Source: an uncultured Dehalococcoidia bacterium (GTDB taxonomy: Bacteria > Chloroflexota > Dehalococcoidia > Lucifugimonadales > UBA3495). Taken from it: a stretch of 64,000 nt of DNA. Both the position numbers and the translations under genes were made by a program. Shown here one piece after another: positions 1 to 64,000 of the stretch. Below the pieces are notes generated by a model. The model saw only the letters and a list, made by a program, of their open reading frames with translations. It searched no databases and was not told the origin of the DNA. The stretch lies in contig CATMOE010000003.1 of NCBI GenBank assembly GCA_950072105.1, forward strand, positions 1 to 64,000. The letters run 5' to 3'. Every line of letters starts with the position of its first letter. Position 1 is the stretch's first letter.

Positions 1-173
1 TGGTCTCTTGAGTCGGGGTCTCTGCGGCTTGGCCTTGATCGATGTTGTTCTGAGACACTTCTGGCTCCTTTCTTGATGTGGATGATCTATACCCAACACC
101 AGGAGTCCAAACCCACCACCACTCTCATGTTTTTCTCCCCTTAAAAGTGTCCCATTATCGCTGAACGCCTACA
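1..173 (-). mobile_element. Probable insertion-sequence end with the start of a transposase-like ORF (GTG at 58, running off the window edge)
   Basis: Minus strand begins TGTAGGCGTTCAGCGATAATGGGACAC at 173 (TG-initiated, TIR-like). AAGGAG RBS precedes GTG TCT CAG AAC (MSQNNIDQGQAAETPTQET...). The same sequence supplies the stop codon of the adjacent pilin ORF. Confidence 0.5.
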
Positions 174-1113
174 GGTCCCAGGTTTCGGTAGTTTCATTGT
201 GGGCTTTGCTGATGCCAGTTCGGTCCATCTTTAAGGTCAGCGTTCCAGGAATATCCACGTTGGCGGATTCGATTTTGATGGTATGGGTTAGTGTGGTCAC
301 GCCTTCCTTTATGCCGGTGACCGGGCTGTTATCGGCATCGCTCGTGGCCGAGGTGTAGTCCGGCACTATTTCCCATTCGTGGGCCCTTCCGGTGGCTACA
401 ACATCGGCGTCGACACTGATTTCGTGGCCAGATCTCCAAGGATTATCAACGGCGAAGGTGATTTCCAGGGTGCCTACTACCGCACCGGCGGCTAGAGTCT
501 GGCCGCCGAATATCACGCCGGCGGGGATATGCGTTTGCAAAGTTTCAATCGCCGCCCGGCTTGCCGACATCTTCAAGCGGAACAACACATCCGGGTTACC
601 CAAAGGAGTCCGGTCGCTCAAGTTGATGTCCAGCCTGCTGTTCGCCGGCGGGGCGAAAGCGGCAGCGTCATCGGCGGGGAAGATTCTGCCGTTAGTCAAT
701 TCGATCCGGTAGTTCACCAGAGCTGCCGAGTCAGGTATATCCTTCAGAAAGTCTGGCGTGAAGTGCTTGCTGGGGTCTTGGGGCAACCGGGCGTCAAAAT
801 CGATTCCACGCACTCCTAAGTCCTCTTCGCCCTCGGGCAAAGATTCGACCGGGTAGGTTTCGGGGAATGAAGCGTTCAAGAAACGGTCGGCGGCCGTTTC
901 AATGACCTTGGTGTCGCTAACTATCTGGGCGTTTAGCCCGCTGGTTCCAAGACCCGTCACGGCTCCAGCGACCATTCCGGACAAAATTCCGATGATGGCC
1001 ATAACAGCCAACAGTTCGACCAAGGTAAAGCCCCGCGTCCCCCGTTTCAAGAAACGCGAAAACCCGATACGCATTTGTCCCGCGCCTGCTCTCAGGCGCA
1101 ACTTGACGCGCAT
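169..1113 (-). CDS. Large type IV pilin/pseudopilin-like protein with prepilin N-terminal methylation motif, probably 3'-truncated by the IS
   Basis: RG-FTLVELLAVMAIIGILSGMV class III signal; AGGAGG RBS before ATG 1113; stop lies inside the putative IS end. Confidence 0.75.
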   Translation of the reverse strand: MRVKLRLRAGAGQMRIGFSRFLKRGTRGFTLVELLAVMAIIGILSGMVAGAVTGLGTSGLNAQIVSDTKVIETAADRFLNASFPETYPVESLPEGEEDLGVRGIDFDARLPQDPSKHFTPDFLKDIPDSAALVNYRIELTNGRIFPADDAAAFAPPANSRLDINLSDRTPLGNPDVLFRLKMSASRAAIETLQTHIPAGVIFGGQTLAAGAVVGTLEITFAVDNPWRSGHEISVDADVVATGRAHEWEIVPDYTSATSDADNSPVTGIKEGVTTLTHTIKIESANVDIPGTLTLKMDRTGISKAHNETTETWDL

Positions 1114-1383
1114 GTCTGTGGTCCTCCTGCCCCACGGCTGCCTGAAGCTGTGTGCTGGGCAATGCCCGGGGCACCCAGCTACATTGTGCGGCAAAAATAC
1201 GATTAGGTAATCACCTCAAGTGGGTGATATTGAGGGTGAAAAATTGGCTAGCCCAGAGAGAAGTAAGCTGAATTTCTGTGCCCGCTACTTGTTACCTGTA
1301 GCAGGTCTTGATTACAACAGGCGTTACATATAGAATTAGCTGTTGCCGAAATTAGGCTATCCCAAGATTAGGAGGGCAGGTGA

Positions 1384-1749
1384 TTGAATGTACTAGGACT
1401 TCATCTCTTGCTGGAACTCAAAGACTGTAACCCAGTTCTACTGAACGACCTCGATTACATCCGCGAGGCGATGCACCTGACAGCTCGCAAGGTCGGCGCT
1501 CATGTTGTCGGCGAATCGTTCCACCACTTCAGCCCCCAAGGCGTCACTGGGATCCTGGCTATCGCAGAGTCACACATCTCCATACACACTTGGCCGGAGT
1601 ACGGATACGCCGCGGCAGATATCTTTGCATGCGGCTCATCTTTCGAACCCAAGGAAGCAGCGGAGTTGCTGGCTGCGCAGCTGGAATCCAAGGACCCGGA
1701 TATAACGGAGATTCAGAGGGGTATGGTGCCCACCACGGCCGTAAGTTAG
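1384..1749 (+). CDS. speD: S-adenosylmethionine decarboxylase proenzyme
   Basis: AESHISIHTWPE pyruvoyl autocleavage motif; adjacent to speE. Confidence 0.95.
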   Translation: MNVLGLHLLLELKDCNPVLLNDLDYIREAMHLTARKVGAHVVGESFHHFSPQGVTGILAIAESHISIHTWPEYGYAAADIFACGSSFEPKEAAELLAAQLESKDPDITEIQRGMVPTTAVS

Positions 1750-1766
1750 CAGACCAACCGAGGGGT

Positions 1767-2678
1767 ATGGGTTTATCCGGAAAATGGTATCTGGAGACAA
1801 TTTTCCCGGACCTGACAGTGATGCTTCAGGTGCGGGAAGTTCTTCATTCGGGACATACTGCCTACCAGCAGGTCGAGGTGCTTGAATCCGAGACCTTCGG
1901 CCGTAGCCTGGTGTTGGATGGAAAAACCCAGTCTACCGAACGAGACGAATTCGTTTATCACGAAGCTCTCGTCCATCCCGCCATGTGTTTCCACCCGGGG
2001 CCGCGCACGATTTTCATCGGGGGCGGAGGCGAGGGGGGAACGTTGCGGGAAATCCTGGCCCACCGTTCGGTCGAGCGGGTGGTTATGTTGGACTTGGATC
2101 AGGAAGTTGTGGAGCTATGCCGGCGGTTTTTGCCGCACCACCATCAGGGTAGTTTTGACGACCCACGGCTTGATCTCCGTCACGAGGACGCCAGGGCATT
2201 CTTGGAGAACACTCAGGAAAGCTTCGACGTAATGATCATGGATCTGGTCGACCCACTGGAAGGCGGGACGGCCTACAAACTTTACACAGAAGAGTACTAC
2301 CAGATCGCTAAGTCCCGGTTGAACCCTGGTGGGATCATGGTCACCCAGTCCGGTCCAGCCGGGCTGCTTAGCTACCAGGAATGTTTCACGACCATACACA
2401 ATACATTAGAGGGTGTGTTCGACCGGGTGATTCCCTCCCATGTCCACGTGCCGGCTTTCCAAACCATGTGGGGAATGATATTGGCATCGGACTCACCTCT
2501 GGACCAACTCGACAACGATCAGGTGGACACACGGATCGCGGAGCGGGTTACAAAAGAGCTGGGATTCTATGATGGGGAAACCCACCGGAACATGTTCTCT
2601 TTGCCCAAGTACCTTCGCAAGGGGCTGGCGGAAGAGAGCCGGATTAACCGGGATGCCAACCCCGTGTTCATGGTTTAA
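1767..2678 (+). CDS. speE: Polyamine aminopropyltransferase (spermidine synthase)
   Basis: LVLDGKTQS, YHEALVHP and IGGGGEGG motifs; start trimmed to ATG 1767. Confidence 0.93.
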   Translation: MGLSGKWYLETIFPDLTVMLQVREVLHSGHTAYQQVEVLESETFGRSLVLDGKTQSTERDEFVYHEALVHPAMCFHPGPRTIFIGGGGEGGTLREILAHRSVERVVMLDLDQEVVELCRRFLPHHHQGSFDDPRLDLRHEDARAFLENTQESFDVMIMDLVDPLEGGTAYKLYTEEYYQIAKSRLNPGGIMVTQSGPAGLLSYQECFTTIHNTLEGVFDRVIPSHVHVPAFQTMWGMILASDSPLDQLDNDQVDTRIAERVTKELGFYDGETHRNMFSLPKYLRKGLAEESRINRDANPVFMV

Positions 2679-2865
2679 TCCCCAAGCCGCCGATCACACC
2701 CCGATCGCCCCACCAAATCCCTGCTGTCACCATCCCGCTATTTCATTGCGCCTGAGCCTTGTTTGTCTGCCATAGATTCCGTTGATCTTTTGTTTTCGTG
2801 CGATCAGCAAATTGGGCGAAAAGCGGCGTTCGTAAAATCTGCTACAAGGCGTACAATCGGTAACC

Positions 2866-4341
2866 ATGTCGACTGAGACCGGCAAACCGCTTGGTGATGA
2901 GACATCCGCTGATTGGAACACGTGGGGCGGCCGGATGACAGGATTGGCTGCCGGGCTGGGAATGTTTTTGACGTCCCTGGACATAGCGGTAAACGTGGCC
3001 CTCCCGTTAATCACCAGGGAGTTTGGCACCGACTACCAGACCGTACAGTGGATCATCATCGTATTCATCGCGACCAGGGCCGGATTGGTATTGGGCGCAG
3101 GCAGCTTTGCCGACCGGTTCGGCCTTCGCCAAGTTTATCTGCTGGGCGCGGCCGCCTATCTGGCGGCCATGATTTGTATCGCCCTGTCACCCAACTTTGG
3201 GATAGCGGTGGGATTCCGAGTGCTTCAGGCCCTGGGTACCGGCTGTCTATTTGCGGCGTCGCCGGCCATCGCCGCCCGATTATTCCCGATGTCCCGACGC
3301 GGGTTGAGCATGGGCTTGACGACCGGGAGTCAAGCGTTGGGGATGCTGGCGGGAACCTTGGGCGCCGGTCTGCTGGTGGGGTGGTTCGGATGGCAGGCGG
3401 TTTTCCTGGGGCGTGTGCCTTTCGCGTTGTTGGCCTTGCTTCTAGGCGTTATTTGCCTAAAACGGAGCGAGAGTTCAGCCTCGCGCCAGTCCTTTGACGC
3501 CACGGGGGCGCTCACCTTGTTCGGTGTCATGCTGTGTCTGATGATCGGGTTGAGGTTGGGGCGCTCGATAGGCTGGACATCGCCGGTAGTGATGGCGTTA
3601 TTGGCGTTTGCTCCCCTGTTCTTCGCGGCTTTCTTGTGGATCGAAAAACGGGCCGCCTGGCCGATCATTCCTGGCGCACTGGTTCGAGCGCGGGGGGTTG
3701 TGGTCTCGAGCATGGCCATGTTCCTGTCTCATTTTGGCGCGTTCGTCATATGGTTTATTTTCCCCTTCTATGTCGTAGAGAGCTTGGGTTACGGCGCTTT
3801 TATTTTAGGAGTGATGCTGGCGGTAATGGCCGCGGCCAATACCGTGTTTTCCTCCACCGGCGGTTGGCTGTGCGACCGGGCCGGGACGACCGTTATTGGG
3901 ACGATAGGACTGACCGTCCTTTCCGGAGGGTTGCTACTGATGGGGTTCTTGGACGCCCAATCTAGTTTGGCGCAAGTGGGATTGCGCATCGCCCTGGTTG
4001 GCGCGGGGACAGGGCTATTTCAGGCGGCGGCGTTCACGTTGATGATGAGCAGTGTTCCGGCAGACCGGTTCGGCACCGCCGGGGCCGCGTTATCCCTAGC
4101 CCAAGCCATGGGCACTGTGCTCTCGGTGGCGGTAACCGGCGGACTTTTCGCGTTGAGCATCGACTACCATCTGGGGGTCCTGGGAGGCAACGGTTTGGAG
4201 GCAGCGGACGGCCAGGCCAGGGCCTTCGTGCTCGCATACCGGGACGTATTTTGGCTGGGCGCCGTGATTACCATATTGGGGGCGGGGGTATTTCTAATAG
4301 GCCGCCGCCGCCAAGCCTCGGAAGCCGGTGCGCCGCTATAA
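2866..4341 (+). CDS. MFS transporter (DHA2/EmrB-like)
   Basis: About 14 hydrophobic helices; GSFADRFGLR motif A. Confidence 0.9.
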   Translation: MSTETGKPLGDETSADWNTWGGRMTGLAAGLGMFLTSLDIAVNVALPLITREFGTDYQTVQWIIIVFIATRAGLVLGAGSFADRFGLRQVYLLGAAAYLAAMICIALSPNFGIAVGFRVLQALGTGCLFAASPAIAARLFPMSRRGLSMGLTTGSQALGMLAGTLGAGLLVGWFGWQAVFLGRVPFALLALLLGVICLKRSESSASRQSFDATGALTLFGVMLCLMIGLRLGRSIGWTSPVVMALLAFAPLFFAAFLWIEKRAAWPIIPGALVRARGVVVSSMAMFLSHFGAFVIWFIFPFYVVESLGYGAFILGVMLAVMAAANTVFSSTGGWLCDRAGTTVIGTIGLTVLSGGLLLMGFLDAQSSLAQVGLRIALVGAGTGLFQAAAFTLMMSSVPADRFGTAGAALSLAQAMGTVLSVAVTGGLFALSIDYHLGVLGGNGLEAADGQARAFVLAYRDVFWLGAVITILGAGVFLIGRRRQASEAGAPL

Positions 4342-4896
4342 GGTGACGCGGGTCTGGGAGTCGTAGTCGCCACGGATTATCCCGTAATACATAATGTCCT
4401 CAAAGTCGCCCCACTTTTTGTGGTGCTTCCTAAAACAACCCTCATAGGTCATCCCCGACTTTTGCATCACCCGCCCGGAAGCCGGGTTGCGGGTAAAATG
4501 GCCCGCGAAAATACGTTGCAGGCCCAGAACCTCAAAGCCATATTTTATGCCCGCCTGAGTGGCTTCGGTGGCATAGCCCATGTTCCAAAAGGGCTTTCCG
4601 ATCCAGTACCCTAGCTCTCCATGTTCGTCGGACTGGTTGGTTCTGAGGGTAATGTTGCCAACGAGGGAGCCGTCAGCCCTGAGGGCGATGGCGAAGTTAA
4701 TCTGTTCACCACGATCGAATTGGCCTTGATGAGTTCCTATCCACTCCTCCGCCATCCCATCTTCGTAGAGATGAGGGATCAGGAGTGTGGTCGACGCGAT
4801 GTCCCGGTCCCCGGCCATTCGATGGACGTCAGGTGCGTCGGCTAGGGTGAAGGGCCGGAGAATCAGTCGGGCTGAGGTTGTCGTCGGTTGTTCCAT
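4336..4896 (-). CDS. GNAT N-acetyltransferase (RimJ/RimL family)
   Basis: RLILRPF, ELGYWIG, NPASGRVMQKSG. Confidence 0.9.
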   Translation of the reverse strand: MEQPTTTSARLILRPFTLADAPDVHRMAGDRDIASTTLLIPHLYEDGMAEEWIGTHQGQFDRGEQINFAIALRADGSLVGNITLRTNQSDEHGELGYWIGKPFWNMGYATEATQAGIKYGFEVLGLQRIFAGHFTRNPASGRVMQKSGMTYEGCFRKHHKKWGDFEDIMYYGIIRGDYDSQTRVTL

Positions 4897-5077
4897 CTGT
4901 TGACCTGACGGGCCCGAGGCATTAGTATTCAGACTTCAGCGACCGGTTGTGGGCCGCTCCTTCAGCGACCCCCTTCGATTTATCGAGGCCGGCCGCTCCT
5001 TTTTTGGCTTTTTCCGATTATTTCCAGCTATCAGTTTAACTCGCGTCGCGGGATTGTGGTGCCTTGGGAGGGCCGGG

Positions 5078-5118
5078 CACCCCCATCCTAACCTTCCCCC
5101 ATCGAGGGGAAGGGATTT
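5078..5118 (+). repeat. REP-like palindromic repeat, family B (copy 1)
   Basis: CACCCCCATCCTAACCTTCCCCCATCGAGGGGAAGGGATTT; near-identical inverted copy at 59699-59740. Confidence 0.8.
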
Positions 5119-5139
5119 ATCGCCCCGGTTAAACGGGAG

Positions 5140-5712
5140 CTAATCTCCGGGGGCTTTTCCCGTTTGGTAGGTTAGCGCCGATGACGTTCCTTCGGGGAGT
5201 TCCACCTCAAGGGCCTGCAAGGCGTGGGCAAGAGTATGGTAGTAGCCGGAAACTACTAGAACGTCTACCACCCCGGCGTCGCCGACTTGGGACCGCAAGG
5301 CTTCGAAGGTGGCGTCGGAAACTCGGTGCTGACGCAGTAGTTCCAAGACGAACTGAACTACCACGGCGTCCTTAGCGTCCAAGCCGACGGGTGCGCGGAA
5401 CTCGTGGATGGCGCTGACGATGTCGTCGCTGATGCCCGCTTCCTTCGCGCCCCGCTGATTGACGGTCCAAACGTAGTGGCCGTGGGCCTCCCGGGCGGCG
5501 GTGAGGATGGCAAGCGTTTTCACTCTTAGGTCAAGAGGCGTTACATATCGGGCGTAGCCGCCCAAGCCGGCCAAAGCGTCGGCGGCTTCAGGGTTGGTCA
5601 ACAAAGCGGCGTAGTTCCTGGCGACGCCACCGCGGCTGGATTCTATCTCGTCCCAGATCTTTTGGCCTGACGGGGTCATGTTCTCTCTTGTGGCGAAAGG
5701 GACTCTGGCCAT
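5140..5712 (-). CDS. Carboxymuconolactone decarboxylase/AhpD-like protein
   Basis: MARVP start; LAILTAARE...YVW; VSDATF...GYY family pattern. Confidence 0.75.
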   Translation of the reverse strand: MARVPFATRENMTPSGQKIWDEIESSRGGVARNYAALLTNPEAADALAGLGGYARYVTPLDLRVKTLAILTAAREAHGHYVWTVNQRGAKEAGISDDIVSAIHEFRAPVGLDAKDAVVVQFVLELLRQHRVSDATFEALRSQVGDAGVVDVLVVSGYYHTLAHALQALEVELPEGTSSALTYQTGKAPGD

Positions 5713-5746
5713 TTCGGTTTCCTCCATAAAGATTGCTTCAGAACAC

Positions 5747-5784
5747 AAAAAGGCCGGGCCCCATGTTATTAGGACCCGGCCTTT
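5747..5784 (-). terminator. Intrinsic terminator after the Mo-hydroxylase gene
   Basis: AGGCCGGGTCCT...GGGGCCCGGCCT stem followed by a T-run on the minus strand. Confidence 0.6.
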
Positions 5785-5797
5785 GAACCGCGAGAGT

Positions 5798-8074
5798 TTA
5801 GTCGGCCGCCTGTGCGCCTTCTTTTTCCCAGATAGCTTCCAGGACGGCGCCGGGAGACATGGGTAGCACATTCATCCGCACGCCGATGGCGTCGTGGATC
5901 GCGTTGGCGATGGCGGCCATGGGAGGCACTATTGGTATCTCACCCACGCCACGCACCCCGTAGGGGTGGCCGGGATTGGCGACCTCAACGATCACCGTGC
6001 TAATCATAGGTAGGTCTAGGCTGGTTGGCATCCGGTAGTCCAGGAAGCTGGAGTTGGCCATCTGGCCGTCCTCGTTGAAGAAGTACTCTTCGTTCAAGGC
6101 CCAACCGATGCCTTGGACCACTCCACCCTGCATCTGTCCTTCCACGTAACTGGGATGGATGGCCTTGCCGGCGTCTTGGATGGCGGTGTAGTCAAGAATG
6201 GTCACCTTTCCAGTCTCCGGGTCCACCTCAACGTCCACTATGTGAGTGCTGAAAGCACCGCCGGCTCCCTTGGGGTCTACGCTGACCTGGCTGGAGATGG
6301 GACCGCCGCTGCCGTTCAACTGGCCGGATAATTCCTTGAACGTCATCTTAAGGTCCGGGTCGGACTTGTGGCGGAACTCCCCATCCTCCAATTCCACATC
6401 GTCTGCCGAAACGTCCCAAATGGTCGCGGCCCGCTCAATCATTTTTTTCTTGATATCCTGGGCGCAGTCGTGAGCGGCCCAGCCCGTGGCAAAGGTTACC
6501 CGGCTGCCGCCGGTTAGGAAAGTATAACCAACGGAATCGGTATCTCCGACGGATGGGTGTACGTCCTCGGCGGCGATGCCCAAGACTTCAGCGGCCTGCA
6601 TGGCGATGGAGGCTCGGGTGCCGCCGATGTCGGTGGAGCCCTCGACAAGGGTGATGGTGCCGTCGTCGTTCACGCTGATCGAGCAACTGGATTGGAGGCC
6701 GATGTTGAACCAGAAGCCAGAGGCAACGCCCCGGCCACGGTTGGGGCCCTCCAGTTTCGATTTGTACTGAGCGGTATCCCGGGAGGCCTCCAGGCATTCT
6801 ACGTTGCCAACTTTGGGAAAGATTGGGCCGTCAACGCGTCTGGTGCCTTCCTTGGAGGCGTTGAGCAGGCGGAACTCGATGGGGTCCATGCCCAATTTCT
6901 GAGCGATCTCGTCGATGACAGCCTCTCCGGCGAAGGCGGCGTTGGGCGCGGCCGGGGCTCGGTAGGCGGCGGTCTTGGGCTTGTTGACCACCACGTCGTA
7001 GCCGTCCACCTTCATGTTTTCGATGTCATAAGGAGCAAAGATGCACTGAGCGCCCGCCCCCACCATCGCCCCGGGGTAGGCCCCTGCTTCGTAAGCTAGG
7101 TAGCCATCGGCGGCGACGAGTTTGCCGTCTTTCGTGGCTCCCATCTTCACTCTAATGTGGGTCCCAGAAGTGGGGCCGGTGGATTCGAAAACTTCGTCTC
7201 GGGACATAATTAACTTTACCGGCTGGCCGGTTTTCTGGGAGAGGAGGGCTGCCAGGGGCTCCAGGTAAATGGGAATCTTACCCCCGAAGCCGCCGCCGAT
7301 CTCCATGGGCACCACTTTGATTCTTGAAACCGGGACGTCTAGGACTCCGGCCAGGGCTTCCCGGGCGGTGAAGGAGCCTTGAGTGCTGGTCCATACAGTC
7401 AGGTTGCCATCGGCGTTCCACAGGGCGGCGGCATTCTGGGGTTCGATATAGCCTTGGTGAACGGTAGCGGTGGTGAATTCGCGCTCGACGATGACATCGG
7501 CTTTGGCGAACCCCGCTTCGATGTCACCCTGTTCAAAGCGCAGGTGAGAGGCGACGTTGCTAACCTTGTCTGTTCGCTCTCCCAATTCGGTGGTCGTAAC
7601 GTCGTCGTGGACCGGCTTGGCTCCATCCTTCATGGCCTGCTGTACGGTCATTAACGGAGGCAGCACTTCGTATTCCACGTTTATCAGTGAGGCTGCGGAT
7701 TCGGCGACGTGGGCATTGACCGCTGCCACGGCTGCTACGGGATGCCCTTTATAGAGGGCCTTCTCCCGGGCCATGACGTTGTCGCTGGCGAACCTGGCGG
7801 TCCGGCCCGGCGATTCCATCTTGGTTATCGGCATGTCTTGTCCGGTTATGACTGCCTTTACGCCGGGATAGGCCAGGGCTTTGCTGACGTCGATAGATTT
7901 AATCTTGGCGTGGGCATGGGGACTACGCAGTACTTTGCCGTGAAGGAGATCGGACGCCGAAAAGTCCGCTCCGTATTTGGCGCGCCCGGTCACTTTATCG
8001 GTGCCGTCATGCCTGATGGGCCGGGTCCCTACCACTTTGTATTCGGTGTTCGAGAGCACGATATTCGTGGCCAT
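5798..8074 (-). CDS. Xanthine dehydrogenase/aldehyde oxidoreductase family molybdopterin-binding (large) subunit
   Basis: KVTGRAKY, GGGFGGK, AYRAP, VEGQMQGG, RGVGE motifs. Confidence 0.92.
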   Translation of the reverse strand: MATNIVLSNTEYKVVGTRPIRHDGTDKVTGRAKYGADFSASDLLHGKVLRSPHAHAKIKSIDVSKALAYPGVKAVITGQDMPITKMESPGRTARFASDNVMAREKALYKGHPVAAVAAVNAHVAESAASLINVEYEVLPPLMTVQQAMKDGAKPVHDDVTTTELGERTDKVSNVASHLRFEQGDIEAGFAKADVIVEREFTTATVHQGYIEPQNAAALWNADGNLTVWTSTQGSFTAREALAGVLDVPVSRIKVVPMEIGGGFGGKIPIYLEPLAALLSQKTGQPVKLIMSRDEVFESTGPTSGTHIRVKMGATKDGKLVAADGYLAYEAGAYPGAMVGAGAQCIFAPYDIENMKVDGYDVVVNKPKTAAYRAPAAPNAAFAGEAVIDEIAQKLGMDPIEFRLLNASKEGTRRVDGPIFPKVGNVECLEASRDTAQYKSKLEGPNRGRGVASGFWFNIGLQSSCSISVNDDGTITLVEGSTDIGGTRASIAMQAAEVLGIAAEDVHPSVGDTDSVGYTFLTGGSRVTFATGWAAHDCAQDIKKKMIERAATIWDVSADDVELEDGEFRHKSDPDLKMTFKELSGQLNGSGGPISSQVSVDPKGAGGAFSTHIVDVEVDPETGKVTILDYTAIQDAGKAIHPSYVEGQMQGGVVQGIGWALNEEYFFNEDGQMANSSFLDYRMPTSLDLPMISTVIVEVANPGHPYGVRGVGEIPIVPPMAAIANAIHDAIGVRMNVLPMSPGAVLEAIWEKEGAQAAD

Positions 8075-8413
8075 GGCAACCACCTCACTTAGGGTATCGA
8101 AGGTCGATCAGGTCCCGTATTTGGGTTCCAAGAATTGTACCATATCTAGGCATGAAAATAGGGGGGTGAAGGAGATGATATGCCATGCCAAGTTTTGTGG
8201 TCTTGAAGCTGGGGGCTAAAAAAATACTAGGGCGATGAGTAAGCTCGGCGAGGCAAGGAATGGGAAAGCTGAGTGCTATAATGGCGCCGGAACTTGCAGA
8301 GTCGTTATTTGGTAGCTATCAGGTGGGGCATAGAAGGCTGAATCTCAGCCGCTGCACCGCTAGAAATGCTAAACAACGCCCCATTGCAATAAGCGCGAAT
8401 GTAGGAGAACGTC

Positions 8414-9073
8414 ATGGCGGACAAAAAAGGGACCGGATTATTGATGGTCTGGGCTGACATCCCGGCGGACAAAGAGGAAGATTTTAATAATTGGTATAAC
8501 ACCGAGCATCTGGCGGAGTTGCTGTCGCTGCCCGGAGTATTAAACGCAGCCCGGTACGAGGCGGTCAGCAGCGGTCCAAAGCACCTGGCCTGCTATGAGT
8601 TGGAAAACGCGGCGGTGATGGAAAGCGAGCATTTCAAAAGTCTGAAACGCACGGAATGGGGATCTCGAGTTTCTCCCAGCATCATCGGCACGAACTATAT
8701 CAGCAATACTTACGAGATGGTTCATCCCACCACGCTCTCGCCGGGAATAGCGGGCAGCGGTATGGCCAACGCCTTACAGATCGGTCGGATGGATATCGGG
8801 CCGGAGAACGAAGAGGAGTGGAACCGCTGGTATAGCGGGATCTACGTGCCCAACTACGAGAAGGTGCCGGGAGTGATTCGGGGCCGCCGCTGGAAGGCTA
8901 CTCGGGGATCGCCGGCGTACGCCGTGGTCTACGAATTTGAGAATGAGAACGTCTCTTCTACTCCGGAATGGGAGGCACAGCGAGACGCGGACCCAAGCAC
9001 CGCCCGGATCCGTCCGATGATGACCCATGCTCCCGGTTCCCCCGGGATCTGGCGGAAAACCTTCGAACTCTAG
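8414..9073 (+). CDS. Tandem EthD/DUF4286-like dimeric alpha-beta barrel protein
   Basis: Two repeats of EE-(F/W)N-WY...PGV...R. Confidence 0.65.
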   Translation: MADKKGTGLLMVWADIPADKEEDFNNWYNTEHLAELLSLPGVLNAARYEAVSSGPKHLACYELENAAVMESEHFKSLKRTEWGSRVSPSIIGTNYISNTYEMVHPTTLSPGIAGSGMANALQIGRMDIGPENEEEWNRWYSGIYVPNYEKVPGVIRGRRWKATRGSPAYAVVYEFENENVSSTPEWEAQRDADPSTARIRPMMTHAPGSPGIWRKTFEL

Positions 9074-9233
9074 GCTGCCGGGCGAGTCCGGTTGGGCCTG
9101 TTTGGTGGTACCCTGGGGGTATGAACTACTCTGTGTCTCCGGCCCTTCGCCTCTGGCATTGGCTAAATGATGCTGAGGTCATCGGCATAAGTAGGCAAAC
9201 GGTAACCTCCTGGCTCCTCTTGGAGGTCGTTTA

Positions 9234-10166
9234 GTGACCGTCGCCGCACATGACAACCAGGGCCTGATGAATAACCACGGGCGGGCCGCCAGCCGCCGGA
9301 ATCTGACCATTGCCTTGGGACTGACTGTTGGCTATACGGTGGTGGAGTTGGCCGGCGGGTTTCTGGCCAATAGCCTATCTTTGCTGGCAGACGCCGGACA
9401 CATGATCACCGATGCCGGGGCCATTGGGTTGGCGCTTCTGGCGATGTGGATCGCCGGCAGACCTGCCTCCATCGAGCGGACTTTCGGTCTGCACCGCACC
9501 GAGGTCCTTGCCGCGTTGGCCAACGCTTTAGCATTGTGGCTGATCGCCGGGTGGATATTTTTCGAGGCTTACCGGCGCTTCCTAGACGTTCCCGCCGTCG
9601 ACGGCCGCCTTATGTTAATAGTTGGTGGAGTGGGCTTGGTGGTTAACGTGGCCGCGGCAGCGGTCCTAAGGCCATCCGCCAAGGAAAGCCTGAACGTGGA
9701 AGGGGCTTTCTTGCACGTAGTTTCCGACGTTCTGGGATCGATCGCGGTGATTGGCGCCGGCTTGCTGATCTTAACCACGGGTTGGGCGATGGCAGACCCA
9801 ATATTCGGAGCGGTCATCGGCCTGCTGATAGTGATAAGTTCCGCCCGCCTATTGTGGAAGGTGCTTCATGTGCTGATGGAAGGCACTCCCGCCCATCTGG
9901 ACCTGCATGGATTGTGTCAACGTTTGGAGAAATTGGACGGAATCACTGGGGTCCACGACATCCACGCCTGGTCGATAACCACCGGCTACGATGCCTTGAG
10001 CGCCCATGTAACCGCCGACGCGGCTGCCCTGAACAACCCCGGACAAGTCCTGGAACGGCTACGAAACATCGCATCCCAGGAGTTCGGCATATCCCACGTG
10101 ACCATACAGCTAGAGGCCTCCGAAGATGGTTGTGTTGAAGACCACCATATCGCGCATCCGGGATAA
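9234..10166 (+). CDS. Cation diffusion facilitator (CzcD/ZitB-like)
   Basis: SLSLLADAGHMITD, FLHVVSD, VHDIHAW, HVTIQLE. Confidence 0.92.
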   Translation: MTVAAHDNQGLMNNHGRAASRRNLTIALGLTVGYTVVELAGGFLANSLSLLADAGHMITDAGAIGLALLAMWIAGRPASIERTFGLHRTEVLAALANALALWLIAGWIFFEAYRRFLDVPAVDGRLMLIVGGVGLVVNVAAAAVLRPSAKESLNVEGAFLHVVSDVLGSIAVIGAGLLILTTGWAMADPIFGAVIGLLIVISSARLLWKVLHVLMEGTPAHLDLHGLCQRLEKLDGITGVHDIHAWSITTGYDALSAHVTADAAALNNPGQVLERLRNIASQEFGISHVTIQLEASEDGCVEDHHIAHPG

Positions 10167-10232
10167 TCTAGGAGCCGGCGGCAGGACATGACGTCAAAGC
10201 CGAAATTGAGCATTCATGACTGTGAGAAACCG

Positions 10233-10841
10233 ATGAACTTGAGGAAGTTAGTAATTATTGTGTCCATGAACGTTCTGCTCATGGCAACACTGGTAGGGGG
10301 GCCATCGTCGGCCTACGCGCAAGAAACCGGTGCGGTACAGTTTCAAACGACCGCTAGTGGATACGAAATCCGCGTAGAAGAATTCGCATCTACCCTCTCC
10401 GTAGGGTCGTCCCAGATCTTGGTAACACTCCGTGACGCCGACACCGGTGAAGGGATCGACGATGCGCGAGTTGCAGTGAGAGCGAAACACCCCCTGAGCG
10501 GCGAGGAGGGATGGGTAACGGCGCTTAGCTTCCCCGTCGATCCGAATCTCTACAAGGCGCAAGTGAGTTTGACTGCTCCGGGTACGTGGAGGCTGTGGGT
10601 TGAGGTGGATGGCCGGCTAGGCAGAGTGGAAGTGGAGATACTGCCGGTGGAGATCCCAGCCCTTCGCAGCTATTCCAGCGGAAGTTTTATCTTCATTGGG
10701 GTCTTCATGGTTCTGGTTCTGGGCGCTACTTATTTATGGTGGAGCTCACGGAAGGCGCTTAGGGAACGAGGTGCCGCCCAAGGGTTGCCGGAGGACTCCG
10801 GGCGGGACACCGGCGCCGGTTCGGACGAGGCCGGCGAGTGA
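10233..10841 (+). CDS. Exported YtkA/FixH-like Ig-fold protein with C-terminal membrane anchor
   Basis: Signal peptide, G.IDDA.V...Y......PGTW pattern, C-terminal TM helix. Confidence 0.55.
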   Translation: MNLRKLVIIVSMNVLLMATLVGGPSSAYAQETGAVQFQTTASGYEIRVEEFASTLSVGSSQILVTLRDADTGEGIDDARVAVRAKHPLSGEEGWVTALSFPVDPNLYKAQVSLTAPGTWRLWVEVDGRLGRVEVEILPVEIPALRSYSSGSFIFIGVFMVLVLGATYLWWSSRKALRERGAAQGLPEDSGRDTGAGSDEAGE

Positions 10842-10875
10842 ACACACTTTGTCTCCAAGTGGAATACCGCCGGGC

Positions 10876-11856
10876 ATGAATATAAGAATCAGCCTATTTC
10901 TGGTGACCGGGCTGGCGGTGGTTGCCGGATTCCAATACCTAGCCGGGGCATCAACGGTACACGCTCATGAAGGCTTGGCTGCCGGCCAAAACCCGATGGC
11001 GGCATGGAGCACCAACCCCATTCCTAGCTTCGGGCTTATTTTGGCTGCCTACCTATACCTGACGGGGTTGTCCCGTTGGCATCGGCCCACTCACCCCATC
11101 AGCCGCTGGCAACGGATCTCCTTCTTCTCGGGGCTGGTGGTCGTTTTTATCGCGCTTCAGTCGCCCATCGACCCCATTGCCGAGCACATGTTCTCTTTTC
11201 ATCAGCTACAGCACATCCTGATCCGAATGGTCGCCCCGCTGCTGATACTGGGAGGAGCGCCCCTGACACCCATGTTGCGGGGCCTGCCACATTGGGTATT
11301 GCAAGGAGTGGTTCGCCCCATCGTAAGCAACTCTCTGGCCCGTAGCGCATATTACCGCTTGACGAATCCGGTGGTGGCCACGATTATTTTTCTAGGCATC
11401 TTGTATCTCTGGCAGGTGCCGGTCAACATGAACCTGGCGTTGCGCAACGAACTCGTCCACCAATTTATGCACCTGACCATGACATTTTCGGGATTCTTGT
11501 TCTACTGGCTGATAATCGACCCGAAACCACACCGATCGCGGATGCATTACGGCCTGCGGGTGCTTTATTTGGGGTTGATAGTGATTCCTAATACCATGTT
11601 GGGCGTGGCCTTGGTATTTGCCGAAACGCCGATATACTCGGCATACGTGGAAGCCGGTCAACTCTTCGGCATGTCAATCATGACCGACCAGCAACTTGGC
11701 GGCCTAATGCTCTGGGTACCGGGAGATATGATGAGTATACTGGCCGCCGGAGTCGTCATGATTCTGTGGTACCAAAAGGAAGAGGAGCAGTCAGCGCTCG
11801 AGGCAGCCCGTCGCGAAGCCAACGTAGATAAATCGGGGCCGCAGCCCGGCGGATGA
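10876..11856 (+). CDS. ctaG: Cytochrome c oxidase assembly factor, caa3-type CtaG family
   Basis: SPID...FSFHQLQH, HQFMH, DQQLGGLMLWVPG. Confidence 0.85.
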   Translation: MNIRISLFLVTGLAVVAGFQYLAGASTVHAHEGLAAGQNPMAAWSTNPIPSFGLILAAYLYLTGLSRWHRPTHPISRWQRISFFSGLVVVFIALQSPIDPIAEHMFSFHQLQHILIRMVAPLLILGGAPLTPMLRGLPHWVLQGVVRPIVSNSLARSAYYRLTNPVVATIIFLGILYLWQVPVNMNLALRNELVHQFMHLTMTFSGFLFYWLIIDPKPHRSRMHYGLRVLYLGLIVIPNTMLGVALVFAETPIYSAYVEAGQLFGMSIMTDQQLGGLMLWVPGDMMSILAAGVVMILWYQKEEEQSALEAARREANVDKSGPQPGG

Positions 11857-11965
11857 CGTGATTCCTAAGCACTTGACCGCGGGATTGGTGAATCGTAGGA
11901 TGTTGCCACGCCCGAACCACCGATCCTTCACCAACCATTGCTAATATATTTCAGCGAGGCGACCT

Positions 11966-13075
11966 GTGGAAAAGCATAGTCCGCGTCCAGAACCCAAGTT
12001 TTCCTGGTTCGTTCCTATCGACGGCGACGGCGCAAGGGCCGGGACCAGGCGGGCCGAGCGTCCGCCGACTTTCGATTACCTGCGTAAGGTGGTGCAGACA
12101 GCGGAAGATCGAGGATTTTATTCCCTGCTCATTCCCACCCGGTTCGCCAATGGCTTGTTCGCCGAGGACGCCCCTCTGGCGGAGACGTGGACAACCGCCA
12201 CGGCGCTGGCGGCAGTAACCCAGCGGATCAGGTTTCTGGTGGCGGTTCGGCCAGGATTCATAGCTCTGGGCTTGTTCGCCCAGATGGCCGCCGCGCTCCA
12301 TCAGATATCCAACGGGCGCCTGGATATCAACATCGTGCCCGGAGGCATCCAGAACGACTTCGAAAGAGTGGGCGAGGTGAGCAGTCATGATACCCGCTAC
12401 GAGAGGGCGGAGGAGTTTATCGACGCCTGTCGGAAGATGTGGCAAGAACCTGGCCCGGTGACTTACCGAGGAGATTTCTACCGGTTGGAGGGCGCTTATT
12501 GCGCTCCGGAACCGGGGAAGAACTCCCCTTTGTTTTATCTGGGCGGTGTGTCGCCTAGAGCCATGGAGCTGTCAGGGCGGCAGGCGGACGTGCACCTGAG
12601 CTGGATCGAGCCGTTGGAGGCTACCAAGGGGCGCTTGGATGGATTGCGCAGCCAATTCGAAAAAACGAAGCGTTCGCCGTCGTTCGGTCTGCGTACCCAT
12701 CTGGTGGTTCGGGACACTGAAGAAGAGGCCTGGGCCGCCGCCAACGAACTCATCGATTATGCCGACCCGGAGGTTAAAGCCCAGCGCCATTCGGCCGTTG
12801 CGGGGACCCAGATGGTGGGCGCGCGAGCCCAAGCGCAAGAAGCGCCGGACCACCGGCTGGGGAAGCACCTGTGGAACGGGTTGTCCGAGGTCCGGGTCAA
12901 CTGCGGGACTGCCATAGTGGGGACTCCGGAGCAAGTCGTTGGGGAGCTGCTGCCCTATTGGAAGTTGGGCATGGACGAGTTCATCCTGTCGGGCTTTCCC
13001 CATGTGGAGGAGTGCCACCGGGTCGCTGACCAGGTCATTCCGCTGCTGCGGGAGCAGATAGCCGCTGCTGGTTAG
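11966..13075 (+). CDS. LLM-class flavin-dependent monooxygenase (SsuD-like)
   Basis: FLVAVRPG, GRLDINIV, YERAEEF, IVGTPEQV, FILSGFPH. Confidence 0.9.
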   Translation: MEKHSPRPEPKFSWFVPIDGDGARAGTRRAERPPTFDYLRKVVQTAEDRGFYSLLIPTRFANGLFAEDAPLAETWTTATALAAVTQRIRFLVAVRPGFIALGLFAQMAAALHQISNGRLDINIVPGGIQNDFERVGEVSSHDTRYERAEEFIDACRKMWQEPGPVTYRGDFYRLEGAYCAPEPGKNSPLFYLGGVSPRAMELSGRQADVHLSWIEPLEATKGRLDGLRSQFEKTKRSPSFGLRTHLVVRDTEEEAWAAANELIDYADPEVKAQRHSAVAGTQMVGARAQAQEAPDHRLGKHLWNGLSEVRVNCGTAIVGTPEQVVGELLPYWKLGMDEFILSGFPHVEECHRVADQVIPLLREQIAAAG

Positions 13076-13113
13076 GGGGAATCCCCCCAACCCCCCTTTA
13101 CCAAAGGGGGGCT
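13075..13113 (+). repeat. REP-like palindromic repeat, family A (copy 1)
   Basis: ATCCCCCCAACCCCCCTTTACCAAAGGGGGGCT; related copies at 26152, 55731 and 60255. Confidence 0.8.
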
Positions 13114-13214
13114 CTACGGAAACTCGAACGAAATGCTATCCGAGTACTGTGGCGTGACTTTCAGAGCGGAGATCCCAATCAACTCTTTGGATTGCCGCTG
13201 ACCAAGGAGATTCC

Positions 13215-15158
13215 ATGAGTAGCCCCATTTTACCGGACATTGTTTACAAGTTGCGGGGTGTGGGAGATCCGGCTTTGTCTCCGGATGGGAGCCGCCTGGC
13301 CTATACCCAGTCTTGGGTAGAACAGGGGGACGGGATGGAGGCCCGGTCGCGGATCATGATGTTGGATCTGCCAGGCGGGCACAGCCGCGAGTTTACCCAG
13401 GGGAATAAGGACACGGTGCCTAAGTTTTCTCCAGACGGCCGGACCCTGGCTTTTCTTAGGCCAGACGATACGGGCAAGCGGCAAGTCTGGCGGATGGAAG
13501 CCGGCGGCGGAGAGGCACGGTCTCTGACTAACGCACCGGGTGGTGTCACCGAGTTTTCCTGGTCTCCCAACGGGCAGCGATTGGTTATCTGCGCCGATGT
13601 CGACCCGGAAGCATCCGACGAGGATACCGGCTCTATTCCTAAAACCAGAGTGGTGCGCCGTATCCGTTACCGCTACGATACCGTGGGCTGGCGAGGCGAC
13701 GCCCATCATCACTTGTTCATCGTCGATGCCGACGGCGATAATCTGCGGCAGATCACCGATGGCGATTGGGACGATCTGTCCCCCAAATGGTCTCCCGATG
13801 GGGCCAGCATAGCCTTTTTGTCTGGGAGGCGGGACGACCGGGACTTTCGGGCGTTGATCGAGTTGTACGTCGTCGCGGCCGGCGGTGGGGAGGCCGAGCT
13901 ACGGTCTGAGGGATTGTCCGGCGTGGGCGCCGTTACCTGGTCGCCCGGCGGGGACCGGATGGCCGTGTTAGCAACCGAAGACCCCGACGGTTTGGTGGCC
14001 TGGCAGGCCTGGCTGTACGTTCTGGAGCCCGGCAAAAGTCCTGAACGCCTGACGGACGATTCCATCAAGCCTTACTTGGGGTTTCCCTCCATCAATCAAC
14101 CTCCGGAGCTCGCCTGGACCGAGGACGGCCGCATCCTCCTCTTGGGAGACAAGCAGGGGGAATCATTTCTGTTTGAAATTCCCGTGGGTGGTGGGCCGGT
14201 CCGCACGGTGGCCGGAGGCGGTTGCCAGAGTACCGCTTTGACCCTGGACCAGAAGGCGGGCCAGGCTGTTGTACTTTCGTCAACTCCCGGCTCCCCTGGC
14301 GACCTATTCCAGATTGAAGTTGCGTCTGGAGTGGAAGCAAAGCTGACCGGAATCAACCATGAGTATCTGGATGAGCATCCTACGGCGTACATGGAGAAAT
14401 TTACATTCGAAAGAGCCGGATTTGGTATCGAATGCCGCCTTTGGTTCCCGCCGGATTTCCAAACTACCCGGCAATATCCTCTATTGCTGGACGTTCACGG
14501 CGGACCCAACGGGGCGTTCTACGACTCTTTCAACGCAGTACAGCAGGTCCTGGCCACGGCGGGTTACTTGGTGCTGGCGGTGAACCCCAGAGGCTCCTCC
14601 ACCTACGGCGACGACTTCATGAAAGCCGTGTTGCAAGATTGGGGCGGGGAAGACTATCTGGACCTGATGGCCGCAGTGGACTTGGTGGTCGACAGGCCGT
14701 ATGTCGACAGCAACCGGCTGGGTATCCATGGCTACAGCTACGGTGGCTTCATGACCAGTTGGACCGTGGGCCACAACCAGCATTTCCAAGCGGCGGTGGC
14801 CGGTGCGCCTTGCACCGACCTGTTCAGCATGTACGGTACTTCCGACATTGGTATCAGCTTCGGCGAAGTACAGTGGGGAGGATCGATGGCCGACGCCGCG
14901 GATGAGCTTATCAAACATTCGCCCATCACCTATGCGGGTAACGTGTCCGCGCCCTTGCTACTGCTGCATGGTGAAGCCGACAACCGTTGCCCCATCAGCC
15001 AGAGTGAGGAATATTTCACGGTGCTCAAGCGACTGGGAAAAGAGGTGGAGTTCGTGCGATTTCCCGACTGTTCCCACCTATTTCTCCGGGTGGGCCACCC
15101 CAAGATGCGGGAAGAGTACCTGGCCCGGACGCTTGGATGGTTCGATAAGTGGCTGTAG
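13215..15158 (+). CDS. S9 family peptidase (acylaminoacyl/prolyl oligopeptidase) with beta-propeller
   Basis: PD40-like SPDG repeats, HGGP, GYSYGG nucleophile, HGEAD, H of the triad. Confidence 0.93.
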   Translation: MSSPILPDIVYKLRGVGDPALSPDGSRLAYTQSWVEQGDGMEARSRIMMLDLPGGHSREFTQGNKDTVPKFSPDGRTLAFLRPDDTGKRQVWRMEAGGGEARSLTNAPGGVTEFSWSPNGQRLVICADVDPEASDEDTGSIPKTRVVRRIRYRYDTVGWRGDAHHHLFIVDADGDNLRQITDGDWDDLSPKWSPDGASIAFLSGRRDDRDFRALIELYVVAAGGGEAELRSEGLSGVGAVTWSPGGDRMAVLATEDPDGLVAWQAWLYVLEPGKSPERLTDDSIKPYLGFPSINQPPELAWTEDGRILLLGDKQGESFLFEIPVGGGPVRTVAGGGCQSTALTLDQKAGQAVVLSSTPGSPGDLFQIEVASGVEAKLTGINHEYLDEHPTAYMEKFTFERAGFGIECRLWFPPDFQTTRQYPLLLDVHGGPNGAFYDSFNAVQQVLATAGYLVLAVNPRGSSTYGDDFMKAVLQDWGGEDYLDLMAAVDLVVDRPYVDSNRLGIHGYSYGGFMTSWTVGHNQHFQAAVAGAPCTDLFSMYGTSDIGISFGEVQWGGSMADAADELIKHSPITYAGNVSAPLLLLHGEADNRCPISQSEEYFTVLKRLGKEVEFVRFPDCSHLFLRVGHPKMREEYLARTLGWFDKWL

Positions 15159-15182
15159 TGGCCGATGGCTCTCGACCGGCGT

Positions 15183-16580
15183 CTATTGATGAAATGGCGC
15201 GCCGTTAACGCCGTTTGGCGCCGATAGAGGTTGGGAATGGCCTTTGGGTTCCTCCGGCAGAACGGGTTGGCGGGCGCCTGGAGGGGCTTTGGCCCAGGTA
15301 TCGCCCCAGGGAACGTCGGGGAGGCTTCGAGACCGGCGCACTTCGTTGATGGTTAATACTCCACGGTCCAAAAGTTGGGCCTCCCGGGACACGCGGCTGT
15401 TTTCGTCTTCCCGCGGGGCCTCAATGCTACTGATGTCGAACTTGACTTCCAGATCGGGATAGCCGAATCGGGGCAATAGCATCCGGTTGAGCTGCTCTTC
15501 CAAGAATCCGAGCTCGGGCAGCATCGTGTTTCGCCAGAAGATCCGCTCGGAGGCGTTGATGTTGGAGAAAGTTGCCCGCTCAAGGTCGGATAGTAAAGGC
15601 TTGGGCACACCGTAAACCCGGCTGACTTCCTCAAGGCTCCATCGAAGTCCTTGTATGAAGTCCATGTCACGATGGCTGAATCCCAGGGTTTTGATGTCAC
15701 GAACGAAGCTGGCGATGGCCGGCCTGTTGGCGTTGCCAGGGCCCCGGTGCCGGGCTTCCCAGCGGTTGTAGAACTCTTCGATCTCCATATCGGTCATGCT
15801 GTCGTTGGTGAGCAGCACAAAGTCCGGCCGGGCCGAATTCCGGAGGAAGTTGCGGTTAGATCTGAGACCTTCCAGCCCCATGTCGACAGACATCCGGGCT
15901 GGGGCTAGGGGAGACAGCCCGGCGTACTCTTCCAGAGGGTTAAAGTAACGGAGCCACAGTATCTCGTTAGTGGTGTAGGCAACCGGTCCGTTCCGGCCCG
16001 TATACACAAACCCCTTTATGTATTGTTCCTTATCCGGAATTATGTTCACCCGGTCGGGCCGTAGCGGCCATATCTGCCACCGGCCATGTTCGTCCCGTTC
16101 CAGCGCCCAGAAAGCTGAGCCCCACAGGTTAAGGTAGATCTCCGTAGCCCGCCATAGGTCGCCCCTAGTGAACCACGGATTCACCTGGTCCAGAACCTGT
16201 TGTAAAGGGTGGGACGATCCCACAGGCAAGCTCAGACCTTCCGGTGTCTTTCGATGGACGACGAGAGGTGGGCGAGTCAACGCCTCAGCCCGCAGTTTTA
16301 CCGCGGCGTAAACGGAAACTGCCTTGACATAGTAATCACCGTATTCGGTCCTGGCCCAGCCGCCGTTCCGTCCAACCACTCCATCCATCCAGTCTAGATC
16401 GGTGGCTGATGCCCGGTTGGCCCGCTGCCGGATGGAGTGGCTTTGTAACAATGTGGAGATGCTCTGACCGCCGAACCGGAACGTTCGCCCCAAAGGGACG
16501 GCGGGGAAGCTGTCTTTGAAACGCCGGTACACCTGCCCCAAGGCGGGCAAGGATGCCGAGAGTATAGATCTGAAGGTCAT
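15183..16580 (-). CDS. Phage portal protein, HK97 family
   Basis: VYAAV, HPL..L...NP, L.LWG.A, PL.PDRV, GLSP, YGVP, FSN, LT.NEVR...LP. Confidence 0.9.
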   Translation of the reverse strand: MTFRSILSASLPALGQVYRRFKDSFPAVPLGRTFRFGGQSISTLLQSHSIRQRANRASATDLDWMDGVVGRNGGWARTEYGDYYVKAVSVYAAVKLRAEALTRPPLVVHRKTPEGLSLPVGSSHPLQQVLDQVNPWFTRGDLWRATEIYLNLWGSAFWALERDEHGRWQIWPLRPDRVNIIPDKEQYIKGFVYTGRNGPVAYTTNEILWLRYFNPLEEYAGLSPLAPARMSVDMGLEGLRSNRNFLRNSARPDFVLLTNDSMTDMEIEEFYNRWEARHRGPGNANRPAIASFVRDIKTLGFSHRDMDFIQGLRWSLEEVSRVYGVPKPLLSDLERATFSNINASERIFWRNTMLPELGFLEEQLNRMLLPRFGYPDLEVKFDISSIEAPREDENSRVSREAQLLDRGVLTINEVRRSRSLPDVPWGDTWAKAPPGARQPVLPEEPKGHSQPLSAPNGVNGAPFHQ

Positions 16581-16730
16581 ATTGATATCCTCCTAGCACC
16601 GAGGTTTGCGATCAGCCGTGGGAGCAACCGTTCACTTAGGGTATGTTGACGGCCGCAGGGGCGGTGGTAGAACAGGCGTACCACGAACGGCTTTGGTGAC
16701 GTGTTAATCAAAATGGGAAGCAGCGGAATT

Positions 16731-18080
16731 TCAAGTCCACAGTCTGGTGTGGTGATCCTGTTCGACGAAGGCCAGCATCAGCGCGTCGGCCTTGTCGGGC
16801 GAAGGGAGGCCGCGGCCGCGCATGGCTTCCTTGCTTTCGAGATATATTCTGCCATGGCTATCGTAGCTGTAGCGCAACGCGGCCAGTTCTCCCATCAACT
16901 GGCTGTCCCGGGGAATCTTGATCTGCCCGGAGGCGAACAACTCGCTTAACCTCCAGTAGCCCTCGGCCCGGGTGTTGGTAAAAATACCTTCGTGCCGGGC
17001 CCGCCGGGCCACGTTGATGCCGCGCACGTTGTATCCTTGCTCGCGGAGCCGGTCCACGACGCCGGCTCCCACGCCGATCTCGTCGATGTACATGCGGTCG
17101 GGGTGGCACTCCTTGATCGCCGCCACCACCCAGCCCGCCAATTGCATGGTGTCCAGTTTTTGGAAAGTCTGGATATCCTCCACTCGGTTGCCCCGCCGCC
17201 TAAGGATGACACTGCGGTCGGAGCCGAAGCGGGCCACGTCTACCGCTAGAACGGTGTCCTCGGCTTCATCCGGCTGATCTTCATCGGTGGCAGGAACTTG
17301 GTCTTCGACGGCGGCCTCAATGTCGGACAGCTTGATGAGGGTATCCTCCGCCTGATCAGGGAATTCCCCCAGAACCCGGGCCAAGAAGATAGGATTGTTT
17401 TCACCCCAGGTCTCCCGGCGCTCTTCAACCCATTCGGCGGTGGTCAGTCCCGGGACCACCACCTTGTTAGACGTTACGTTGGGGCTGTCCAGCGCGGAGA
17501 TAGTGACCGTGTAATAGAGGCGCCGTTCTTGGTAAAAGGCCGGGCGGAAGGCCCCGGTGACAGTGGTGGGATTACCGATAAGCAACAGACGAGGTGATGC
17601 CGAGGTCATCACCGCTTCCACGGCCTCGTAAATCTCGTCGCTCAAACCCTCGGCTTCATCAACAACGATGAGCATGTTGGGGCTGTGGAAGCCCTGGAAT
17701 TGGTCGGCAGTGTCGGCGGACAGGCCGATGGCGTAGCGGTCATCGGCAAGCTCCCACCGAGTGTCCAAGATCTTGCCGCCCAGAACGTCCGGCGCCCGGC
17801 GGTACAAACGGCGGATCTGCCGCCACAATACGTGCCGGACTTGGCGAAAGGTTGGGGCGGTGCTGAGTACGATGGCGGGATCGTGGCAATAAAGGAACCA
17901 CAAGACTGCTACGGCGGCGCAGTATCCTTTCCCCAGTCCGTTGCCCGACTTAACCGCCACCCGCCGGTTTTCAAACAGCGCGGAAAGCACCTCCTCTTGT
18001 TTGCTCCATAACTCTACGCGCAAGATATCCTTGGCGAACTCCAAGGGGTTCAGCAATTGTCCATCCACGCCTTCGGCCAT
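16731..18080 (-). CDS. terL: Phage terminase large subunit
   Basis: Walker A KSGNGLGKG, Walker B IVVDEA, IGNP, nuclease motifs AVDVARFGSD, DEIGVG, SPDKADAL. Confidence 0.9.
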   Translation of the reverse strand: MAEGVDGQLLNPLEFAKDILRVELWSKQEEVLSALFENRRVAVKSGNGLGKGYCAAVAVLWFLYCHDPAIVLSTAPTFRQVRHVLWRQIRRLYRRAPDVLGGKILDTRWELADDRYAIGLSADTADQFQGFHSPNMLIVVDEAEGLSDEIYEAVEAVMTSASPRLLLIGNPTTVTGAFRPAFYQERRLYYTVTISALDSPNVTSNKVVVPGLTTAEWVEERRETWGENNPIFLARVLGEFPDQAEDTLIKLSDIEAAVEDQVPATDEDQPDEAEDTVLAVDVARFGSDRSVILRRRGNRVEDIQTFQKLDTMQLAGWVVAAIKECHPDRMYIDEIGVGAGVVDRLREQGYNVRGINVARRARHEGIFTNTRAEGYWRLSELFASGQIKIPRDSQLMGELAALRYSYDSHGRIYLESKEAMRGRGLPSPDKADALMLAFVEQDHHTRLWT

Positions 18081-18086
18081 TCAACG

Positions 18087-18290
18087 CTACTCCGAAGGCC
18101 GGTAATCAGATCGGATCGCCACGGTCCGCGAAGCCGGGGCGGACAGGCTGGGGTTGGCCGCGTCTGAACCGGACGAATCCCCGGGACTAAACAGAAAGCC
18201 GCAATCTTGGCATCGGAAAACCTGGTGGTTATCTGGAAGTTTCTTGTCCAATTGGATCACACGGATAGAGTTACAACGTCGGCAGCGCAA
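18087..18290 (-). CDS. Small zinc-ribbon protein
   Basis: CRRC...CQDC; GGAGG upstream; ends 6 nt before terL. Confidence 0.65.
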   Translation of the reverse strand: MRCRRCNSIRVIQLDKKLPDNHQVFRCQDCGFLFSPGDSSGSDAANPSLSAPASRTVAIRSDYRPSE

Positions 18291-18583
18291 GCTGGATCAC
18301 CTCCGCAATTAGTAAAGGGGCGGATCGGCCACAGCCGGGTCCGTCCCCGCTATATCACGCTAGGCTTTGGGAATCGAGACTGTCAACCACCGGCGAGTCA
18401 TCGGCTGCTGGTACAAACCGTGTCTGCGCGGCCGCGCGCCGGAGGTTATCGGGTAGGGAGGACGAGAGGCCGCGACGGTCGGTTTGGGTACACCGTGGTG
18501 GGCCGAAGATAGCTATGCCTTGCTTTAGGTGTGAACCATGAAGAACGGGAATACGATCTAGAACAGAAATCCGTTGGGCATGC

Positions 18584-18609
18584 AAAAGGGGCACGGTATG
18601 CCGTGCCCC
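18584..18609 (-). terminator. Intrinsic terminator
   Basis: GGGGCACGG/CCGTGCCCC 9-bp stem followed by TTTT on the minus strand. Confidence 0.7.
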
Positions 18610-18749
18610 AATAGAATCAATTAGTCACCTGATTGTTGGTGGCTTGAACGGAGCTGCTAGGCGGGGGTTGAAACCCGCTTGGCAGGGATGGCGAATCATG
18701 ACGGGAATGAAGTGAGGCCTATCCTCGGAAGGCCAGGCATCCCGGCGGC

Positions 18750-18935
18750 TTAATCAGGGTTGTGCTTCACGATCAGAGGCGCGACTCGCGCGTCGATGTC
18801 TCCCAAAGCCACACCGGCATCGGACCGGGCTACACCTAGATGGGCCGACCGCTGAATCTCTTCCCAATCGGCTTCCAGTTCGTACTCGTCTCTTAGTTCC
18901 TCTAGTAGGGCGTCTAAAGCTGTTTTATCAAACAT
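18750..18935 (-). CDS. Small acidic hypothetical protein
   Basis: 61-aa ORF with protein-like composition, followed by a terminator. Confidence 0.6.
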   Translation of the reverse strand: MFDKTALDALLEELRDEYELEADWEEIQRSAHLGVARSDAGVALGDIDARVAPLIVKHNPD

Positions 18936-19151
18936 GGCTGCTTATCTCAGATCCTTTCTCTATTTTTGTCGGCGCGGCCAAGGAGCCGGGTTCGGGCTAC
19001 CGTGGTGCGCTATCCCCGGTTGAATGCTGAATCAGCAAACACGTGCAACCGGAGACTCGCATTAGTCTACCCAATTATGAGACTGCGGGCAAGAGGCATG
19101 TTCGGTTGAATTTTGCGACCGAATTCTGAAACCGGCAGCCGGGGTACCGGG

Positions 19152-19388
19152 TTACGTTCCATCTCCTGTCTCCTGGTAGCTATCCACCCGGTCACGCCGC
19201 TGCTGGGTTAGGTAGAACAAGATCAGTCCTACTGGGAATGCCACGAGCGCCAGGCCCACCACGGCGATAATGACCCATGCAGCCGAGCCTAGCGCGTGGT
19301 CCAGCAGTTGCTTGATCCAGGCCAGCATCTCCGGATCTGCCGCCTCGCCGTGGTGCCCCGGCACTGAGAGAATAATAGGCCAGGGCAT
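19152..19388 (-). CDS. Small single-TM membrane protein
   Basis: One hydrophobic helix; directly downstream of the MFS gene. Confidence 0.5.
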   Translation of the reverse strand: MPWPIILSVPGHHGEAADPEMLAWIKQLLDHALGSAAWVIIAVVGLALVAFPVGLILFYLTQQRRDRVDSYQETGDGT

Positions 19389-19394
19389 GTTGGC

Positions 19395-20723
19395 TCAGTC
19401 GCCAGAGGCGGCCGCGACCGCGGGTGTGGTGAGGTAGCGGGTGGAATACTTGCGCTCTTTGATGGTGAAGGCGGAGAGGGCCGCCGGGAACAGCAAAATG
19501 CCGACGATAAGGAACGGGACAGTATAGGATCCGGTCAAGTCGTAAAGGACCGCAGCGAACAAAACGCTGGAGGCGGCGCCGATCTGATGGAAGGCGAAAG
19601 ATATTCCGCTGATGGTACCTAAGGTTTTAGTGCCGTAAACGTCCGCAGTCAAAGAAGTTGTAAGAGGAAGGGTAGCCCACCAGGAAAATCCCAGGATCAG
19701 GGCGAAGAGCCACAGGCCAAGATCGCCCGACAATAGCGTTAGACCAAATACTCCCGGAAGCAACAATATCATGTATCCGGAGCCCCGGAGGAAGTAGACC
19801 AAGGCCAATAAGTTCTTGCGGCCAAACCGGTCGGCCAATAGGCCCGCGCCCAGGGACCCAAAGACGTTCAAGCCTAGCATGACTCCCATGATTGTGGCCG
19901 CCAAGCCGGGAGACACGCCACGGTCGACGGCGTAGGGAACGAAGTGGACCGATAACATGAAAGTGGTTGAGCCACAGACCATGTAGGAGAGCGACACTTG
20001 CCAGAAGGGCCAACTGCGGAACGGTTGCGTCCATCTGTCGGCCTCCAGTGGACCAGAACGGCGCTGGGAAAGCCCTGCGGCAGAGGCATCGGTGGGTTCA
20101 TCGTCACCATCGGGTTGCAGGCCTAGCTTTTCAGGAGATTCCCGGATAAAGATATACGCCAGAGGGACCGCCAGCACTAGGATGAGCACCCCCAACGCCA
20201 CCCATGTCATGCGCCAGTTGGTGGCCTGAAGAAGGAACATCGCGAAGGGGACCATAACCATACCGCCCAGGGACGCTCCCGCCGCGATCAATCCCAAGAC
20301 CGTGGCCCGCCTGCGCCGGAACCATCGGGCCAACATGGCGCCGGTGTTGTTTATTGACACTCCGCCGGCGGCCACAGAGGAAAGCACGCCGAACATTAAG
20401 ATCAAAAATATGATATGGAAAGTTAGGCTGAGCATGACCAGGGTCACGCCAAGGCCGATCAGGCCCACCAGGACTACCTTTCGGCCTCCGGTGGCATCGA
20501 AGACGCGTCCGATAAACGGTTGAATCAATCCCGCGACAACTGCCCCCACGAACCCAGCCGCAGTAACGGTTGTCCGGTTCCAGCCGAATTCCTCTTCCAT
20601 CGGAATGACGAAAACCCCGAAGGCGTTACGGGCTCCGGTGGTGAGCAGGGCGATGAACATAAAGGTGGCTACCATGTACCACCCATAGTAGATACGGGGC
20701 TTGTTTTTGACGGAATTAGCCAT
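19395..20723 (-). CDS. MFS transporter (OFA/MCT-like)
   Basis: YYGWY N-terminus, 12 TM helices, LADRFGRK. Confidence 0.9.
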   Translation of the reverse strand: MANSVKNKPRIYYGWYMVATFMFIALLTTGARNAFGVFVIPMEEEFGWNRTTVTAAGFVGAVVAGLIQPFIGRVFDATGGRKVVLVGLIGLGVTLVMLSLTFHIIFLILMFGVLSSVAAGGVSINNTGAMLARWFRRRRATVLGLIAAGASLGGMVMVPFAMFLLQATNWRMTWVALGVLILVLAVPLAYIFIRESPEKLGLQPDGDDEPTDASAAGLSQRRSGPLEADRWTQPFRSWPFWQVSLSYMVCGSTTFMLSVHFVPYAVDRGVSPGLAATIMGVMLGLNVFGSLGAGLLADRFGRKNLLALVYFLRGSGYMILLLPGVFGLTLLSGDLGLWLFALILGFSWWATLPLTTSLTADVYGTKTLGTISGISFAFHQIGAASSVLFAAVLYDLTGSYTVPFLIVGILLFPAALSAFTIKERKYSTRYLTTPAVAAASGD

Positions 20724-20742
20724 GTGCTTGCTCAGTCGCCTG

Positions 20743-22236
20743 TTAGTCCTTCTTTGCCATGGCATCCTGGGCTGCGCTGGTTCCGGCTAATCGGCCGAAG
20801 ACCATTCCGGCGGATAGCCCCGAGCCGCCCGGGTAGTTGTAGTAAAAGAGGCCCCCCACCATCTCGCCGGCGGCGTAGAGACCGGGGATAGCGTCCTGTC
20901 CGTTGGTAACCACCTGGCCCCGGGTGTTGATCTTCACTCCACCGAAGGTGAAGGAGATTCCGCAGGTGACCGCGTATCCCACGTAGGGCGGCGTATCTAT
21001 GGTCTGGGCCCAGTTGGTCTTGGGCGGGGTGATACCCACGGTGCCGCGGCCGTCTTTGACCGTGGGATTGTAGGGCACGTCCTGCTGGACCGCGGCGTTG
21101 TACTCGTTGATGGTCTTCACCAAACCTTCCGGATTTATGTCCAACCGAACGGCCAGTTCTTCGATGGTGTCCGCTTGGGCCATGGTTACCTGGGGGATGT
21201 GGTATTCGTCCCGGAGCAGGTGCTTGACCTTTTCGTCGAAGATCTGGAATCCCAAGCCGTTGGGCTGTTCAAGCAGCGCCCGTCCGTAGGTCACGTAGGT
21301 GTAGTTTCGGAAGTCCGCGCCCTCATCCAGATACCGGTTGCCGTCCAGGTTAACCATGACGCCGAAGGGATAGGAATGCTTCTGGAACAACTCGGTGATG
21401 GTGCGGTCGCCGAAGGCAGGAGCGTTCATGTCCCAGGCAACGGCGTGGCAACTGCTCCAGTGGCCGTGGGCTTGAGCGCCGACTTCCAAAGCCATGCGGA
21501 TGCCGTCGCCGGTGTTGTAGGGGATTCCCCGCACCTTGACCATTTCCCAGCCGGGTCCCAGGTAGCGGCAACGCATCTCGGCGTTAGCTTCAAAGCCGCC
21601 GGCGGCTAGCACCACGCCGCGGCTGGGGATATCCTCGAATCCATCTGGACCCTGCACCCTAAGTCCGCTGACATGACCCTTGTCGTCCTGCAGCAGTTTC
21701 ACACCCTGGGTGGAATAACGGACATCTATCCCTTCTTTTTGGCATGCATCGAACTGCTGGTCGGACAGACCCTTCCCCGCGCCCACGGCTTCCACCAGCA
21801 GGCCACCCCAGAACCGGTATTTGTCGCCGTCCTTGAAGGCCTGTCGTCCGTAGGACAGAACGAAGCGAACGCCCTTTTCCGTAAGCCACTTCATGGCGGG
21901 AAAGGACTGGCTGACCAAGATCTGGGCCAGGTCCGGGTCGGACATTCCCTGGGTGACGCGCATCATGTCGTCGTAGAACTGTTTCTCGGTGTAGCTACCG
22001 ACGTCAACGCCCGCCTGCTCGGTAGGCGACATGTCGGGAATCACTTGCTTGATGTCTTCAAGGTCGTCGAAGGCGAATCGAATAATGCCCCCGGTGAAGT
22101 AGGTATTGCCGCCCCTAAAGTACTCTGGGGCTTTCTCCACCACCAGTACGGATTCACAGATCTCTTTGGCGGCCATTGCCGCGGAAAGGGCGGCGTTACC
22201 GGCCCCAACTACAATTACGTCGTAACTATCTGCCAA
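20743..22236 (-). CDS. tcuA: FAD-dependent tricarballylate dehydrogenase TcuA-like flavoprotein
   Basis: VVGAGNAA, GGN(T)YFT, GGFEAN, FTFGG, GLYAAGE, NYPGGSGL; TTG start after GGAGG. Confidence 0.8.
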   Translation of the reverse strand: MADSYDVIVVGAGNAALSAAMAAKEICESVLVVEKAPEYFRGGNTYFTGGIIRFAFDDLEDIKQVIPDMSPTEQAGVDVGSYTEKQFYDDMMRVTQGMSDPDLAQILVSQSFPAMKWLTEKGVRFVLSYGRQAFKDGDKYRFWGGLLVEAVGAGKGLSDQQFDACQKEGIDVRYSTQGVKLLQDDKGHVSGLRVQGPDGFEDIPSRGVVLAAGGFEANAEMRCRYLGPGWEMVKVRGIPYNTGDGIRMALEVGAQAHGHWSSCHAVAWDMNAPAFGDRTITELFQKHSYPFGVMVNLDGNRYLDEGADFRNYTYVTYGRALLEQPNGLGFQIFDEKVKHLLRDEYHIPQVTMAQADTIEELAVRLDINPEGLVKTINEYNAAVQQDVPYNPTVKDGRGTVGITPPKTNWAQTIDTPPYVGYAVTCGISFTFGGVKINTRGQVVTNGQDAIPGLYAAGEMVGGLFYYNYPGGSGLSAGMVFGRLAGTSAAQDAMAKKD

Positions 22237-22484
22237 GACGCACCTCCAGCGCATTTGCTAATTGTGGTATTTAATATATTGGTCATTGGGTGAATCGACT
22301 CGCATCATCATACCGGCTGGTAGGTCAAGTCTCAACAAAGCTGGGCGGTGAGCTCCGAGATGGCCTTTTCGATGGCCGGCCGGGCGCGCCGGGTCATCTG
22401 GTTGCCGAAGGGCCTTCGGCATATTAAGATACAGCCTGATTAAAAGCACAGAAATTCTGTCGAGAATTGGAGCATCTAGGTTAT

Positions 22485-23456
22485 ATGAAAGCAGTGAGAC
22501 TAACCGCCCCTAAGCATTTCGAGTTCGTTGAGACCGAGACACCGGCGCCTAGTGATGGCCAATGCCTGATAAAGATCGAACGGGTTTCGGTTTGCGGCAG
22601 TGACATACGCCATAGCTATGGGCCTATCCTTTCGGAAGATCACTACCCCTTCGCCCCCGGGAAGCCTTGTCATGAGGTAGCCGGAACCATCGTGGAGAGC
22701 CGTACCGACGGGTTCCCCGTTGGGCGGCGGGCCATCGTCATCCCCAGCGGCGACGCCGGAGGCCTGGCGGAGTACATCGTTTCCGGGCCGGAGCGCATCG
22801 CGCTTTTGCCCGACGAAGGGCATCTGGACGAGTGGCTGATGTGCCAACCTTCGGGCACCGTCCTCTACTCATGCCAACAGATGCCTAATCTGTTGGGCAA
22901 AACGGTCCTGGTTCTGGGCCAAGGCAGCATCGGGCTCAGCTTCACGATGATAACTTCGAGGATGGGCGCACGCACCGTGATCGGCGCCGACCTGCTCGAT
23001 TACCGCTTGGAAAAGTCGAAAGAGATGGGCGCCACCCACACCATTAATCCGAGCCGGGATGAGATTGGAGAGGCGGTATTGGAGATCACCGATGGAGTGG
23101 GACCCGACGTGATAGTGGAAGCGGCCGGATACCCGGACACATTCAACATGGCTTTCCGGTTGATCCGCCAGTTCGGCACTGTCATCATTTTCGGAGTTCA
23201 AACTGACCATATGGTGCCGATCGAGCACAATCTGCTGTTGGACAAGCAGCCTCGAATCATACCCACCACCGGCGCTCGCAGTGGCGACCCCATCGCTCAC
23301 ATCCGTGAGATTGTGGGTTTGCGGGAGCGCGGCTGGTGCGACCCCGGCGCTCTGGTAACCCATCGCACCGGACTCTCCGATGTCCAGAATGCTTATGACA
23401 TGTACGAACAGCAATTGGATGAAGTCATCAAAGTGGTCATGACCATCGACGAGTAA
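22485..23456 (+). CDS. Zinc-binding medium-chain dehydrogenase
   Basis: CGSD, CHE, GQGSIG Rossmann motif. Confidence 0.85.
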   Translation: MKAVRLTAPKHFEFVETETPAPSDGQCLIKIERVSVCGSDIRHSYGPILSEDHYPFAPGKPCHEVAGTIVESRTDGFPVGRRAIVIPSGDAGGLAEYIVSGPERIALLPDEGHLDEWLMCQPSGTVLYSCQQMPNLLGKTVLVLGQGSIGLSFTMITSRMGARTVIGADLLDYRLEKSKEMGATHTINPSRDEIGEAVLEITDGVGPDVIVEAAGYPDTFNMAFRLIRQFGTVIIFGVQTDHMVPIEHNLLLDKQPRIIPTTGARSGDPIAHIREIVGLRERGWCDPGALVTHRTGLSDVQNAYDMYEQQLDEVIKVVMTIDE

Positions 23457-23508
23457 TCTCCCCGTACCTAGAATCCTAGGGTTAAAGAACAAGTCAGGCG
23501 GCAGCAGG

Positions 23509-24375
23509 ATGGAGCCAGTTCTGGAAATTAGTATGGTTAGGGAGAATCTGGCCTTAGCCATCGCTGTCTGGACGGCGGTGAAAAAGGGGTTGATCACCAC
23601 GGCCCACCTCCCGACGGGCCGCGCCGCGGTTACTTCTGACGCGGGCCGAGTCGTCGAGATCTTCAATCCGCTGGAACTGCACGGAGAGGGCGACTTGATC
23701 CGGGGAGCGACTAACCAGGTGAGAGCGGCCTTCGCTTTTTCCGTGATCCAGACCCATCGCATCCTGGAATCGGTGTACGACGGTCCACCGTTGCAAGACC
23801 CAGACCAAGAGCGGAAGGCGGCCCGGTGCACCATCTACCTGCTCAACAACTCCATGCGCCGGGGAATGTTGACCCCCACTTGGTCCTGCCCTCTGGGATT
23901 CCGCCGAAATTTCAAAGTTGGCTCTATCTCCTTCGCGTTAGACGCTTCGGAGCTGGACGGAAAGACGGTTTATTGGGATGACTTCGGCGGCCTGGAGAAA
24001 TATCTAGAACTGCTGGCCTATCTGGCCGAGCAGGCGAAGGAACCTCCTCAGAAAACCGCGCCTCGCGCCAGGGGTCAGGCCGCTCAAGAATCACGATCGA
24101 TCCGCCAAGATTTCATGGAGGCGGCTTCAGCCTCCGACCCAGTGTCCCAGTTCATCGGCGCCCGCTGCATGATTGGCCCTGAGGCCCAGACCATCGCCGG
24201 AGGGCTGTACGACGAATACGTGAATTGGTGCCAAGAAACCGGGCAAGAGACACTGGGTCAGCGCAGTTTCGGTATGCAGTTGACCAAGCTTGGGTTTACG
24301 AGGCGTAGGCGGGGAAGAGGGCGCCACTGGTGGCAAGGCATCGGATTGGCTGGGGCGACCGGTCAACGGCAGTAG
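23509..24375 (+). CDS. Hypothetical protein with C-terminal phage primase/D5-type winged-helix domain
   Basis: C-terminus DPV..FI..RC...LY..Y..WC...G......F...L...GF......W.GI.L. Confidence 0.6.
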   Translation: MEPVLEISMVRENLALAIAVWTAVKKGLITTAHLPTGRAAVTSDAGRVVEIFNPLELHGEGDLIRGATNQVRAAFAFSVIQTHRILESVYDGPPLQDPDQERKAARCTIYLLNNSMRRGMLTPTWSCPLGFRRNFKVGSISFALDASELDGKTVYWDDFGGLEKYLELLAYLAEQAKEPPQKTAPRARGQAAQESRSIRQDFMEAASASDPVSQFIGARCMIGPEAQTIAGGLYDEYVNWCQETGQETLGQRSFGMQLTKLGFTRRRRGRGRHWWQGIGLAGATGQRQ

Positions 24376-24434
24376 ACCGGCCTTAGACTGCCGGGATGTT
24401 AGCAGTCCGAACCGGACTGAGCGGCGCTGCCGCG

Positions 24435-24590
24435 TCAACAACCGGGCTGTCCCAAGTTACCGCAGCAGTTGCGCCGGGACTTTATCTTGATAAAGTTGTT
24501 GGCTAGAACCAGCCGGACCTTCCGCCAGAAGGGCATTTCTTGACGCAAGTTGTCGATCAAGGCTACTGAATGGTGATGCTGTTCTCCCAT
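24435..24590 (-). CDS. Small protein with C-terminal CCG..GQPGC motif
   Basis: 51-aa ORF with His-rich start and Cys-rich end. Confidence 0.5.
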   Translation of the reverse strand: MGEQHHHSVALIDNLRQEMPFWRKVRLVLANNFIKIKSRRNCCGNLGQPGC

Positions 24591-24800
24591 AGGCCGCCAA
24601 TTATGCTCCCTTGGCCCATAGTTGTACACCGGATATTTTCGAACCCCCCCGATGTCAACGGAGAGAGGCTTCTTGCCAATGGCGGTTTGACCGGCTCTCA
24701 ACGTACGCCGGAAAGCCTCTCTATCCCGTCCGTCCTGAGCCTGTCAAAGGACTTGACTGATGGGACTGCGGAAAATACGAGCTAGGCCTAGGAGGTTCCC

Positions 24801-26153
24801 ATGGCTGAAGATTATCTGGACCGCTTAGCGGGTTTCGTCACTGATGTCAGACTGGAAAACTTGGACGAGTCGACGGTAGCCGCCGCCAAGAACGTGGTGC
24901 TGGACACTATCGGCGCCATCTTGGCCGGAAGCCGCATGGCTGAAAACGCCAACTTCGCTCGATTCGCGCTTACCACCGGAACCGGGAAATCTTCCCTTTT
25001 CGGCCACAATGGCAAGCTTCAGCCCATGTTTGCTGCCTTGGTCAACGCCACCGCCGGGGTTGCTCTGGAGATGGACGAAGGGTCTCGCTTGGGCGGAGGC
25101 CACCCGTCCATCCACGTGAGCCCAGGGGCGATCGCCGTGGCCGAGGACCGGGGGAGCAGTGGCAAGGAGTTGCTGGAAAGCATCATAGCCGGATACGAAG
25201 TCACGTCCCGCATCGGCACCGCGACGGTCGCTAAGGATGAGATCCATTCCCACGGCACCTGGGGGACCATGGGCACCGCCGCCGCAACCGCCCGGCTGCT
25301 GGGATTCGACGCCGCTCAGACCAGGACGGCGATGAATCTGGCCGTTTCGATGAGTCCGGCCAACACCTGGACGCCGTGCCTGGAAGGCGCTACCATACGC
25401 AACCTGTATCCCGGACGGTCCGGCTTCCAAGGCATACTGGCCGCCCATCTGGGCGAGTGCGGGTTCACGGGCCTCAAGGACGGTCCAGCCGATCTGTACC
25501 AGTCAATCCTGGGTGAGAGTTTTGACCGGAACGCCGTGGTCGACGGCCTGGGCGAGCCGGGCTCTTACCGGATCCAGCGCAACTATTTCAAATTCCATGC
25601 TTGCTGTTTGTACAACCATCCGGCCCTGGACGCGATCCAATCGTTGCTCCGGAGGGAAGAGTTCGGTCCAGGGGACGTTAGCCGTATCCAGGTGGAAGCG
25701 CCTCCCTTGGCGCTGATAATGGCCGACCCTGAGCCGGAAAACATGCTGGCCGCCAAGTTCTCCATCCCCTATGCCGTGGCCGCCATGGTGGTGCGGGGCA
25801 GCGCCGACGTCACCTCGTTCTATCCACAACAGGTCTCCGACTCCCAAACAAGGCAACTCGCCAAGCTGGTGGAAGTTGTGGCCGATTCGGAGATGAGCCT
25901 GCGCCGCTTCGACTACCCCGCGTCCCGGGTCTCGGTGTCATTGAACGACGGCCGCACCCTGGAAGAAAGCGTCACCGTCCAGCGCGGCGACGCCCAAAAC
26001 CCGGTGGACCACGAAGAACTATTAGGCAAGTTCAGGTTCATCGCGGGAGACGCGCTTGGAGAATCAAGGATCAAACAGGTTATAGACACGGTCGCCAGGC
26101 TAGACTCCTTGGACGACATTGGGGAATTGACGGCGCTGCTGGGAGAAAAGTAG
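24801..26153 (+). CDS. MmgE/PrpD family protein
   Basis: VLDTIG, GHP, GYE, YFKFHACC..H, AKFSIPY. Confidence 0.9.
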   Translation: MAEDYLDRLAGFVTDVRLENLDESTVAAAKNVVLDTIGAILAGSRMAENANFARFALTTGTGKSSLFGHNGKLQPMFAALVNATAGVALEMDEGSRLGGGHPSIHVSPGAIAVAEDRGSSGKELLESIIAGYEVTSRIGTATVAKDEIHSHGTWGTMGTAAATARLLGFDAAQTRTAMNLAVSMSPANTWTPCLEGATIRNLYPGRSGFQGILAAHLGECGFTGLKDGPADLYQSILGESFDRNAVVDGLGEPGSYRIQRNYFKFHACCLYNHPALDAIQSLLRREEFGPGDVSRIQVEAPPLALIMADPEPENMLAAKFSIPYAVAAMVVRGSADVTSFYPQQVSDSQTRQLAKLVEVVADSEMSLRRFDYPASRVSVSLNDGRTLEESVTVQRGDAQNPVDHEELLGKFRFIAGDALGESRIKQVIDTVARLDSLDDIGELTALLGEK

Positions 26154-26192
26154 CCCCCCTTTCGTAACGGGGGGTTGGGGGGATTTCCCCTA
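26152..26192 (-). repeat. REP-like palindromic repeat, family A (copy 2), between convergent stop codons
   Basis: AGCCCCCCTTTCGTAACGGGGGGTTGGGGGGATTTCCCCTA. Confidence 0.8.
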
Positions 26193-26897
26193 CCGACCCC
26201 GCTGGTCACCCCACAGCAGAATGTGCAGCCGGGTGGAGAACCGGAACCCGTGCTTGACGCAGGCCTCAGATACCCACTGTTGGCGGTTTCGGAGGACCTC
26301 CTGGTCGCGCCCTTCCGGAAGGAGGATGATTCGTAGGGGAGGAATGTGGTATTTCTCCGCTAGGCCGCAAACCTCTTCGATGTCTTGAGGCTCCACGACG
26401 ACGAACTTGAAGTAGGCGTTGGGAATGCGGGAGAAGCTCTCCAGGGTACCTGGCACCAGCCGCCGCTCCAACCGGTTGCCCGAGGTGCTCAGTTTGGGAG
26501 AGACGTTCCATTGATCGATGTCCCGCTCCATCTCCGGTATGGGAGCGATGGTGCCGTTGGTTTCCACTTCGCAATAAAACCCCTGTTGCTTCAATTCGGA
26601 TATCAGCGGGGCCAGCTCCGTTTGCTGCAACAAGGGCTCGCCGCCGGTCACAACCAGGTGGGGACATTCGTAGGACAGAATCTTCTCACGGACCTGTTCC
26701 GTGTCTAGGGCTATGACCTCTTTCTTGTAATCGTAGTTTTCCCAGTCCCAGGTGTACTTTGTATCGCACCAACTACAGGATAGGTTGCACAAGGATAGAC
26801 GCAGAAACACCGTGGCGACGCCGATGGTGGCCCCTTCCCCTTGCAGGGAGTGGAAGATTTCTGGCTGACCGCCGGGTTGCCGACTTAACTTCAGCAC
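26190..26897 (-). CDS. queE: 7-carboxy-7-deazaguanine synthase (radical SAM)
   Basis: FHSLQGEG, CNLSCSWCDT, TGGEP, ETNG, SPK. Confidence 0.93.
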   Translation of the reverse strand: MLKLSRQPGGQPEIFHSLQGEGATIGVATVFLRLSLCNLSCSWCDTKYTWDWENYDYKKEVIALDTEQVREKILSYECPHLVVTGGEPLLQQTELAPLISELKQQGFYCEVETNGTIAPIPEMERDIDQWNVSPKLSTSGNRLERRLVPGTLESFSRIPNAYFKFVVVEPQDIEEVCGLAEKYHIPPLRIILLPEGRDQEVLRNRQQWVSEACVKHGFRFSTRLHILLWGDQRGR

Positions 26898-26910
26898 GGG
26901 CTATCCATCA

Positions 26911-27657
26911 TCAAAGGCCGTCCTGAGACCGAGTGAGGGCCGGGTCCGAGACTCCGGCTTCTTCGAACCCTTTGGCCCGAAGCAAACAACTGTCACAACT
27001 TCCGCAGGGGACCGCGCCTCCCTGGTAACAACTCCAGGTAAGTTCCAGCGGCGCTTTCAGCCGCAGGCCCAGCTTCACGATCTCCATCTTAGACAACTCT
27101 ATGATCGGGGTTTTGACCTGGATAGGGATCTGGTATTCGGTCCACAACTTGCTGCCGTAGGCCAGCGCTTCGGTCATCTTGTGAAAGTATTCGGGGCGGC
27201 AATCGGGATAGCCGCTGTAGTCGATGGCGTTGGGGGCCATGTAGAGCAGGGCTGCCACTTCGTCTGGAGGAACGCCGTCTATCTCAAGAGCGTACAGCAC
27301 CTGACTCTCTAGGTAGGCAGCGGCCAAAGACAGGAAGATGGTGTTGCGGAGGGGAACGTAGGTTATGGGGACGCTGGCGCCCATCCGGTCGAGGGAACGG
27401 TCCTCGGGAACGGGAAACCGGTCGGGGTTGGTCAGCGCGGAATACCAGGCGACTTGGCCGAGAAAGGAGATGTCTAGCAATTGGTGTTGAATACCCAAGA
27501 CCCCGGCGATCTCTTGAGCGCAGTCCACTTCTTTACTGTGACTTTGTCCGTAGTGGAAGGTGATAGCGGACAGGTTGCCGGTCTCTTGCAGCGCTTGAAC
27601 CGCGACGGTCGTGGAATCCAGGCCTCCGGAGAGAAGGGTCACGGCGTAGCTGGGCAT
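26911..27657 (-). CDS. queC: 7-cyano-7-deazaguanine synthase
   Basis: LSGGLDS, YVPLRN, YPDCR, WSCY...CGSCDSC. Confidence 0.95.
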   Translation of the reverse strand: MPSYAVTLLSGGLDSTTVAVQALQETGNLSAITFHYGQSHSKEVDCAQEIAGVLGIQHQLLDISFLGQVAWYSALTNPDRFPVPEDRSLDRMGASVPITYVPLRNTIFLSLAAAYLESQVLYALEIDGVPPDEVAALLYMAPNAIDYSGYPDCRPEYFHKMTEALAYGSKLWTEYQIPIQVKTPIIELSKMEIVKLGLRLKAPLELTWSCYQGGAVPCGSCDSCLLRAKGFEEAGVSDPALTRSQDGL

Positions 27658-27660
27658 GCC

Positions 27661-28080
27661 TTATTGCCCGCCGGAAAACTCGGCGTATTGGTCAAGGGAT
27701 TCCCACAGCCGAACCTTGACCGGGGACACCCCGCAAAGCTCGACCACTTTGTTGTAGAGTTCTCTGGAAAGGACTTCGCAAGATGGGTTCTCTTCGTGGA
27801 ATTGGTAGATCCGGCCTTTAGAGGCAGGCGTCAGACCTTCGATCAACTCAATGTCCCTGCTGTTTACTAAAAATGAGTGGTCCCAGTTGTCGTCGATCCA
27901 CGCTTTAACCCGGTGCTTCAATTCGGTGAAGTCGAACACCAAACCCTGGGAATCCAGCGTGTCGGATTGCAAGAAGACCTCGGCACGGTAGGTATGGCCG
28001 TGGGGAAAGGCGCACTTGCCGTCATAGTCCAGCAGCCGGTGGCCGCTATCGAAGGTCGTTTCGATCCTTACCAGGTACAT
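27661..28080 (-). CDS. queD: 6-carboxytetrahydropterin synthase
   Basis: FDSGH, C..PHGHTY, DH, NPSCE, WES. Confidence 0.92.
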   Translation of the reverse strand: MYLVRIETTFDSGHRLLDYDGKCAFPHGHTYRAEVFLQSDTLDSQGLVFDFTELKHRVKAWIDDNWDHSFLVNSRDIELIEGLTPASKGRIYQFHEENPSCEVLSRELYNKVVELCGVSPVKVRLWESLDQYAEFSGGQ

Positions 28081-28087
28081 GCGCCCT

Positions 28088-28525
28088 TCAGTTCCCGGGA
28101 TGCTCTACGGTTACCGCGGTGTGTATCCCGCCCCTGACTTTGTAGTCCAGAGTCACTTTCATGCTTCTGGGGTGGCAGAGGGCGACCAGGTCCAACAATA
28201 TGCGGTTGGCCGCGTGTTCTTGGACTATGCCAACGTCCCGGTAGGAGAGGAGGTAGTACTTCAATGACTTGAGTTCGATGCAGCTTTCGCCGGGGATGTA
28301 GGAGATGGTGAGGGTGCCGTAGTCGGGCAAACGAGTCCAAGGGCAGACTGCCGTGAACTCGTCTGTATCTATGTCTACCTGGGTCTCCTGGCCGGGGTAT
28401 TCGTACCGGAAGGCCAGTAGACACTCGGCATCGATGACCGCTTCCTCGCGGACTAAAACGGGGCGGTCCAGGCTTTCGTATTGCTGTTGAAGTTGGGCGT
28501 CTTTCAGTTCCGGAATCGTAGCCAC
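28088..28525 (-). CDS. queF: NADPH-dependent preQ0 reductase, single-domain type
   Basis: EFTAVCP.T.LPD, ELKSLKYY, QE, RGGI; GTG start at 28525 after AAGGGGG. Confidence 0.92.
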   Translation of the reverse strand: MATIPELKDAQLQQQYESLDRPVLVREEAVIDAECLLAFRYEYPGQETQVDIDTDEFTAVCPWTRLPDYGTLTISYIPGESCIELKSLKYYLLSYRDVGIVQEHAANRILLDLVALCHPRSMKVTLDYKVRGGIHTAVTVEHPGN

Positions 28526-28561
28526 GGGGCCCCCTTTGATATCAGGAAATCTATTGAGGAC

Positions 28562-28591
28562 ATGATAGGGGTCTGGCCATGATGGTGTCAA
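28562..28591 (-). promoter_or_regulatory. Sigma70-like promoter for the que operon
   Basis: TTGACA-N18-TATCAT on the minus strand, about 35 nt upstream of the queF GTG. Confidence 0.5.
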
Positions 28592-28752
28592 AATTGCCGG
28601 GTGGGGGCCATTTACGGCGCGATGCCATCCACGCTCAGCTTTGCCTTGCACACCGGAGTCCGGCAGGCTAACATACATCTGGTTACGAGGCTCCGGTTTA
28701 CGTAAAGTTTTATTCAAGATTCAAAAAAGATTGTCTGAACTCCGAGCAAGCA

Positions 28753-29265
28753 ATGCCCTATTCTCTAACAGATCTGGACGGCATGTCCTTGGAAGCGGCT
28801 CAAGCGCTGCCCTTTGAGGAGCGAGACCGGCTGCTGGACCTGATCATCGCCGCCGGCCGGGGCCAGTCTACCGATGTGGTTTCCTACCGCACCGGCCTTT
28901 ATGCAGACTATTTCGAAGAAGATCTGACTCGGATGCTGAAGGTTAAGGCCATCAAGGTCCTTTGCCGTGGAACAACTTCTTCCGGGTTCGATGGCCTGCC
29001 GGTGGGCGAGAACGACGAGGAGCAATACCGTGCGTGTTTCCGCCACGTCAAGACTCACCTGGACGCCGCCAAGACAAGTTTCAGCCGGGTGGTCACGTTG
29101 ATCGTTTTCCTGACCAACATGGATAATTGGCTGCTGTTTAACGAAGTATACCGGGAGTTTATCCCAAACCCGCCATGCCGGGCGGTGATCGGGACCACGG
29201 GGCTGGCTCAAAAACCGTTGGCGATCGAGATTGTGGAATGCATCGCTTACCGGGTGGCGGAATAG
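28753..29265 (+). CDS. RidA/YjgF family protein with atypical N-terminal extension
   Basis: C-terminal VFL.NM...FNEVY.EF...PPCR...EI. Confidence 0.75.
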   Translation: MPYSLTDLDGMSLEAAQALPFEERDRLLDLIIAAGRGQSTDVVSYRTGLYADYFEEDLTRMLKVKAIKVLCRGTTSSGFDGLPVGENDEEQYRACFRHVKTHLDAAKTSFSRVVTLIVFLTNMDNWLLFNEVYREFIPNPPCRAVIGTTGLAQKPLAIEIVECIAYRVAE

Positions 29266-29329
29266 CGGTCAGTATACCGTGATGCGTCGAATTTGCCATT
29301 ATCGGCAGTAAAGACATTGGAGGGACGAG

Positions 29330-29767
29330 ATGAGCGACTTATCCTTGGCCTATAAAGTCCATAGTTACAGCACCGGTACTCCAGGAAGGGCTATCTGCAA
29401 CGCTCGCACCCATCACTGGGTGGCCGACGGCAGCGGCGGCGAAATGGTCGGCGCCGGTGAGTTGTTTCTTTCCGGCATCGCGGCGTGCGCGGTGAATATG
29501 GTCGAAGGCATAGCCCGGGACGATCAGATAGCCCTGGAATGGATGGACGTCAGCGTGGAGTCCTATCGCGACCCCGCCAAAGATCATGGAGACCTCTCCC
29601 TTTACGATGCCATCAGAGTTAACTTTGAGATGTGGGGAGTAGACGACGACCAAGCCCACGAGCTGGTGGAAATCTGGAAACGGCGTTGACCCCTCTACGG
29701 TTCGGTCGCCGTGGCGACCCCAGACACCACCGTGGACCTGGTAGCGCACTCGGAGTTTCACCGGTAG
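29330..29767 (+). CDS. OsmC/Ohr family protein, candidate selenoprotein (UGA at 29687-29689)
   Basis: GELFLSGIAAC (first Cys); KRR-UGA-PLYGSV at the second Cys-Pro position; frame stays open to TAG 29767; hairpin at 29704-29719. Confidence 0.8.
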
Positions 29768-30177
29768 CAAGAACCGGGGCCGGAACGCGATCCGCGTTCC
29801 GGTCCAGTTTCCGGCGGGGTAGCATCTTATCTGGCGGCCCCAACCGGCCTGCCCAGCCTCCCAGATTTCCCTAGCCGTCTTTGGGTTAGGGAAGATTTGG
29901 CTGAAATTCGCGCACTAGGATCCCCTCTCTTTTGCCCTTTGGCATACTCCCTAGCATGCCTTGCTACAATAACAGCAAGAGCCGGCTGTTAACCGGCGAT
30001 TTTGGCTTGAATCTGGATGGGCTTCAGCGGCCGGGCTGAGGCGCGCCAAAGTCCTTACAGATTCAGGTAGTTGTTTTGCACCCTGAGCGCGGATACTTCA
30101 ATCCGCCTCTGATTGCGCCGTTATTCCCGGTCTAGCTTTGCGCCCGGCGCCGATCGTCAACCGGTAACAAAGGTCCA

Positions 30178-32118
30178 GTGGATATCGATATTCCAGCGTT
30201 GGCTATGTTAACTGCCCTAGGGGACGGCGATTCAGGGTTATTGCGCGACTTCGCCATCATCATGGCCGTCGCGGGAGGTGCCCTAGTCCTGTGCCGGCAG
30301 ACTAGGCTGTCACCGATATTGGGCTATCTGGTCGCCGGGGTAGTGATCGGCCCCTCCGCTCTGCGAACGGTGGAAAATCCGGACACGATCGGACTGCTGG
30401 CCGACCTTGGATTGGTTCTTCTGCTATTTGGGATCGGCCTCGAATTTGGCTGGCAGCGCATTCGAAGCGTAGGTAGCCGGGTGGTCCTCATCGCTTTGAT
30501 CGAAATGTCCATCATGTTTGCCCTGGGATTTGAAGTCGCGACCTTGATGGGTTGGAGCGGCACCGAAGGCGTTTTCCTGGGGTCGGCCCTGGCTATAAGC
30601 AGTTCGGCCATCTTGATGACCACGCTTCGAGAGTCGGGCCAGTTGCTGCACCAGCGGGGAAGGTTGATCGTAGGAATCCTGGTGGTGGAGGACTTTGCCG
30701 CGGTCATGCTGCTTACCGTGCTGACGGGTGTGGCTACCACGGGTACAGCAAATCCGGGGGATATCGGGCTTTTGGCCGCCAAGTTAGCTATATTCGGAGC
30801 GGCCGCTTTGGTGTTCGGCGCTCTGTTCGCCCCGCGGTTGATCCACTTCGTCAACCGGTTCCGGTCCGACGAGACCTTGCTGATCACTGGTTTGGCCTTG
30901 TGTTTCGGCTTGGCCCTAGCGGCCGAACAATTAGGTCTCTCGGCAGCGGCGGGCGCTTTCCTGATCGGGGCCGTGCTGGGAGATTCCCATCATGCTGAGG
31001 AACTCGACCGGATAATGAGTCCGGTGCGGGATATGTTCGCCGCCCTGTTCTTTGTGACTATCGGGATGTTGATCGACCTTTCGGAGGCGGCCCACGTCAT
31101 TGTGCCGACCATCATCGTTGCTGCCGTTTTTATCTCGGGCAAATTGGTCTCCGACACCATCGGCACGTTGCTGGCCGGTCACGGGGGCCGAATCTCCCTG
31201 AGTGTCGGGTTGGGTATGCCTCAGGTAGGTGAATTCTCCTTAGCCATGATCAGAACGGGCGCGGTCTCCGGAACCATCGGCTCTTTCATGTACCCGGTTA
31301 TAACTGGGGCCACCGCTATCACGGCTTTGATCTATCCTTTCCTGTTTCGGTCGACAGACGTCATCGCCGATTTCATCGACCGCCACTCTCCCAGGTTGAT
31401 GAAGCAATATGGTGAAAGCCTGGTTCTGTCCCTGGCCGCCCTTCGTACCGCGTTCCATTTCCACAGCCGCAGGGCCAGGCGTATCCAGCGCAGCGGGAGG
31501 CTCATTCTTCTGGACCTGGGCATCATCATCGTAATCATCGCTATCGGGACCGCTATATTGAGATTCACCCCCCAGTTGTCCAGTTTGATCCATATCAGGG
31601 AAAGTCTGCTTGGACTGGCCATCGGGGGCTCGGTTCTGGCCCTCTGCGTTCCTCCCGCAGTGGGTATCTGGCGGTCTTTGCGCACGTTGACCGAGGGGAT
31701 AGCCGATTACGTGTTGCCAAGCCACATGAGAACCCCCGACACCTGGGGCGGAGGAAACCTTAGAGTGGTCTTGCGGGACACCATCTTGATCCTAGTGCTG
31801 ATCCTGCCGGCCATATGGAGTGTCCCCTTCATATCCCATTTGCTGTCCCTTGGCAGCCTTTCAACACCGCTGCCCATCGTGCTCCTGGTGGGATTGGGGG
31901 CCGGTTTGGCCGGGGCAACTTTCCAGATTCATCACGTGTTGGTCCGGATGTTTAGCCGCACATTTCTGGGGATGGACGACCCGTTCTCTTTGGAAGATAT
32001 GGAGCACCGGTATCTGGACGACGATGTTTACGTTTATACCGATGACGGGACCGAACCCGATGAATTACAGGACTCGGATGCTGATCCTGCAGCGGCTCAA
32101 GAAAGGTCCGGGGACTGA
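30178..32118 (+). CDS. Cation:proton antiporter (CPA2, KefC/YbaL-like) with extra C-terminal TM helices
   Basis: LGYLVAG, LLFGIGLE, SSSAI, GILVVED, GAFL.G, FFV.IG, QVGEFS. Confidence 0.88.
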   Translation: MDIDIPALAMLTALGDGDSGLLRDFAIIMAVAGGALVLCRQTRLSPILGYLVAGVVIGPSALRTVENPDTIGLLADLGLVLLLFGIGLEFGWQRIRSVGSRVVLIALIEMSIMFALGFEVATLMGWSGTEGVFLGSALAISSSAILMTTLRESGQLLHQRGRLIVGILVVEDFAAVMLLTVLTGVATTGTANPGDIGLLAAKLAIFGAAALVFGALFAPRLIHFVNRFRSDETLLITGLALCFGLALAAEQLGLSAAAGAFLIGAVLGDSHHAEELDRIMSPVRDMFAALFFVTIGMLIDLSEAAHVIVPTIIVAAVFISGKLVSDTIGTLLAGHGGRISLSVGLGMPQVGEFSLAMIRTGAVSGTIGSFMYPVITGATAITALIYPFLFRSTDVIADFIDRHSPRLMKQYGESLVLSLAALRTAFHFHSRRARRIQRSGRLILLDLGIIIVIIAIGTAILRFTPQLSSLIHIRESLLGLAIGGSVLALCVPPAVGIWRSLRTLTEGIADYVLPSHMRTPDTWGGGNLRVVLRDTILILVLILPAIWSVPFISHLLSLGSLSTPLPIVLLVGLGAGLAGATFQIHHVLVRMFSRTFLGMDDPFSLEDMEHRYLDDDVYVYTDDGTEPDELQDSDADPAAAQERSGD

Positions 32119-32240
32119 GGGGGGCGCCAGACCTGGACACAGTCAATCAGATCATCGGCGATTCACAGATGTTACAATGGGTGTTAACTGGCGCAACGTA
32201 GTTTTTTGAACATCTACTGCACAACTTGGAGATTTAACCG

Positions 32241-33173
32241 ATGCGAATATGTTCCTTTTTGCCTAGCGCTACGGAAATCTTGTACCAACTGGGTCTGCAA
32301 GACCAGCTTTACGGCGTGACCCACGAATGCGACTTCCCGGCGGAAGCCAAGGAAAAACCCAACGTGGTTCACAGCGTGTTCGATGGCATGGAACCCACCA
32401 GCGGGGAGATCAGCCGAGTAATCTCTGAGCGATTAGAACAAGGTCTTGGTATCTACGACATAGACCTGGAAGTGTTGTCTGCCGCTCAACCGGACCTGTT
32501 GTTGACTCAAGCCATCTGCGAAGTTTGAGCCGTCTCGTCTCGGCAGGTGGCCGAGGTAACCGCGGGATTGGCCAAGCAACCGGAAGTTATCTCCCTGGAT
32601 CCTCAATACTTGGGGGACATATTAGAAGACATCCGGCGTGTCGGCCGGGCCACCGGCACCGAAGAAATGGCGGAGACTATCACATCCCGGCTGCAGGAAC
32701 GCATCGACGCGGTGGCGGAACGGGCCTCTCAAGCCAGCAGCAAGCCGAGGGTTTTGCACTTAGAGTGGGTTGATCCGCTGATGTGCGGTGGCCACTGGGT
32801 GCCCGAGATGGTGGAGTTGGCCGGTGGAGTCAACTGTTTCGGCGATAAGGACACCGGTTCCTTCCGCATGGAATGGTCTGACGTGGTAGCCAGCCGCCCC
32901 GATGTCATAGTGTTCATGCCCTGCGGGTTTGAGGTGAAACGAGGATTAGAAGACGTGCCGATAGTGGCGGCGTTGGAAGGATGGGACTCATTGCCGGCGG
33001 TGGAGAACAACCGGGTTTACGTAGTCGACGCCAGCGCTTACACCAGTCGGTCGGGTCCCCGGTTGATAACCGGCTTGGAAATCATGGCGGAGATGATGCA
33101 CCCGGAGTTGTTTTCGGGGTTGATTCCAGAAGCGGGGGCGACCCGTTTGTACGGGAGCTTGGCTTCGGTTTAG
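32241..33173 (+). CDS. BtuF/cobalamin-siderophore-binding family protein, candidate selenoprotein (UGA at 32526-32528)
   Basis: MRICSFLPSATE, GVTHECD, Q..CEV-UGA-AV, LEW.DP, GHWVPE, SRSGPRL; the two ORF-track halves are in frame; hairpin at 32539-32555. Confidence 0.8.
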
Positions 33174-33201
33174 GCAACCGGCAACCCAACTTATGGAATC
33201 T

Positions 33202-33870
33202 TTAGTTGAGCCGCGCCCCTCGGAAAGGGTTTCGTTTGGCGACTTCGGCGGTCAACATCTCGTTCCCCCGGTTCAGCAGGGGCAACAACTTTTCTAACCG
33301 CTTGCCGGCATCAGGCAGTTCCAGCAGTTCCTGCTTTACGTCTCTCGGCAGCTCAGTTCCGGAAGCCAAGCTGGAGGCGATGGCAAAGGCCAATGTGACC
33401 GGATCACCGGGCACTTCGGCCTGGGCGGTCCATCCGCCAGTGAGGGCGGTCAGATTTCGCAGATAGCCGCCGTAGGCCTCTTTGACTTCTCCGAAAACCG
33501 AAGCCGCCAGTTCTCCGGGTTCTTCGGTGAAATACCTGACTTGACCCACCATGTAAGGCACCTGCTGGGTAATCTCCACAACTTCGAACCGCTTTTCTCC
33601 CCTGGTCATTATGTTCAATCGGCCCTCTTCCAGCCGCTCTACTTGGACGATACGGGCGGTGGTGCCGACCTTGACCGGCTCGGCCGGCTCTCCAACTTCC
33701 TGTCCTTCCTGAATGAGGATGACACCGAAAGGCTCCTCCCGGTCCACGCACTCTCCAATCATGGTTTTATAGCGCTCTTCGAAGATATGCAGCGGCATGG
33801 GCATTCCGGGAAACAGGACCACATTAAGGGGAAACAGGGACAGTTGAAGTAGATCTTCGGGCTGGTTCAT
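33202..33870 (-). CDS. LON peptidase substrate-binding domain protein
   Basis: LFPL..VLFPG...LHIFEERY. Confidence 0.88.
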   Translation of the reverse strand: MNQPEDLLQLSLFPLNVVLFPGMPMPLHIFEERYKTMIGECVDREEPFGVILIQEGQEVGEPAEPVKVGTTARIVQVERLEEGRLNIMTRGEKRFEVVEITQQVPYMVGQVRYFTEEPGELAASVFGEVKEAYGGYLRNLTALTGGWTAQAEVPGDPVTLAFAIASSLASGTELPRDVKQELLELPDAGKRLEKLLPLLNRGNEMLTAEVAKRNPFRGARLN

Positions 33871-34087
33871 AACATCGTTGAGTATATTCTCCCGGTCTTG
33901 GCAAGACAAGTTTGAGGGAGAAAGAAGGATCACGAGAGAGCGACAATGCTTAGGGCAGGGTAATTTCCATCTCCCGCCGCGATAGGCCTATATTTAACAC
34001 TTTCAGGGGAAGTTGCTATTATATTCAAAGGCGTCATGTCATCCATGATCTACGGGACGCCGACACTATTCCAACCGGCGGATAAAT

Positions 34088-35026
34088 ATGGCAATTATTG
34101 ATAACCTGCTGGTTCAGATCTGGATAGACAGCCTGGTGGCGATGGTTATCCTGGGGGTAATCATATCCGTGTGGGCGGCGTGGCGGACCATCTCCAGGCA
34201 GCGCAGCCAGCTTCTGGCGGTGAACACGGAGCTCGACCTACGAATCACCGACCTGTCGACGGAGATCAATCTGCGCCAACAGGCTCAAAGGGAATTGGCC
34301 GAGCAGGCCGCAGCTCTGGCCAGAGCCGACGAGATGCAACGCTCACGGCAGCGTATCGTCAGCGCCCAGGAGTCGTTGCGGAAAGAGATTGCCCAACAAC
34401 TACATGGTTCGGTGCAGAACCGTCTCATTTTCCTTGTGTTGCGGTTGAAACAATTGGAGGCAACCGCCGAACCTAAAGGCGTAGCCTTGGAACTGACCGA
34501 TCTACGTGAGAAGTTTGAAGAACTGCTGGAGCAAGAGATCCGGTCCATTGTGCACCAACTGTATCCCTATATCCTGCGCCGGGGATTCGTGCCGGCCCTG
34601 CAATCCATGGGGGACCAGATTGAATCCGTCATATCAATAGAGATGGACCTGGACCAGGAACTGGTGCGCAAAGAAAGGGCCGATCGGAGTTTGATCCCAG
34701 AACAAGCCAAGCTGGCGGCCTATCGAATCGCTGAAGAAGCTTTGACCAACGTGGTGAAACACGCCAACGCAAGCAAGGTCTCGGTGCGGTTGGAGACGCC
34801 TTTCGGAGGGTGGTTCAGGCTGACGGTTCAAGACGATGGGCAAGGGTTCGCTGTGGAAGAATCCTTGGAGGGCATGGGCATCGTGGGAATGCGCGACTAC
34901 GCCGAGGCCATCGGCGGGGAGTGCGTCATTCTGGGGGCTCCTGGCAAAGGGACGCAGGTTACCGCTACTCTTCCCCTTGTAATACTTGAGAAAGAATTTC
35001 CAGAGACAGCTTTGCTTTCGGAATAA
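34088..35026 (+). CDS. Sensor histidine kinase (NarX/HisKA_3 type)
   Basis: IAQQLHG H-box, EALTNVVKHA, DDGQGF, GMG, GT. Confidence 0.9.
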   Translation: MAIIDNLLVQIWIDSLVAMVILGVIISVWAAWRTISRQRSQLLAVNTELDLRITDLSTEINLRQQAQRELAEQAAALARADEMQRSRQRIVSAQESLRKEIAQQLHGSVQNRLIFLVLRLKQLEATAEPKGVALELTDLREKFEELLEQEIRSIVHQLYPYILRRGFVPALQSMGDQIESVISIEMDLDQELVRKERADRSLIPEQAKLAAYRIAEEALTNVVKHANASKVSVRLETPFGGWFRLTVQDDGQGFAVEESLEGMGIVGMRDYAEAIGGECVILGAPGKGTQVTATLPLVILEKEFPETALLSE

Positions 35027-35348
35027 ACGCGGCGGCGCCTTCTTCTCTGGCCAGGCGCTCGTAGCCCTTTCCAGTATGTGCGCTGACGATGATGACTTGG
35101 ACTGCGGGCACCTGTTCCCGCAGAATCCTCACTACCTCTAGGCCGTCTCCATCTGGCATGTCCACGTCGGTGATTACCAGGTCCGGATTCAGGCTTCCCA
35201 CCAGCTTGACGGCTTCCGACCCGGTCTGAGCCTCCCCGACCACTGTGAACTGGCTGCTTTCCTCTAACAAAGAACGCAGCCAGTTGCGGAACTCACCGGC
35301 ATCGTCGGCGAGAACAACTCGGTAAACGCCGATTCGGTCTGTGGCCAG
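34965..35348 (-). CDS. Stand-alone response regulator receiver domain (probable CTG start)
   Basis: VVLADD...DVDMP...K; the N-terminal acidic pair is only included if translation starts at CTG 35348 after GGAGGAGG. Confidence 0.8.
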   Translation of the reverse strand: MATDRIGVYRVVLADDAGEFRNWLRSLLEESSQFTVVGEAQTGSEAVKLVGSLNPDLVITDVDMPDGDGLEVVRILREQVPAVQVIIVSAHTGKGYERLAREEGAAAFIPKAKLSLEILSQVLQGEE

Positions 35349-35440
35349 AGTTCCTCCTCCTTTCCATGCGGTGTCCGGCAGTTAAACTGCCAGCAAACGA
35401 TCAAGTTGGCCAAACGGTTTCCCCTGATTAAAGGGCGACG

Positions 35441-36088
35441 TTAGGAATCTTCCAAGTAGACCAGGGTAGCCTTTACCCGGGAATGAACGCCCTCTTCGCC
35501 AGGAATCTGCAAAACTTGATAGATGGCATTGATATAGGTTTCAACCGATTTTTCAGTCAGTGTCAGCCGTTGGGCTATAGATGTGTTGTTGAATCCTTGG
35601 GCGATCAACTCCAACACTTGCCGATGCCTGGGAGTCAGCTTGGCCGCTGAGGATCCCCGCTTGGGTTGCAGGCTCTCCACAACCTCAGGGTCCAACACCA
35701 CCATGCCGTCCACACTGCCCTGAATCGCCCGTAGCACCGAAGCCATGTCTGGGACATTCTGTTTCAACAGATACGCCCAACCGTGGGTCTCGCTCAAAGG
35801 GAGGCTGGAAACGTACCGGCGGTCCTTGTGGACGGAGAGGATGACGATTCCAGTGTCCAGCCGCCTCTCCTTGATCTTTAGTGCGGCATCTATGCCGTCC
35901 ATCTCGCCCGGAAGCTCGATGTCCATTATCACCGCGTCAGGATTCTTCTCGGCGGCCATCGCTACGGCGGATTCGCCATCGGTAGCCACCCCAACGACGT
36001 CAAGCCCCGGCTCCGCGTCAAGGGTATGGCGCAGCATCTCACGGAAAAGAGGTTCGTCCTCGACTATGAGTATCTTTAGCGGATCCAA
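35441..36088 (-). CDS. NarL/LuxR-family response regulator
   Basis: IVEDE, MDIELP, LTPR..QVL.LIAQG..N..IA..L HTH. Confidence 0.92.
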   Translation of the reverse strand: MDPLKILIVEDEPLFREMLRHTLDAEPGLDVVGVATDGESAVAMAAEKNPDAVIMDIELPGEMDGIDAALKIKERRLDTGIVILSVHKDRRYVSSLPLSETHGWAYLLKQNVPDMASVLRAIQGSVDGMVVLDPEVVESLQPKRGSSAAKLTPRHRQVLELIAQGFNNTSIAQRLTLTEKSVETYINAIYQVLQIPGEEGVHSRVKATLVYLEDS

Positions 36089-36362
36089 ACCATACTCCGC
36101 ATAAATCTCCGGTCAAGTCTCATTGGATTTGGGAGCTAAATTCCCACATCGCGCTCATTATGACAACGGCCCATAGTCGTGTCTACCACATGGAGTTACC
36201 CCTATCCATCATCGTGCTAGCCCGTGGCGGGTAACGGGAAAACAGTATGTCAAAAACCGGGAGAAGCACGATGCCCCGCGGGAAGTTGCGGCGGTACCAT
36301 TTCTTCAGTTGGCCTCGCAAGGCAATAAATCTGGCAGCAACCGAAGAAAAGGGAGAATTGAA

Positions 36363-36968
36363 ATGGAACGGAAAAGATTCGCATCACCAGGGGATTTAAG
36401 GGCAGACCAAAGAGGAATCACCGGCCTGGAAACGGCCATCGTGCTCATCGCGTTTGTCGTCGTGGCGTCGGTGTTCGCCTTCGCCGTCCTCAGCACCGGA
36501 CTGCTCAGCTCTGAAAAGAGCAAAGAGACGGTATTGGGAGGCCTAGAGGAAACTTCGTCGACACTGAGCATTCGGGGCGACATCGTAGGTGACGCCAATG
36601 CGGGCAAGACGGCCGTCGATACCGTCAAGTTCACCCTGACCAGCGCCGCCCAAGCCGCGGATGCGGTGGATCTTTCCAGCACCGGAGTGGTGATCACATA
36701 TTTAGACTCGGACCAAGCTCTGAACTGCACTAATGGCTCGGGATCAGGTTCATCCTATTGTTTCTGGACCACGAGCTGGATCATCGGCTCCGGGGACTTG
36801 GTTGACCCGGGGGAGCAAGTGGATGTGACTGTCGACCTGTCTAACATGACACCGGTCCTAGGCCTGAAGAAGGAATTCACCATACAGGTAAAGCCCAATA
36901 AAGGAGCGGTGGTCATCGTGAATCGGACCACGCCACCGGAATTCAAAGCGATCCAAGCTCTTAACTGA
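36363..36968 (+). CDS. Archaellin (archaeal flagellin FlaB/ArlB-like) 1
   Basis: DQRG-ITGLETAIVLIAFVVVASVFAFAVL class III signal; LVDPGE and F.IQVKP..GA....R.TP C-terminal motifs. Confidence 0.88.
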   Translation: MERKRFASPGDLRADQRGITGLETAIVLIAFVVVASVFAFAVLSTGLLSSEKSKETVLGGLEETSSTLSIRGDIVGDANAGKTAVDTVKFTLTSAAQAADAVDLSSTGVVITYLDSDQALNCTNGSGSGSSYCFWTTSWIIGSGDLVDPGEQVDVTVDLSNMTPVLGLKKEFTIQVKPNKGAVVIVNRTTPPEFKAIQALN

Positions 36969-37041
36969 GCAGGACGGCCCGGGGAAAATGCCAGTTCATG
37001 TCGCCGTAATTTGATCGATCAGGGAGTTTGAATCAGAAACC

Positions 37042-37668
37042 ATGAAGAATCTATTAGATCAACGATTGATAAAATCAGCAAGGCTACACAGTGACCAGCG
37101 AGGGATCACCGGCCTAGAGACAGCCATCGTTCTCATCGCCTTCGTTGTAGTCGCCTCGGTGTTCGCCTTCGCCGTCCTCAGCACCGGGCTTCTCAGCTCG
37201 GAAAAGAGCAAAGAAACTGTATTAGGAGGCTTGGAGGAGACTTCGTCGACCATTAGCGTAAGAGGCTCGGTTATCGGGGACTCCAACACGGCTAAGACTT
37301 TCATCGATACCGTCAAGTTTACTCTGAGCAGTGCCGCCCAGGCATCCGACACGGTGGACCTGTCCACCACCGGTGTGGTGGTTACCTACCTGGACCAAGA
37401 CCAAGCTATCAACTGCGAGAACCCCCAGAGTTTTGACGGCGATGCCGACACCGCCGAATGTTCATGGTCCACCAGTTGGGTTATCGGCTCCGGAGACCTG
37501 GTGGACCCGGGCGAACAAGTGGACATGACGGTTACTCTGACCAACCTGTCCCCGTTACTGCCTAAGAGCAGGGAATTCACGATTCAAGTTAAGCCGAACA
37601 AGGGTGCAGTGGTCATCGTTAATCGGACCACACCGCCAGAGTTGAAAGCCATCATGGAGCTTAATTAG
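37042..37668 (+). CDS. Archaellin (archaeal flagellin FlaB/ArlB-like) 2
   Basis: Same N-terminal helix and C-terminal motifs as the upstream paralogue. Confidence 0.88.
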   Translation: MKNLLDQRLIKSARLHSDQRGITGLETAIVLIAFVVVASVFAFAVLSTGLLSSEKSKETVLGGLEETSSTISVRGSVIGDSNTAKTFIDTVKFTLSSAAQASDTVDLSTTGVVVTYLDQDQAINCENPQSFDGDADTAECSWSTSWVIGSGDLVDPGEQVDMTVTLTNLSPLLPKSREFTIQVKPNKGAVVIVNRTTPPELKAIMELN

Positions 37669-37842
37669 GCTTACGCGCCGATCGGAGCCAACCGTGTCAT
37701 TGGAAGAGATTAATCTTCCCCCGTCCGTCCCCCGGATCCTTCTAGGACCGCCCTCTTCTGGAGGGACCGGGGACGGATGAGCAGGCGGCGCCAAGAGATC
37801 GAAACGTCATTGCCAAGAAGACCGCCGGTGAGAAAGCCCTCC

Positions 37843-38151
37843 TCACCGGCGGTCTTTTGCGCGTCTTACCCGAAAGCTGGTGGGGCCTTTTTGCCGCCTT
37901 GCCCAACGCAAGTATTCGGACATCTGAGGGTTGGCGCGGATCAGGTCTATGGAGTGTAGCTCCTTGGCCAACGTGGTTTCGGAGAAGAGGGCGTGTAGTT
38001 GCCGGTGACAGGTGGGACAAAGCTTGGCCTTGGGTCCAAACCGGCCACCCTTGGCGCGGGGGACCAAGTGGTGCACCGTGTACCGCTCTGCGTCTCTCGC
38101 GCATAGCTCGCAAGCGGCAGACTGGCCGTTGTTGCCGGTCTTCCCATCCAT
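37843..38151 (-). CDS. Small HNH endonuclease-like protein
   Basis: CELC...HHLVP...GG.....LCPTCH...H; start codon uncertain. Confidence 0.75.
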   Translation of the reverse strand: MDGKTGNNGQSAACELCARDAERYTVHHLVPRAKGGRFGPKAKLCPTCHRQLHALFSETTLAKELHSIDLIRANPQMSEYLRWARRQKGPTSFRVRRAKDRR

Positions 38152-38183
38152 GGATCGATCGGGATCGCGCATGATGGAACCGG

Positions 38184-38666
38184 CTACTCTTGCCCCGGCT
38201 GTTGTAGCAACCGCCAACTGGGCAAATCCACTCTCCATTCGTTTTCTTCAAGCAGCATGGGCACTATCAAACCGGACATCATGCGGCCACTGGAAACCTG
38301 GCTTTCATCGCCGGTCATCCCGAAGGGAAGAAAGGCGAAGGCATGGTCGTCATCCAGGTAGGTTGTGGGAGCCACGCCCAACTCGGTTAGGTCTTCCAGT
38401 GGCCACAGTCTCAGGATGGTGGTCCGGAAATCTTCCATCATCGAGGGGCGGCGGGGATGCGAGGAATCGTAGGCGGCCCGGTAGGCCTCTTGCATATCGA
38501 TGTCGTTTCGGGTGGCCCAGACCCCCATGCGCATGCCGCGGGTTTCCTTGGATAGCAGGGACCAGGCTAGGTCCATCAGATTGTCCCGAATAGCTTCGGC
38601 GAATACTCCGGCCCGGTTGCCGCATTCGTCAGGCTGTTGGCTTCTCTTCTCGCCGGGAATTTTCAT
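38184..38666 (-). CDS. Hypothetical protein
   Basis: 160-aa ORF with RBS, co-oriented with its neighbours. Confidence 0.6.
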   Translation of the reverse strand: MKIPGEKRSQQPDECGNRAGVFAEAIRDNLMDLAWSLLSKETRGMRMGVWATRNDIDMQEAYRAAYDSSHPRRPSMMEDFRTTILRLWPLEDLTELGVAPTTYLDDDHAFAFLPFGMTGDESQVSSGRMMSGLIVPMLLEENEWRVDLPSWRLLQQPGQE

Positions 38667-38769
38667 GCGCCTTCCATCGTGTCGCAGCTCCCTTGAGGTT
38701 CGGTTGGGTTGCGGTTAATCGCCGGAATCACCGTCAAATTATCGGATGCCGATTGATGGCGTCCGGTGC

Positions 38770-40503
38770 TTACCATCCGACGGCATATCCGTCCCGCCGG
38801 GGGTCGGCGGCTCCGTGCAATGCTCCGTTGTCTTGGTCCACCTCGATCATAACCTCGCTGCCCGCGGCCAGCCAGGGACCCAAGACATTTAACGTGTGGC
38901 CGCGATTCTCCAATTCGGTTCTAAGCTCGGGAGAAAACCGGCTTTCCATGAGCAATTCGTTCTCGCAAGTATGAGGGAAATTGGACTCCGTGGGGCTTTG
39001 GGTGTTCCGCCAGCGGGGGGCTTCCACGGCTTCGGCGACGGTCATCCCGAAATCCAATAAGTGGGTGATTACCTGTAGGTTGGTCTGCACCTGCGTGTCG
39101 GCCCCCGGGGTGCCGCAAACCAGCTTTAACTGCCCCAATGAGGTTTGGGACGCGGCGCCCGGACCGGAAGATTCGGGTGGGGCGAACACCATAACCGGAT
39201 TCATGGTGTGCCGGACCCGCTTGCCCGGTTGCAGGCAGTCAACGTGGTCTTCTTCCAGGTGCCAGTAGGTCATGCGGTTGTTGAGCAATATCCCTGTGTC
39301 TCCGGCGATAATGCTGGACCCCCAGGCGCTCTGGATGCTTTGTAGTTGGGATACGGCGTTGCCCCACCGGTCCACCACCGCAAAGCAAGTGGTGTCTTCC
39401 TCTCCATCGCCCCCGGTGACCACCGGAACTGCTGTCTGACGAGGTTTCGCCGTTTGGAATTCCCAAGGGTTTCCCGCGGAAATCTCCTGGGCCGCCCGGC
39501 TGGGGTCGATTAATTTGGCTCGTTCTTTGGCGTACTCTTTGGAAAGTAGGCCCTCGATAGGAATGTCGGTATAGTCAGGGTCGGCCATGTAGGCCTCCCG
39601 GTCGGCGAAAGACAGTTTCTTGGCTTCGACCATAAGATGGATCGATGCGGCCGTGTTGCAGCCCAGGGCCTGCAGGTCGAACTGTTCGACCAGGTTCAAC
39701 TCTTGGAGAAGTATGTGGCCGCTGGAGTTGGGCGGCGCTTCGTAAATTACGTGACCCCGGTAGGTGGTGGAGATCGCTTCCTGCCAGCGGCTGTGGCAAT
39801 CGGCCATATCTTTCATGGTCAAAATTCCGCCCTGATCCTGGCTGAATGCTACGATAGCCCGTGCGATGGCTCCTTCATAGAAGGCCTCCCTACCGCCGTC
39901 GGCCACGGCTTGGAAAGTTCTGGCGAGGTTTTGCTGGTAAAGTATCTCCCCTGGACGTAGGGGCCGTCCGTCTATGGTGAACACAGCTTGGGAGGTGGGG
40001 AACTGGCGCAACAAAGAGTCGGCGGCGATGGCGTTGGATAACACGCGGCTGGTGGGAAAGCCGTTGGCCGCCAGATCTATCGCGGGGGCCAAGACTTGGC
40101 CCAATGAGAGGACGCCGTATTTCTCGTGAGACGCCAGCCAGCTATCCAGTAAACCGGGCACGGATACGGAAAGGATGCCCTTCGTCGGGATTCCCTCAGG
40201 CAAGTAACGCTCACGGGTTGCCGCGTAGGGGGCCGCTCCGGTTCCGTTGCAGATCTCGATGCGGTCCGACTCTTTCCAGTGGACCATGATGAACCCATCG
40301 CCGCCGATGCCCGACATCAGCGGTTCCACCACGTTCAGCGCCGCGGCGGTGGCGATGGCGGCGTCCACGGCGTTGCCTCCTTGTTGCAATATGGAGATTC
40401 CTGCCTGCGAGGCCAGTGGATGGCCCGAAGAAACCATACCGTTGCGCCCCATGACCACCGGCCTATGGGACTCAAAATTCACACTGTGTGGTGACTGGGC
40501 CAT
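38770..40503 (-). CDS. ggt: Gamma-glutamyltransferase family protein
   Basis: GGNAVDAA, SGIGGD, DTT nucleophile, LLNNR, PGKR..HT, GAADPR. Confidence 0.92.
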   Translation of the reverse strand: MAQSPHSVNFESHRPVVMGRNGMVSSGHPLASQAGISILQQGGNAVDAAIATAAALNVVEPLMSGIGGDGFIMVHWKESDRIEICNGTGAAPYAATRERYLPEGIPTKGILSVSVPGLLDSWLASHEKYGVLSLGQVLAPAIDLAANGFPTSRVLSNAIAADSLLRQFPTSQAVFTIDGRPLRPGEILYQQNLARTFQAVADGGREAFYEGAIARAIVAFSQDQGGILTMKDMADCHSRWQEAISTTYRGHVIYEAPPNSSGHILLQELNLVEQFDLQALGCNTAASIHLMVEAKKLSFADREAYMADPDYTDIPIEGLLSKEYAKERAKLIDPSRAAQEISAGNPWEFQTAKPRQTAVPVVTGGDGEEDTTCFAVVDRWGNAVSQLQSIQSAWGSSIIAGDTGILLNNRMTYWHLEEDHVDCLQPGKRVRHTMNPVMVFAPPESSGPGAASQTSLGQLKLVCGTPGADTQVQTNLQVITHLLDFGMTVAEAVEAPRWRNTQSPTESNFPHTCENELLMESRFSPELRTELENRGHTLNVLGPWLAAGSEVMIEVDQDNGALHGAADPRRDGYAVGW

Positions 40504-40675
40504 CGGTTGCCTCCTGGTGATTATGGTCGAAATTCGAACTGAATAGAGGGGAATTAATCCAGGCGAAATTCAATCAGGATTATCCTTTGGTCCGGCAGGC
40601 AGTCAAGCGAGGAATCATTCGGCTGATCCTTGGATAGGACGTACTGCCCTCGATTGGCGATGAGGTTGCGTAGAC

Positions 40676-40710
40676 AAAAAAAGAACCGCCCAGATGCATC
40701 GGGGCGGTTC
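40676..40710 (-). terminator. Intrinsic terminator after the HesB-like gene
   Basis: GAACCGCCC/GGGCGGTTC stem followed by T7 on the minus strand. Confidence 0.75.
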
Positions 40711-40740
40711 TAAATCATAACTTAGTTCAATTTTGAGGAA

Positions 40741-41118
40741 CTAATGTCCGCCGCAACCGCCGCTACCGCAGCCACAACCACCGCCGCCACTGCCACAGCC
40801 ACAACTGCCACTACCACAACCACCGGCGCTGGCAAACATCGGGTTGTTGATTACGAACCCAACCTGTCCGCCGAAGTTCTCCACAAAATCTATGGTAGCT
40901 TCCTCAAGAAATGGAACGCTGTCAGCGTCCATCAACAGGTTGACTCCGTCCAGAGTCAGGACCGTATCGTCGGCCTGGGTCTCCTTTTCCATGGTCAACA
41001 TGTACTGGACACCACCGGATTCTGCAGGCATTGCGATAACTCGCAGGGAGCTATCGGTTTCCCCTTGTTCTTCCATGACTTCCTTGAGTTTCTCTATGGC
41101 TAATGTGGTGACTTCCAT
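40741..41118 (-). CDS. HesB/IscA-like Fe-S assembly protein with Gly/Cys-rich tail
   Basis: T..A...LK, LRV, D..S..FL..ATIDF, GF.I.NP, CGCG. Confidence 0.75.
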   Translation of the reverse strand: MEVTTLAIEKLKEVMEEQGETDSSLRVIAMPAESGGVQYMLTMEKETQADDTVLTLDGVNLLMDADSVPFLEEATIDFVENFGGQVGFVINNPMFASAGGCGSGSCGCGSGGGGCGCGSGGCGGH

Positions 41119-41337
41119 TTAATTTCACGCTCCTTGTTATTGAACCAAGTAGCGAATCACGCTGTAGGATTGGCTAAACAAGGCTATCACAAGGGTAGAT
41201 ATGAGTCAACGATTGTAACACCCGATTAACGTAGATTCGGCTGGTGTTCGATCTGAGATTCAGAGATTCGACGACCTGCCCCATTTGATCGCTGCCACTG
41301 ACTGGCGATTCAAGTTTCGGTCAGTGTCACTGTTGTG

Positions 41338-41367
41338 TTGACAGCCTGGAATCCCCCTCTCTAATCT
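41338..41367 (+). promoter_or_regulatory. Possible sigma70-like promoter for the capsid operon
   Basis: TTGACA-N18-TAATCT, about 135 nt upstream of the protease start. Confidence 0.3.
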
Positions 41368-41501
41368 CGATATCAACAAGTTAACCGGGTTGGCAGCCAG
41401 GCCAACGGGCCATATTTTTCGGAAGGGACAGACCCCGACGTGGATCTGTCCCTTTCTTCGTTGGTCTGGCGGCGCATCCCAAATCAGCGGGAGGTGAAAC
41501 A

Positions 41502-42314
41502 TTGACGGGGACAGGCTTGGGGCTGTGGGAACGAGAGAGGCTGCTGGAGGCGCTGGACGCTTACCAGAGAGGCCTGAGCGACGCCCCACTCTTACACAAA
41601 TGGACGGAAAGCCAGGCGGGCATCAGCGAGAACGAAGACGGCCTGGCGATGCCCTTCGTAATCTCCACCGACGAGGTTGATCGCCACGGCGACGTAATAA
41701 TGGCGTAAGGATGGCGCCTGGACGCCTATCGGAACAACCCGGTGTTTTTGTGGGCTCACGACTACGCCCGCCCGGTGATCGGCCGCGCTGTCGAGGTGTG
41801 GCAAGAGCCTCACAGACTTCTGGCCAAGATGAATTTTGCCCCCACCGAGTTCGCCCAGGAAGTCGCCATGCTGTACCGCACCGGATATCAAAAGGGTGTG
41901 TCGGTGGGATTCAAGCCCCTTCGTTATGAAGAACGGCGGGATGAGAAGACCGGAGCATTTCTGGGGATACGTTTCCTAGAGCAGGAACTGCTGGAGACCA
42001 GCGCGGTTCCCGTTCCGGCAAATCGAAACGCCTTACGACGTGCTCTGGACCAAGCTCCTGTGGTGGGTGAGTACTTGCGCCTGGTCGACGCCATTGGAAA
42101 TGCAGCCGAGGCCCCATCAAGCAACATAAATCGGGCCGCTGTTTGTGTGCATGAGGGGATCTGGCCGGAGTTGGCCGCCCGAGTGGACGACATTAGCAAA
42201 TTGATCGGAGAGTTAGCACAGATGCTGGAGGAAGCGGACCAGTTTGGCGAACCGGGGGAAGCCATGGGGCAACTGGACCAGGTGCTATCGCTGATTCGGC
42301 AAGCCCGCGCCTAG
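41502..42314 (+). pseudogene. HK97-family prohead protease interrupted by an in-frame TAA (41706-41708)
   Basis: ST..VDRHGD.I.A*GW.LD.Y..NPVFLWAHD...SVGF.P...ELLE.SAVPVPAN, all in one reading frame. Confidence 0.85.
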
Positions 42315-42393
42315 AAAACCAACGTGACGAAATACCGGGTTCGGTCCCGGGACCCGGCGCCAAGGCAAAAAACCAGCATTCTTGGAGGTTAAT

Positions 42394-43725
42394 ATGACCA
42401 TCGCGACTCAAGACCTAGACCTGATCAAACGGGAAGTGGCTTCGATACGGGAGTATTACCAGTCCCGAATGGACGCTGAAATTCCGCCTATAAAAGAGGA
42501 AGTGGAACGGGTTGGCGCCCAACTTGCCCGGGTACAAGATATGTGGCGTGAAGGGGAAAAGCGCGCCATCCTATCCAAGTTCGCCGGCGGTGACCGGGCA
42601 CGGGTGCCCTACGGCAAGTATACCGGGCTAGACCCCTTGGACATGGCCTGCGTCCGTAGCCTGCTCAAAGCCCAGCTAAGAGAACCCTCCGGCCTGAACT
42701 CTCGCATGTTGGAGGACTGGCAAAGCAACATAAAAGCGGCCATGGACTCCACCTCGGCGGGGAGCGGTGACGAACTGGTAGATACCCAGGAAGCACGGGC
42801 ACTGTGGGACGACGTCAATCTGGAAACCGCCGTGGCCCCGTTGTTAAACACCATTGAAATGCCCAGTAACCCGTTCCAGATTCCCCTCCAGTTGGGCGCG
42901 GTTAACTGGTTTCCCGGCACGGAGAATGTGGCCACCAAGAGCACGACCTTGGCCACCGCCCGCCAAACTCTGACCGCTTACGAGCTGGTAGCCGAGGTCC
43001 CCTGGTCCTACGACCTGGACGAAGATGCCGTCATCGCCATGATGGAGGAGCTGCGGCGAGGCCTGCTGCGGAACGCCCGGGAAGTCATTGACGACGTTCT
43101 TCTCAACGCCGATACCACCACGACCAACAACATCAACGCCGACGGAACCACCATCACGACCACCGACGCCGGCAAAGGCCATTGGTTGGTGGGCTTCGAC
43201 GGTCTGCTACATCTGCCTTTGGTCGACAACACCAGCCAGGTCAACGACCACAACGCCGCGGTCTCCGACGACATGTTCAACGAGGTCCGGGCCAAGCTAG
43301 GAAAGTATGGGGTCCGTCCTTCGGAGTTGGTGTATGTCTGCGACATTAACACCTTTATCCGGTCCCTCAGCGTGGACAATTTCCGAACCTTGGACAAATT
43401 CGGCCCGCAAGCCACTGTGCTGACCGGTCAACTGGGATCTGTGGAAGGTATTCCCGTCATCGTGTCGGAACAGATGGGCTTGGCTGACACCGACGGAAAA
43501 GTCACCGATGGAGGTAACGGCACCGACACCGGAAGGCTGCTTATCGTCAACCGCAGCCAATGGCGCGTCGGCTTCAAGAGGGAACTGGCTATCGAAACGG
43601 TTCGCGATGCCCAAAAGCGGCAGAACATCATGGTTGTCAGCTTCCGGATCGCCTTGCAAGAACGCAGCGGGACCAGATCCACCGCAACCCATACGGCTCT
43701 GCAGTACAACATCACCGGCGTCTAA
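42394..43725 (+). CDS. Phage major capsid protein (HK97-like fold)
   Basis: N-terminal coiled-coil delta-like domain, SGDELV, D..LLNAD, GFDGL, G.V.GIPVIVS; position directly after the protease. Confidence 0.8.
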   Translation: MTIATQDLDLIKREVASIREYYQSRMDAEIPPIKEEVERVGAQLARVQDMWREGEKRAILSKFAGGDRARVPYGKYTGLDPLDMACVRSLLKAQLREPSGLNSRMLEDWQSNIKAAMDSTSAGSGDELVDTQEARALWDDVNLETAVAPLLNTIEMPSNPFQIPLQLGAVNWFPGTENVATKSTTLATARQTLTAYELVAEVPWSYDLDEDAVIAMMEELRRGLLRNAREVIDDVLLNADTTTTNNINADGTTITTTDAGKGHWLVGFDGLLHLPLVDNTSQVNDHNAAVSDDMFNEVRAKLGKYGVRPSELVYVCDINTFIRSLSVDNFRTLDKFGPQATVLTGQLGSVEGIPVIVSEQMGLADTDGKVTDGGNGTDTGRLLIVNRSQWRVGFKRELAIETVRDAQKRQNIMVVSFRIALQERSGTRSTATHTALQYNITGV

Positions 43726-43787
43726 ATATCAGACTCTAGCTCAATCTAAATGAAACGCTCTGTTAAGAGCGGAACCAAGGAGGATTC

Positions 43788-44246
43788 ATGACAACCATCA
43801 GCCGGGCAGACCCCACCGCCGAAGCGGTCAAGAACATGCTTCCACCGGATCAGCCGGGAATCGCTTATGTAATGAAGCGGTACATCGTTGAAGACCTGGC
43901 GTCGGGTAGTGCCAACGCTTTCGCCGTCCAGAACCCTGAGGGCGTTGATTGCGTCGTCACCAACGTGATCGTTGATATCGCCACCGCCGGGGGCACCGCC
44001 AGCTCGGTTTTGGACGTGGACGTGGTGGCCGACGCCACGTCCACTGGGGACACGATCATCGACGGATTGGACCTGAACGCCGCCGGTGTCGCCGACCGTC
44101 ATGACAATGCCGGATCCAACGGCGGCGAACCCAAGAAGTGGGACAAGAATGGAGGAAGCAATGACTACGTTACCGGGAAGATTTTGGCGCAGAATGCCGC
44201 CAGTTTGGGCGGTAAGGTAATCATCGAGTACGTCCCCCTAAGTTAG
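43788..44246 (+). CDS. Putative capsid decoration/structural protein
   Basis: Beta-rich, directly downstream of the capsid gene, ends G.V.IEY. Confidence 0.55.
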   Translation: MTTISRADPTAEAVKNMLPPDQPGIAYVMKRYIVEDLASGSANAFAVQNPEGVDCVVTNVIVDIATAGGTASSVLDVDVVADATSTGDTIIDGLDLNAAGVADRHDNAGSNGGEPKKWDKNGGSNDYVTGKILAQNAASLGGKVIIEYVPLS

Positions 44247-44318
44247 GCCTGTATAGGCTCGATGTAGTTTGCGAGATTTCGTTCTTATTTTCGACACAGG
44301 AGGCCTGATAGATTCGCT

Positions 44319-44933
44319 ATGAGCTATACCGAAGGAGCACATAACTCACCGGCCGACACCAAGGACCGGCTGGTCCGCATCGGCTCCAAATACCAGGCCT
44401 CCGCGCCTACTGTCGCCGATGGAGACAATGCTTACCTACTACTAGACTCAGCGGGCCGCCTCTTGATATCCGGCGCGGCGGCCCATGATGCCACGGCCGC
44501 GGGCAACCCCCTTCGCGTCGGGGGCGTGTATCGCACTGCCATACCGGCGGTGGCCGCGGGAGACATCGTAGACCTATTGCTGGATGCTGCCGGCCGCCTA
44601 AGGTTGGCCTTCAGTACCGACACGTTCAAGATTATCGACGCCGTGGCGATCACCGCCGGCACGCCCGCCACCGTCTGGACTCCGGCAAGCGGAAAGAAGG
44701 TGCGCCTGCTGGGCTGGGCTTTTTCATCCACCGCATCCGCGGCGCTGGAGTTTCAAGACAGCGGAGCCGCGGGCACGGTGATAGCCCAATCACCTTTGCT
44801 GGCTGCCGCCGGTCTCCACAACGCGCCCCCGCTGGGCGAAGGGATCCTGCTGGCCGCGGCCGACAATACCCTGGAATTGGACGTAACGGGCAACAGCACC
44901 GTATCCGGTATGGTGTTCGGCGTCGAAGAATAA
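44319..44933 (+). CDS. Putative phage structural protein (internal L.LD.AGRL repeat; C-terminal TP.SGK.VRL domain)
   Basis: RBS AGGAGG; Ala/Gly/Thr-rich; in operon. Confidence 0.6.
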   Translation: MSYTEGAHNSPADTKDRLVRIGSKYQASAPTVADGDNAYLLLDSAGRLLISGAAAHDATAAGNPLRVGGVYRTAIPAVAAGDIVDLLLDAAGRLRLAFSTDTFKIIDAVAITAGTPATVWTPASGKKVRLLGWAFSSTASAALEFQDSGAAGTVIAQSPLLAAAGLHNAPPLGEGILLAAADNTLELDVTGNSTVSGMVFGVEE

Positions 44934-44999
44934 GGGCGATTGAATCACCCGTGAGAAAAACTGGAGGTTAAGCATGACATCTGAGGAGAAAAAATATCT

Positions 45000-45227
45000 A
45001 TGACACGCCAGGAACAAACGGCTGCCATCACCCCCAGCATAGCCAAACCCCAGATCGATCCCCCGGTAATAAAAGGCAGTAACCGGTCCACCAAGCAAGG
45101 CCGGGCCCGAGAAGGCAATTTATTGATAGCGACGGCGCTCCTCACCGGCTCGCCGGCGCCGGAAGAAACTCTTATCGACGTGGATGCCTATGGAGACGGT
45201 ATGGCGTTTCGATTCACCTGGAGGTAG
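45000..45227 (+). CDS. Hypothetical small protein in the capsid operon
   Basis: Fills the gap between operon genes; start uncertain. Confidence 0.35.
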   Translation: MTRQEQTAAITPSIAKPQIDPPVIKGSNRSTKQGRAREGNLLIATALLTGSPAPEETLIDVDAYGDGMAFRFTWR

Positions 45228-45229
45228 CA

Positions 45230-45502
45230 ATGGCAATCTCAGGCACCATCAAAGTAACATCGGCGGGCACCCGGGTCCAGGCGGCCCATAAAGGAAACGT
45301 TCGGGCCGTGGTTTTCAAAGCCCGGGCCGGCAACACCGGAGACGTGTACCTAGGCGGCAACGATGTTTCGTCCACCGACGGTATGACATTGAGTCCTAGT
45401 GAGTCCATTCAGGTAAGCCTTGCCAACCCGGAGTCTACCTCCCAATTCTGGGCCGACGCGGCCAGCAACAACGACCAGATCGATTTCGTCGGGAGCCCGT
45501 AA
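45230..45502 (+). CDS. Small beta-rich phage protein
   Basis: KA..GNTG.VYLGG..V....G..L.P.ES pattern; GGAGG RBS. Confidence 0.65.
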   Translation: MAISGTIKVTSAGTRVQAAHKGNVRAVVFKARAGNTGDVYLGGNDVSSTDGMTLSPSESIQVSLANPESTSQFWADAASNNDQIDFVGSP

Positions 45503-46548
45503 ATGGTTCAACCTCAAGAGACCCACCGCCCGCTTCTACGCATGGTTTTGGAGTCCTACGTCAGCGTTACCGGCGCCACTTACGCCGCTAAGGCCGGAGA
45601 TCGGCTGATCGGCGTCAACCGCGCCGGTACCGTCACCGTAACGTTACCACCGCCCAACTCCGCGCCGGCCGGACTTATACCGTTAAGGACGAGTCCGGCG
45701 CAGCCGCAACCAACAATATCACTGTGGCTACGGAAGGATCGGAGACGATCGATGGGTCGGCTACGGACGTCATATCGGACAATTACGGAGCCAAGCACTA
45801 CTACTCCGATGGCTCCAACTGGTTTGAAGTTCCCTTGCTCCCGGCGGCGGCCATCGCCCATTCCGCCACTACCGGTCAAGGTTCCGGTGACCATCATGCC
45901 CAAGCACATACTGCCGCCCACGCCAGCGGCGGCGCCGACGCCATCAAGATTGACGACCTTGCCGCCCCCGATGACAACACCGACTTAGATTTTTCCACCA
46001 GCGCCCACGGTCTAGTTCCGAAAGGAACCAATGCCGGTAACTTCTTGAAAGACGACGGAAGTTGGGCCGCTCCCGCCGGTGGAAGTGGAGCCATAACTAG
46101 AGAAGGCGGCAGCACTACCGAAGCAACCACGACAAGCACCAGCCTGGTGGATATAATTTCAGCCGCCAGCTTATCCATTGCTGCCGGGGCTCCCATCGAG
46201 GTTATATACGTCGCGCGGAAAACCAGCGGGGCCGCCAACGATGCCAACTCCGCGTTCACGATCAACGCCACTAACGTCGGGTCTGAAAAGGTATTTAGTA
46301 CGACTAACCAGGCGGAAGCTTTCGTGGAAAATTGGCTATTTGGCACAAGAGTCACTAACTACACAGGAGTTCCGCGCCACATTCGTCTCGCTTCCGGGCC
46401 AGCCGGTTCATACGATATAACGGCCCACGGAATGCTTACACTTCCCACGGTAACAGTTACTGACCTCAACACCAGGGGTAGCGTGGACGACGCGTTAATC
46501 ACCTTGGGCCACGATGAGTACCACATCTACTCGAGGGCAGTAAGCTAG
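45503..46548 (+). pseudogene. Fibre/spike-like phage protein split by a frameshift near 45646-45650
   Basis: TVTLP in one frame continues as TAQLRAGRTYTVKDESGAAATNNITVATEGSETIDG in the frame of ORF 45724..46548; HT..HASGG.D and FLK.DGSWA.P fibre-type motifs. Confidence 0.7.
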
Positions 46549-47190
46549 ATGCTATACATCTTTGCGGGATTCCCAAGAAACGGTCTTCACGCCGGCGGAA
46601 TCCAATTCGCCGTGGAAGAGGTAGAGCAGCTTGCCATCCTGGAACATGAGCCGCGGGCGCAGTACCGCAAAGCAGGCGTATTTTCCGTGACTGAATACGG
46701 TGAGGAATGGTTGATGCCGGTGGAATATCGGGTGAGCCGAATGTGCCTGAGAGACGGTATCACTTGGGACTGGTTTCCGGAAAACTGGACATTTGGCAAC
46801 GGCGTAACCATCAGCAAGACGATGGCCAGTCCGGAATACAAGACCGTGGTCCATGGAACAGACTTGATCTTGGACGAATTTCTCGCCATATCAGGATCTG
46901 CCAGGTTAGTGGACCTTGGATTAGAGCAAACGCATATCAAGCACGAAGGTTGGAAAGAATACGAGGCGCGCTGGGTTCCAGGAACCTGCCCCCAGGAGAG
47001 CCACGTGGTACACCTAACCTGTCTTGTTACCGTCCACCCCCTGCCTGAATTCGCCTACCAGCGCATCAGGGAGTTGATCGAGGAATCGGGGGAGCTAAGG
47101 GAGCCGGATTCCTATAGCTCTGAGGACGGCAAGCACTTTGCAACAAATCGATGCTGGGACGGCAAGCCGGTCTATACGAGGATGAGTTGA
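46549..47190 (+). CDS. Hypothetical protein
   Basis: 213-aa ORF abutting its neighbours. Confidence 0.55.
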   Translation: MLYIFAGFPRNGLHAGGIQFAVEEVEQLAILEHEPRAQYRKAGVFSVTEYGEEWLMPVEYRVSRMCLRDGITWDWFPENWTFGNGVTISKTMASPEYKTVVHGTDLILDEFLAISGSARLVDLGLEQTHIKHEGWKEYEARWVPGTCPQESHVVHLTCLVTVHPLPEFAYQRIRELIEESGELREPDSYSSEDGKHFATNRCWDGKPVYTRMS

Positions 47191-47519
47191 CAGTTTACAG
47201 ATGTCTCAGGATTGTAAACACAGGCCAGTGGCTTGATGTTCTATTTACCTCTTCCAGCGAGGATTTTGAAGTTCCTGATCTTTCCCACCGGACGGATATT
47301 GCGAATGCTCTCGGCCTTGATCCCGCTGAGCTTGAGGCCTTGGATACTAATGATGACCAAAGGAGTGGCCTCCTCTTAGGTATACCAATACTACCGGAGG
47401 CGCCACCGGACCCAGACCAGGTCAGGACACGAGAACTTCTCTCCATACCCCGGTCCAACTGGACGGCCGCTCAACGAGCCGAATTATTGGAACTCATCGC
47501 GTTGGAGAATTTGAGATGA
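47187..47519 (+). CDS. Hypothetical protein
   Basis: TTG start overlapping the upstream stop; ATGA overlap with the downstream gene. Confidence 0.5.
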   Translation: MTVYRCLRIVNTGQWLDVLFTSSSEDFEVPDLSHRTDIANALGLDPAELEALDTNDDQRSGLLLGIPILPEAPPDPDQVRTRELLSIPRSNWTAAQRAELLELIALENLR

Positions 47520-47701
47520 TCCCCATCAACAAAGGCATTTTAGCTCGCCGATGGGCTGCCGTCGCGGCTCTGGGAATCGTATCCGTGACCGCCGTCGAGC
47601 TGTATGCCCTCGCCCAAGGGATAAACGGCACGGCGCTTACAGCCTCCCTGGCGGCCATCGCCGGCCTGGGAGGAACGGGCATCGGACGGCTGCTCAAATG
47701 A
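47516..47701 (+). CDS. Small two-TM membrane protein (holin-like size and topology)
   Basis: 61 aa, two hydrophobic segments, basic termini, ATGA overlaps on both sides. Confidence 0.55.
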   Translation: MIPINKGILARRWAAVAALGIVSVTAVELYALAQGINGTALTASLAAIAGLGGTGIGRLLK

Positions 47702-48111
47702 CCAGCCAGCGAGTTTCATCACGGAGGACCCACAGCGTCAATGTTAGGCGCCGGGCGTACGTGGCGCAGGTTAACTCCCACGATTCCAATACGTCTAACA
47801 CCAGGGATACGTTAGTCACGCCGTCCAAGGGTAGACGGATCCGTCTATTGCGAGTGAGAGTGATCCAGGAACTAGCCGCCGGCTGTCATCTGTGGGAATT
47901 GTACTTCGGCACTGGGGCCGACATAACCATCAATCCGGACAACGCAATCGACATCTTAGACATTCCTGACTTAGGTGAAGCCAGCACTCGGACTTTCCTG
48001 AGGGAAGAAGGCCCCAGAGGTCTCCGGGATGAGGTTCTTAGCGGGCGGTGGCTGGGGACTCCTCCCACGACGGTGCACAAAGTAATCGTCGAATACTCCG
48101 ACGAATCCTGA
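47698..48111 (+). CDS. Hypothetical protein, paralogue A (Arg-rich N-terminus)
   Basis: Aligns with the next ORF: HLWEL.FG, IDIL.IPD.G...TRT....GPRG..DEVLSGRW. Confidence 0.75.
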   Translation: MTSQRVSSRRTHSVNVRRRAYVAQVNSHDSNTSNTRDTLVTPSKGRRIRLLRVRVIQELAAGCHLWELYFGTGADITINPDNAIDILDIPDLGEASTRTFLREEGPRGLRDEVLSGRWLGTPPTTVHKVIVEYSDES

Positions 48112-48114
48112 GCC

Positions 48115-48534
48115 ATGCCATTGTCCTTAGTTCGCCGGAGCGTCCGCCGGACCCATCGGGCCGCGATCCGCCGCCGGCCATATCAACTCCGGGTAAAGAT
48201 AGTGGATGGCAGCACCAGCATCAGCCGGCAACACCTGCTGGCGCCGGTAAGGGGCTACCATGTCCGGCTCATTCGAGTCAAGGTGCTTCAGACTTCCAGC
48301 GACGGCCGGCATTTGTGGGAATTGTTCTTCGGGGATGCCGGTAACATGATTACCGCTCCCAACCGGTCGATCGACGTTCTGGCCGTGCCTGACGCGGGCA
48401 GCGCAGTAACCCGCACGTATTCCAGGAGCCAGGGACCCCGAGGCAAAAAGGACGAAGTGCTCAGCGGAAGATGGCGAGGAGTGGCTCCAACGTCAACTAC
48501 TAAAATCATTATCGAATACACCGAAGAGGCGTAG
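48115..48534 (+). CDS. Hypothetical protein, paralogue B (Arg-rich N-terminus)
   Basis: Tandem paralogue of 47698..48111. Confidence 0.75.
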   Translation: MPLSLVRRSVRRTHRAAIRRRPYQLRVKIVDGSTSISRQHLLAPVRGYHVRLIRVKVLQTSSDGRHLWELFFGDAGNMITAPNRSIDVLAVPDAGSAVTRTYSRSQGPRGKKDEVLSGRWRGVAPTSTTKIIIEYTEEA

Positions 48535-48604
48535 CACCGCCTTGATTTCCGTAGTGGGAATTCAAATCCGTTCCCATTTTCAGGAAGGCTATAGGGAGTA
48601 AAAC

Positions 48605-49426
48605 ATGGCGCGTGAAGCATATAGGTCCCTGTATGGTGACCTAACCAAGCTCAAAGACGATAGTCTACTGAAGGACCCAGCTGCCGGTGCCGGTGACGAC
48701 AACGAGATGTTCCAGTTGCTTCTGGCCGTATCGGACTGGGTGGATCATTTCTGTAACCGTTATTTCTATTCCAAGACGCAGACAATGGAGTTCGACGGCA
48801 CCGGCTCCACCAGGCTGCTGATTCCCGATCTGGTGTCGCTGACTTCTCTAAAAGAGGATTCCACCGACGACCAATCGTTCAACGAAACATGGGCGGCCGG
48901 CGATTATCGGCTTGAACCCTATAACGGCGAACCGGAACAGCACTGGGGTGAGCCTCATACCTCTATCCGAGTCCGGCAGCATGGCGCCAAGACCACATTC
49001 AGCAGTGGGGAGCAGCGATTCCAGATCGCCGGTGTCTGGGGCTATCGTCAATATAAAGAGGACAGTGGCACAGACCTCAACGACGCTGCAATGGCGGCCA
49101 CAAAAATCACTGTCCCGGTTGACGACGGGACTCAGTTCGCTATTGGACAGACCATTATGATAGGCAGCGAGCAGATGCTCATTACGGATATATCCACCAA
49201 CGATCTAACGGTGACCAGGGGGTTGAACGGCACCACCGGCGTCGCTCACGCCGACAACTCGGACGTTTTCACCCTCCGTTGGCCCGCATCTATCGAGCGT
49301 GCGGTTCTCATACAGGCCTCGCGAATTTGGACTAGGGCCGCCGATTTCGAGCCATTTTTCGTGGATGCCGACGTAGACACTGATGTTCGCATTCTGGGCG
49401 AACCCTATAAACGGCTTCCTATTTAG
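48605..49426 (+). CDS. Phage gp6-like head-tail connector/head completion protein with inserted beta domain
   Basis: Y..L..LK, D.....LL.A.S..VD..C.R.F, FDG.G, G.WGY, P..I..A....A, D.DV..L..PYKR. Confidence 0.7.
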   Translation: MAREAYRSLYGDLTKLKDDSLLKDPAAGAGDDNEMFQLLLAVSDWVDHFCNRYFYSKTQTMEFDGTGSTRLLIPDLVSLTSLKEDSTDDQSFNETWAAGDYRLEPYNGEPEQHWGEPHTSIRVRQHGAKTTFSSGEQRFQIAGVWGYRQYKEDSGTDLNDAAMAATKITVPVDDGTQFAIGQTIMIGSEQMLITDISTNDLTVTRGLNGTTGVAHADNSDVFTLRWPASIERAVLIQASRIWTRAADFEPFFVDADVDTDVRILGEPYKRLPI

Positions 49427-49522
49427 CCGGTTAACGGATATCTCCCCGTCCACCTGATTCTGGGTCCGCCGTCGACCGATTGCCCCATCGCGTTTCAAAG
49501 CCGCTCGGTTCATGGGCAATCG

Positions 49523-49556
49523 ATTCCCTCTGCGCATGTCCATGCGCAGAGGGAAT
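49523..49556. repeat. Perfect 16-bp inverted repeat at the end of the capsid operon
   Basis: ATTCCCTCTGCGCATG-TC-CATGCGCAGAGGGAAT. Confidence 0.85.
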
Positions 49557-49827
49557 GCCGATGCATTCATATTTCCTTTTTATGGGTCCGGCCACGGTAT
49601 CACTTGACTTGCCAGGGTGAGTAAGCTAAGATTCGGCCGCTCTCACATATTAAGTATTACATTCTATTATTTGGATATGCCTGGGATAGCTGCTGCTTTC
49701 CCGTTGAGGCTGGGAATGTAAAGCTTCGGTTCGCCAGATTGAATTTAGATTCATCTGGTGGATTTGAACGTAACACCCGCCTGAACGTGGTAGGGGCACT
49801 TAGTACCAAGAAGACGGAGGATTAGTT

Positions 49828-51753
49828 ATGCGGACACACCCTTGGGTTAACACTCGGACGTTGCTGCCAATCTTGGCAGCTTCTTTATTGTTGCTGGCCG
49901 TTGCCTGCGGCGGAACCGCGGCCACGCCAACTGTGATAGAGAAAGAGGTTATTGTCGAGAGGGAAGTCATCAAGGAAGTACCCGTTGAAAAGCAAGTAAT
50001 CGTCGAGAGAGAAGTCATTAAAGAGGTCATCAAAGAAGTCCCGGTTGATCGAGAAGTCATCAAAGAGGTAGAGGTCATAAAAGAGGTGGAGAAGCAGGTG
50101 ATCAAAGAGGTCATCATCCGGGCCACTAACACTCCTATACCGACCGCTACCCCAGGCGCCCGGCAGACCCCGGTGCCCAGCCAGGCGCCCGTGTACGGAC
50201 AGCACGTTAACATGCGGGCTTACGCCGACACCAAGGACTGGGACCCGCTGGGTTCCTCATCTCTTTCCAGCGTGATCTCCTACTCCCAGCTCTACAACCA
50301 GGTGGTGCAGTACGACACGATCGACACCAGTAGAATCGTCTGCGACCTGTGTACGAGTTGGGAGATCTCCAACGCCGGCAAGACATTCACGTTCCATCTC
50401 AATAGGAATGCCAAATGGTTCGACGGTACGGACCTAACCTCCGCCGATGTGGTTTACGCTCTTAAGCGCTATTACGATCCCGATGTCTCTATCGGCAGGT
50501 CAGGACTTACCCGCAACTATGTCGATGAGAATCTTGACAACGGTTTGAAGGCCATCGACGGCGACACCGTGGAGTTCAACCTCCAGTTCGCTTCGGGGGC
50601 GTTCATCAAGTTCTTGGCAGTCGACTACGCTAAGATTCTCCCCAAGCACATAATGGAACAAGGGGTAGACCTGAACCAGGCTGAAAACGTCCTCAAATAC
50701 AATGCTGGCTCCGGTCCCTTCATCTTGCAGGAGTATAAACGAGGCAACTTCTACAAGGTGGAGAAGAACCCCAATTACTTCAAAGTGGGACGTCCCTTCT
50801 TCGACTCCATAGATCACTACATCATCACTGACGCCTCCCGCTACATCTCGGCCCTCAAAGTGGGCCAGATCGACATGTCCAACGCTGGCGGGGCGTCTCT
50901 GACCCCCAAACAAAACATCCAACTGGTGGAGGACACCGACAGCGAGGTCGTGGCCCACTTCTTGTCACCGTCCTTCAACGTGGGTCTGATGATAAACCGC
51001 AAGAAAGCGCCGTTCACTGACCCCCGTGTGCGAAAGGCGATCTACCTGGCCTTGGACCGGCAGGCGATCGACCGTATCGTATTGGATGACACCGCTGGAG
51101 AGCCCATGGTATTCATGCCTGGGATGGCCCATTCCGAAGACGAAGCCTCGAAATGGCCGGGCTTGCGTCCAAAGGATACTCCCGGCGGTAAAGAGGACTT
51201 GGCAGAAGCCAAGCGGCTGATGGCTGAGGCTGGCTTCCCCGACGGGTTCAAGACTGACTTCCACTCCCGGAAGGTCTCTTTCTACGTACCGATCTGTCAG
51301 GTGGTCAAAGAGCAACTCAAGGAGACCCTTGGTATCACCGGCGACCTCATGACTCACGAGAGCGCCGCTGGCTACAAGATGTACGGCACCGCCCGGGCCG
51401 CGGACGCCGAAGGTGACTGGGGCTTGGGCTGTCAGGGTGAGGGAATGGTCGTTCTGGACGCTGATGCCGTCTTGGGTGGCGTATACCGGCCGGGCGGAAC
51501 CAGGAACTATACCGATTGGTCCCACCCGAAGGTCGAGGAGCTGTTCCAAAAACAAAAGGTCGAGCAGGACCTGGACAAGCGCCGGGAATATCTGCGGGAA
51601 ATCGCCGACATCATCCGGGTGGGTGACAACCACTGGGTAACTCTGGTGTGGGGCCGGTTCTTCTGGCAGATGCACCGGGACGTTAAGGGCTTCCATCCGC
51701 CCCAAACCGTCCAGTATGGCTTCAAGCACGAACATCTCTGGCTAGATCGGTAA
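49828..51753 (+). CDS. ABC transporter substrate-binding lipoprotein, family 5 (peptide/nickel type)
   Basis: Lipobox AVAC, V(E/I)KE repeats, DL..SW, GSGPF, PFTDPRVRKA...ALDR. Confidence 0.92.
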   Translation: MRTHPWVNTRTLLPILAASLLLLAVACGGTAATPTVIEKEVIVEREVIKEVPVEKQVIVEREVIKEVIKEVPVDREVIKEVEVIKEVEKQVIKEVIIRATNTPIPTATPGARQTPVPSQAPVYGQHVNMRAYADTKDWDPLGSSSLSSVISYSQLYNQVVQYDTIDTSRIVCDLCTSWEISNAGKTFTFHLNRNAKWFDGTDLTSADVVYALKRYYDPDVSIGRSGLTRNYVDENLDNGLKAIDGDTVEFNLQFASGAFIKFLAVDYAKILPKHIMEQGVDLNQAENVLKYNAGSGPFILQEYKRGNFYKVEKNPNYFKVGRPFFDSIDHYIITDASRYISALKVGQIDMSNAGGASLTPKQNIQLVEDTDSEVVAHFLSPSFNVGLMINRKKAPFTDPRVRKAIYLALDRQAIDRIVLDDTAGEPMVFMPGMAHSEDEASKWPGLRPKDTPGGKEDLAEAKRLMAEAGFPDGFKTDFHSRKVSFYVPICQVVKEQLKETLGITGDLMTHESAAGYKMYGTARAADAEGDWGLGCQGEGMVVLDADAVLGGVYRPGGTRNYTDWSHPKVEELFQKQKVEQDLDKRREYLREIADIIRVGDNHWVTLVWGRFFWQMHRDVKGFHPPQTVQYGFKHEHLWLDR

Positions 51754-51944
51754 CCAACCGATTAGGCAAGTCAGTTTTACGGCACCCTGGCCTGTATCTT
51801 GGGTCAGGGTGCTAGGTATTCTCGGGAGACCCTCTTAATTTAGGTCGCCGTTCAAATGAAACTGACCGGGCTAGTCCAACTCATATGGCGGATGTACGGA
51901 TAGAAGCTCCGTGCTTAAAACCCCTGAACACCGGAAGAGCGTAG

Positions 51945-52901
51945 ATGAGACAGTACACGATAAAGAGAATAGGCCTGTTCATACCCACTGTTATATTAGT
52001 AACTGTCTTGGTCTTCGTGCTGATGCGGATAATCCCCGGGGACCCCGCATTGGCCATTCTGGAAGATGAAGGAGGTGGCTCCTATACTCAGGAAGACCTG
52101 GCTAGACTGCGCCACGAAATAGGTACAGACCGGCCTATCGTGGTCCAATATGCCACCTGGGTTAGCGGGGTGGTCCGGGGAGACTTTGGAGATTCTCTCT
52201 GGTTTAAGGCCCCGGTCATGGGTGAATTGAAAGACCGGATACCGACAACGGTGGAGTTGGCAGTGTTCGCTATGGTCCTGGCCATGGTCGTAGCTATCCC
52301 TCTGGGGGTGGTTTCGGCCATCAACCCCGACAGTAAATTGGATTACGCCGCCCGGGTGTTCACCCTGACCGGTATCGCTCTGCCCACATTCTTCACCGGG
52401 ATTCTGATAATACTGTTCCTGGCGATGCTGTTCAATTGGCTACCGCCACTGGGATACGAGACGCTCTGGGATGACCCGAAGTCTAACCTGCAGCAAATGT
52501 TCTTCCCGGCCTTGGCATTGGCAGGTTATGACTTGGCTTTCATCGCTCGGGTTACCCGCTCCTCCATGATGGAGATTCTGCGGGAGGACTACATGCGGAC
52601 CGCCCGCTCTAAGGGTCTGTCCGAGCGGGTCGTGTTGACCCGTCACGGCTTGAAAAATGCTTTCCTGCCCATTCTCACCATTTCAGGCTGGCAGTTCGGT
52701 CGCCTCTTTGGCGGCACAATCATCATCGAGAGCATTTTCCTGGTTCCTGGCATGGGACGGATCCTCATCGAGTCCATAGGTCACCGGGATTACGTCATGA
52801 TACAGGCGGTCGTTGTGATAATAGGGCTGTCCATCGTAACCATAAATCTGTTGATAGACCTGCTTTACGGCTGGTTGGACCCACGCATCCGTTTCGCGTA
52901 G
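51945..52901 (+). CDS. ABC transporter permease (DppB/OppB-like)
   Basis: PGDP, GDFG.S, EDY.RTARSKGL, DLLY..LDPRI. Confidence 0.93.
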   Translation: MRQYTIKRIGLFIPTVILVTVLVFVLMRIIPGDPALAILEDEGGGSYTQEDLARLRHEIGTDRPIVVQYATWVSGVVRGDFGDSLWFKAPVMGELKDRIPTTVELAVFAMVLAMVVAIPLGVVSAINPDSKLDYAARVFTLTGIALPTFFTGILIILFLAMLFNWLPPLGYETLWDDPKSNLQQMFFPALALAGYDLAFIARVTRSSMMEILREDYMRTARSKGLSERVVLTRHGLKNAFLPILTISGWQFGRLFGGTIIIESIFLVPGMGRILIESIGHRDYVMIQAVVVIIGLSIVTINLLIDLLYGWLDPRIRFA

Positions 52902-52946
52902 CGTGTCCGCGCAGTGGTCCGTCATAGCCACAGGAGGTAGCAAGGG

Positions 52947-53855
52947 ATGCTTGTAGACCGAACCCGGGAAACTGCCGCAGCGGAGACTTTGGCCATACTT
53001 CGGCCGAAGTCTACACTTCCCGTTGCGCTGCTCCGGTTCTGCGCCCAACAACCCCTGGGTGCCTTTGGCGCTGCAGTGCTTATATTCGCTGTCGTGGTCG
53101 CCGTGTTGGCCCCGATGCTTGCGCCCTACAGTCCCACAGCGATAGAGGTAGCGGAGAAATTCACACCGCCCTTTGGTAAGCAGATCCTGGGCACCGACGA
53201 ACTGGGCCGAGACGTGCTGAGCCGGTTGATCTTTGGAGCGCGCATATCCATGTCGGTGAGTTTGTTAAGCGTGGGCATAGCAATCTCCGCGGGTACGTTG
53301 ATCGGCATCTTCAGCGCCTACTCCGGCGGTAAGACTGACCTGGCTATCCAAAGGCTGGTGGACACAATGATGGCATTTCCGGCCATCATCATGGCATTGG
53401 CACTGATGGCCGCTCTGGGGGCTTCTCAGACCAACGTGATTGTGGCCCTGGTGGTGATACTTCTGCCGGGCGCAGTCAGGGTCGTGCGGTCACAAGTCCT
53501 TAGCATAAAAGAGCAGGACTATACCCTGGCTGCACGAGCTATTGGTGCCGGTTCCACCCGGATCATGCTCCGTCATATCCTCCCCAACGTCATGGCCACT
53601 TACATAGTGTTGAGCACCATTACTCTCGGTTATGCCATCGTCGTCGAGGCGTCTTTGAGCTTCTTGGGCGTGGGGATCCCACCGGATATCGCCTCATGGG
53701 GCGGTATGCTGAACCTGGGTGCCACCACATACATCGATGTGTCGCCGTGGCTATCGGTCTTCCCAGGTATTACCATTGCGGTGATAGTGTTTTCGGTCAA
53801 CCTCCTTGGCGACTCTCTTCGGGATGTCTTGGATCCCAGGCTACGGGGCAGGTAA
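52947..53855 (+). CDS. ABC transporter permease (DppC/OppC-like)
   Basis: LGTDELGRD, AARAIGA, RHILPN, LSFLG.G, GD.LRD.LDPR. Confidence 0.93.
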   Translation: MLVDRTRETAAAETLAILRPKSTLPVALLRFCAQQPLGAFGAAVLIFAVVVAVLAPMLAPYSPTAIEVAEKFTPPFGKQILGTDELGRDVLSRLIFGARISMSVSLLSVGIAISAGTLIGIFSAYSGGKTDLAIQRLVDTMMAFPAIIMALALMAALGASQTNVIVALVVILLPGAVRVVRSQVLSIKEQDYTLAARAIGAGSTRIMLRHILPNVMATYIVLSTITLGYAIVVEASLSFLGVGIPPDIASWGGMLNLGATTYIDVSPWLSVFPGITIAVIVFSVNLLGDSLRDVLDPRLRGR

Positions 53856-53901
53856 CCCTCTATCACTGAACTGCGACCTAGTTAACAGCCCAACCGTCAT
53901 A

Positions 53902-53954
53902 GTTTGACACAATTAGGGGATAGGACTCGGTCCTATCCCCTAATTGTGTCAAAC
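53902..53954. repeat. Perfect 25-bp inverted repeat with 3-nt loop
   Basis: GTTTGACACAATTAGGGGATAGGAC-TCG-GTCCTATCCCCTAATTGTGTCAAAC. Confidence 0.9.
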
Positions 53955-54032
53955 AGCCCGGGTGGTGACATACCATTCGCCCCCGGATATACTGGCGGCA
54001 TCCCCCGTGAAATTTACTGAGAGGCCAACCCT

Positions 54033-54923
54033 ATGAGTTGGAACTTCGAACTGGTGGCGGGTCCCTACGGCGGTACTACCGAAGGACCGGTTTGGGATGG
54101 AGAGGCGTTGCTCTTCACCCACATCCCGGCCAACCGTATACTGAGGTATGATTCAAAAACGGGGGAGACCACCGAGTATTTCACCGATACACGGCGCACC
54201 AACGGTCTCTGTTTCGACGCCCAAGGAAATCTCTACGGTTGCCAAAGCGGCGAGCGGCGCATCGTGCGCTTTGAGAAAGACCGTTCGACCACCACTTCGC
54301 TGCCACACCAACTGGAAGGAGAGCAACACAACAACCCCAACGACTTGGCCGTGGATAAGCAGGGCCGCGTTTGGTTCACCGATCCCTTCAACGCCTCGGC
54401 AGGCGATCAGGATCTAGACCACATGTCTGTGCTGCGCCTGGACCCAAAGGGCAACGATCAATGGGAGTTGACCAGGGCTACATTCGATGTCAGCCGCCCC
54501 AATGGTGTATTGATTTCCCGGGACCAGAAGACTCTCTACGTAGCCCAAAGCGACTATTCCCCCGGTCAGCCCCGCCAATTGAGAGCTTACCCGATCAACG
54601 ATGACGGTTCCTTGGGCGACTTCGTCACCTTGCATACTTTCGGCATCGACCATCTGGGCGTACAAAGAGGCGTCGACGGCATGACACTGGACGCAGAAGG
54701 CAACATTGTGGTCTGCGCCGGCTGGGAGCAGAGCGGACCCGGCCCGATGATTTACGTCTTCGCACCCACGGGAAGGATCTTGGAAACCCACGCCTTGCGA
54801 GTGGACCGCCCGACCAACTGTTGCTTCGGCGATCCTGATATGAAAACCCTCTACGTGACCACCGGGGGCGGACACCTCTTCCGGGCCCGGACCGATCGCA
54901 CCGGTTGGATAATGTGGCCTTGA
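54033..54923 (+). CDS. SMP-30/gluconolactonase family protein
   Basis: EGPVW, PND, FTDP, PNG, DGM.LD, PTNC.FG. Confidence 0.92.
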   Translation: MSWNFELVAGPYGGTTEGPVWDGEALLFTHIPANRILRYDSKTGETTEYFTDTRRTNGLCFDAQGNLYGCQSGERRIVRFEKDRSTTTSLPHQLEGEQHNNPNDLAVDKQGRVWFTDPFNASAGDQDLDHMSVLRLDPKGNDQWELTRATFDVSRPNGVLISRDQKTLYVAQSDYSPGQPRQLRAYPINDDGSLGDFVTLHTFGIDHLGVQRGVDGMTLDAEGNIVVCAGWEQSGPGPMIYVFAPTGRILETHALRVDRPTNCCFGDPDMKTLYVTTGGGHLFRARTDRTGWIMWP

Positions 54924-54954
54924 CCATCCCAATCTTTGGACGAGTCCAAATCCA

Positions 54955-55722
54955 ATGGCCAAGTTGACTGACAAGCCGAGTAAAAGAAAGCGGGCCGATC
55001 TGCTTTTGGTCGACCGCGGGTTGGCAGAAAGCCGGGGGCAGGCTCAAACCCTCATCGCCGAAGGACTGGTTTTCAGCCGCGCGGGGCGGGTCCTAAAAGC
55101 CAGTTCAATCTTGCCAGGGACAGATTCCCTGGAGGTTCGCGGCAACCTTCCCTACGTTAGCCGTGGCGGCTTGAAACTGGCTCACGCTCTGGACAATTTC
55201 AAACTTGCGGTGGAAGGATTTACCGTGTTGGACGTGGGCGCGTCCACCGGCGGATTTACCGACTGCGTCCTGCAACGGGGCGCCGAGCGCGTCTATGCCC
55301 TGGACGTGGGCCACGGTCAGATGGCCTACAAGCTACGGCAGGATTCAAGAGTGACGGTCATCGAAAAATGCAACGCCCGCAATCCATTCGAATTGCCCGA
55401 ACCGGTGGACCTGATCACCATCGACGTGTCCTTCATCTCCCTGGCCCTGGTGATACCTTCAGCGATTCAGCACTTGAGGCACGGCTCGTACGTCGCTGCA
55501 CTGGTCAAACCCCAGTTCGAGGCACGCCGGGAAGACGTCGGACGGGGCGGCGTGATCAAGGACCCCAAGATCCACGCGGCCGTGCTCAGCCGGATGATCA
55601 ACTGGGCGATCAACGCCGGGCTGCGCGTCCGCAACCTCTGCCCGTCGCCGATCCTAGGTAACGCCGGCAATCGGGAGTTCTTCCTGCTGCTCCAGAAACC
55701 AGCCATCCGATCCACCAAGTGA
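54955..55722 (+). CDS. tlyA: TlyA family rRNA 2'-O-methyltransferase
   Basis: S4 domain, YVSRGGLKL, DVGASTGGFTD, DVSFIS, LVKPQFE, GNREF. Confidence 0.95.
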   Translation: MAKLTDKPSKRKRADLLLVDRGLAESRGQAQTLIAEGLVFSRAGRVLKASSILPGTDSLEVRGNLPYVSRGGLKLAHALDNFKLAVEGFTVLDVGASTGGFTDCVLQRGAERVYALDVGHGQMAYKLRQDSRVTVIEKCNARNPFELPEPVDLITIDVSFISLALVIPSAIQHLRHGSYVAALVKPQFEARREDVGRGGVIKDPKIHAAVLSRMINWAINAGLRVRNLCPSPILGNAGNREFFLLLQKPAIRSTK

Positions 55723-55730
55723 GCCCAACC

Positions 55731-55761
55731 TCCCCCCTTACAAAGGGGGGAATGAGGGGGG
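55731..55761 (-). repeat. REP-like palindromic repeat, family A (degenerate copy)
   Basis: TCCCCCCTTACAAAGGGGGGAATGAGGGGGG. Confidence 0.55.
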
Positions 55762-55798
55762 CGACCCCCAACCAACCCAAAATTCAGGAGAAGAGTCA

Positions 55799-56272
55799 AT
55801 GGATGTTACCGAGATAGCAGAGTTACTGGTCGCCCAAGGCAAAACCGTTTCCGTGGCCGAAGCCGATACCATGGGACTGATCGGCTACATGCTGGGGTCG
55901 GTTCCCGGAAGCTCCCGGTACTGTCCGGGCGGCGTTATCGCCTATACCGGCGGCTTGAAACAGAGCGTGCTGGGGGTAACCGACGAGCAATACAACACCT
56001 ATGGCAGCGTCAGCAGGGAAGTCGCCATCGCCATGGCAAAAGGAGTCAGAGAGCTCTGTGGGACCGATTACGCCGTCTCCACCACCGGAGTCACCGGTCC
56101 GGCCCAGGGACACTCCAGCTTCCCCATAGGGACATTTTGGATCGGATTGGCGGTCAAGGATGGAGAGGACGTGGCGATAGAAGTCCACCTATCCGGAGAC
56201 CGGGACGCCACCAAGCGGGGGGCGGCCCAAGCGGCCCTGGATCTGCTGGGCAACCATCTGAAGGGCGGCTGA
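55799..56272 (+). CDS. CinA C-terminal/PncC-like protein
   Basis: PGSS, Y...K...LGV, G.VS.EVA.AMA.G, TGV.GP, GDR. Confidence 0.85.
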   Translation: MDVTEIAELLVAQGKTVSVAEADTMGLIGYMLGSVPGSSRYCPGGVIAYTGGLKQSVLGVTDEQYNTYGSVSREVAIAMAKGVRELCGTDYAVSTTGVTGPAQGHSSFPIGTFWIGLAVKDGEDVAIEVHLSGDRDATKRGAAQAALDLLGNHLKGG

Positions 56273-56285
56273 TCCTTGCGCTAGC

Positions 56286-58610
56286 CTAAGCCGGGTCCAA
56301 CCGTTGCTGGGTTTCACTGTTAGCAACGATGTGGTCCCAGTCGTACTCCATGGGCGCCATTTCCACCCTGCTCCAAATCTCCGACTGGTCGTGATAATGG
56401 GGGCTGCCCGGATGCCCCGAGCTTCCGAGGGGAACCGCCCACATGGAGTTGCTCCAGTCGGAAGGGTCGTAAACGTAACGGGCCACCGAAAGACTGGTGA
56501 CCGCGGCAAAGTCGGCCGTGGAGTAGCTCCCAGCCAGGGGCGTATCGCCGTCTCCGTTCATGGGAATGGGCGGCGGGTCCAATAGGTGCGCCAGCTCCGG
56601 GAAAGCATCCGACAGCGTGTGTTTAGGGCGGGCCTGGTGCAGCTTGTTCCAACGCCATTCGTCCAGGTTGTCGCCCAGGAGTTGTTTCAGAGTGTCCACT
56701 GCGTCGGCCAGACCGTCGGCCACCATCTCCGGCCAGTCCTTACCCGGCGGCAACATGCTCCGGTCGTCCTCGGCGATCATCGACGCCAACATACCCTTAA
56801 ACCTGGCGAGGAACTGTCCCAAGCCTCGTCCATCGGGGTTTCGCGCCAGTTCGGAGAGTTCGTCTCCCAGGTTGTGCTTTAGAATCTTGTGGAGCAGGCT
56901 ATCCCGTAACGCGCTGTAAATGGTTGGCTCCACCCGGCCGGCATCCATCTGTCCCTGCCATGCGAGCAGCTTGTCCTTGGCCAGGGCCGAGGTTTTGTCC
57001 CGGGGCTCTACCTGGGCCATGATTCCCAGATAAGACTGGGCCGGGATGGATACCCGCTCGCCGTGAACGATGGCCATATCGGCTGTCGAGGGTCGTTCCA
57101 GGGACAGCAACCGCTTGGTCACCCGCTGGGCGCGGAATCCCGGCGTGAAGTCCGTCGAGATGTAGTAAGGATAATCGTTGTCCACCGGCCGGTTGTTGCA
57201 CGTGACGATATAGCCCTCCTCCGGGTTCACGGCCTTAGGCATATCTTCGAAGGGGATGTAGCCCTGCCATTCGTGTTCGCCGGTCCAGCCCGGAACCGGC
57301 AGCCAACCGTTGTCCTGAGAACGTATGGGCACCTTGCCCCGGCACAAGTGACCGAAGTTGCCATCGGTATCGACGAATACCAGGTTGTTGCACGGGTCAA
57401 CCCATTCCCGCATCGATTCGATCAACTCGTCCGAATTTTTTGCCAGCAACATTTGCCACAACCCGTCGGGCCAGGTGGACGGCCCTTCCGTCGCCGTGTA
57501 CTTGAAAGCGATACCGCTGCCCTGCTCCGGGTTTCCCGAGATAACCGGACCGTGTTGGGTGACCCAGACCTTCAAGGGAACGTCGTCGCCGCCCTTAACT
57601 TTTATCGTCTCTTGATACACCTCAGCTCGCCGCCACTGGTCTTTGTACTTGTAGTAACCGGAGTCGTCTTTCTTAAACTGTTCGATATAGAGATCCTGAT
57701 AATCTGCGCCCAAGTGAGTCACGCACCAGGCCACCCAGGGATTGTGGCCGAAGTGGGGGAACGCGGGCATCCCCGGAAACGATAGACCCACCACGTCGAA
57801 TTCGGGACAGGACACATGATTCTGGTAGTAGACGTTGGGTGTGTCCAACGCCCGGTGGGAGTCTCCCGCCAGGAGGGGCATTCCCGTTGCGGTCCGGCTT
57901 CCGGACAGGGCCCAGCTATTGCTGCCTCCGTCGCTGCCGTTCAACACGGCCAAGGCAGCCATTCCCCTGTTCAGCTCTTCAAGTCCGTCCGCCACGGGTC
58001 CTTCGTAGGATGTTCCAGGCGGTAGTATCTGCAGTTGCCCGGCCTGGTATCCGGGGAACAACTCCGCCGTCTTCTCCGGACCAACCTGGTGAAGGACCTT
58101 GGTCCGCCAGATCTTCGACTCGAAAACCCCCATGAAGATGTGCCGTATCTTGTAGACCACCAGGCCGTCCCACGGCTGCCAGGGCTCTGGGGATATTCCC
58201 GCTATCTGATACTCCACCGGCAGGACCGGCGACGTCTCGATGAAAGCGTTGACACCGCGAGCGTAAGAATCCATCATCTGCCTGGTCCGCTCGCTGACGG
58301 CTTGGTAGTCGGACCGGGCGCTGGCCTCCAACCGGAATCTCCGCATCATCTTGTCCTGGTCCACCGCCGACGGCCCCACCACCTCCGCCCAGCGTCCCGC
58401 TCCCCGCAGGCGGTCGTATTCCATGTGCCAGAGTTGGTCTTGGGCAGTAACGAAGCCCTGGGCGAAAAACGCGTCGCCCTCGCTGGCGGCCCGGATGTGA
58501 GGAATGCCGTAGCGGTCCCGGTACACGTCCACGGGGGATTCCAGTCCCGGAAGGGTGATCTCTCCGCTCAGGGGCGGGACCGCTGCTTTCAGCTCATCAA
58601 GACCTATCAT
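56286..58610 (-). CDS. Penicillin acylase family (Ntn hydrolase S45)
   Basis: RD.YGIPHI, GSNSW, FGHN, TQHGP, GHP.SPHY.DQ. Confidence 0.92.
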   Translation of the reverse strand: MIGLDELKAAVPPLSGEITLPGLESPVDVYRDRYGIPHIRAASEGDAFFAQGFVTAQDQLWHMEYDRLRGAGRWAEVVGPSAVDQDKMMRRFRLEASARSDYQAVSERTRQMMDSYARGVNAFIETSPVLPVEYQIAGISPEPWQPWDGLVVYKIRHIFMGVFESKIWRTKVLHQVGPEKTAELFPGYQAGQLQILPPGTSYEGPVADGLEELNRGMAALAVLNGSDGGSNSWALSGSRTATGMPLLAGDSHRALDTPNVYYQNHVSCPEFDVVGLSFPGMPAFPHFGHNPWVAWCVTHLGADYQDLYIEQFKKDDSGYYKYKDQWRRAEVYQETIKVKGGDDVPLKVWVTQHGPVISGNPEQGSGIAFKYTATEGPSTWPDGLWQMLLAKNSDELIESMREWVDPCNNLVFVDTDGNFGHLCRGKVPIRSQDNGWLPVPGWTGEHEWQGYIPFEDMPKAVNPEEGYIVTCNNRPVDNDYPYYISTDFTPGFRAQRVTKRLLSLERPSTADMAIVHGERVSIPAQSYLGIMAQVEPRDKTSALAKDKLLAWQGQMDAGRVEPTIYSALRDSLLHKILKHNLGDELSELARNPDGRGLGQFLARFKGMLASMIAEDDRSMLPPGKDWPEMVADGLADAVDTLKQLLGDNLDEWRWNKLHQARPKHTLSDAFPELAHLLDPPPIPMNGDGDTPLAGSYSTADFAAVTSLSVARYVYDPSDWSNSMWAVPLGSSGHPGSPHYHDQSEIWSRVEMAPMEYDWDHIVANSETQQRLDPA

Positions 58611-58819
58611 GCTGCTCTCCGGTGAGTCTCGCCGCTTTGGATTATTGGGGGTCCAGGCCAAAGGGCGACGATTTCGCACATCATACCATCGTCACACCAC
58701 GTGCGGCTCTCGATAGGGTGATTCGCCCACGCCGATAACGTTGACGCGGACCAGCCTCCCGGATAATATCCGGTCAGATATCAAAAGTTCGATACACCTC
58801 CATCGCACAGAGGAAAGAC

Positions 58820-59653
58820 ATGCAGATCGCCGACAACATCTACAGCACTCACATCCTGGAAGACCCCAACACCTTCGGCGCGATGCACCCCGGTGGGACG
58901 CAGATATACTTCGTCGGCGACCCCAACGACAACATGGTGATGATCGATTCTGGAGAGCCTTACCGGGCCTGGACTCGCCAGATACTGGACTACTACGCCG
59001 AGTTGGGGCGGCCTCGAATGTCGGCGATATTGGTGACCCACGGCCACGGAGACCACATCGGCGGTCTGGACCGGATACAAGAAGAGATGGGCTGCCAGGT
59101 GCGTTGCCACCCCAAGCTGGCTGCCTATCTAACGGAGCGACTGGGCACAGGCTGCGTCCAGCCGATAAAGTCTCGAGAAGTCATACCCACCGGCGGAGGG
59201 CAGGGCTTGCGAGCCTTGTTCACCCCAGGCCACGAGGACAACCATATCTCCTACTTCATGAGGGATCAACGAACACTATTCACCGGCGACACCATCCTGG
59301 GCAACTCCTCATCCAGCATCCGCAACCTGAAGCAGTACATGGCCTCTTTGGAGCTTCTGGCCCGGCAACGCCCAAACCTGATCTGTCCCGGCCACGGACA
59401 ACTTGTCCACGACGGAGCCAAGCGCATACAGTGGTACATCGACCATCGGCAGGCCCGGGAGCAACAGATAATAAAAGCCCTGGCCGCTGGCTCAGGGACC
59501 GTGGACGAGGTTGTTAAAGCCGTTTACCCCCGGAACCTACGCAAGAACCTTCGATCGGCGGCAGCCCGCAACGTAACCACCCACCTGGCCAAGCTGATGG
59601 AAGAGGGCGCAGTTTCCCAAAACGCGGTCACCTACAGCGTCAACGGAGCCTAA
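58820..59653 (+). CDS. Metallo-beta-lactamase fold hydrolase (LACTB2-like)
   Basis: THGHGDHIGG, TPGH, FTGD, PGHG. Confidence 0.9.
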   Translation: MQIADNIYSTHILEDPNTFGAMHPGGTQIYFVGDPNDNMVMIDSGEPYRAWTRQILDYYAELGRPRMSAILVTHGHGDHIGGLDRIQEEMGCQVRCHPKLAAYLTERLGTGCVQPIKSREVIPTGGGQGLRALFTPGHEDNHISYFMRDQRTLFTGDTILGNSSSSIRNLKQYMASLELLARQRPNLICPGHGQLVHDGAKRIQWYIDHRQAREQQIIKALAAGSGTVDEVVKAVYPRNLRKNLRSAAARNVTTHLAKLMEEGAVSQNAVTYSVNGA

Positions 59654-59698
59654 CGAATCACTGTCCAGTAGGCCACTGACAACGCAGAATCGATCACA

Positions 59699-59740
59699 AA
59701 ATCCCTTCCCCCTCGATGGGGGAAGGTTAGGATGGGGGTG
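59699..59740 (-). repeat. REP-like palindromic repeat, family B (copy 2)
   Basis: Reverse complement matches 5078-5118 apart from a 1-nt indel in a G run. Confidence 0.8.
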
Positions 59741-59807
59741 ATACCCCACCCGATAACCTTTTTCCATATAAGTGCTTATGAGGCTACCAGGTCAAACCCC
59801 GCTAGCC

Positions 59808-60188
59808 CTAGCTCCGTTCCAGCAGTTCTATCCGCACATCCCCAGGCGCGCGGACAAAGGCGATCTTCAGTCCTGGCCGCAGTTCGAAAGGTTCCGTGGC
59901 GAACTCGGCGCCCTTGGCCTTCAATTCTTCTGCCGCTTGCGCCAAGTTCTCCACCCGGAACCCGAAGTGATCCAAACCCAAGTGAGGGTCCCGCAACCCG
60001 GCGGGCACGCTCTCGTCAGCCTTGGCGATGAAGATCATCAGCCCGTTGAGATCGATGTCGATTCGAGGCTGACCGTCCGACTGAACCGACTCCACAATCT
60101 TAGCGTCGAACATCTTGTTGAAGTACTGGGCCGTCTCCATCGGGTTCTGGCTGCGAAGATGTATGTGGTCATACGTATAAGTAGTCAT
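59808..60188 (-). CDS. VOC/glyoxalase family protein
   Basis: DHIHL, DHFGF.V, AFV.APGD.RIELLE. Confidence 0.9.
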   Translation of the reverse strand: MTTYTYDHIHLRSQNPMETAQYFNKMFDAKIVESVQSDGQPRIDIDLNGLMIFIAKADESVPAGLRDPHLGLDHFGFRVENLAQAAEELKAKGAEFATEPFELRPGLKIAFVRAPGDVRIELLERS

Positions 60189-60254
60189 ATCTCTCCTCCG
60201 ATGTTTTTAGTTCATCGACAGATCGGAATGCAACTCCTGTCCATCCAGTCGTAA

Positions 60255-60289
60255 AGCCCCCCTTTCGTAAAGGGGGGTTGGGGGGATTT
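60255..60289 (-). repeat. REP-like palindromic repeat, family A (copy 3)
   Basis: AGCCCCCCTTTCGTAAAGGGGGGTTGGGGGGATTT. Confidence 0.8.
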
Positions 60290-60999
60290 CACCCCGCCAC
60301 GTCCAACAGGTCCTTGAGCAGCCTGCAGTTCCGGCAGTTCCTTCGGCCAAATGGACTGATATCCGAGTCCAATATGTCCCTAACCCGGATAAGCAACGGA
60401 CCGATGATTGAAGTTTTCAATTCCACCGGAACCACATTTGCCACAAACCCCATAGCAAACCCGTCGTCCCGGTGGACACCCTCTCCGGCGGCGTCGTCAT
60501 CGCTGGTTGCCGGCTCCGTATAAATAAGCGCCAATCCCGTCACCGGCTCCAAACCGCACTGTTCCCCGATCAAGGCGTAGGCGTTGAGTTGGGCTTCGTA
60601 AAGTGGGAACAGCCGCTCTTGATAAGGCGTGTACCTGGAGGTCTTATAGTCCACGATCAAGTGGGATCCGTCGGGCCGCACGAACACGCCGTCCGGGTTT
60701 CCGGTCAGCATTATATCGTTGTCATGGTCGACGATGTTGAATTTGGTGTGATGGGGAGGCGGTTTGTACCCCGCCAACTCTCCCAGAGACTCGAACCAAA
60801 CGGGGGCCCCGCCTCCCTTGTCGAACCAACCGTGGACGACCTTCTTGCTGAATGAGTCTATGGAGCTGAAGATGCCGGGAAAGGACTGATAGGGGAGCCG
60901 GTCGGGTACCCGTCGTTTGACCCAAAAGCACCGGGGGCAGAAGTCGGGCATGGCCAGTTCTGCCAGGACCTTGGCGGATATTCGCAACTGTTGGACCAA
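60289..60999 (-). CDS. PD-(D/E)XK nuclease (RecB/Cas4-like)
   Basis: CPRC, G.PD, IVDYKT, QL.AY, C..C. Confidence 0.82.
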   Translation of the reverse strand: MVQQLRISAKVLAELAMPDFCPRCFWVKRRVPDRLPYQSFPGIFSSIDSFSKKVVHGWFDKGGGAPVWFESLGELAGYKPPPHHTKFNIVDHDNDIMLTGNPDGVFVRPDGSHLIVDYKTSRYTPYQERLFPLYEAQLNAYALIGEQCGLEPVTGLALIYTEPATSDDDAAGEGVHRDDGFAMGFVANVVPVELKTSIIGPLLIRVRDILDSDISPFGRRNCRNCRLLKDLLDVAG

Positions 61000-61282
61000 G
61001 GTTGACTCCCAGGGACCGCGGGTCCAGCCGATTCAGATCTATCTGATTGCCTGCTCCGAACCCGCATCAACTTTACGTAGACACGCGATAACCGGGGCCT
61101 GGCGCGGACATAACGTATGCCCGTGCCGATTGGGTTGTCAAGAGACGATTTGACGCTGGTTGGCGGTCATCATAGAATAACCTCGTATCCATCTAGGTCC
61201 AGGGGATTTGCTAAGGCGGATTCCCGATCGCGATTAAGACTTGCCCATCCTCTTACCCAAGCGCCCTTTTACAACTGGGAAC

Positions 61283-61450
61283 AGCCTGCAGGTGGCCCCG
61301 TTGCCGGGGCTTAATAGGGAAGCCGGTGGGAGTCCGGCGCGGTCCCGCCACTGTAACTGGATGAGGCTATCTCCATTGCCAACCCCACGGCGTTAAGGCC
61401 GGGAAGGCGGGGGATGGCCCGTTATCCGGAAGCCAGGAGACCTGCCGCAG
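61283..61450 (+). ncRNA. Cobalamin (AdoCbl) riboswitch
   Basis: AGGT...AATAGGGAA-CCGGTG..A.TCCGG..CGG.CCCGCCACTGTAA, GGGAAGG, AAGCCAGGAGACCTGCC B12-box; upstream of cob genes. Confidence 0.92.
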
Positions 61451-61502
61451 ACTCGACTTGATACACTTCGAGGATAAGGGTATGGGTCTTGGAGAGCATC
61501 AA

Positions 61503-61529
61503 CCCGGCCGAGAAGCCGGGCATTTTTTT
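61503..61529 (+). terminator. Terminator hairpin in the riboswitch expression platform
   Basis: CCCGGC/GCCGGG stem followed by T7 before the first ORF. Confidence 0.65.
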
Positions 61530-61573
61530 GGGGTGAAGCCTTCGAATGCTTTCCCCACACCAAGGAGACCCGA

Positions 61574-61957
61574 ATGATACGCGAGATACTTGAGGCCTGC
61601 CAGCCGGGGTTTGCCGAGGTAGTCCTGATGTTGGCCAACAACGGGGCCACCGCCGAGGTCTACACCATGTTTGAGGACCTGCGTTTTGCCGATGACGGCA
61701 ACGTCGTCACCTTCATGGCCGAAGGGGGCACCCACCTCCATATGCACATGAACGAGGTCAAAGAGGTCCGGTTCATCCACAATACAAACGCTGAGGGCCT
61801 ACCCAGCTACTCAGTCTGGTTTATAGACGGAGAAGATCAGCCCATGCTTCGCGTCTATCTGAGAAAATCAGAAAAGGACGAGACGAATCAACCCAGGCAC
61901 GACCTGTTTATCAGCCTCCAAAAGAAGTACGGCGAAAGCTTATCCATCCCTAACTAA
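61574..61957 (+). CDS. ChuX/HutX (HemS-like fold) family protein
   Basis: N.GA.AE, HLH, V.F, S.S..F.D.......VYL pattern. Confidence 0.6.
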   Translation: MIREILEACQPGFAEVVLMLANNGATAEVYTMFEDLRFADDGNVVTFMAEGGTHLHMHMNEVKEVRFIHNTNAEGLPSYSVWFIDGEDQPMLRVYLRKSEKDETNQPRHDLFISLQKKYGESLSIPN

Positions 61958-62026
61958 GCCAGCAGTGAGGGGTATAATAGCCCCTGATAGCTGACGGCTG
62001 ATTGCCGATAGCTGGGAGACTTACAC

Positions 62027-63403
62027 TTGACTTCATCCGTCGTAATTGCCGGCGTTCGCAGCGGGGTCGGCAAGACCACCATCGCCACCGGAATCATGGG
62101 CGCATTGACCCGGCGCGGCCAACTCGTTCAGCCTTTCAAAGCCGGTCCGGACTACATCGATCCGTCTTATCATAAACTTGCCTGCGGAGTCCCCTCCCGC
62201 AACCTGGATACCTGGTTGATGCCTCACCAAACTGTGTTGGAGTTGTTCCAGCGGGCCGGCTCTCAGCGCCAAATTTCAATAGTTGAAGGGGTGATGGGAG
62301 TATTCGACGGCCACTCCAATCTCTCGGAAGAGGGCTCCACCGCTGAGCTTGCCAAGCTGTTGAACGCCCCAGTCATATTAGTGGCTGACGCTTCCAAAGT
62401 TGCCCGCAGCGTGGCCGCTGAGATTTTGGGATACCAGCAGTTTGACCCTGATCTAAGGATCGCCGGCGTCATCCTGAATGGGGTCGGCAGCCCCCGCCAC
62501 ATGGAATTCTGCCAGCCGCAGATCGAGGCCACCACCGGGATACCGGTACTGGGCTACCTGCCCCGCCGGGATGAACTGGTGCAACCCGAGCGTCACCTGG
62601 GCCTGATTCCCACCGTGGAGGGCACGGTGGCTCGCCAATGGTACGACACGCTGATTGCCCAGGTGGAAGAAACCATCGACCTGGACCGTATCGTTGCTAT
62701 CGCCTCCGGTTCCAAGAGTGCCGAAGTCTTCCCGGCGGCGTATCCAACCGAACCTCAACCCAAGCGGGCCCGGATTGCCATCGCGCAGGACATGGCCTTT
62801 AGTTTTTACTATCAGGACTCATTGGACCTGCTTGAAGCATGGGGGGCCGAGCTTGTTTCTTTTAGCCCCCTGGAGGACACGAGCTTACCCCAAGGCGCCG
62901 GTGGCATTTACCTGGGCGGCGGCTTCCCCGAGATGTTTGGCGCCGAACTGGCGGCCAACAAGCCCATGCACGACGCGATACGGAAGGCGGTCAGCGACGG
63001 CGTGCCGGTCTACGCCGAGTGCGGTGGCCTGATGTACCTTGGCCGGAGCCTGGACGACCTTGACGGGACACGGCACACCATGGTCGGAGTGATTCCTGCC
63101 GTGTCCGCAATGTCCCATCAGCGTATGACCCTCGGTTACCGGGAGGTTGAGTCCCGCCGAGATGGTCCGCTGATGTTGCAAGGGCAGCGGGTACGGGGCC
63201 ACGAATTTCACTGGTCTACGCTGGAGGAGCCACCCGATCCTGACCAGTCAGTTTACAAAGTTGTGGACCAAGACAACCGGGCCGACGGGTTCCAGGCGGG
63301 AAGCGTGTACGCGTCCTACATCCACATCCATCTGGGCAGTGACCCGTCCCTCGCCCCCCGCTTCGTGGAAACTTGTGCTCCCCATTCGAGCATGGGGCTT
63401 TAA
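62027..63403 (+). CDS. cbiA: Cobyrinate a,c-diamide synthase
   Basis: SGVGKTT, FKAGPDYIDP, EGVMG, ERHLGL, AECGG, GHEFH. Confidence 0.93.
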   Translation: MTSSVVIAGVRSGVGKTTIATGIMGALTRRGQLVQPFKAGPDYIDPSYHKLACGVPSRNLDTWLMPHQTVLELFQRAGSQRQISIVEGVMGVFDGHSNLSEEGSTAELAKLLNAPVILVADASKVARSVAAEILGYQQFDPDLRIAGVILNGVGSPRHMEFCQPQIEATTGIPVLGYLPRRDELVQPERHLGLIPTVEGTVARQWYDTLIAQVEETIDLDRIVAIASGSKSAEVFPAAYPTEPQPKRARIAIAQDMAFSFYYQDSLDLLEAWGAELVSFSPLEDTSLPQGAGGIYLGGGFPEMFGAELAANKPMHDAIRKAVSDGVPVYAECGGLMYLGRSLDDLDGTRHTMVGVIPAVSAMSHQRMTLGYREVESRRDGPLMLQGQRVRGHEFHWSTLEEPPDPDQSVYKVVDQDNRADGFQAGSVYASYIHIHLGSDPSLAPRFVETCAPHSSMGL

Positions 63404-63444
63404 GCCCCGTTACTTGAGCAACCGTTATTGGAGGTCAACGACCC

Positions 63445-64000
63445 ATGAGCACCGGAGAAAGTTCTGAACCGGGCCCCCAGTCCGTAACCGGCCCACGCAT
63501 CAACAAGGGACTGGTCATCGTCAACACCGGCAACGGCAAGGGGAAGACCACCGCCGCCATGGGTGTGCTGTTTCGCGCCTGGGGCAGAGACTTCAAGGTA
63601 ATCATGCTCCAGTTCATCAAACATTCCACCGCCAACTTCGGTGAGCAACGCGCTGCCAAAAAGATCGGCGTAGAGATGCGGGCCATGGGCGACGGATTTA
63701 CCTGGCGCTCTAAAGACTTGGATCAATCTGCCGACATGGCCCGTGCCCACTGGGATGACTGCAAGGAGATTATCGCCTCCGGAGATTACGACGTGATCGT
63801 GCTGGATGAGTTCACCTATCCGATGCACTACGGCTGGATCCCGGTAGAGGAAGTTGTCGAGGTTCTGAAAAACCGGCCTGAGATGCAGCACGTAATCATC
63901 ACCGGCCGCCACGCCCCTCAAGAGTTGATCGATTACGCTGACTTGGTCACCGAGATGAACGTGATCAAACATCCCTACCACGAAGGCATCAAAGCCCAAC
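63445..64000 (+). CDS. cobO: Cob(I)yrinic acid a,c-diamide adenosyltransferase (CobO/BtuR), partial at the window edge
   Basis: [36 protein letters not shown] (translated by hand; not in the ORF track). Confidence 0.92.

Follow-up and report, generated by a model that had tools for sequence, protein, structure and literature searches.

A split, tail-less phage head-and-packaging cassette inherited as a near-core locus in a SAR202 family of Chloroflexota

To our knowledge, every described gene transfer agent (GTA) has a tail, and no description of a GTA in Chloroflexota was found in the literature searched. Capsid-forming PICIs (cf-PICIs) are phage satellites known from Proteobacteria and Firmicutes; the tail-less capsids they release contain DNA and afterwards attach to the tails of other phages (bioRxiv 10.1101/2025.02.11.637232). 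Caudovirales-derived loci in Thaumarchaeota, which have neither att sites nor replication genes, are suggested by the authors who described them to be perhaps domesticated and GTA-like (Environ Microbiol 2019, PMC6563490). The SAR202 genes described below are best read as a putative domesticated, GTA-like or cf-PICI-like head-only system, hitherto undescribed and known here from its genes alone.

The window, the whole 64,000-nucleotide stretch analysed, belongs to a 4.08-Mb assembly (G000; 92% complete, 6% contamination) in which each phage-like gene is present in single copy; most of the genomes compared were metagenome-assembled. A sequence-only reading of the window had proposed a packaging module and a head module separated by about 23 kb of ordinary host genes, and this layout held up. 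The packaging module (Zn-ribbon, large terminase [TerL] and portal; 15183-18290, minus strand) and the head module (S78 protease, HK97-type capsid, cement-like proteins and adaptor; 41502-49426, plus strand) occupy the positions given there, and the interval carries ordinary genes (MFS, FAD oxidoreductase, ADH, PrpD, queCDEF, Na/H exchanger, two-component system, archaellin-like, GGT and HesB). The reported lack of integrase, repressor and tail genes was likewise borne out, with none of these families among 64 window ORFs searched with Pfam or 26 searched with PHROGs, but the claim for replication genes required correction: ORF 23509-24375 has a D5-primase C-terminal-like domain (phrog_1156, 9e-12). 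The match covers that domain alone, and in G001, G016 and G011 the ORF belongs to a conserved host gene order (adh-x-prpD).

All packaging genes lie on the minus strand. The HK97-family portal (15183..16580; PF04860, 5e-66) has the RcGTA portal 6tba as its best solved relative (3.8e-21). TerL (16731..18080; phrog_2, 4.6e-40) shows invariant Walker A residues G50/K51, E142, and nuclease residues D281, D333/E334 and D429/D432 across 17 intact homologues. The 67-aa Zn-ribbon protein (18087..18290), a possible small-terminase substitute, bears CxxC...CxxC and matches PF13717 at 7.6e-5, which is under Pfam's cut-off; at 18 of the 20 packaging loci its N-terminal half is conserved 5' of TerL. A small acidic protein of 61 aa, o18750 (18750..18935), accompanies the module without a Pfam or PHROG match. 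It adjoins Zn-ribbon/TerL in 14 of 20 packaging loci at 54–97% identity, is present in four of six contiguous head loci, and has a dN/dS of 0.06 against G001. In L094 and L129 it adjoins the head module, and the 10 kb of sequence retrieved to either side contained neither TerL nor portal. Close examination of 20 relatives showed portal interruptions in seven and TerL interruptions in four; assembly error may account for some of them, since host genes are frameshifted too in G021 and G022, or they could mean that some lineages can dispense with the packaging half.

The head module, all on the plus strand, opens with a prohead serine protease (S78; 41502..42314; PF04586/phrog_80) that has a C-terminal coiled-coil tail and is interrupted by a TAA codon. 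The HK97-type major capsid protein follows (42382..43725; phrog_10, 4.9e-12), with an N-terminal delta-like domain and PDB profile matches to the major capsid proteins 8ho3, 8zvi and 5tjt; its gene is free of stops in 20/20 loci and open in 78/80. Nine more genes fill the interval from capsid to adaptor. A 152-aa head accessory protein (43788..44246; 25/80 head loci; dN/dS 0.07–0.11) has a homologue, 31% identical, directly 3' of the capsid gene in L182, an HK97-like siphovirus contig from IMG/VR; its neighbours in the Atlas are viral and hint weakly at a cement protein, and it is possibly a decoration protein. A 204-aa protein without a Pfam or PHROG family match (44319..44933; 11/80; dN/dS 0.10) belongs to the variable part of the cassette, followed by a 90-aa protein (45230..45502; 4/80) also found in G016, G005, G010, G024, G027 and G031. 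The fibre-like gene (45503..46548), frameshifted into ORFs 45503-45988 and 45724-46548, matches a baseplate family (phrog_20556, 3.5e-5) over a short stretch only and sits within a 1997-bp present/absent polymorphism. Two ORFs (46549..47519) that are scarce in relatives, 46549-47190 and 47151-47519, have no Pfam or PHROG family match and dN/dS values of 0.08 and 0.23, respectively, against L141. A 61-aa hydrophobic protein (47516..47701; 40/80) probably spans the membrane, and we infer for it a possible holin-like role.

Next come two jelly-roll paralogues (47698-48111 and 48115-48534), 46% identical to one another and found in 48-49 of 80 head loci. They are candidate cement or decoration proteins on the strength of a predicted structure (AF2 pLDDT 88) for which Foldseek ranks the phage KHP40 trimeric cement protein first (7dou_4; E 2.3e-4, TM 0.53). 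The final cassette gene encodes a head-to-tail adaptor with an inserted beta domain (48605..49426; phrog_442, 1.4e-10). Its model (pLDDT 86) matches Mycofy1 9lw9_C (TM 0.61), the RcGTA neck 6toa_C (0.59) and DT57C 8hqo_P (0.59) in Foldseek, and the protein is 37% identical to the adaptor of L182; it is present in 62 of 80 head loci and was not found in the other 18.

The two modules are linked by a shared cis element. Copy 1 (18317..18347, minus strand), an inverted repeat GGGACGGACC...GATCCGCCCC followed by a T-run, lies 27 nt upstream of the Zn-ribbon start, while copy 2 (41425..41452, plus strand), GGGACAGACC...GATCTGTCCC and again a T-run, lies 50 nt upstream of the protease ORF, with a sigma-70-like -35/-10 ending 7 nt before it. 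Covariance model R1 recovers them at E 9.8e-6 and 1.5e-8, respectively, and these are its only two significant sites across the whole G000 assembly; the element is also its top match in G005, G011 and G019. Invariance of the 5' arm in the R1 seed is by construction, because the seed was chosen with a 5'-arm pattern. Of 80 head loci, 73 have the element upstream of the protease, and the same promoter-proximal inverted repeat and T-run fronts both halves even where they are up to 1.6 Mb apart. Nine of the 20 packaging loci gave no match to it, and in G003 it was detected at neither module.

The packaging and head modules are two halves of one tail-less cassette. In six of the 80 head loci (L115, L121, L122, L124, L127 and L128), and in G024, the cassette is contiguous and colinear, and in L115 host ABC-transporter genes stand directly 3' of the adaptor. 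The overall gene order is small acidic protein, Zn-ribbon, TerL, portal, protease, capsid, decoration proteins and adaptor. Halves that are apart in relatives are separated by 6 kb to 1.6 Mb, with host genes intervening. Tail genes were also sought beyond the window: tape measure (PF10145), sheath (PF04984) and Neck1 (phrog_5) had no matches in G000, where Neck1, tail terminator, major tail proteins and tape measure of L182 likewise found none, and PF10145 and phrog_5 had none in five closed or near-closed genomes (G003, G007, G011, G019 and G014). This search comprised two or three marker families and the proteins of one phage, and it would miss a delivery device that is unrelated to these or has diverged very far. 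No stopper or head-closure protein that might retain DNA in the head was recognised, nor any lysis enzyme, and no replication or integration genes were found; the missing closure and lysis functions weigh against the capsid reading favoured below.

Across the window's SAR202 family, the cassette is a near-core host locus, vertically inherited and under purifying selection. Among 166 family genomes, each at least 90% complete, the capsid was detected in 151, TerL in 154 and the portal in 149, spanning 21-22 of 23 genera in single copy. Loss of the packaging and head halves is coupled: capsid and TerL occur together in 149 genomes, capsid alone in 2, TerL alone in 5 and neither in 10, with TerL broken, partial or weak in four of the five TerL-only genomes. 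The species-representative genome collection holds 314 stretches encoding relatives, and every title among the best 80 names Dehalococcoidia, Chloroflexota/Chloroflexi or SAR202. Beyond the order the system is scarce (6 of 201 class-wide genomes, G000 included), and the nearest relatives are not complete phages, phage-like contigs reaching at most 48% capsid identity. The S9 peptidase and HesB/SBP5 neighbours singled out in the sequence-only reading are conserved across genera, within the recurring arrangements S9 peptidase / portal...o18750 / MFS and GGT-HesB / protease...adaptor / SBP5. The capsid tree agrees with that of the host marker RpoB (Mantel Spearman 0.82 with 21 genomes, and 0.72 when confined to 15 family members; 0/5000 permutations reach either), with a capsid/RpoB distance ratio of 0.94. 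Over long distances dN/dS is low (0.04–0.23): at dS ~1 it is 0.04–0.05 for the capsid, 0.14–0.16 for the protease, 0.08 for the adaptor and 0.05–0.23 for accessory genes, and against G001 it is 0.15 for TerL and 0.13 for the portal, with host neighbours spanning 0.02–0.17.

The cassette genes have phage ancestry. The account we favour, which seems to us probable though well short of certain, is of a phage-derived head-and-packaging cassette, tail-less and host-inherited. It would have entered an ancestor of this SAR202 (Dehalococcoidia) lineage, ending exactly after the adaptor. A single regulator, acting at the palindrome as a repressor or at the hairpin as an antiterminator, may turn both operons on together. 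The protease-matured HK97-type capsid would then build on the portal, TerL would load the head with DNA with the Zn-ribbon and acidic proteins replacing a classical small terminase, and the adaptor would close the vertex, the predicted product being a tail-less, DNA-filled head. We speculate that such heads are most likely for host-controlled DNA export, and that they might borrow the tails of infecting siphoviruses, as cf-PICIs do, or act as tail-consuming decoys.

The sequence-only reading had offered a decaying prophage as the alternative, one that two lesions would fit, and both lesions proved to be real. An in-frame TAA at 41706-41708 interrupts the protease where 17/17 relatives have a sense codon and an intact gene; it recurs in assemblies L137 and L138 (DNA 99.7–99.8% identical), and the sister lineage L139/L140 has TGG changed to TGA two codons downstream of that position. 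The second lesion, a 1-nt frameshift shared by L138, splits the 348-aa fibre-like gene that is a single intact ORF in L141. Both lesions are fixed, and the G000 copy is therefore probably impaired. Sister species in the same genus have lost more: G001 has its head module deleted with a 69-aa adaptor remnant left, and neither capsid nor TerL nor portal was found in G002; in recent comparisons dN/dS is raised for capsid (0.22) and protease (0.25) relative to host GGT and HesB (0.06). A functionless rearranged prophage remnant, decaying in G000 and its relatives, would fit these observations together with the 10/166 family genomes in which every one of the three core genes is missing, and decay indeed describes the window's genus, which is losing the system. 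As an explanation for the family, where the system is maintained, we find a remnant quite improbable: a neutral relic is not expected in ~90% of 166 genomes and 21-22 of 23 genera, with the capsid open in 20/20 and 78/80 loci, dN/dS of 0.04–0.16, divergence no faster than that of RpoB and an identical regulatory element on both halves. We give similarly little credence to a capsid re-purposed as a protein compartment along an encapsulin-like path, for which DNA packaging is no longer relevant. No other genes are intact as uniformly as those for capsid and protease (capsid stops in 0/20, against interruptions of portal in 7/20 and TerL in 4/20), and capsid dN/dS is the lowest of the set; however, TerL is kept in 154/166 and the portal in 149/166 genomes, TerL ATPase and nuclease residues are invariant, TerL/portal dN/dS is 0.13–0.15, capsid-less genomes have broken, partial or weak TerL in 4/5, one control element is common to both operons, and none of the genes resembled one for a cargo protein.

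A still-mobile phage satellite of cf-PICI type, repeatedly inserting at the same sites, would explain why the gene content (HK97-type head, terminase, portal and adaptor, without a tail) equals that of a cf-PICI packaging operon (bioRxiv 10.1101/2025.02.11.637232), why a D5-primase C-terminal-like ORF lies between the modules and why IMG/VR classes many short cassette fragments as viral. We nevertheless regard it as very improbable indeed, since neither module was seen to be flanked by an integrase gene or att-like repeats, host genes separate the halves over distances of 6 kb to 1.6 Mb, the capsid tree tracks the host tree with flanks conserved on both sides across genera, and the primase-like ORF is a C-terminal domain only, itself in conserved host synteny. 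Anti-phage defence, in which tail-less heads capture infecting siphovirus tails or DNA and cut the yield with gene transfer as a by-product, is unlikely but deserves consideration. The adaptor retains the architecture of, and 37% identity to, that of a siphovirus-like contig with Neck1 and tail, the cassette ends precisely at the interface to which the neck and tail of another phage would attach, and the system is chromosomal, regulated and non-mobile; on the other side, no typical defence sensor or effector was seen, and present data fail to separate defence from gene transfer.

The SAR202 cassette has partial parallels in several described systems. Like RcGTA-type GTAs, it comprises phage-derived structural and packaging genes that are chromosomally fixed, vertically inherited, under purifying selection and split over loci, with replication and integration functions absent in both; its portal has the RcGTA portal as best solved relative, and its adaptor model matches the RcGTA neck adaptor. 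The earlier suggestion of a GTA-like or domesticated system is partly supported: distribution, flanking synteny, capsid tree, dN/dS and the tail searches all came out in its favour, with the GTA function itself putative. Neck, tail tube, tape measure and sheath are absent among the markers searched, and this lack of a tail is the defining difference from described GTAs. The Thaumarchaeota loci resemble it as conserved morphogenesis modules inside host genomes, whereas they are described as head-tail modules in few genomes, not shown as near-core, split or tail-less (PMC6563490). Contig L182 shares the order portal, protease, capsid, accessory genes and adaptor, and the same adaptor architecture (capsid 48% and adaptor 37% identical), but its portal carries a fused head-morphogenesis domain and the contig goes on with Neck1, terminator, two major tail proteins, chaperone and tape measure, whereas the SAR202 cassette stops at the adaptor. 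The cf-PICIs are the best mechanistic analogue, being tail-less with HK97-type capsid, protease, portal, terminase and connector. They are, however, mobile, integrase-bearing, helper-induced and self-packaging islands, whereas the SAR202 cassette is integrase-free, split, syntenic across genera and co-diverging with its host.

Pfam and PHROG scans of the window, which covers the initial 64 kb of a 141-kb contig in a 4.08-Mb metagenome-assembled genome (164 contigs, completeness 92%, contamination 6%), confirmed the phage-like genes named in the sequence-only reading. The packaging module, on the minus strand, comprises an HK97-family portal (15183–16580; PF04860, 5e-66, above cut-off), the terminase TerL (16731–18080; phrog_2, 4.6e-40; PF17289, 3.4e-5, above cut-off) and a 67-residue Zn-ribbon ORF (18087–18290). 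The head module, on the plus strand, begins with an S78 prohead protease (41502–42314; PF04586, 29.1 bits, above cut-off) and an HK97-type major capsid protein (42382–43725; phrog_10, 4.9e-12), and ends with a head-to-tail adaptor (48605–49426) that was also recognized in a structure model. The capsid scores 21.7 bits against Pfam PF05065, under the cut-off of 24.2, and its alignment profile matches solved major capsid proteins (1.9e-16). Profiles assign it a putative HK97 fold, and with the S78 protease it makes up a predicted HK97-type head module; the portal is likewise of the predicted HK97 head-and-packaging type. TerL has the predicted ATPase and RNaseH-like nuclease of a terminase, with Walker A, catalytic Glu and nuclease Asp residues invariant across 17 intact homologues and only marginal matches to solved structures.

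Each phage-like gene is single copy within the assembly. The 23 kb separating the modules and the outer flanks on both sides consist of ordinary cellular genes, GC content reveals no island across the window, and no tRNA genes were found in it. Replication, integration and excision genes gave no matches in or beside either module, nor did an integrase in the Pfam and PHROG scans, an absence of matches rather than proof. Several neighbouring genes deserve mention in their own right. A compact queE-queC-queD-queF-like cluster lies between the modules (26190–28717, minus strand) and is treated as host. An ORF of 288 residues (23509–24375) resembles a D5/P4-type primase C-terminal domain over its last 90 residues (phrog_1156, 9e-12); it is kept between adh and prpD in three relatives (G001, of the same genus, G016 and G011), and a second copy of the domain lies elsewhere in the assembly (contig C4, 61558–61770). 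The primase-like ORF, queCDEF and a PD-(D/E)XK nuclease were rejected as candidate parts of the element because relatives do not have them linked to it. Two adjacent ORFs (32241–32528 and 32547–33173) match the N- and C-terminal parts of a periplasmic binding protein profile (PF01497) and may be the pieces of a broken host gene. Two adjacent archaellin-like genes (36309–36968 and 37042–37668; PF01917, 3e-22 and 1e-23) in this bacterial genome are consistent with archaellum loci in Chloroflexota reported in the available text of a 2026 preprint.

Comparison with relatives indicates that the two modules are halves of one cassette. Six of 80 related head loci, and genome G024, have them contiguous and on one strand, in the order o18750 (a small acidic 61-residue protein; 18750–18935, minus strand, in the window), Zn-ribbon, TerL, portal, a gap of 2–4 kb, protease, capsid, accessory genes and adaptor. 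The distance between the halves ranges from 6.5 kb to 1.6 Mb in other genomes; in the window’s clade they are divergent and separated by ~20–35 kb. Some contiguous cassettes also hold other genes: a transposase gene (phrog_11704; locus L024, 11031–12599) lies between portal and protease in G024, with a second copy a few kb away (L032, 2357–3115), and a gene for a reductive-dehalogenase-like Fe-S protein lies between o18750 and the Zn-ribbon gene at locus L121 (1637–2941).

The cassette stops where a phage tail module would begin. A 56-kb IMG/VR phage contig (L182), with a capsid 48% identical and an adaptor of the same architecture, continues after the adaptor with Neck1, a tail terminator, two tail-tube genes, a chaperone-sized ORF and a tape measure; at locus L115, host transporter genes lie directly 3’ of the adaptor. 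The neck and tail proteins of L182 found no matches in the window’s genome, and neither did tape-measure PF10145, sheath PF04984 or Neck1 phrog_5, so that the system described as tail-less from the window alone also appears tail-less, by these markers, across its genome. Tape measure PF10145 and Neck1 phrog_5 were likewise found in none of five closed or near-closed cassette-bearing relatives. The major tail profile phrog_10528 gave no match, but its control matched nowhere either, and a PF05065 search of the genome missed the window’s own capsid too and so does not address other prophages. Because L182 neck and tail proteins and tail markers are unmatched, we interpret the cassette as a phage head-and-packaging module ending at the adaptor.

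The accessory genes of the head module appear to be head parts rather than tail parts. Two paralogues at 47698–48534 yield jelly-roll models (pLDDT 88) whose best match is a trimeric phage cement protein, preceded by a 61-residue hydrophobic protein (47516–47701). The gene after the capsid (43788–44246) has a homologue at the same position in a related phage contig, and a frameshifted fibre-like gene occupies 45503–46548. The adaptor model (pLDDT 86) matches solved adaptors of Mycofy1, DT57C and the RcGTA neck (TM ~0.6, target-normalised) and bears an inserted beta domain resembling tailspike N-termini, with no sequence relative among solved structures. Two accessory proteins matched only unnamed viral clusters in the ESM Atlas.

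Both halves begin with the same 11-bp inverted repeat (AGGGACRGACC, 4–12 nt, GGTCYGTCCCT) followed by a T-run. One copy lies 50 nt before the protease ORF (41425–41452, plus strand) and the other 27 nt before the Zn-ribbon start (18317–18347, minus strand), and these are the only occurrences of the core 10-mer in the window. Across 36 aligned copies, 94% of cells pair, and one pair alternates between A-U (24) and G-C (10), covariation reached in none of 500 shuffles. Since rows were picked by the 5’-arm pattern, only the 3’ arm and T-run count as independent observations. With a covariance model built from this alignment, 73 of 80 head loci, including 45 outside the seed, have the element ahead of the protease; it also precedes the Zn-ribbon gene at four contiguous loci and at 11 of 20 packaging loci, and almost no further matches occur over 1.85 Mb. 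Genome-wide, the two leaders are the only significant model matches in the window’s genome, and they are the top matches in three relatives (G019, G005 and G011) though 0.43 Mb, 1.6 Mb and 20 kb apart, respectively. Only the protease copy was detected in G007, and no copy was detected at either module of G003. A relaxed pattern gave 26 genome-wide matches against 18–24 in shuffled sequence, and therefore only strict or model-based matches count here. Neither leader has a matching Rfam family, a simple terminator scan called neither window copy, and a sigma-70-like -35/-10, a consensus match only, stops 7 nt short of the protease copy. Two putative roles for the element are an operator bound by a dimeric repressor and a leader terminator that an antiterminator would read through.

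The cassette is a regular component of the window’s SAR202 family. Among 166 family genomes, each ≥90% complete, 151 carry capsid, 154 TerL and 149 portal, with 21–22 of 23 genera represented, and these core genes are nearly always one copy per genome. Titles of related loci name Dehalococcoidia, Chloroflexota/Chloroflexi or the SAR202 cluster. Across the class, the cassette is rare, being found in six of 201 evenly drawn genomes, the window’s included, the other carriers being two in the same order and three in one other family. Flanks are conserved across genera: the S9 peptidase adjoins the portal and an MFS transporter lies beyond o18750, while GGT and HesB precede the protease and an SBP5 transporter follows the adaptor (HesB within 10 kb of 46 of 80 head loci, SBP5 of 25). 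In the window the 5’ part of the SBP5 gene (49800–50213) is repetitive and may encode a variable repeat linker, given the many loose ends and alternative joints of RNA-library contigs there.

The capsid tree recovers the main RpoB clades. Patristic distances for capsid and RpoB are correlated, with Spearman coefficients of 0.82 over 21 genomes and 0.72 over the 15 that belong to the family; none of 5000 permutations reached either value, and capsid distances are 0.94 times those of RpoB. In the four nearest genera the capsid is 82–83% identical to that of the window and neighbouring host genes are 56–85% identical. Single-copy presence, flanking synteny and congruence with a host marker, all proposed as signs of a domesticated system when the window was read alone, are thus borne out by the relatives. 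Related elements may nonetheless coexist with the inherited cassette, as indicated by three additional TerL places on contig C1 of G027 (609–610 kb, 738.7 kb and 2655.7 kb) and three capsid copies in G382; these are perhaps active prophages.

The genes evolve under purifying selection. Against two loci at dS ~1 (L141 and L142), dN/dS is 0.04–0.05 for capsid, 0.14–0.16 for protease, 0.08 for adaptor and 0.05–0.23 for the remaining head genes, with host GGT at 0.07 and HesB at 0.02–0.03. Against G001, it is 0.15 for TerL, 0.13 for portal and 0.06 for o18750, with six host neighbours at 0.03–0.17. The low dN/dS anticipated for a domesticated system (0.04–0.23 for head genes; GGT 0.07) was therefore found. 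The capsid is open in 20 of 20 and in 78 of 80 loci, and the protease in 76 of 79. Among 20 loci studied in detail, portal was interrupted in seven and TerL in four, of which some may be errors because host genes are also frameshifted in long-read assemblies (S9 in G021; SBP5 and a permease in G022). Stops in portal matches lie mostly at match ends, outside the conserved core (residues about 50–433), and were counted as breaks only if confirmed by tblastn; two TerL matches per genome mostly represent one open frame with a linker insert, G009 giving a single tblastn HSP. TerL of G007 (L043, 6457–10829) is split by ~2.8 kb that separates its ATPase part from the remainder.

Capsid and TerL are mostly retained or lost together. 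Both are present in 149 of the 166 family genomes and neither in ten, with capsid only in two and TerL only in five, counts that carry no significance test as the genomes are related and not independent; in four of the five TerL-only genomes TerL is broken, partial or weak. The presence of the two genes is strongly coupled, and this, and still more the shared leader element, indicates that the halves are functionally tied. Loss has been repeated, since the ten genomes with none of the three core genes are spread over six genera. G015 is a true remnant, having several stops in portal and TerL and no capsid. G004 is another independent partial loss, in which protease, a C-terminal cement-paralogue fragment and a frameshifted adaptor lie beside HesB (L247, 5328–10572) with no capsid gene.

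The alternative raised from the window alone, a decaying prophage, holds locally and fails for the family. The window’s copy is decaying. Its protease has TAA in place of CAA, as do two independent assemblies at 99.7–99.8% DNA identity; a sister lineage, 95% identical (L139 and L140), keeps CAA but was hit independently by a second nonsense change, TGG to TGA, two codons further along, and the protease is open in all 17 other genera examined. The fibre-like gene has a 1-nt frameshift shared with a near-identical assembly (L138) and is a single 348-residue ORF in L141. A 1997-bp presence/absence polymorphism (44591–46587, absent from L139 and from contigs of two RNA libraries) takes out this frameshifted gene and its neighbours. 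Within the genus, G001 has GGT, HesB, only the last 69 adaptor residues and SBP5, and from this remnant between HesB and SBP5 we infer deletion of the whole head module; its portal is frameshifted and its TerL intact. None of the three core genes was found in G002. In the recent comparison, head-gene dN/dS is 0.13–0.48 versus 0.06 for GGT and HesB. In contigs of four metatranscriptome runs (X1, X6, X7 and X8), flanking host genes have depths of 10–580 and the head module appears only as short contigs of depth 0–8, though contig depth cannot rank genes and DNA carry-over is possible.

Those lesions are what a functionless remnant drifting neutrally would accumulate, but prevalence, integrity and dN/dS across the family contradict such an origin for the cassette as a whole, and we consider it improbable. 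A mobile satellite, which would share with the cassette its own capsid and packaging genes, is contradicted by the same family-wide data and is less probable still. The family-wide data instead agree with a domesticated element, whose phage-derived genes are fixed in the host and passed on vertically under selection.

Since the packaging enzyme and portal are retained and putatively co-regulated with the capsid, loading the capsid with DNA is probably among the system’s functions; lacking a neck and tail, the particle would presumably be unable to inject on its own. By analogy, the nearest working model would be the capsid of cf-PICIs, released without a tail and afterwards joined to tails of other phages, according to the available text of a preprint (bioRxiv 10.1101/2025.02.11.637232). 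We tentatively hypothesize, as a possibility short of an even chance, a new viriform class: a tail-less capsid-and-packaging machine, fixed in the chromosome and near-core in a major SAR202 family, in effect the counterpart of a cf-PICI in domesticated, immobilised form. It would be turned on by a dedicated regulator through the shared palindromic or terminator-like element, and its DNA-filled heads would depend on the tails of infecting siphoviruses. In these marine bacteria it would thereby bring about gene exchange or interfere with phages. If so, the cassette would be a candidate route of gene exchange or phage defence in SAR202, a group with none described that is widespread in the ocean and has strains in cultivation (cultivation paper abstract). 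Such a system, a domesticated phage element with only the head retained, would also be the first of its kind found and would bear on the exaptation of capsids by cells. Independently of function, 68 loci matched in IMG/VR, where viral-prediction pipelines list host-locus fragments as viruses, which may inflate SAR202 virus counts and host links; four matching contigs (L162, L164, L169 and L177) are 13–16 kb long with 65–67% capsid identity.

The available text of literature on Chloroflexi and SAR202 GTAs, on SAR202 prophages, capsids and terminases and on domesticated tailless heads (PMC6563490, PMC13626063 and PMC12507015 included) contains no description of such a system, and the words phage, capsid, virus, prophage and gene transfer are absent from the SAR202 cultivation paper. 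Encapsulins lack portal, terminase and maturation protease and hold cargo, whereas the SAR202 cassette has conserved portal, TerL and protease, and no encapsulin-type cargo protein was recognised. Its adaptor resembles that of a siphovirus (L182). With GTAs it shares phage-derived genes that are fixed in the host, vertically inherited and under selection, and the lack of detectable replication, integration or excision genes; described GTAs, however, are tailed particles that carry largely random host DNA, in pieces shorter than their own coding length, to recipient cells, whereas the cassette has no neck or tail genes by the markers used. With cf-PICIs it shares an HK97-type capsid and packaging genes of its own and no tail genes, but cf-PICIs have an integrase, att sites and mobility and are induced by a helper phage whose tails they use, whereas the cassette has no integrase match, co-diverges with its host and keeps conserved flanks. 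Fixed, split and host-inherited like a GTA and unlike a cf-PICI, it would, if our hypothesis is correct, stand between the complete tailed particles of GTAs and the mobile, head-only satellites known as cf-PICIs.
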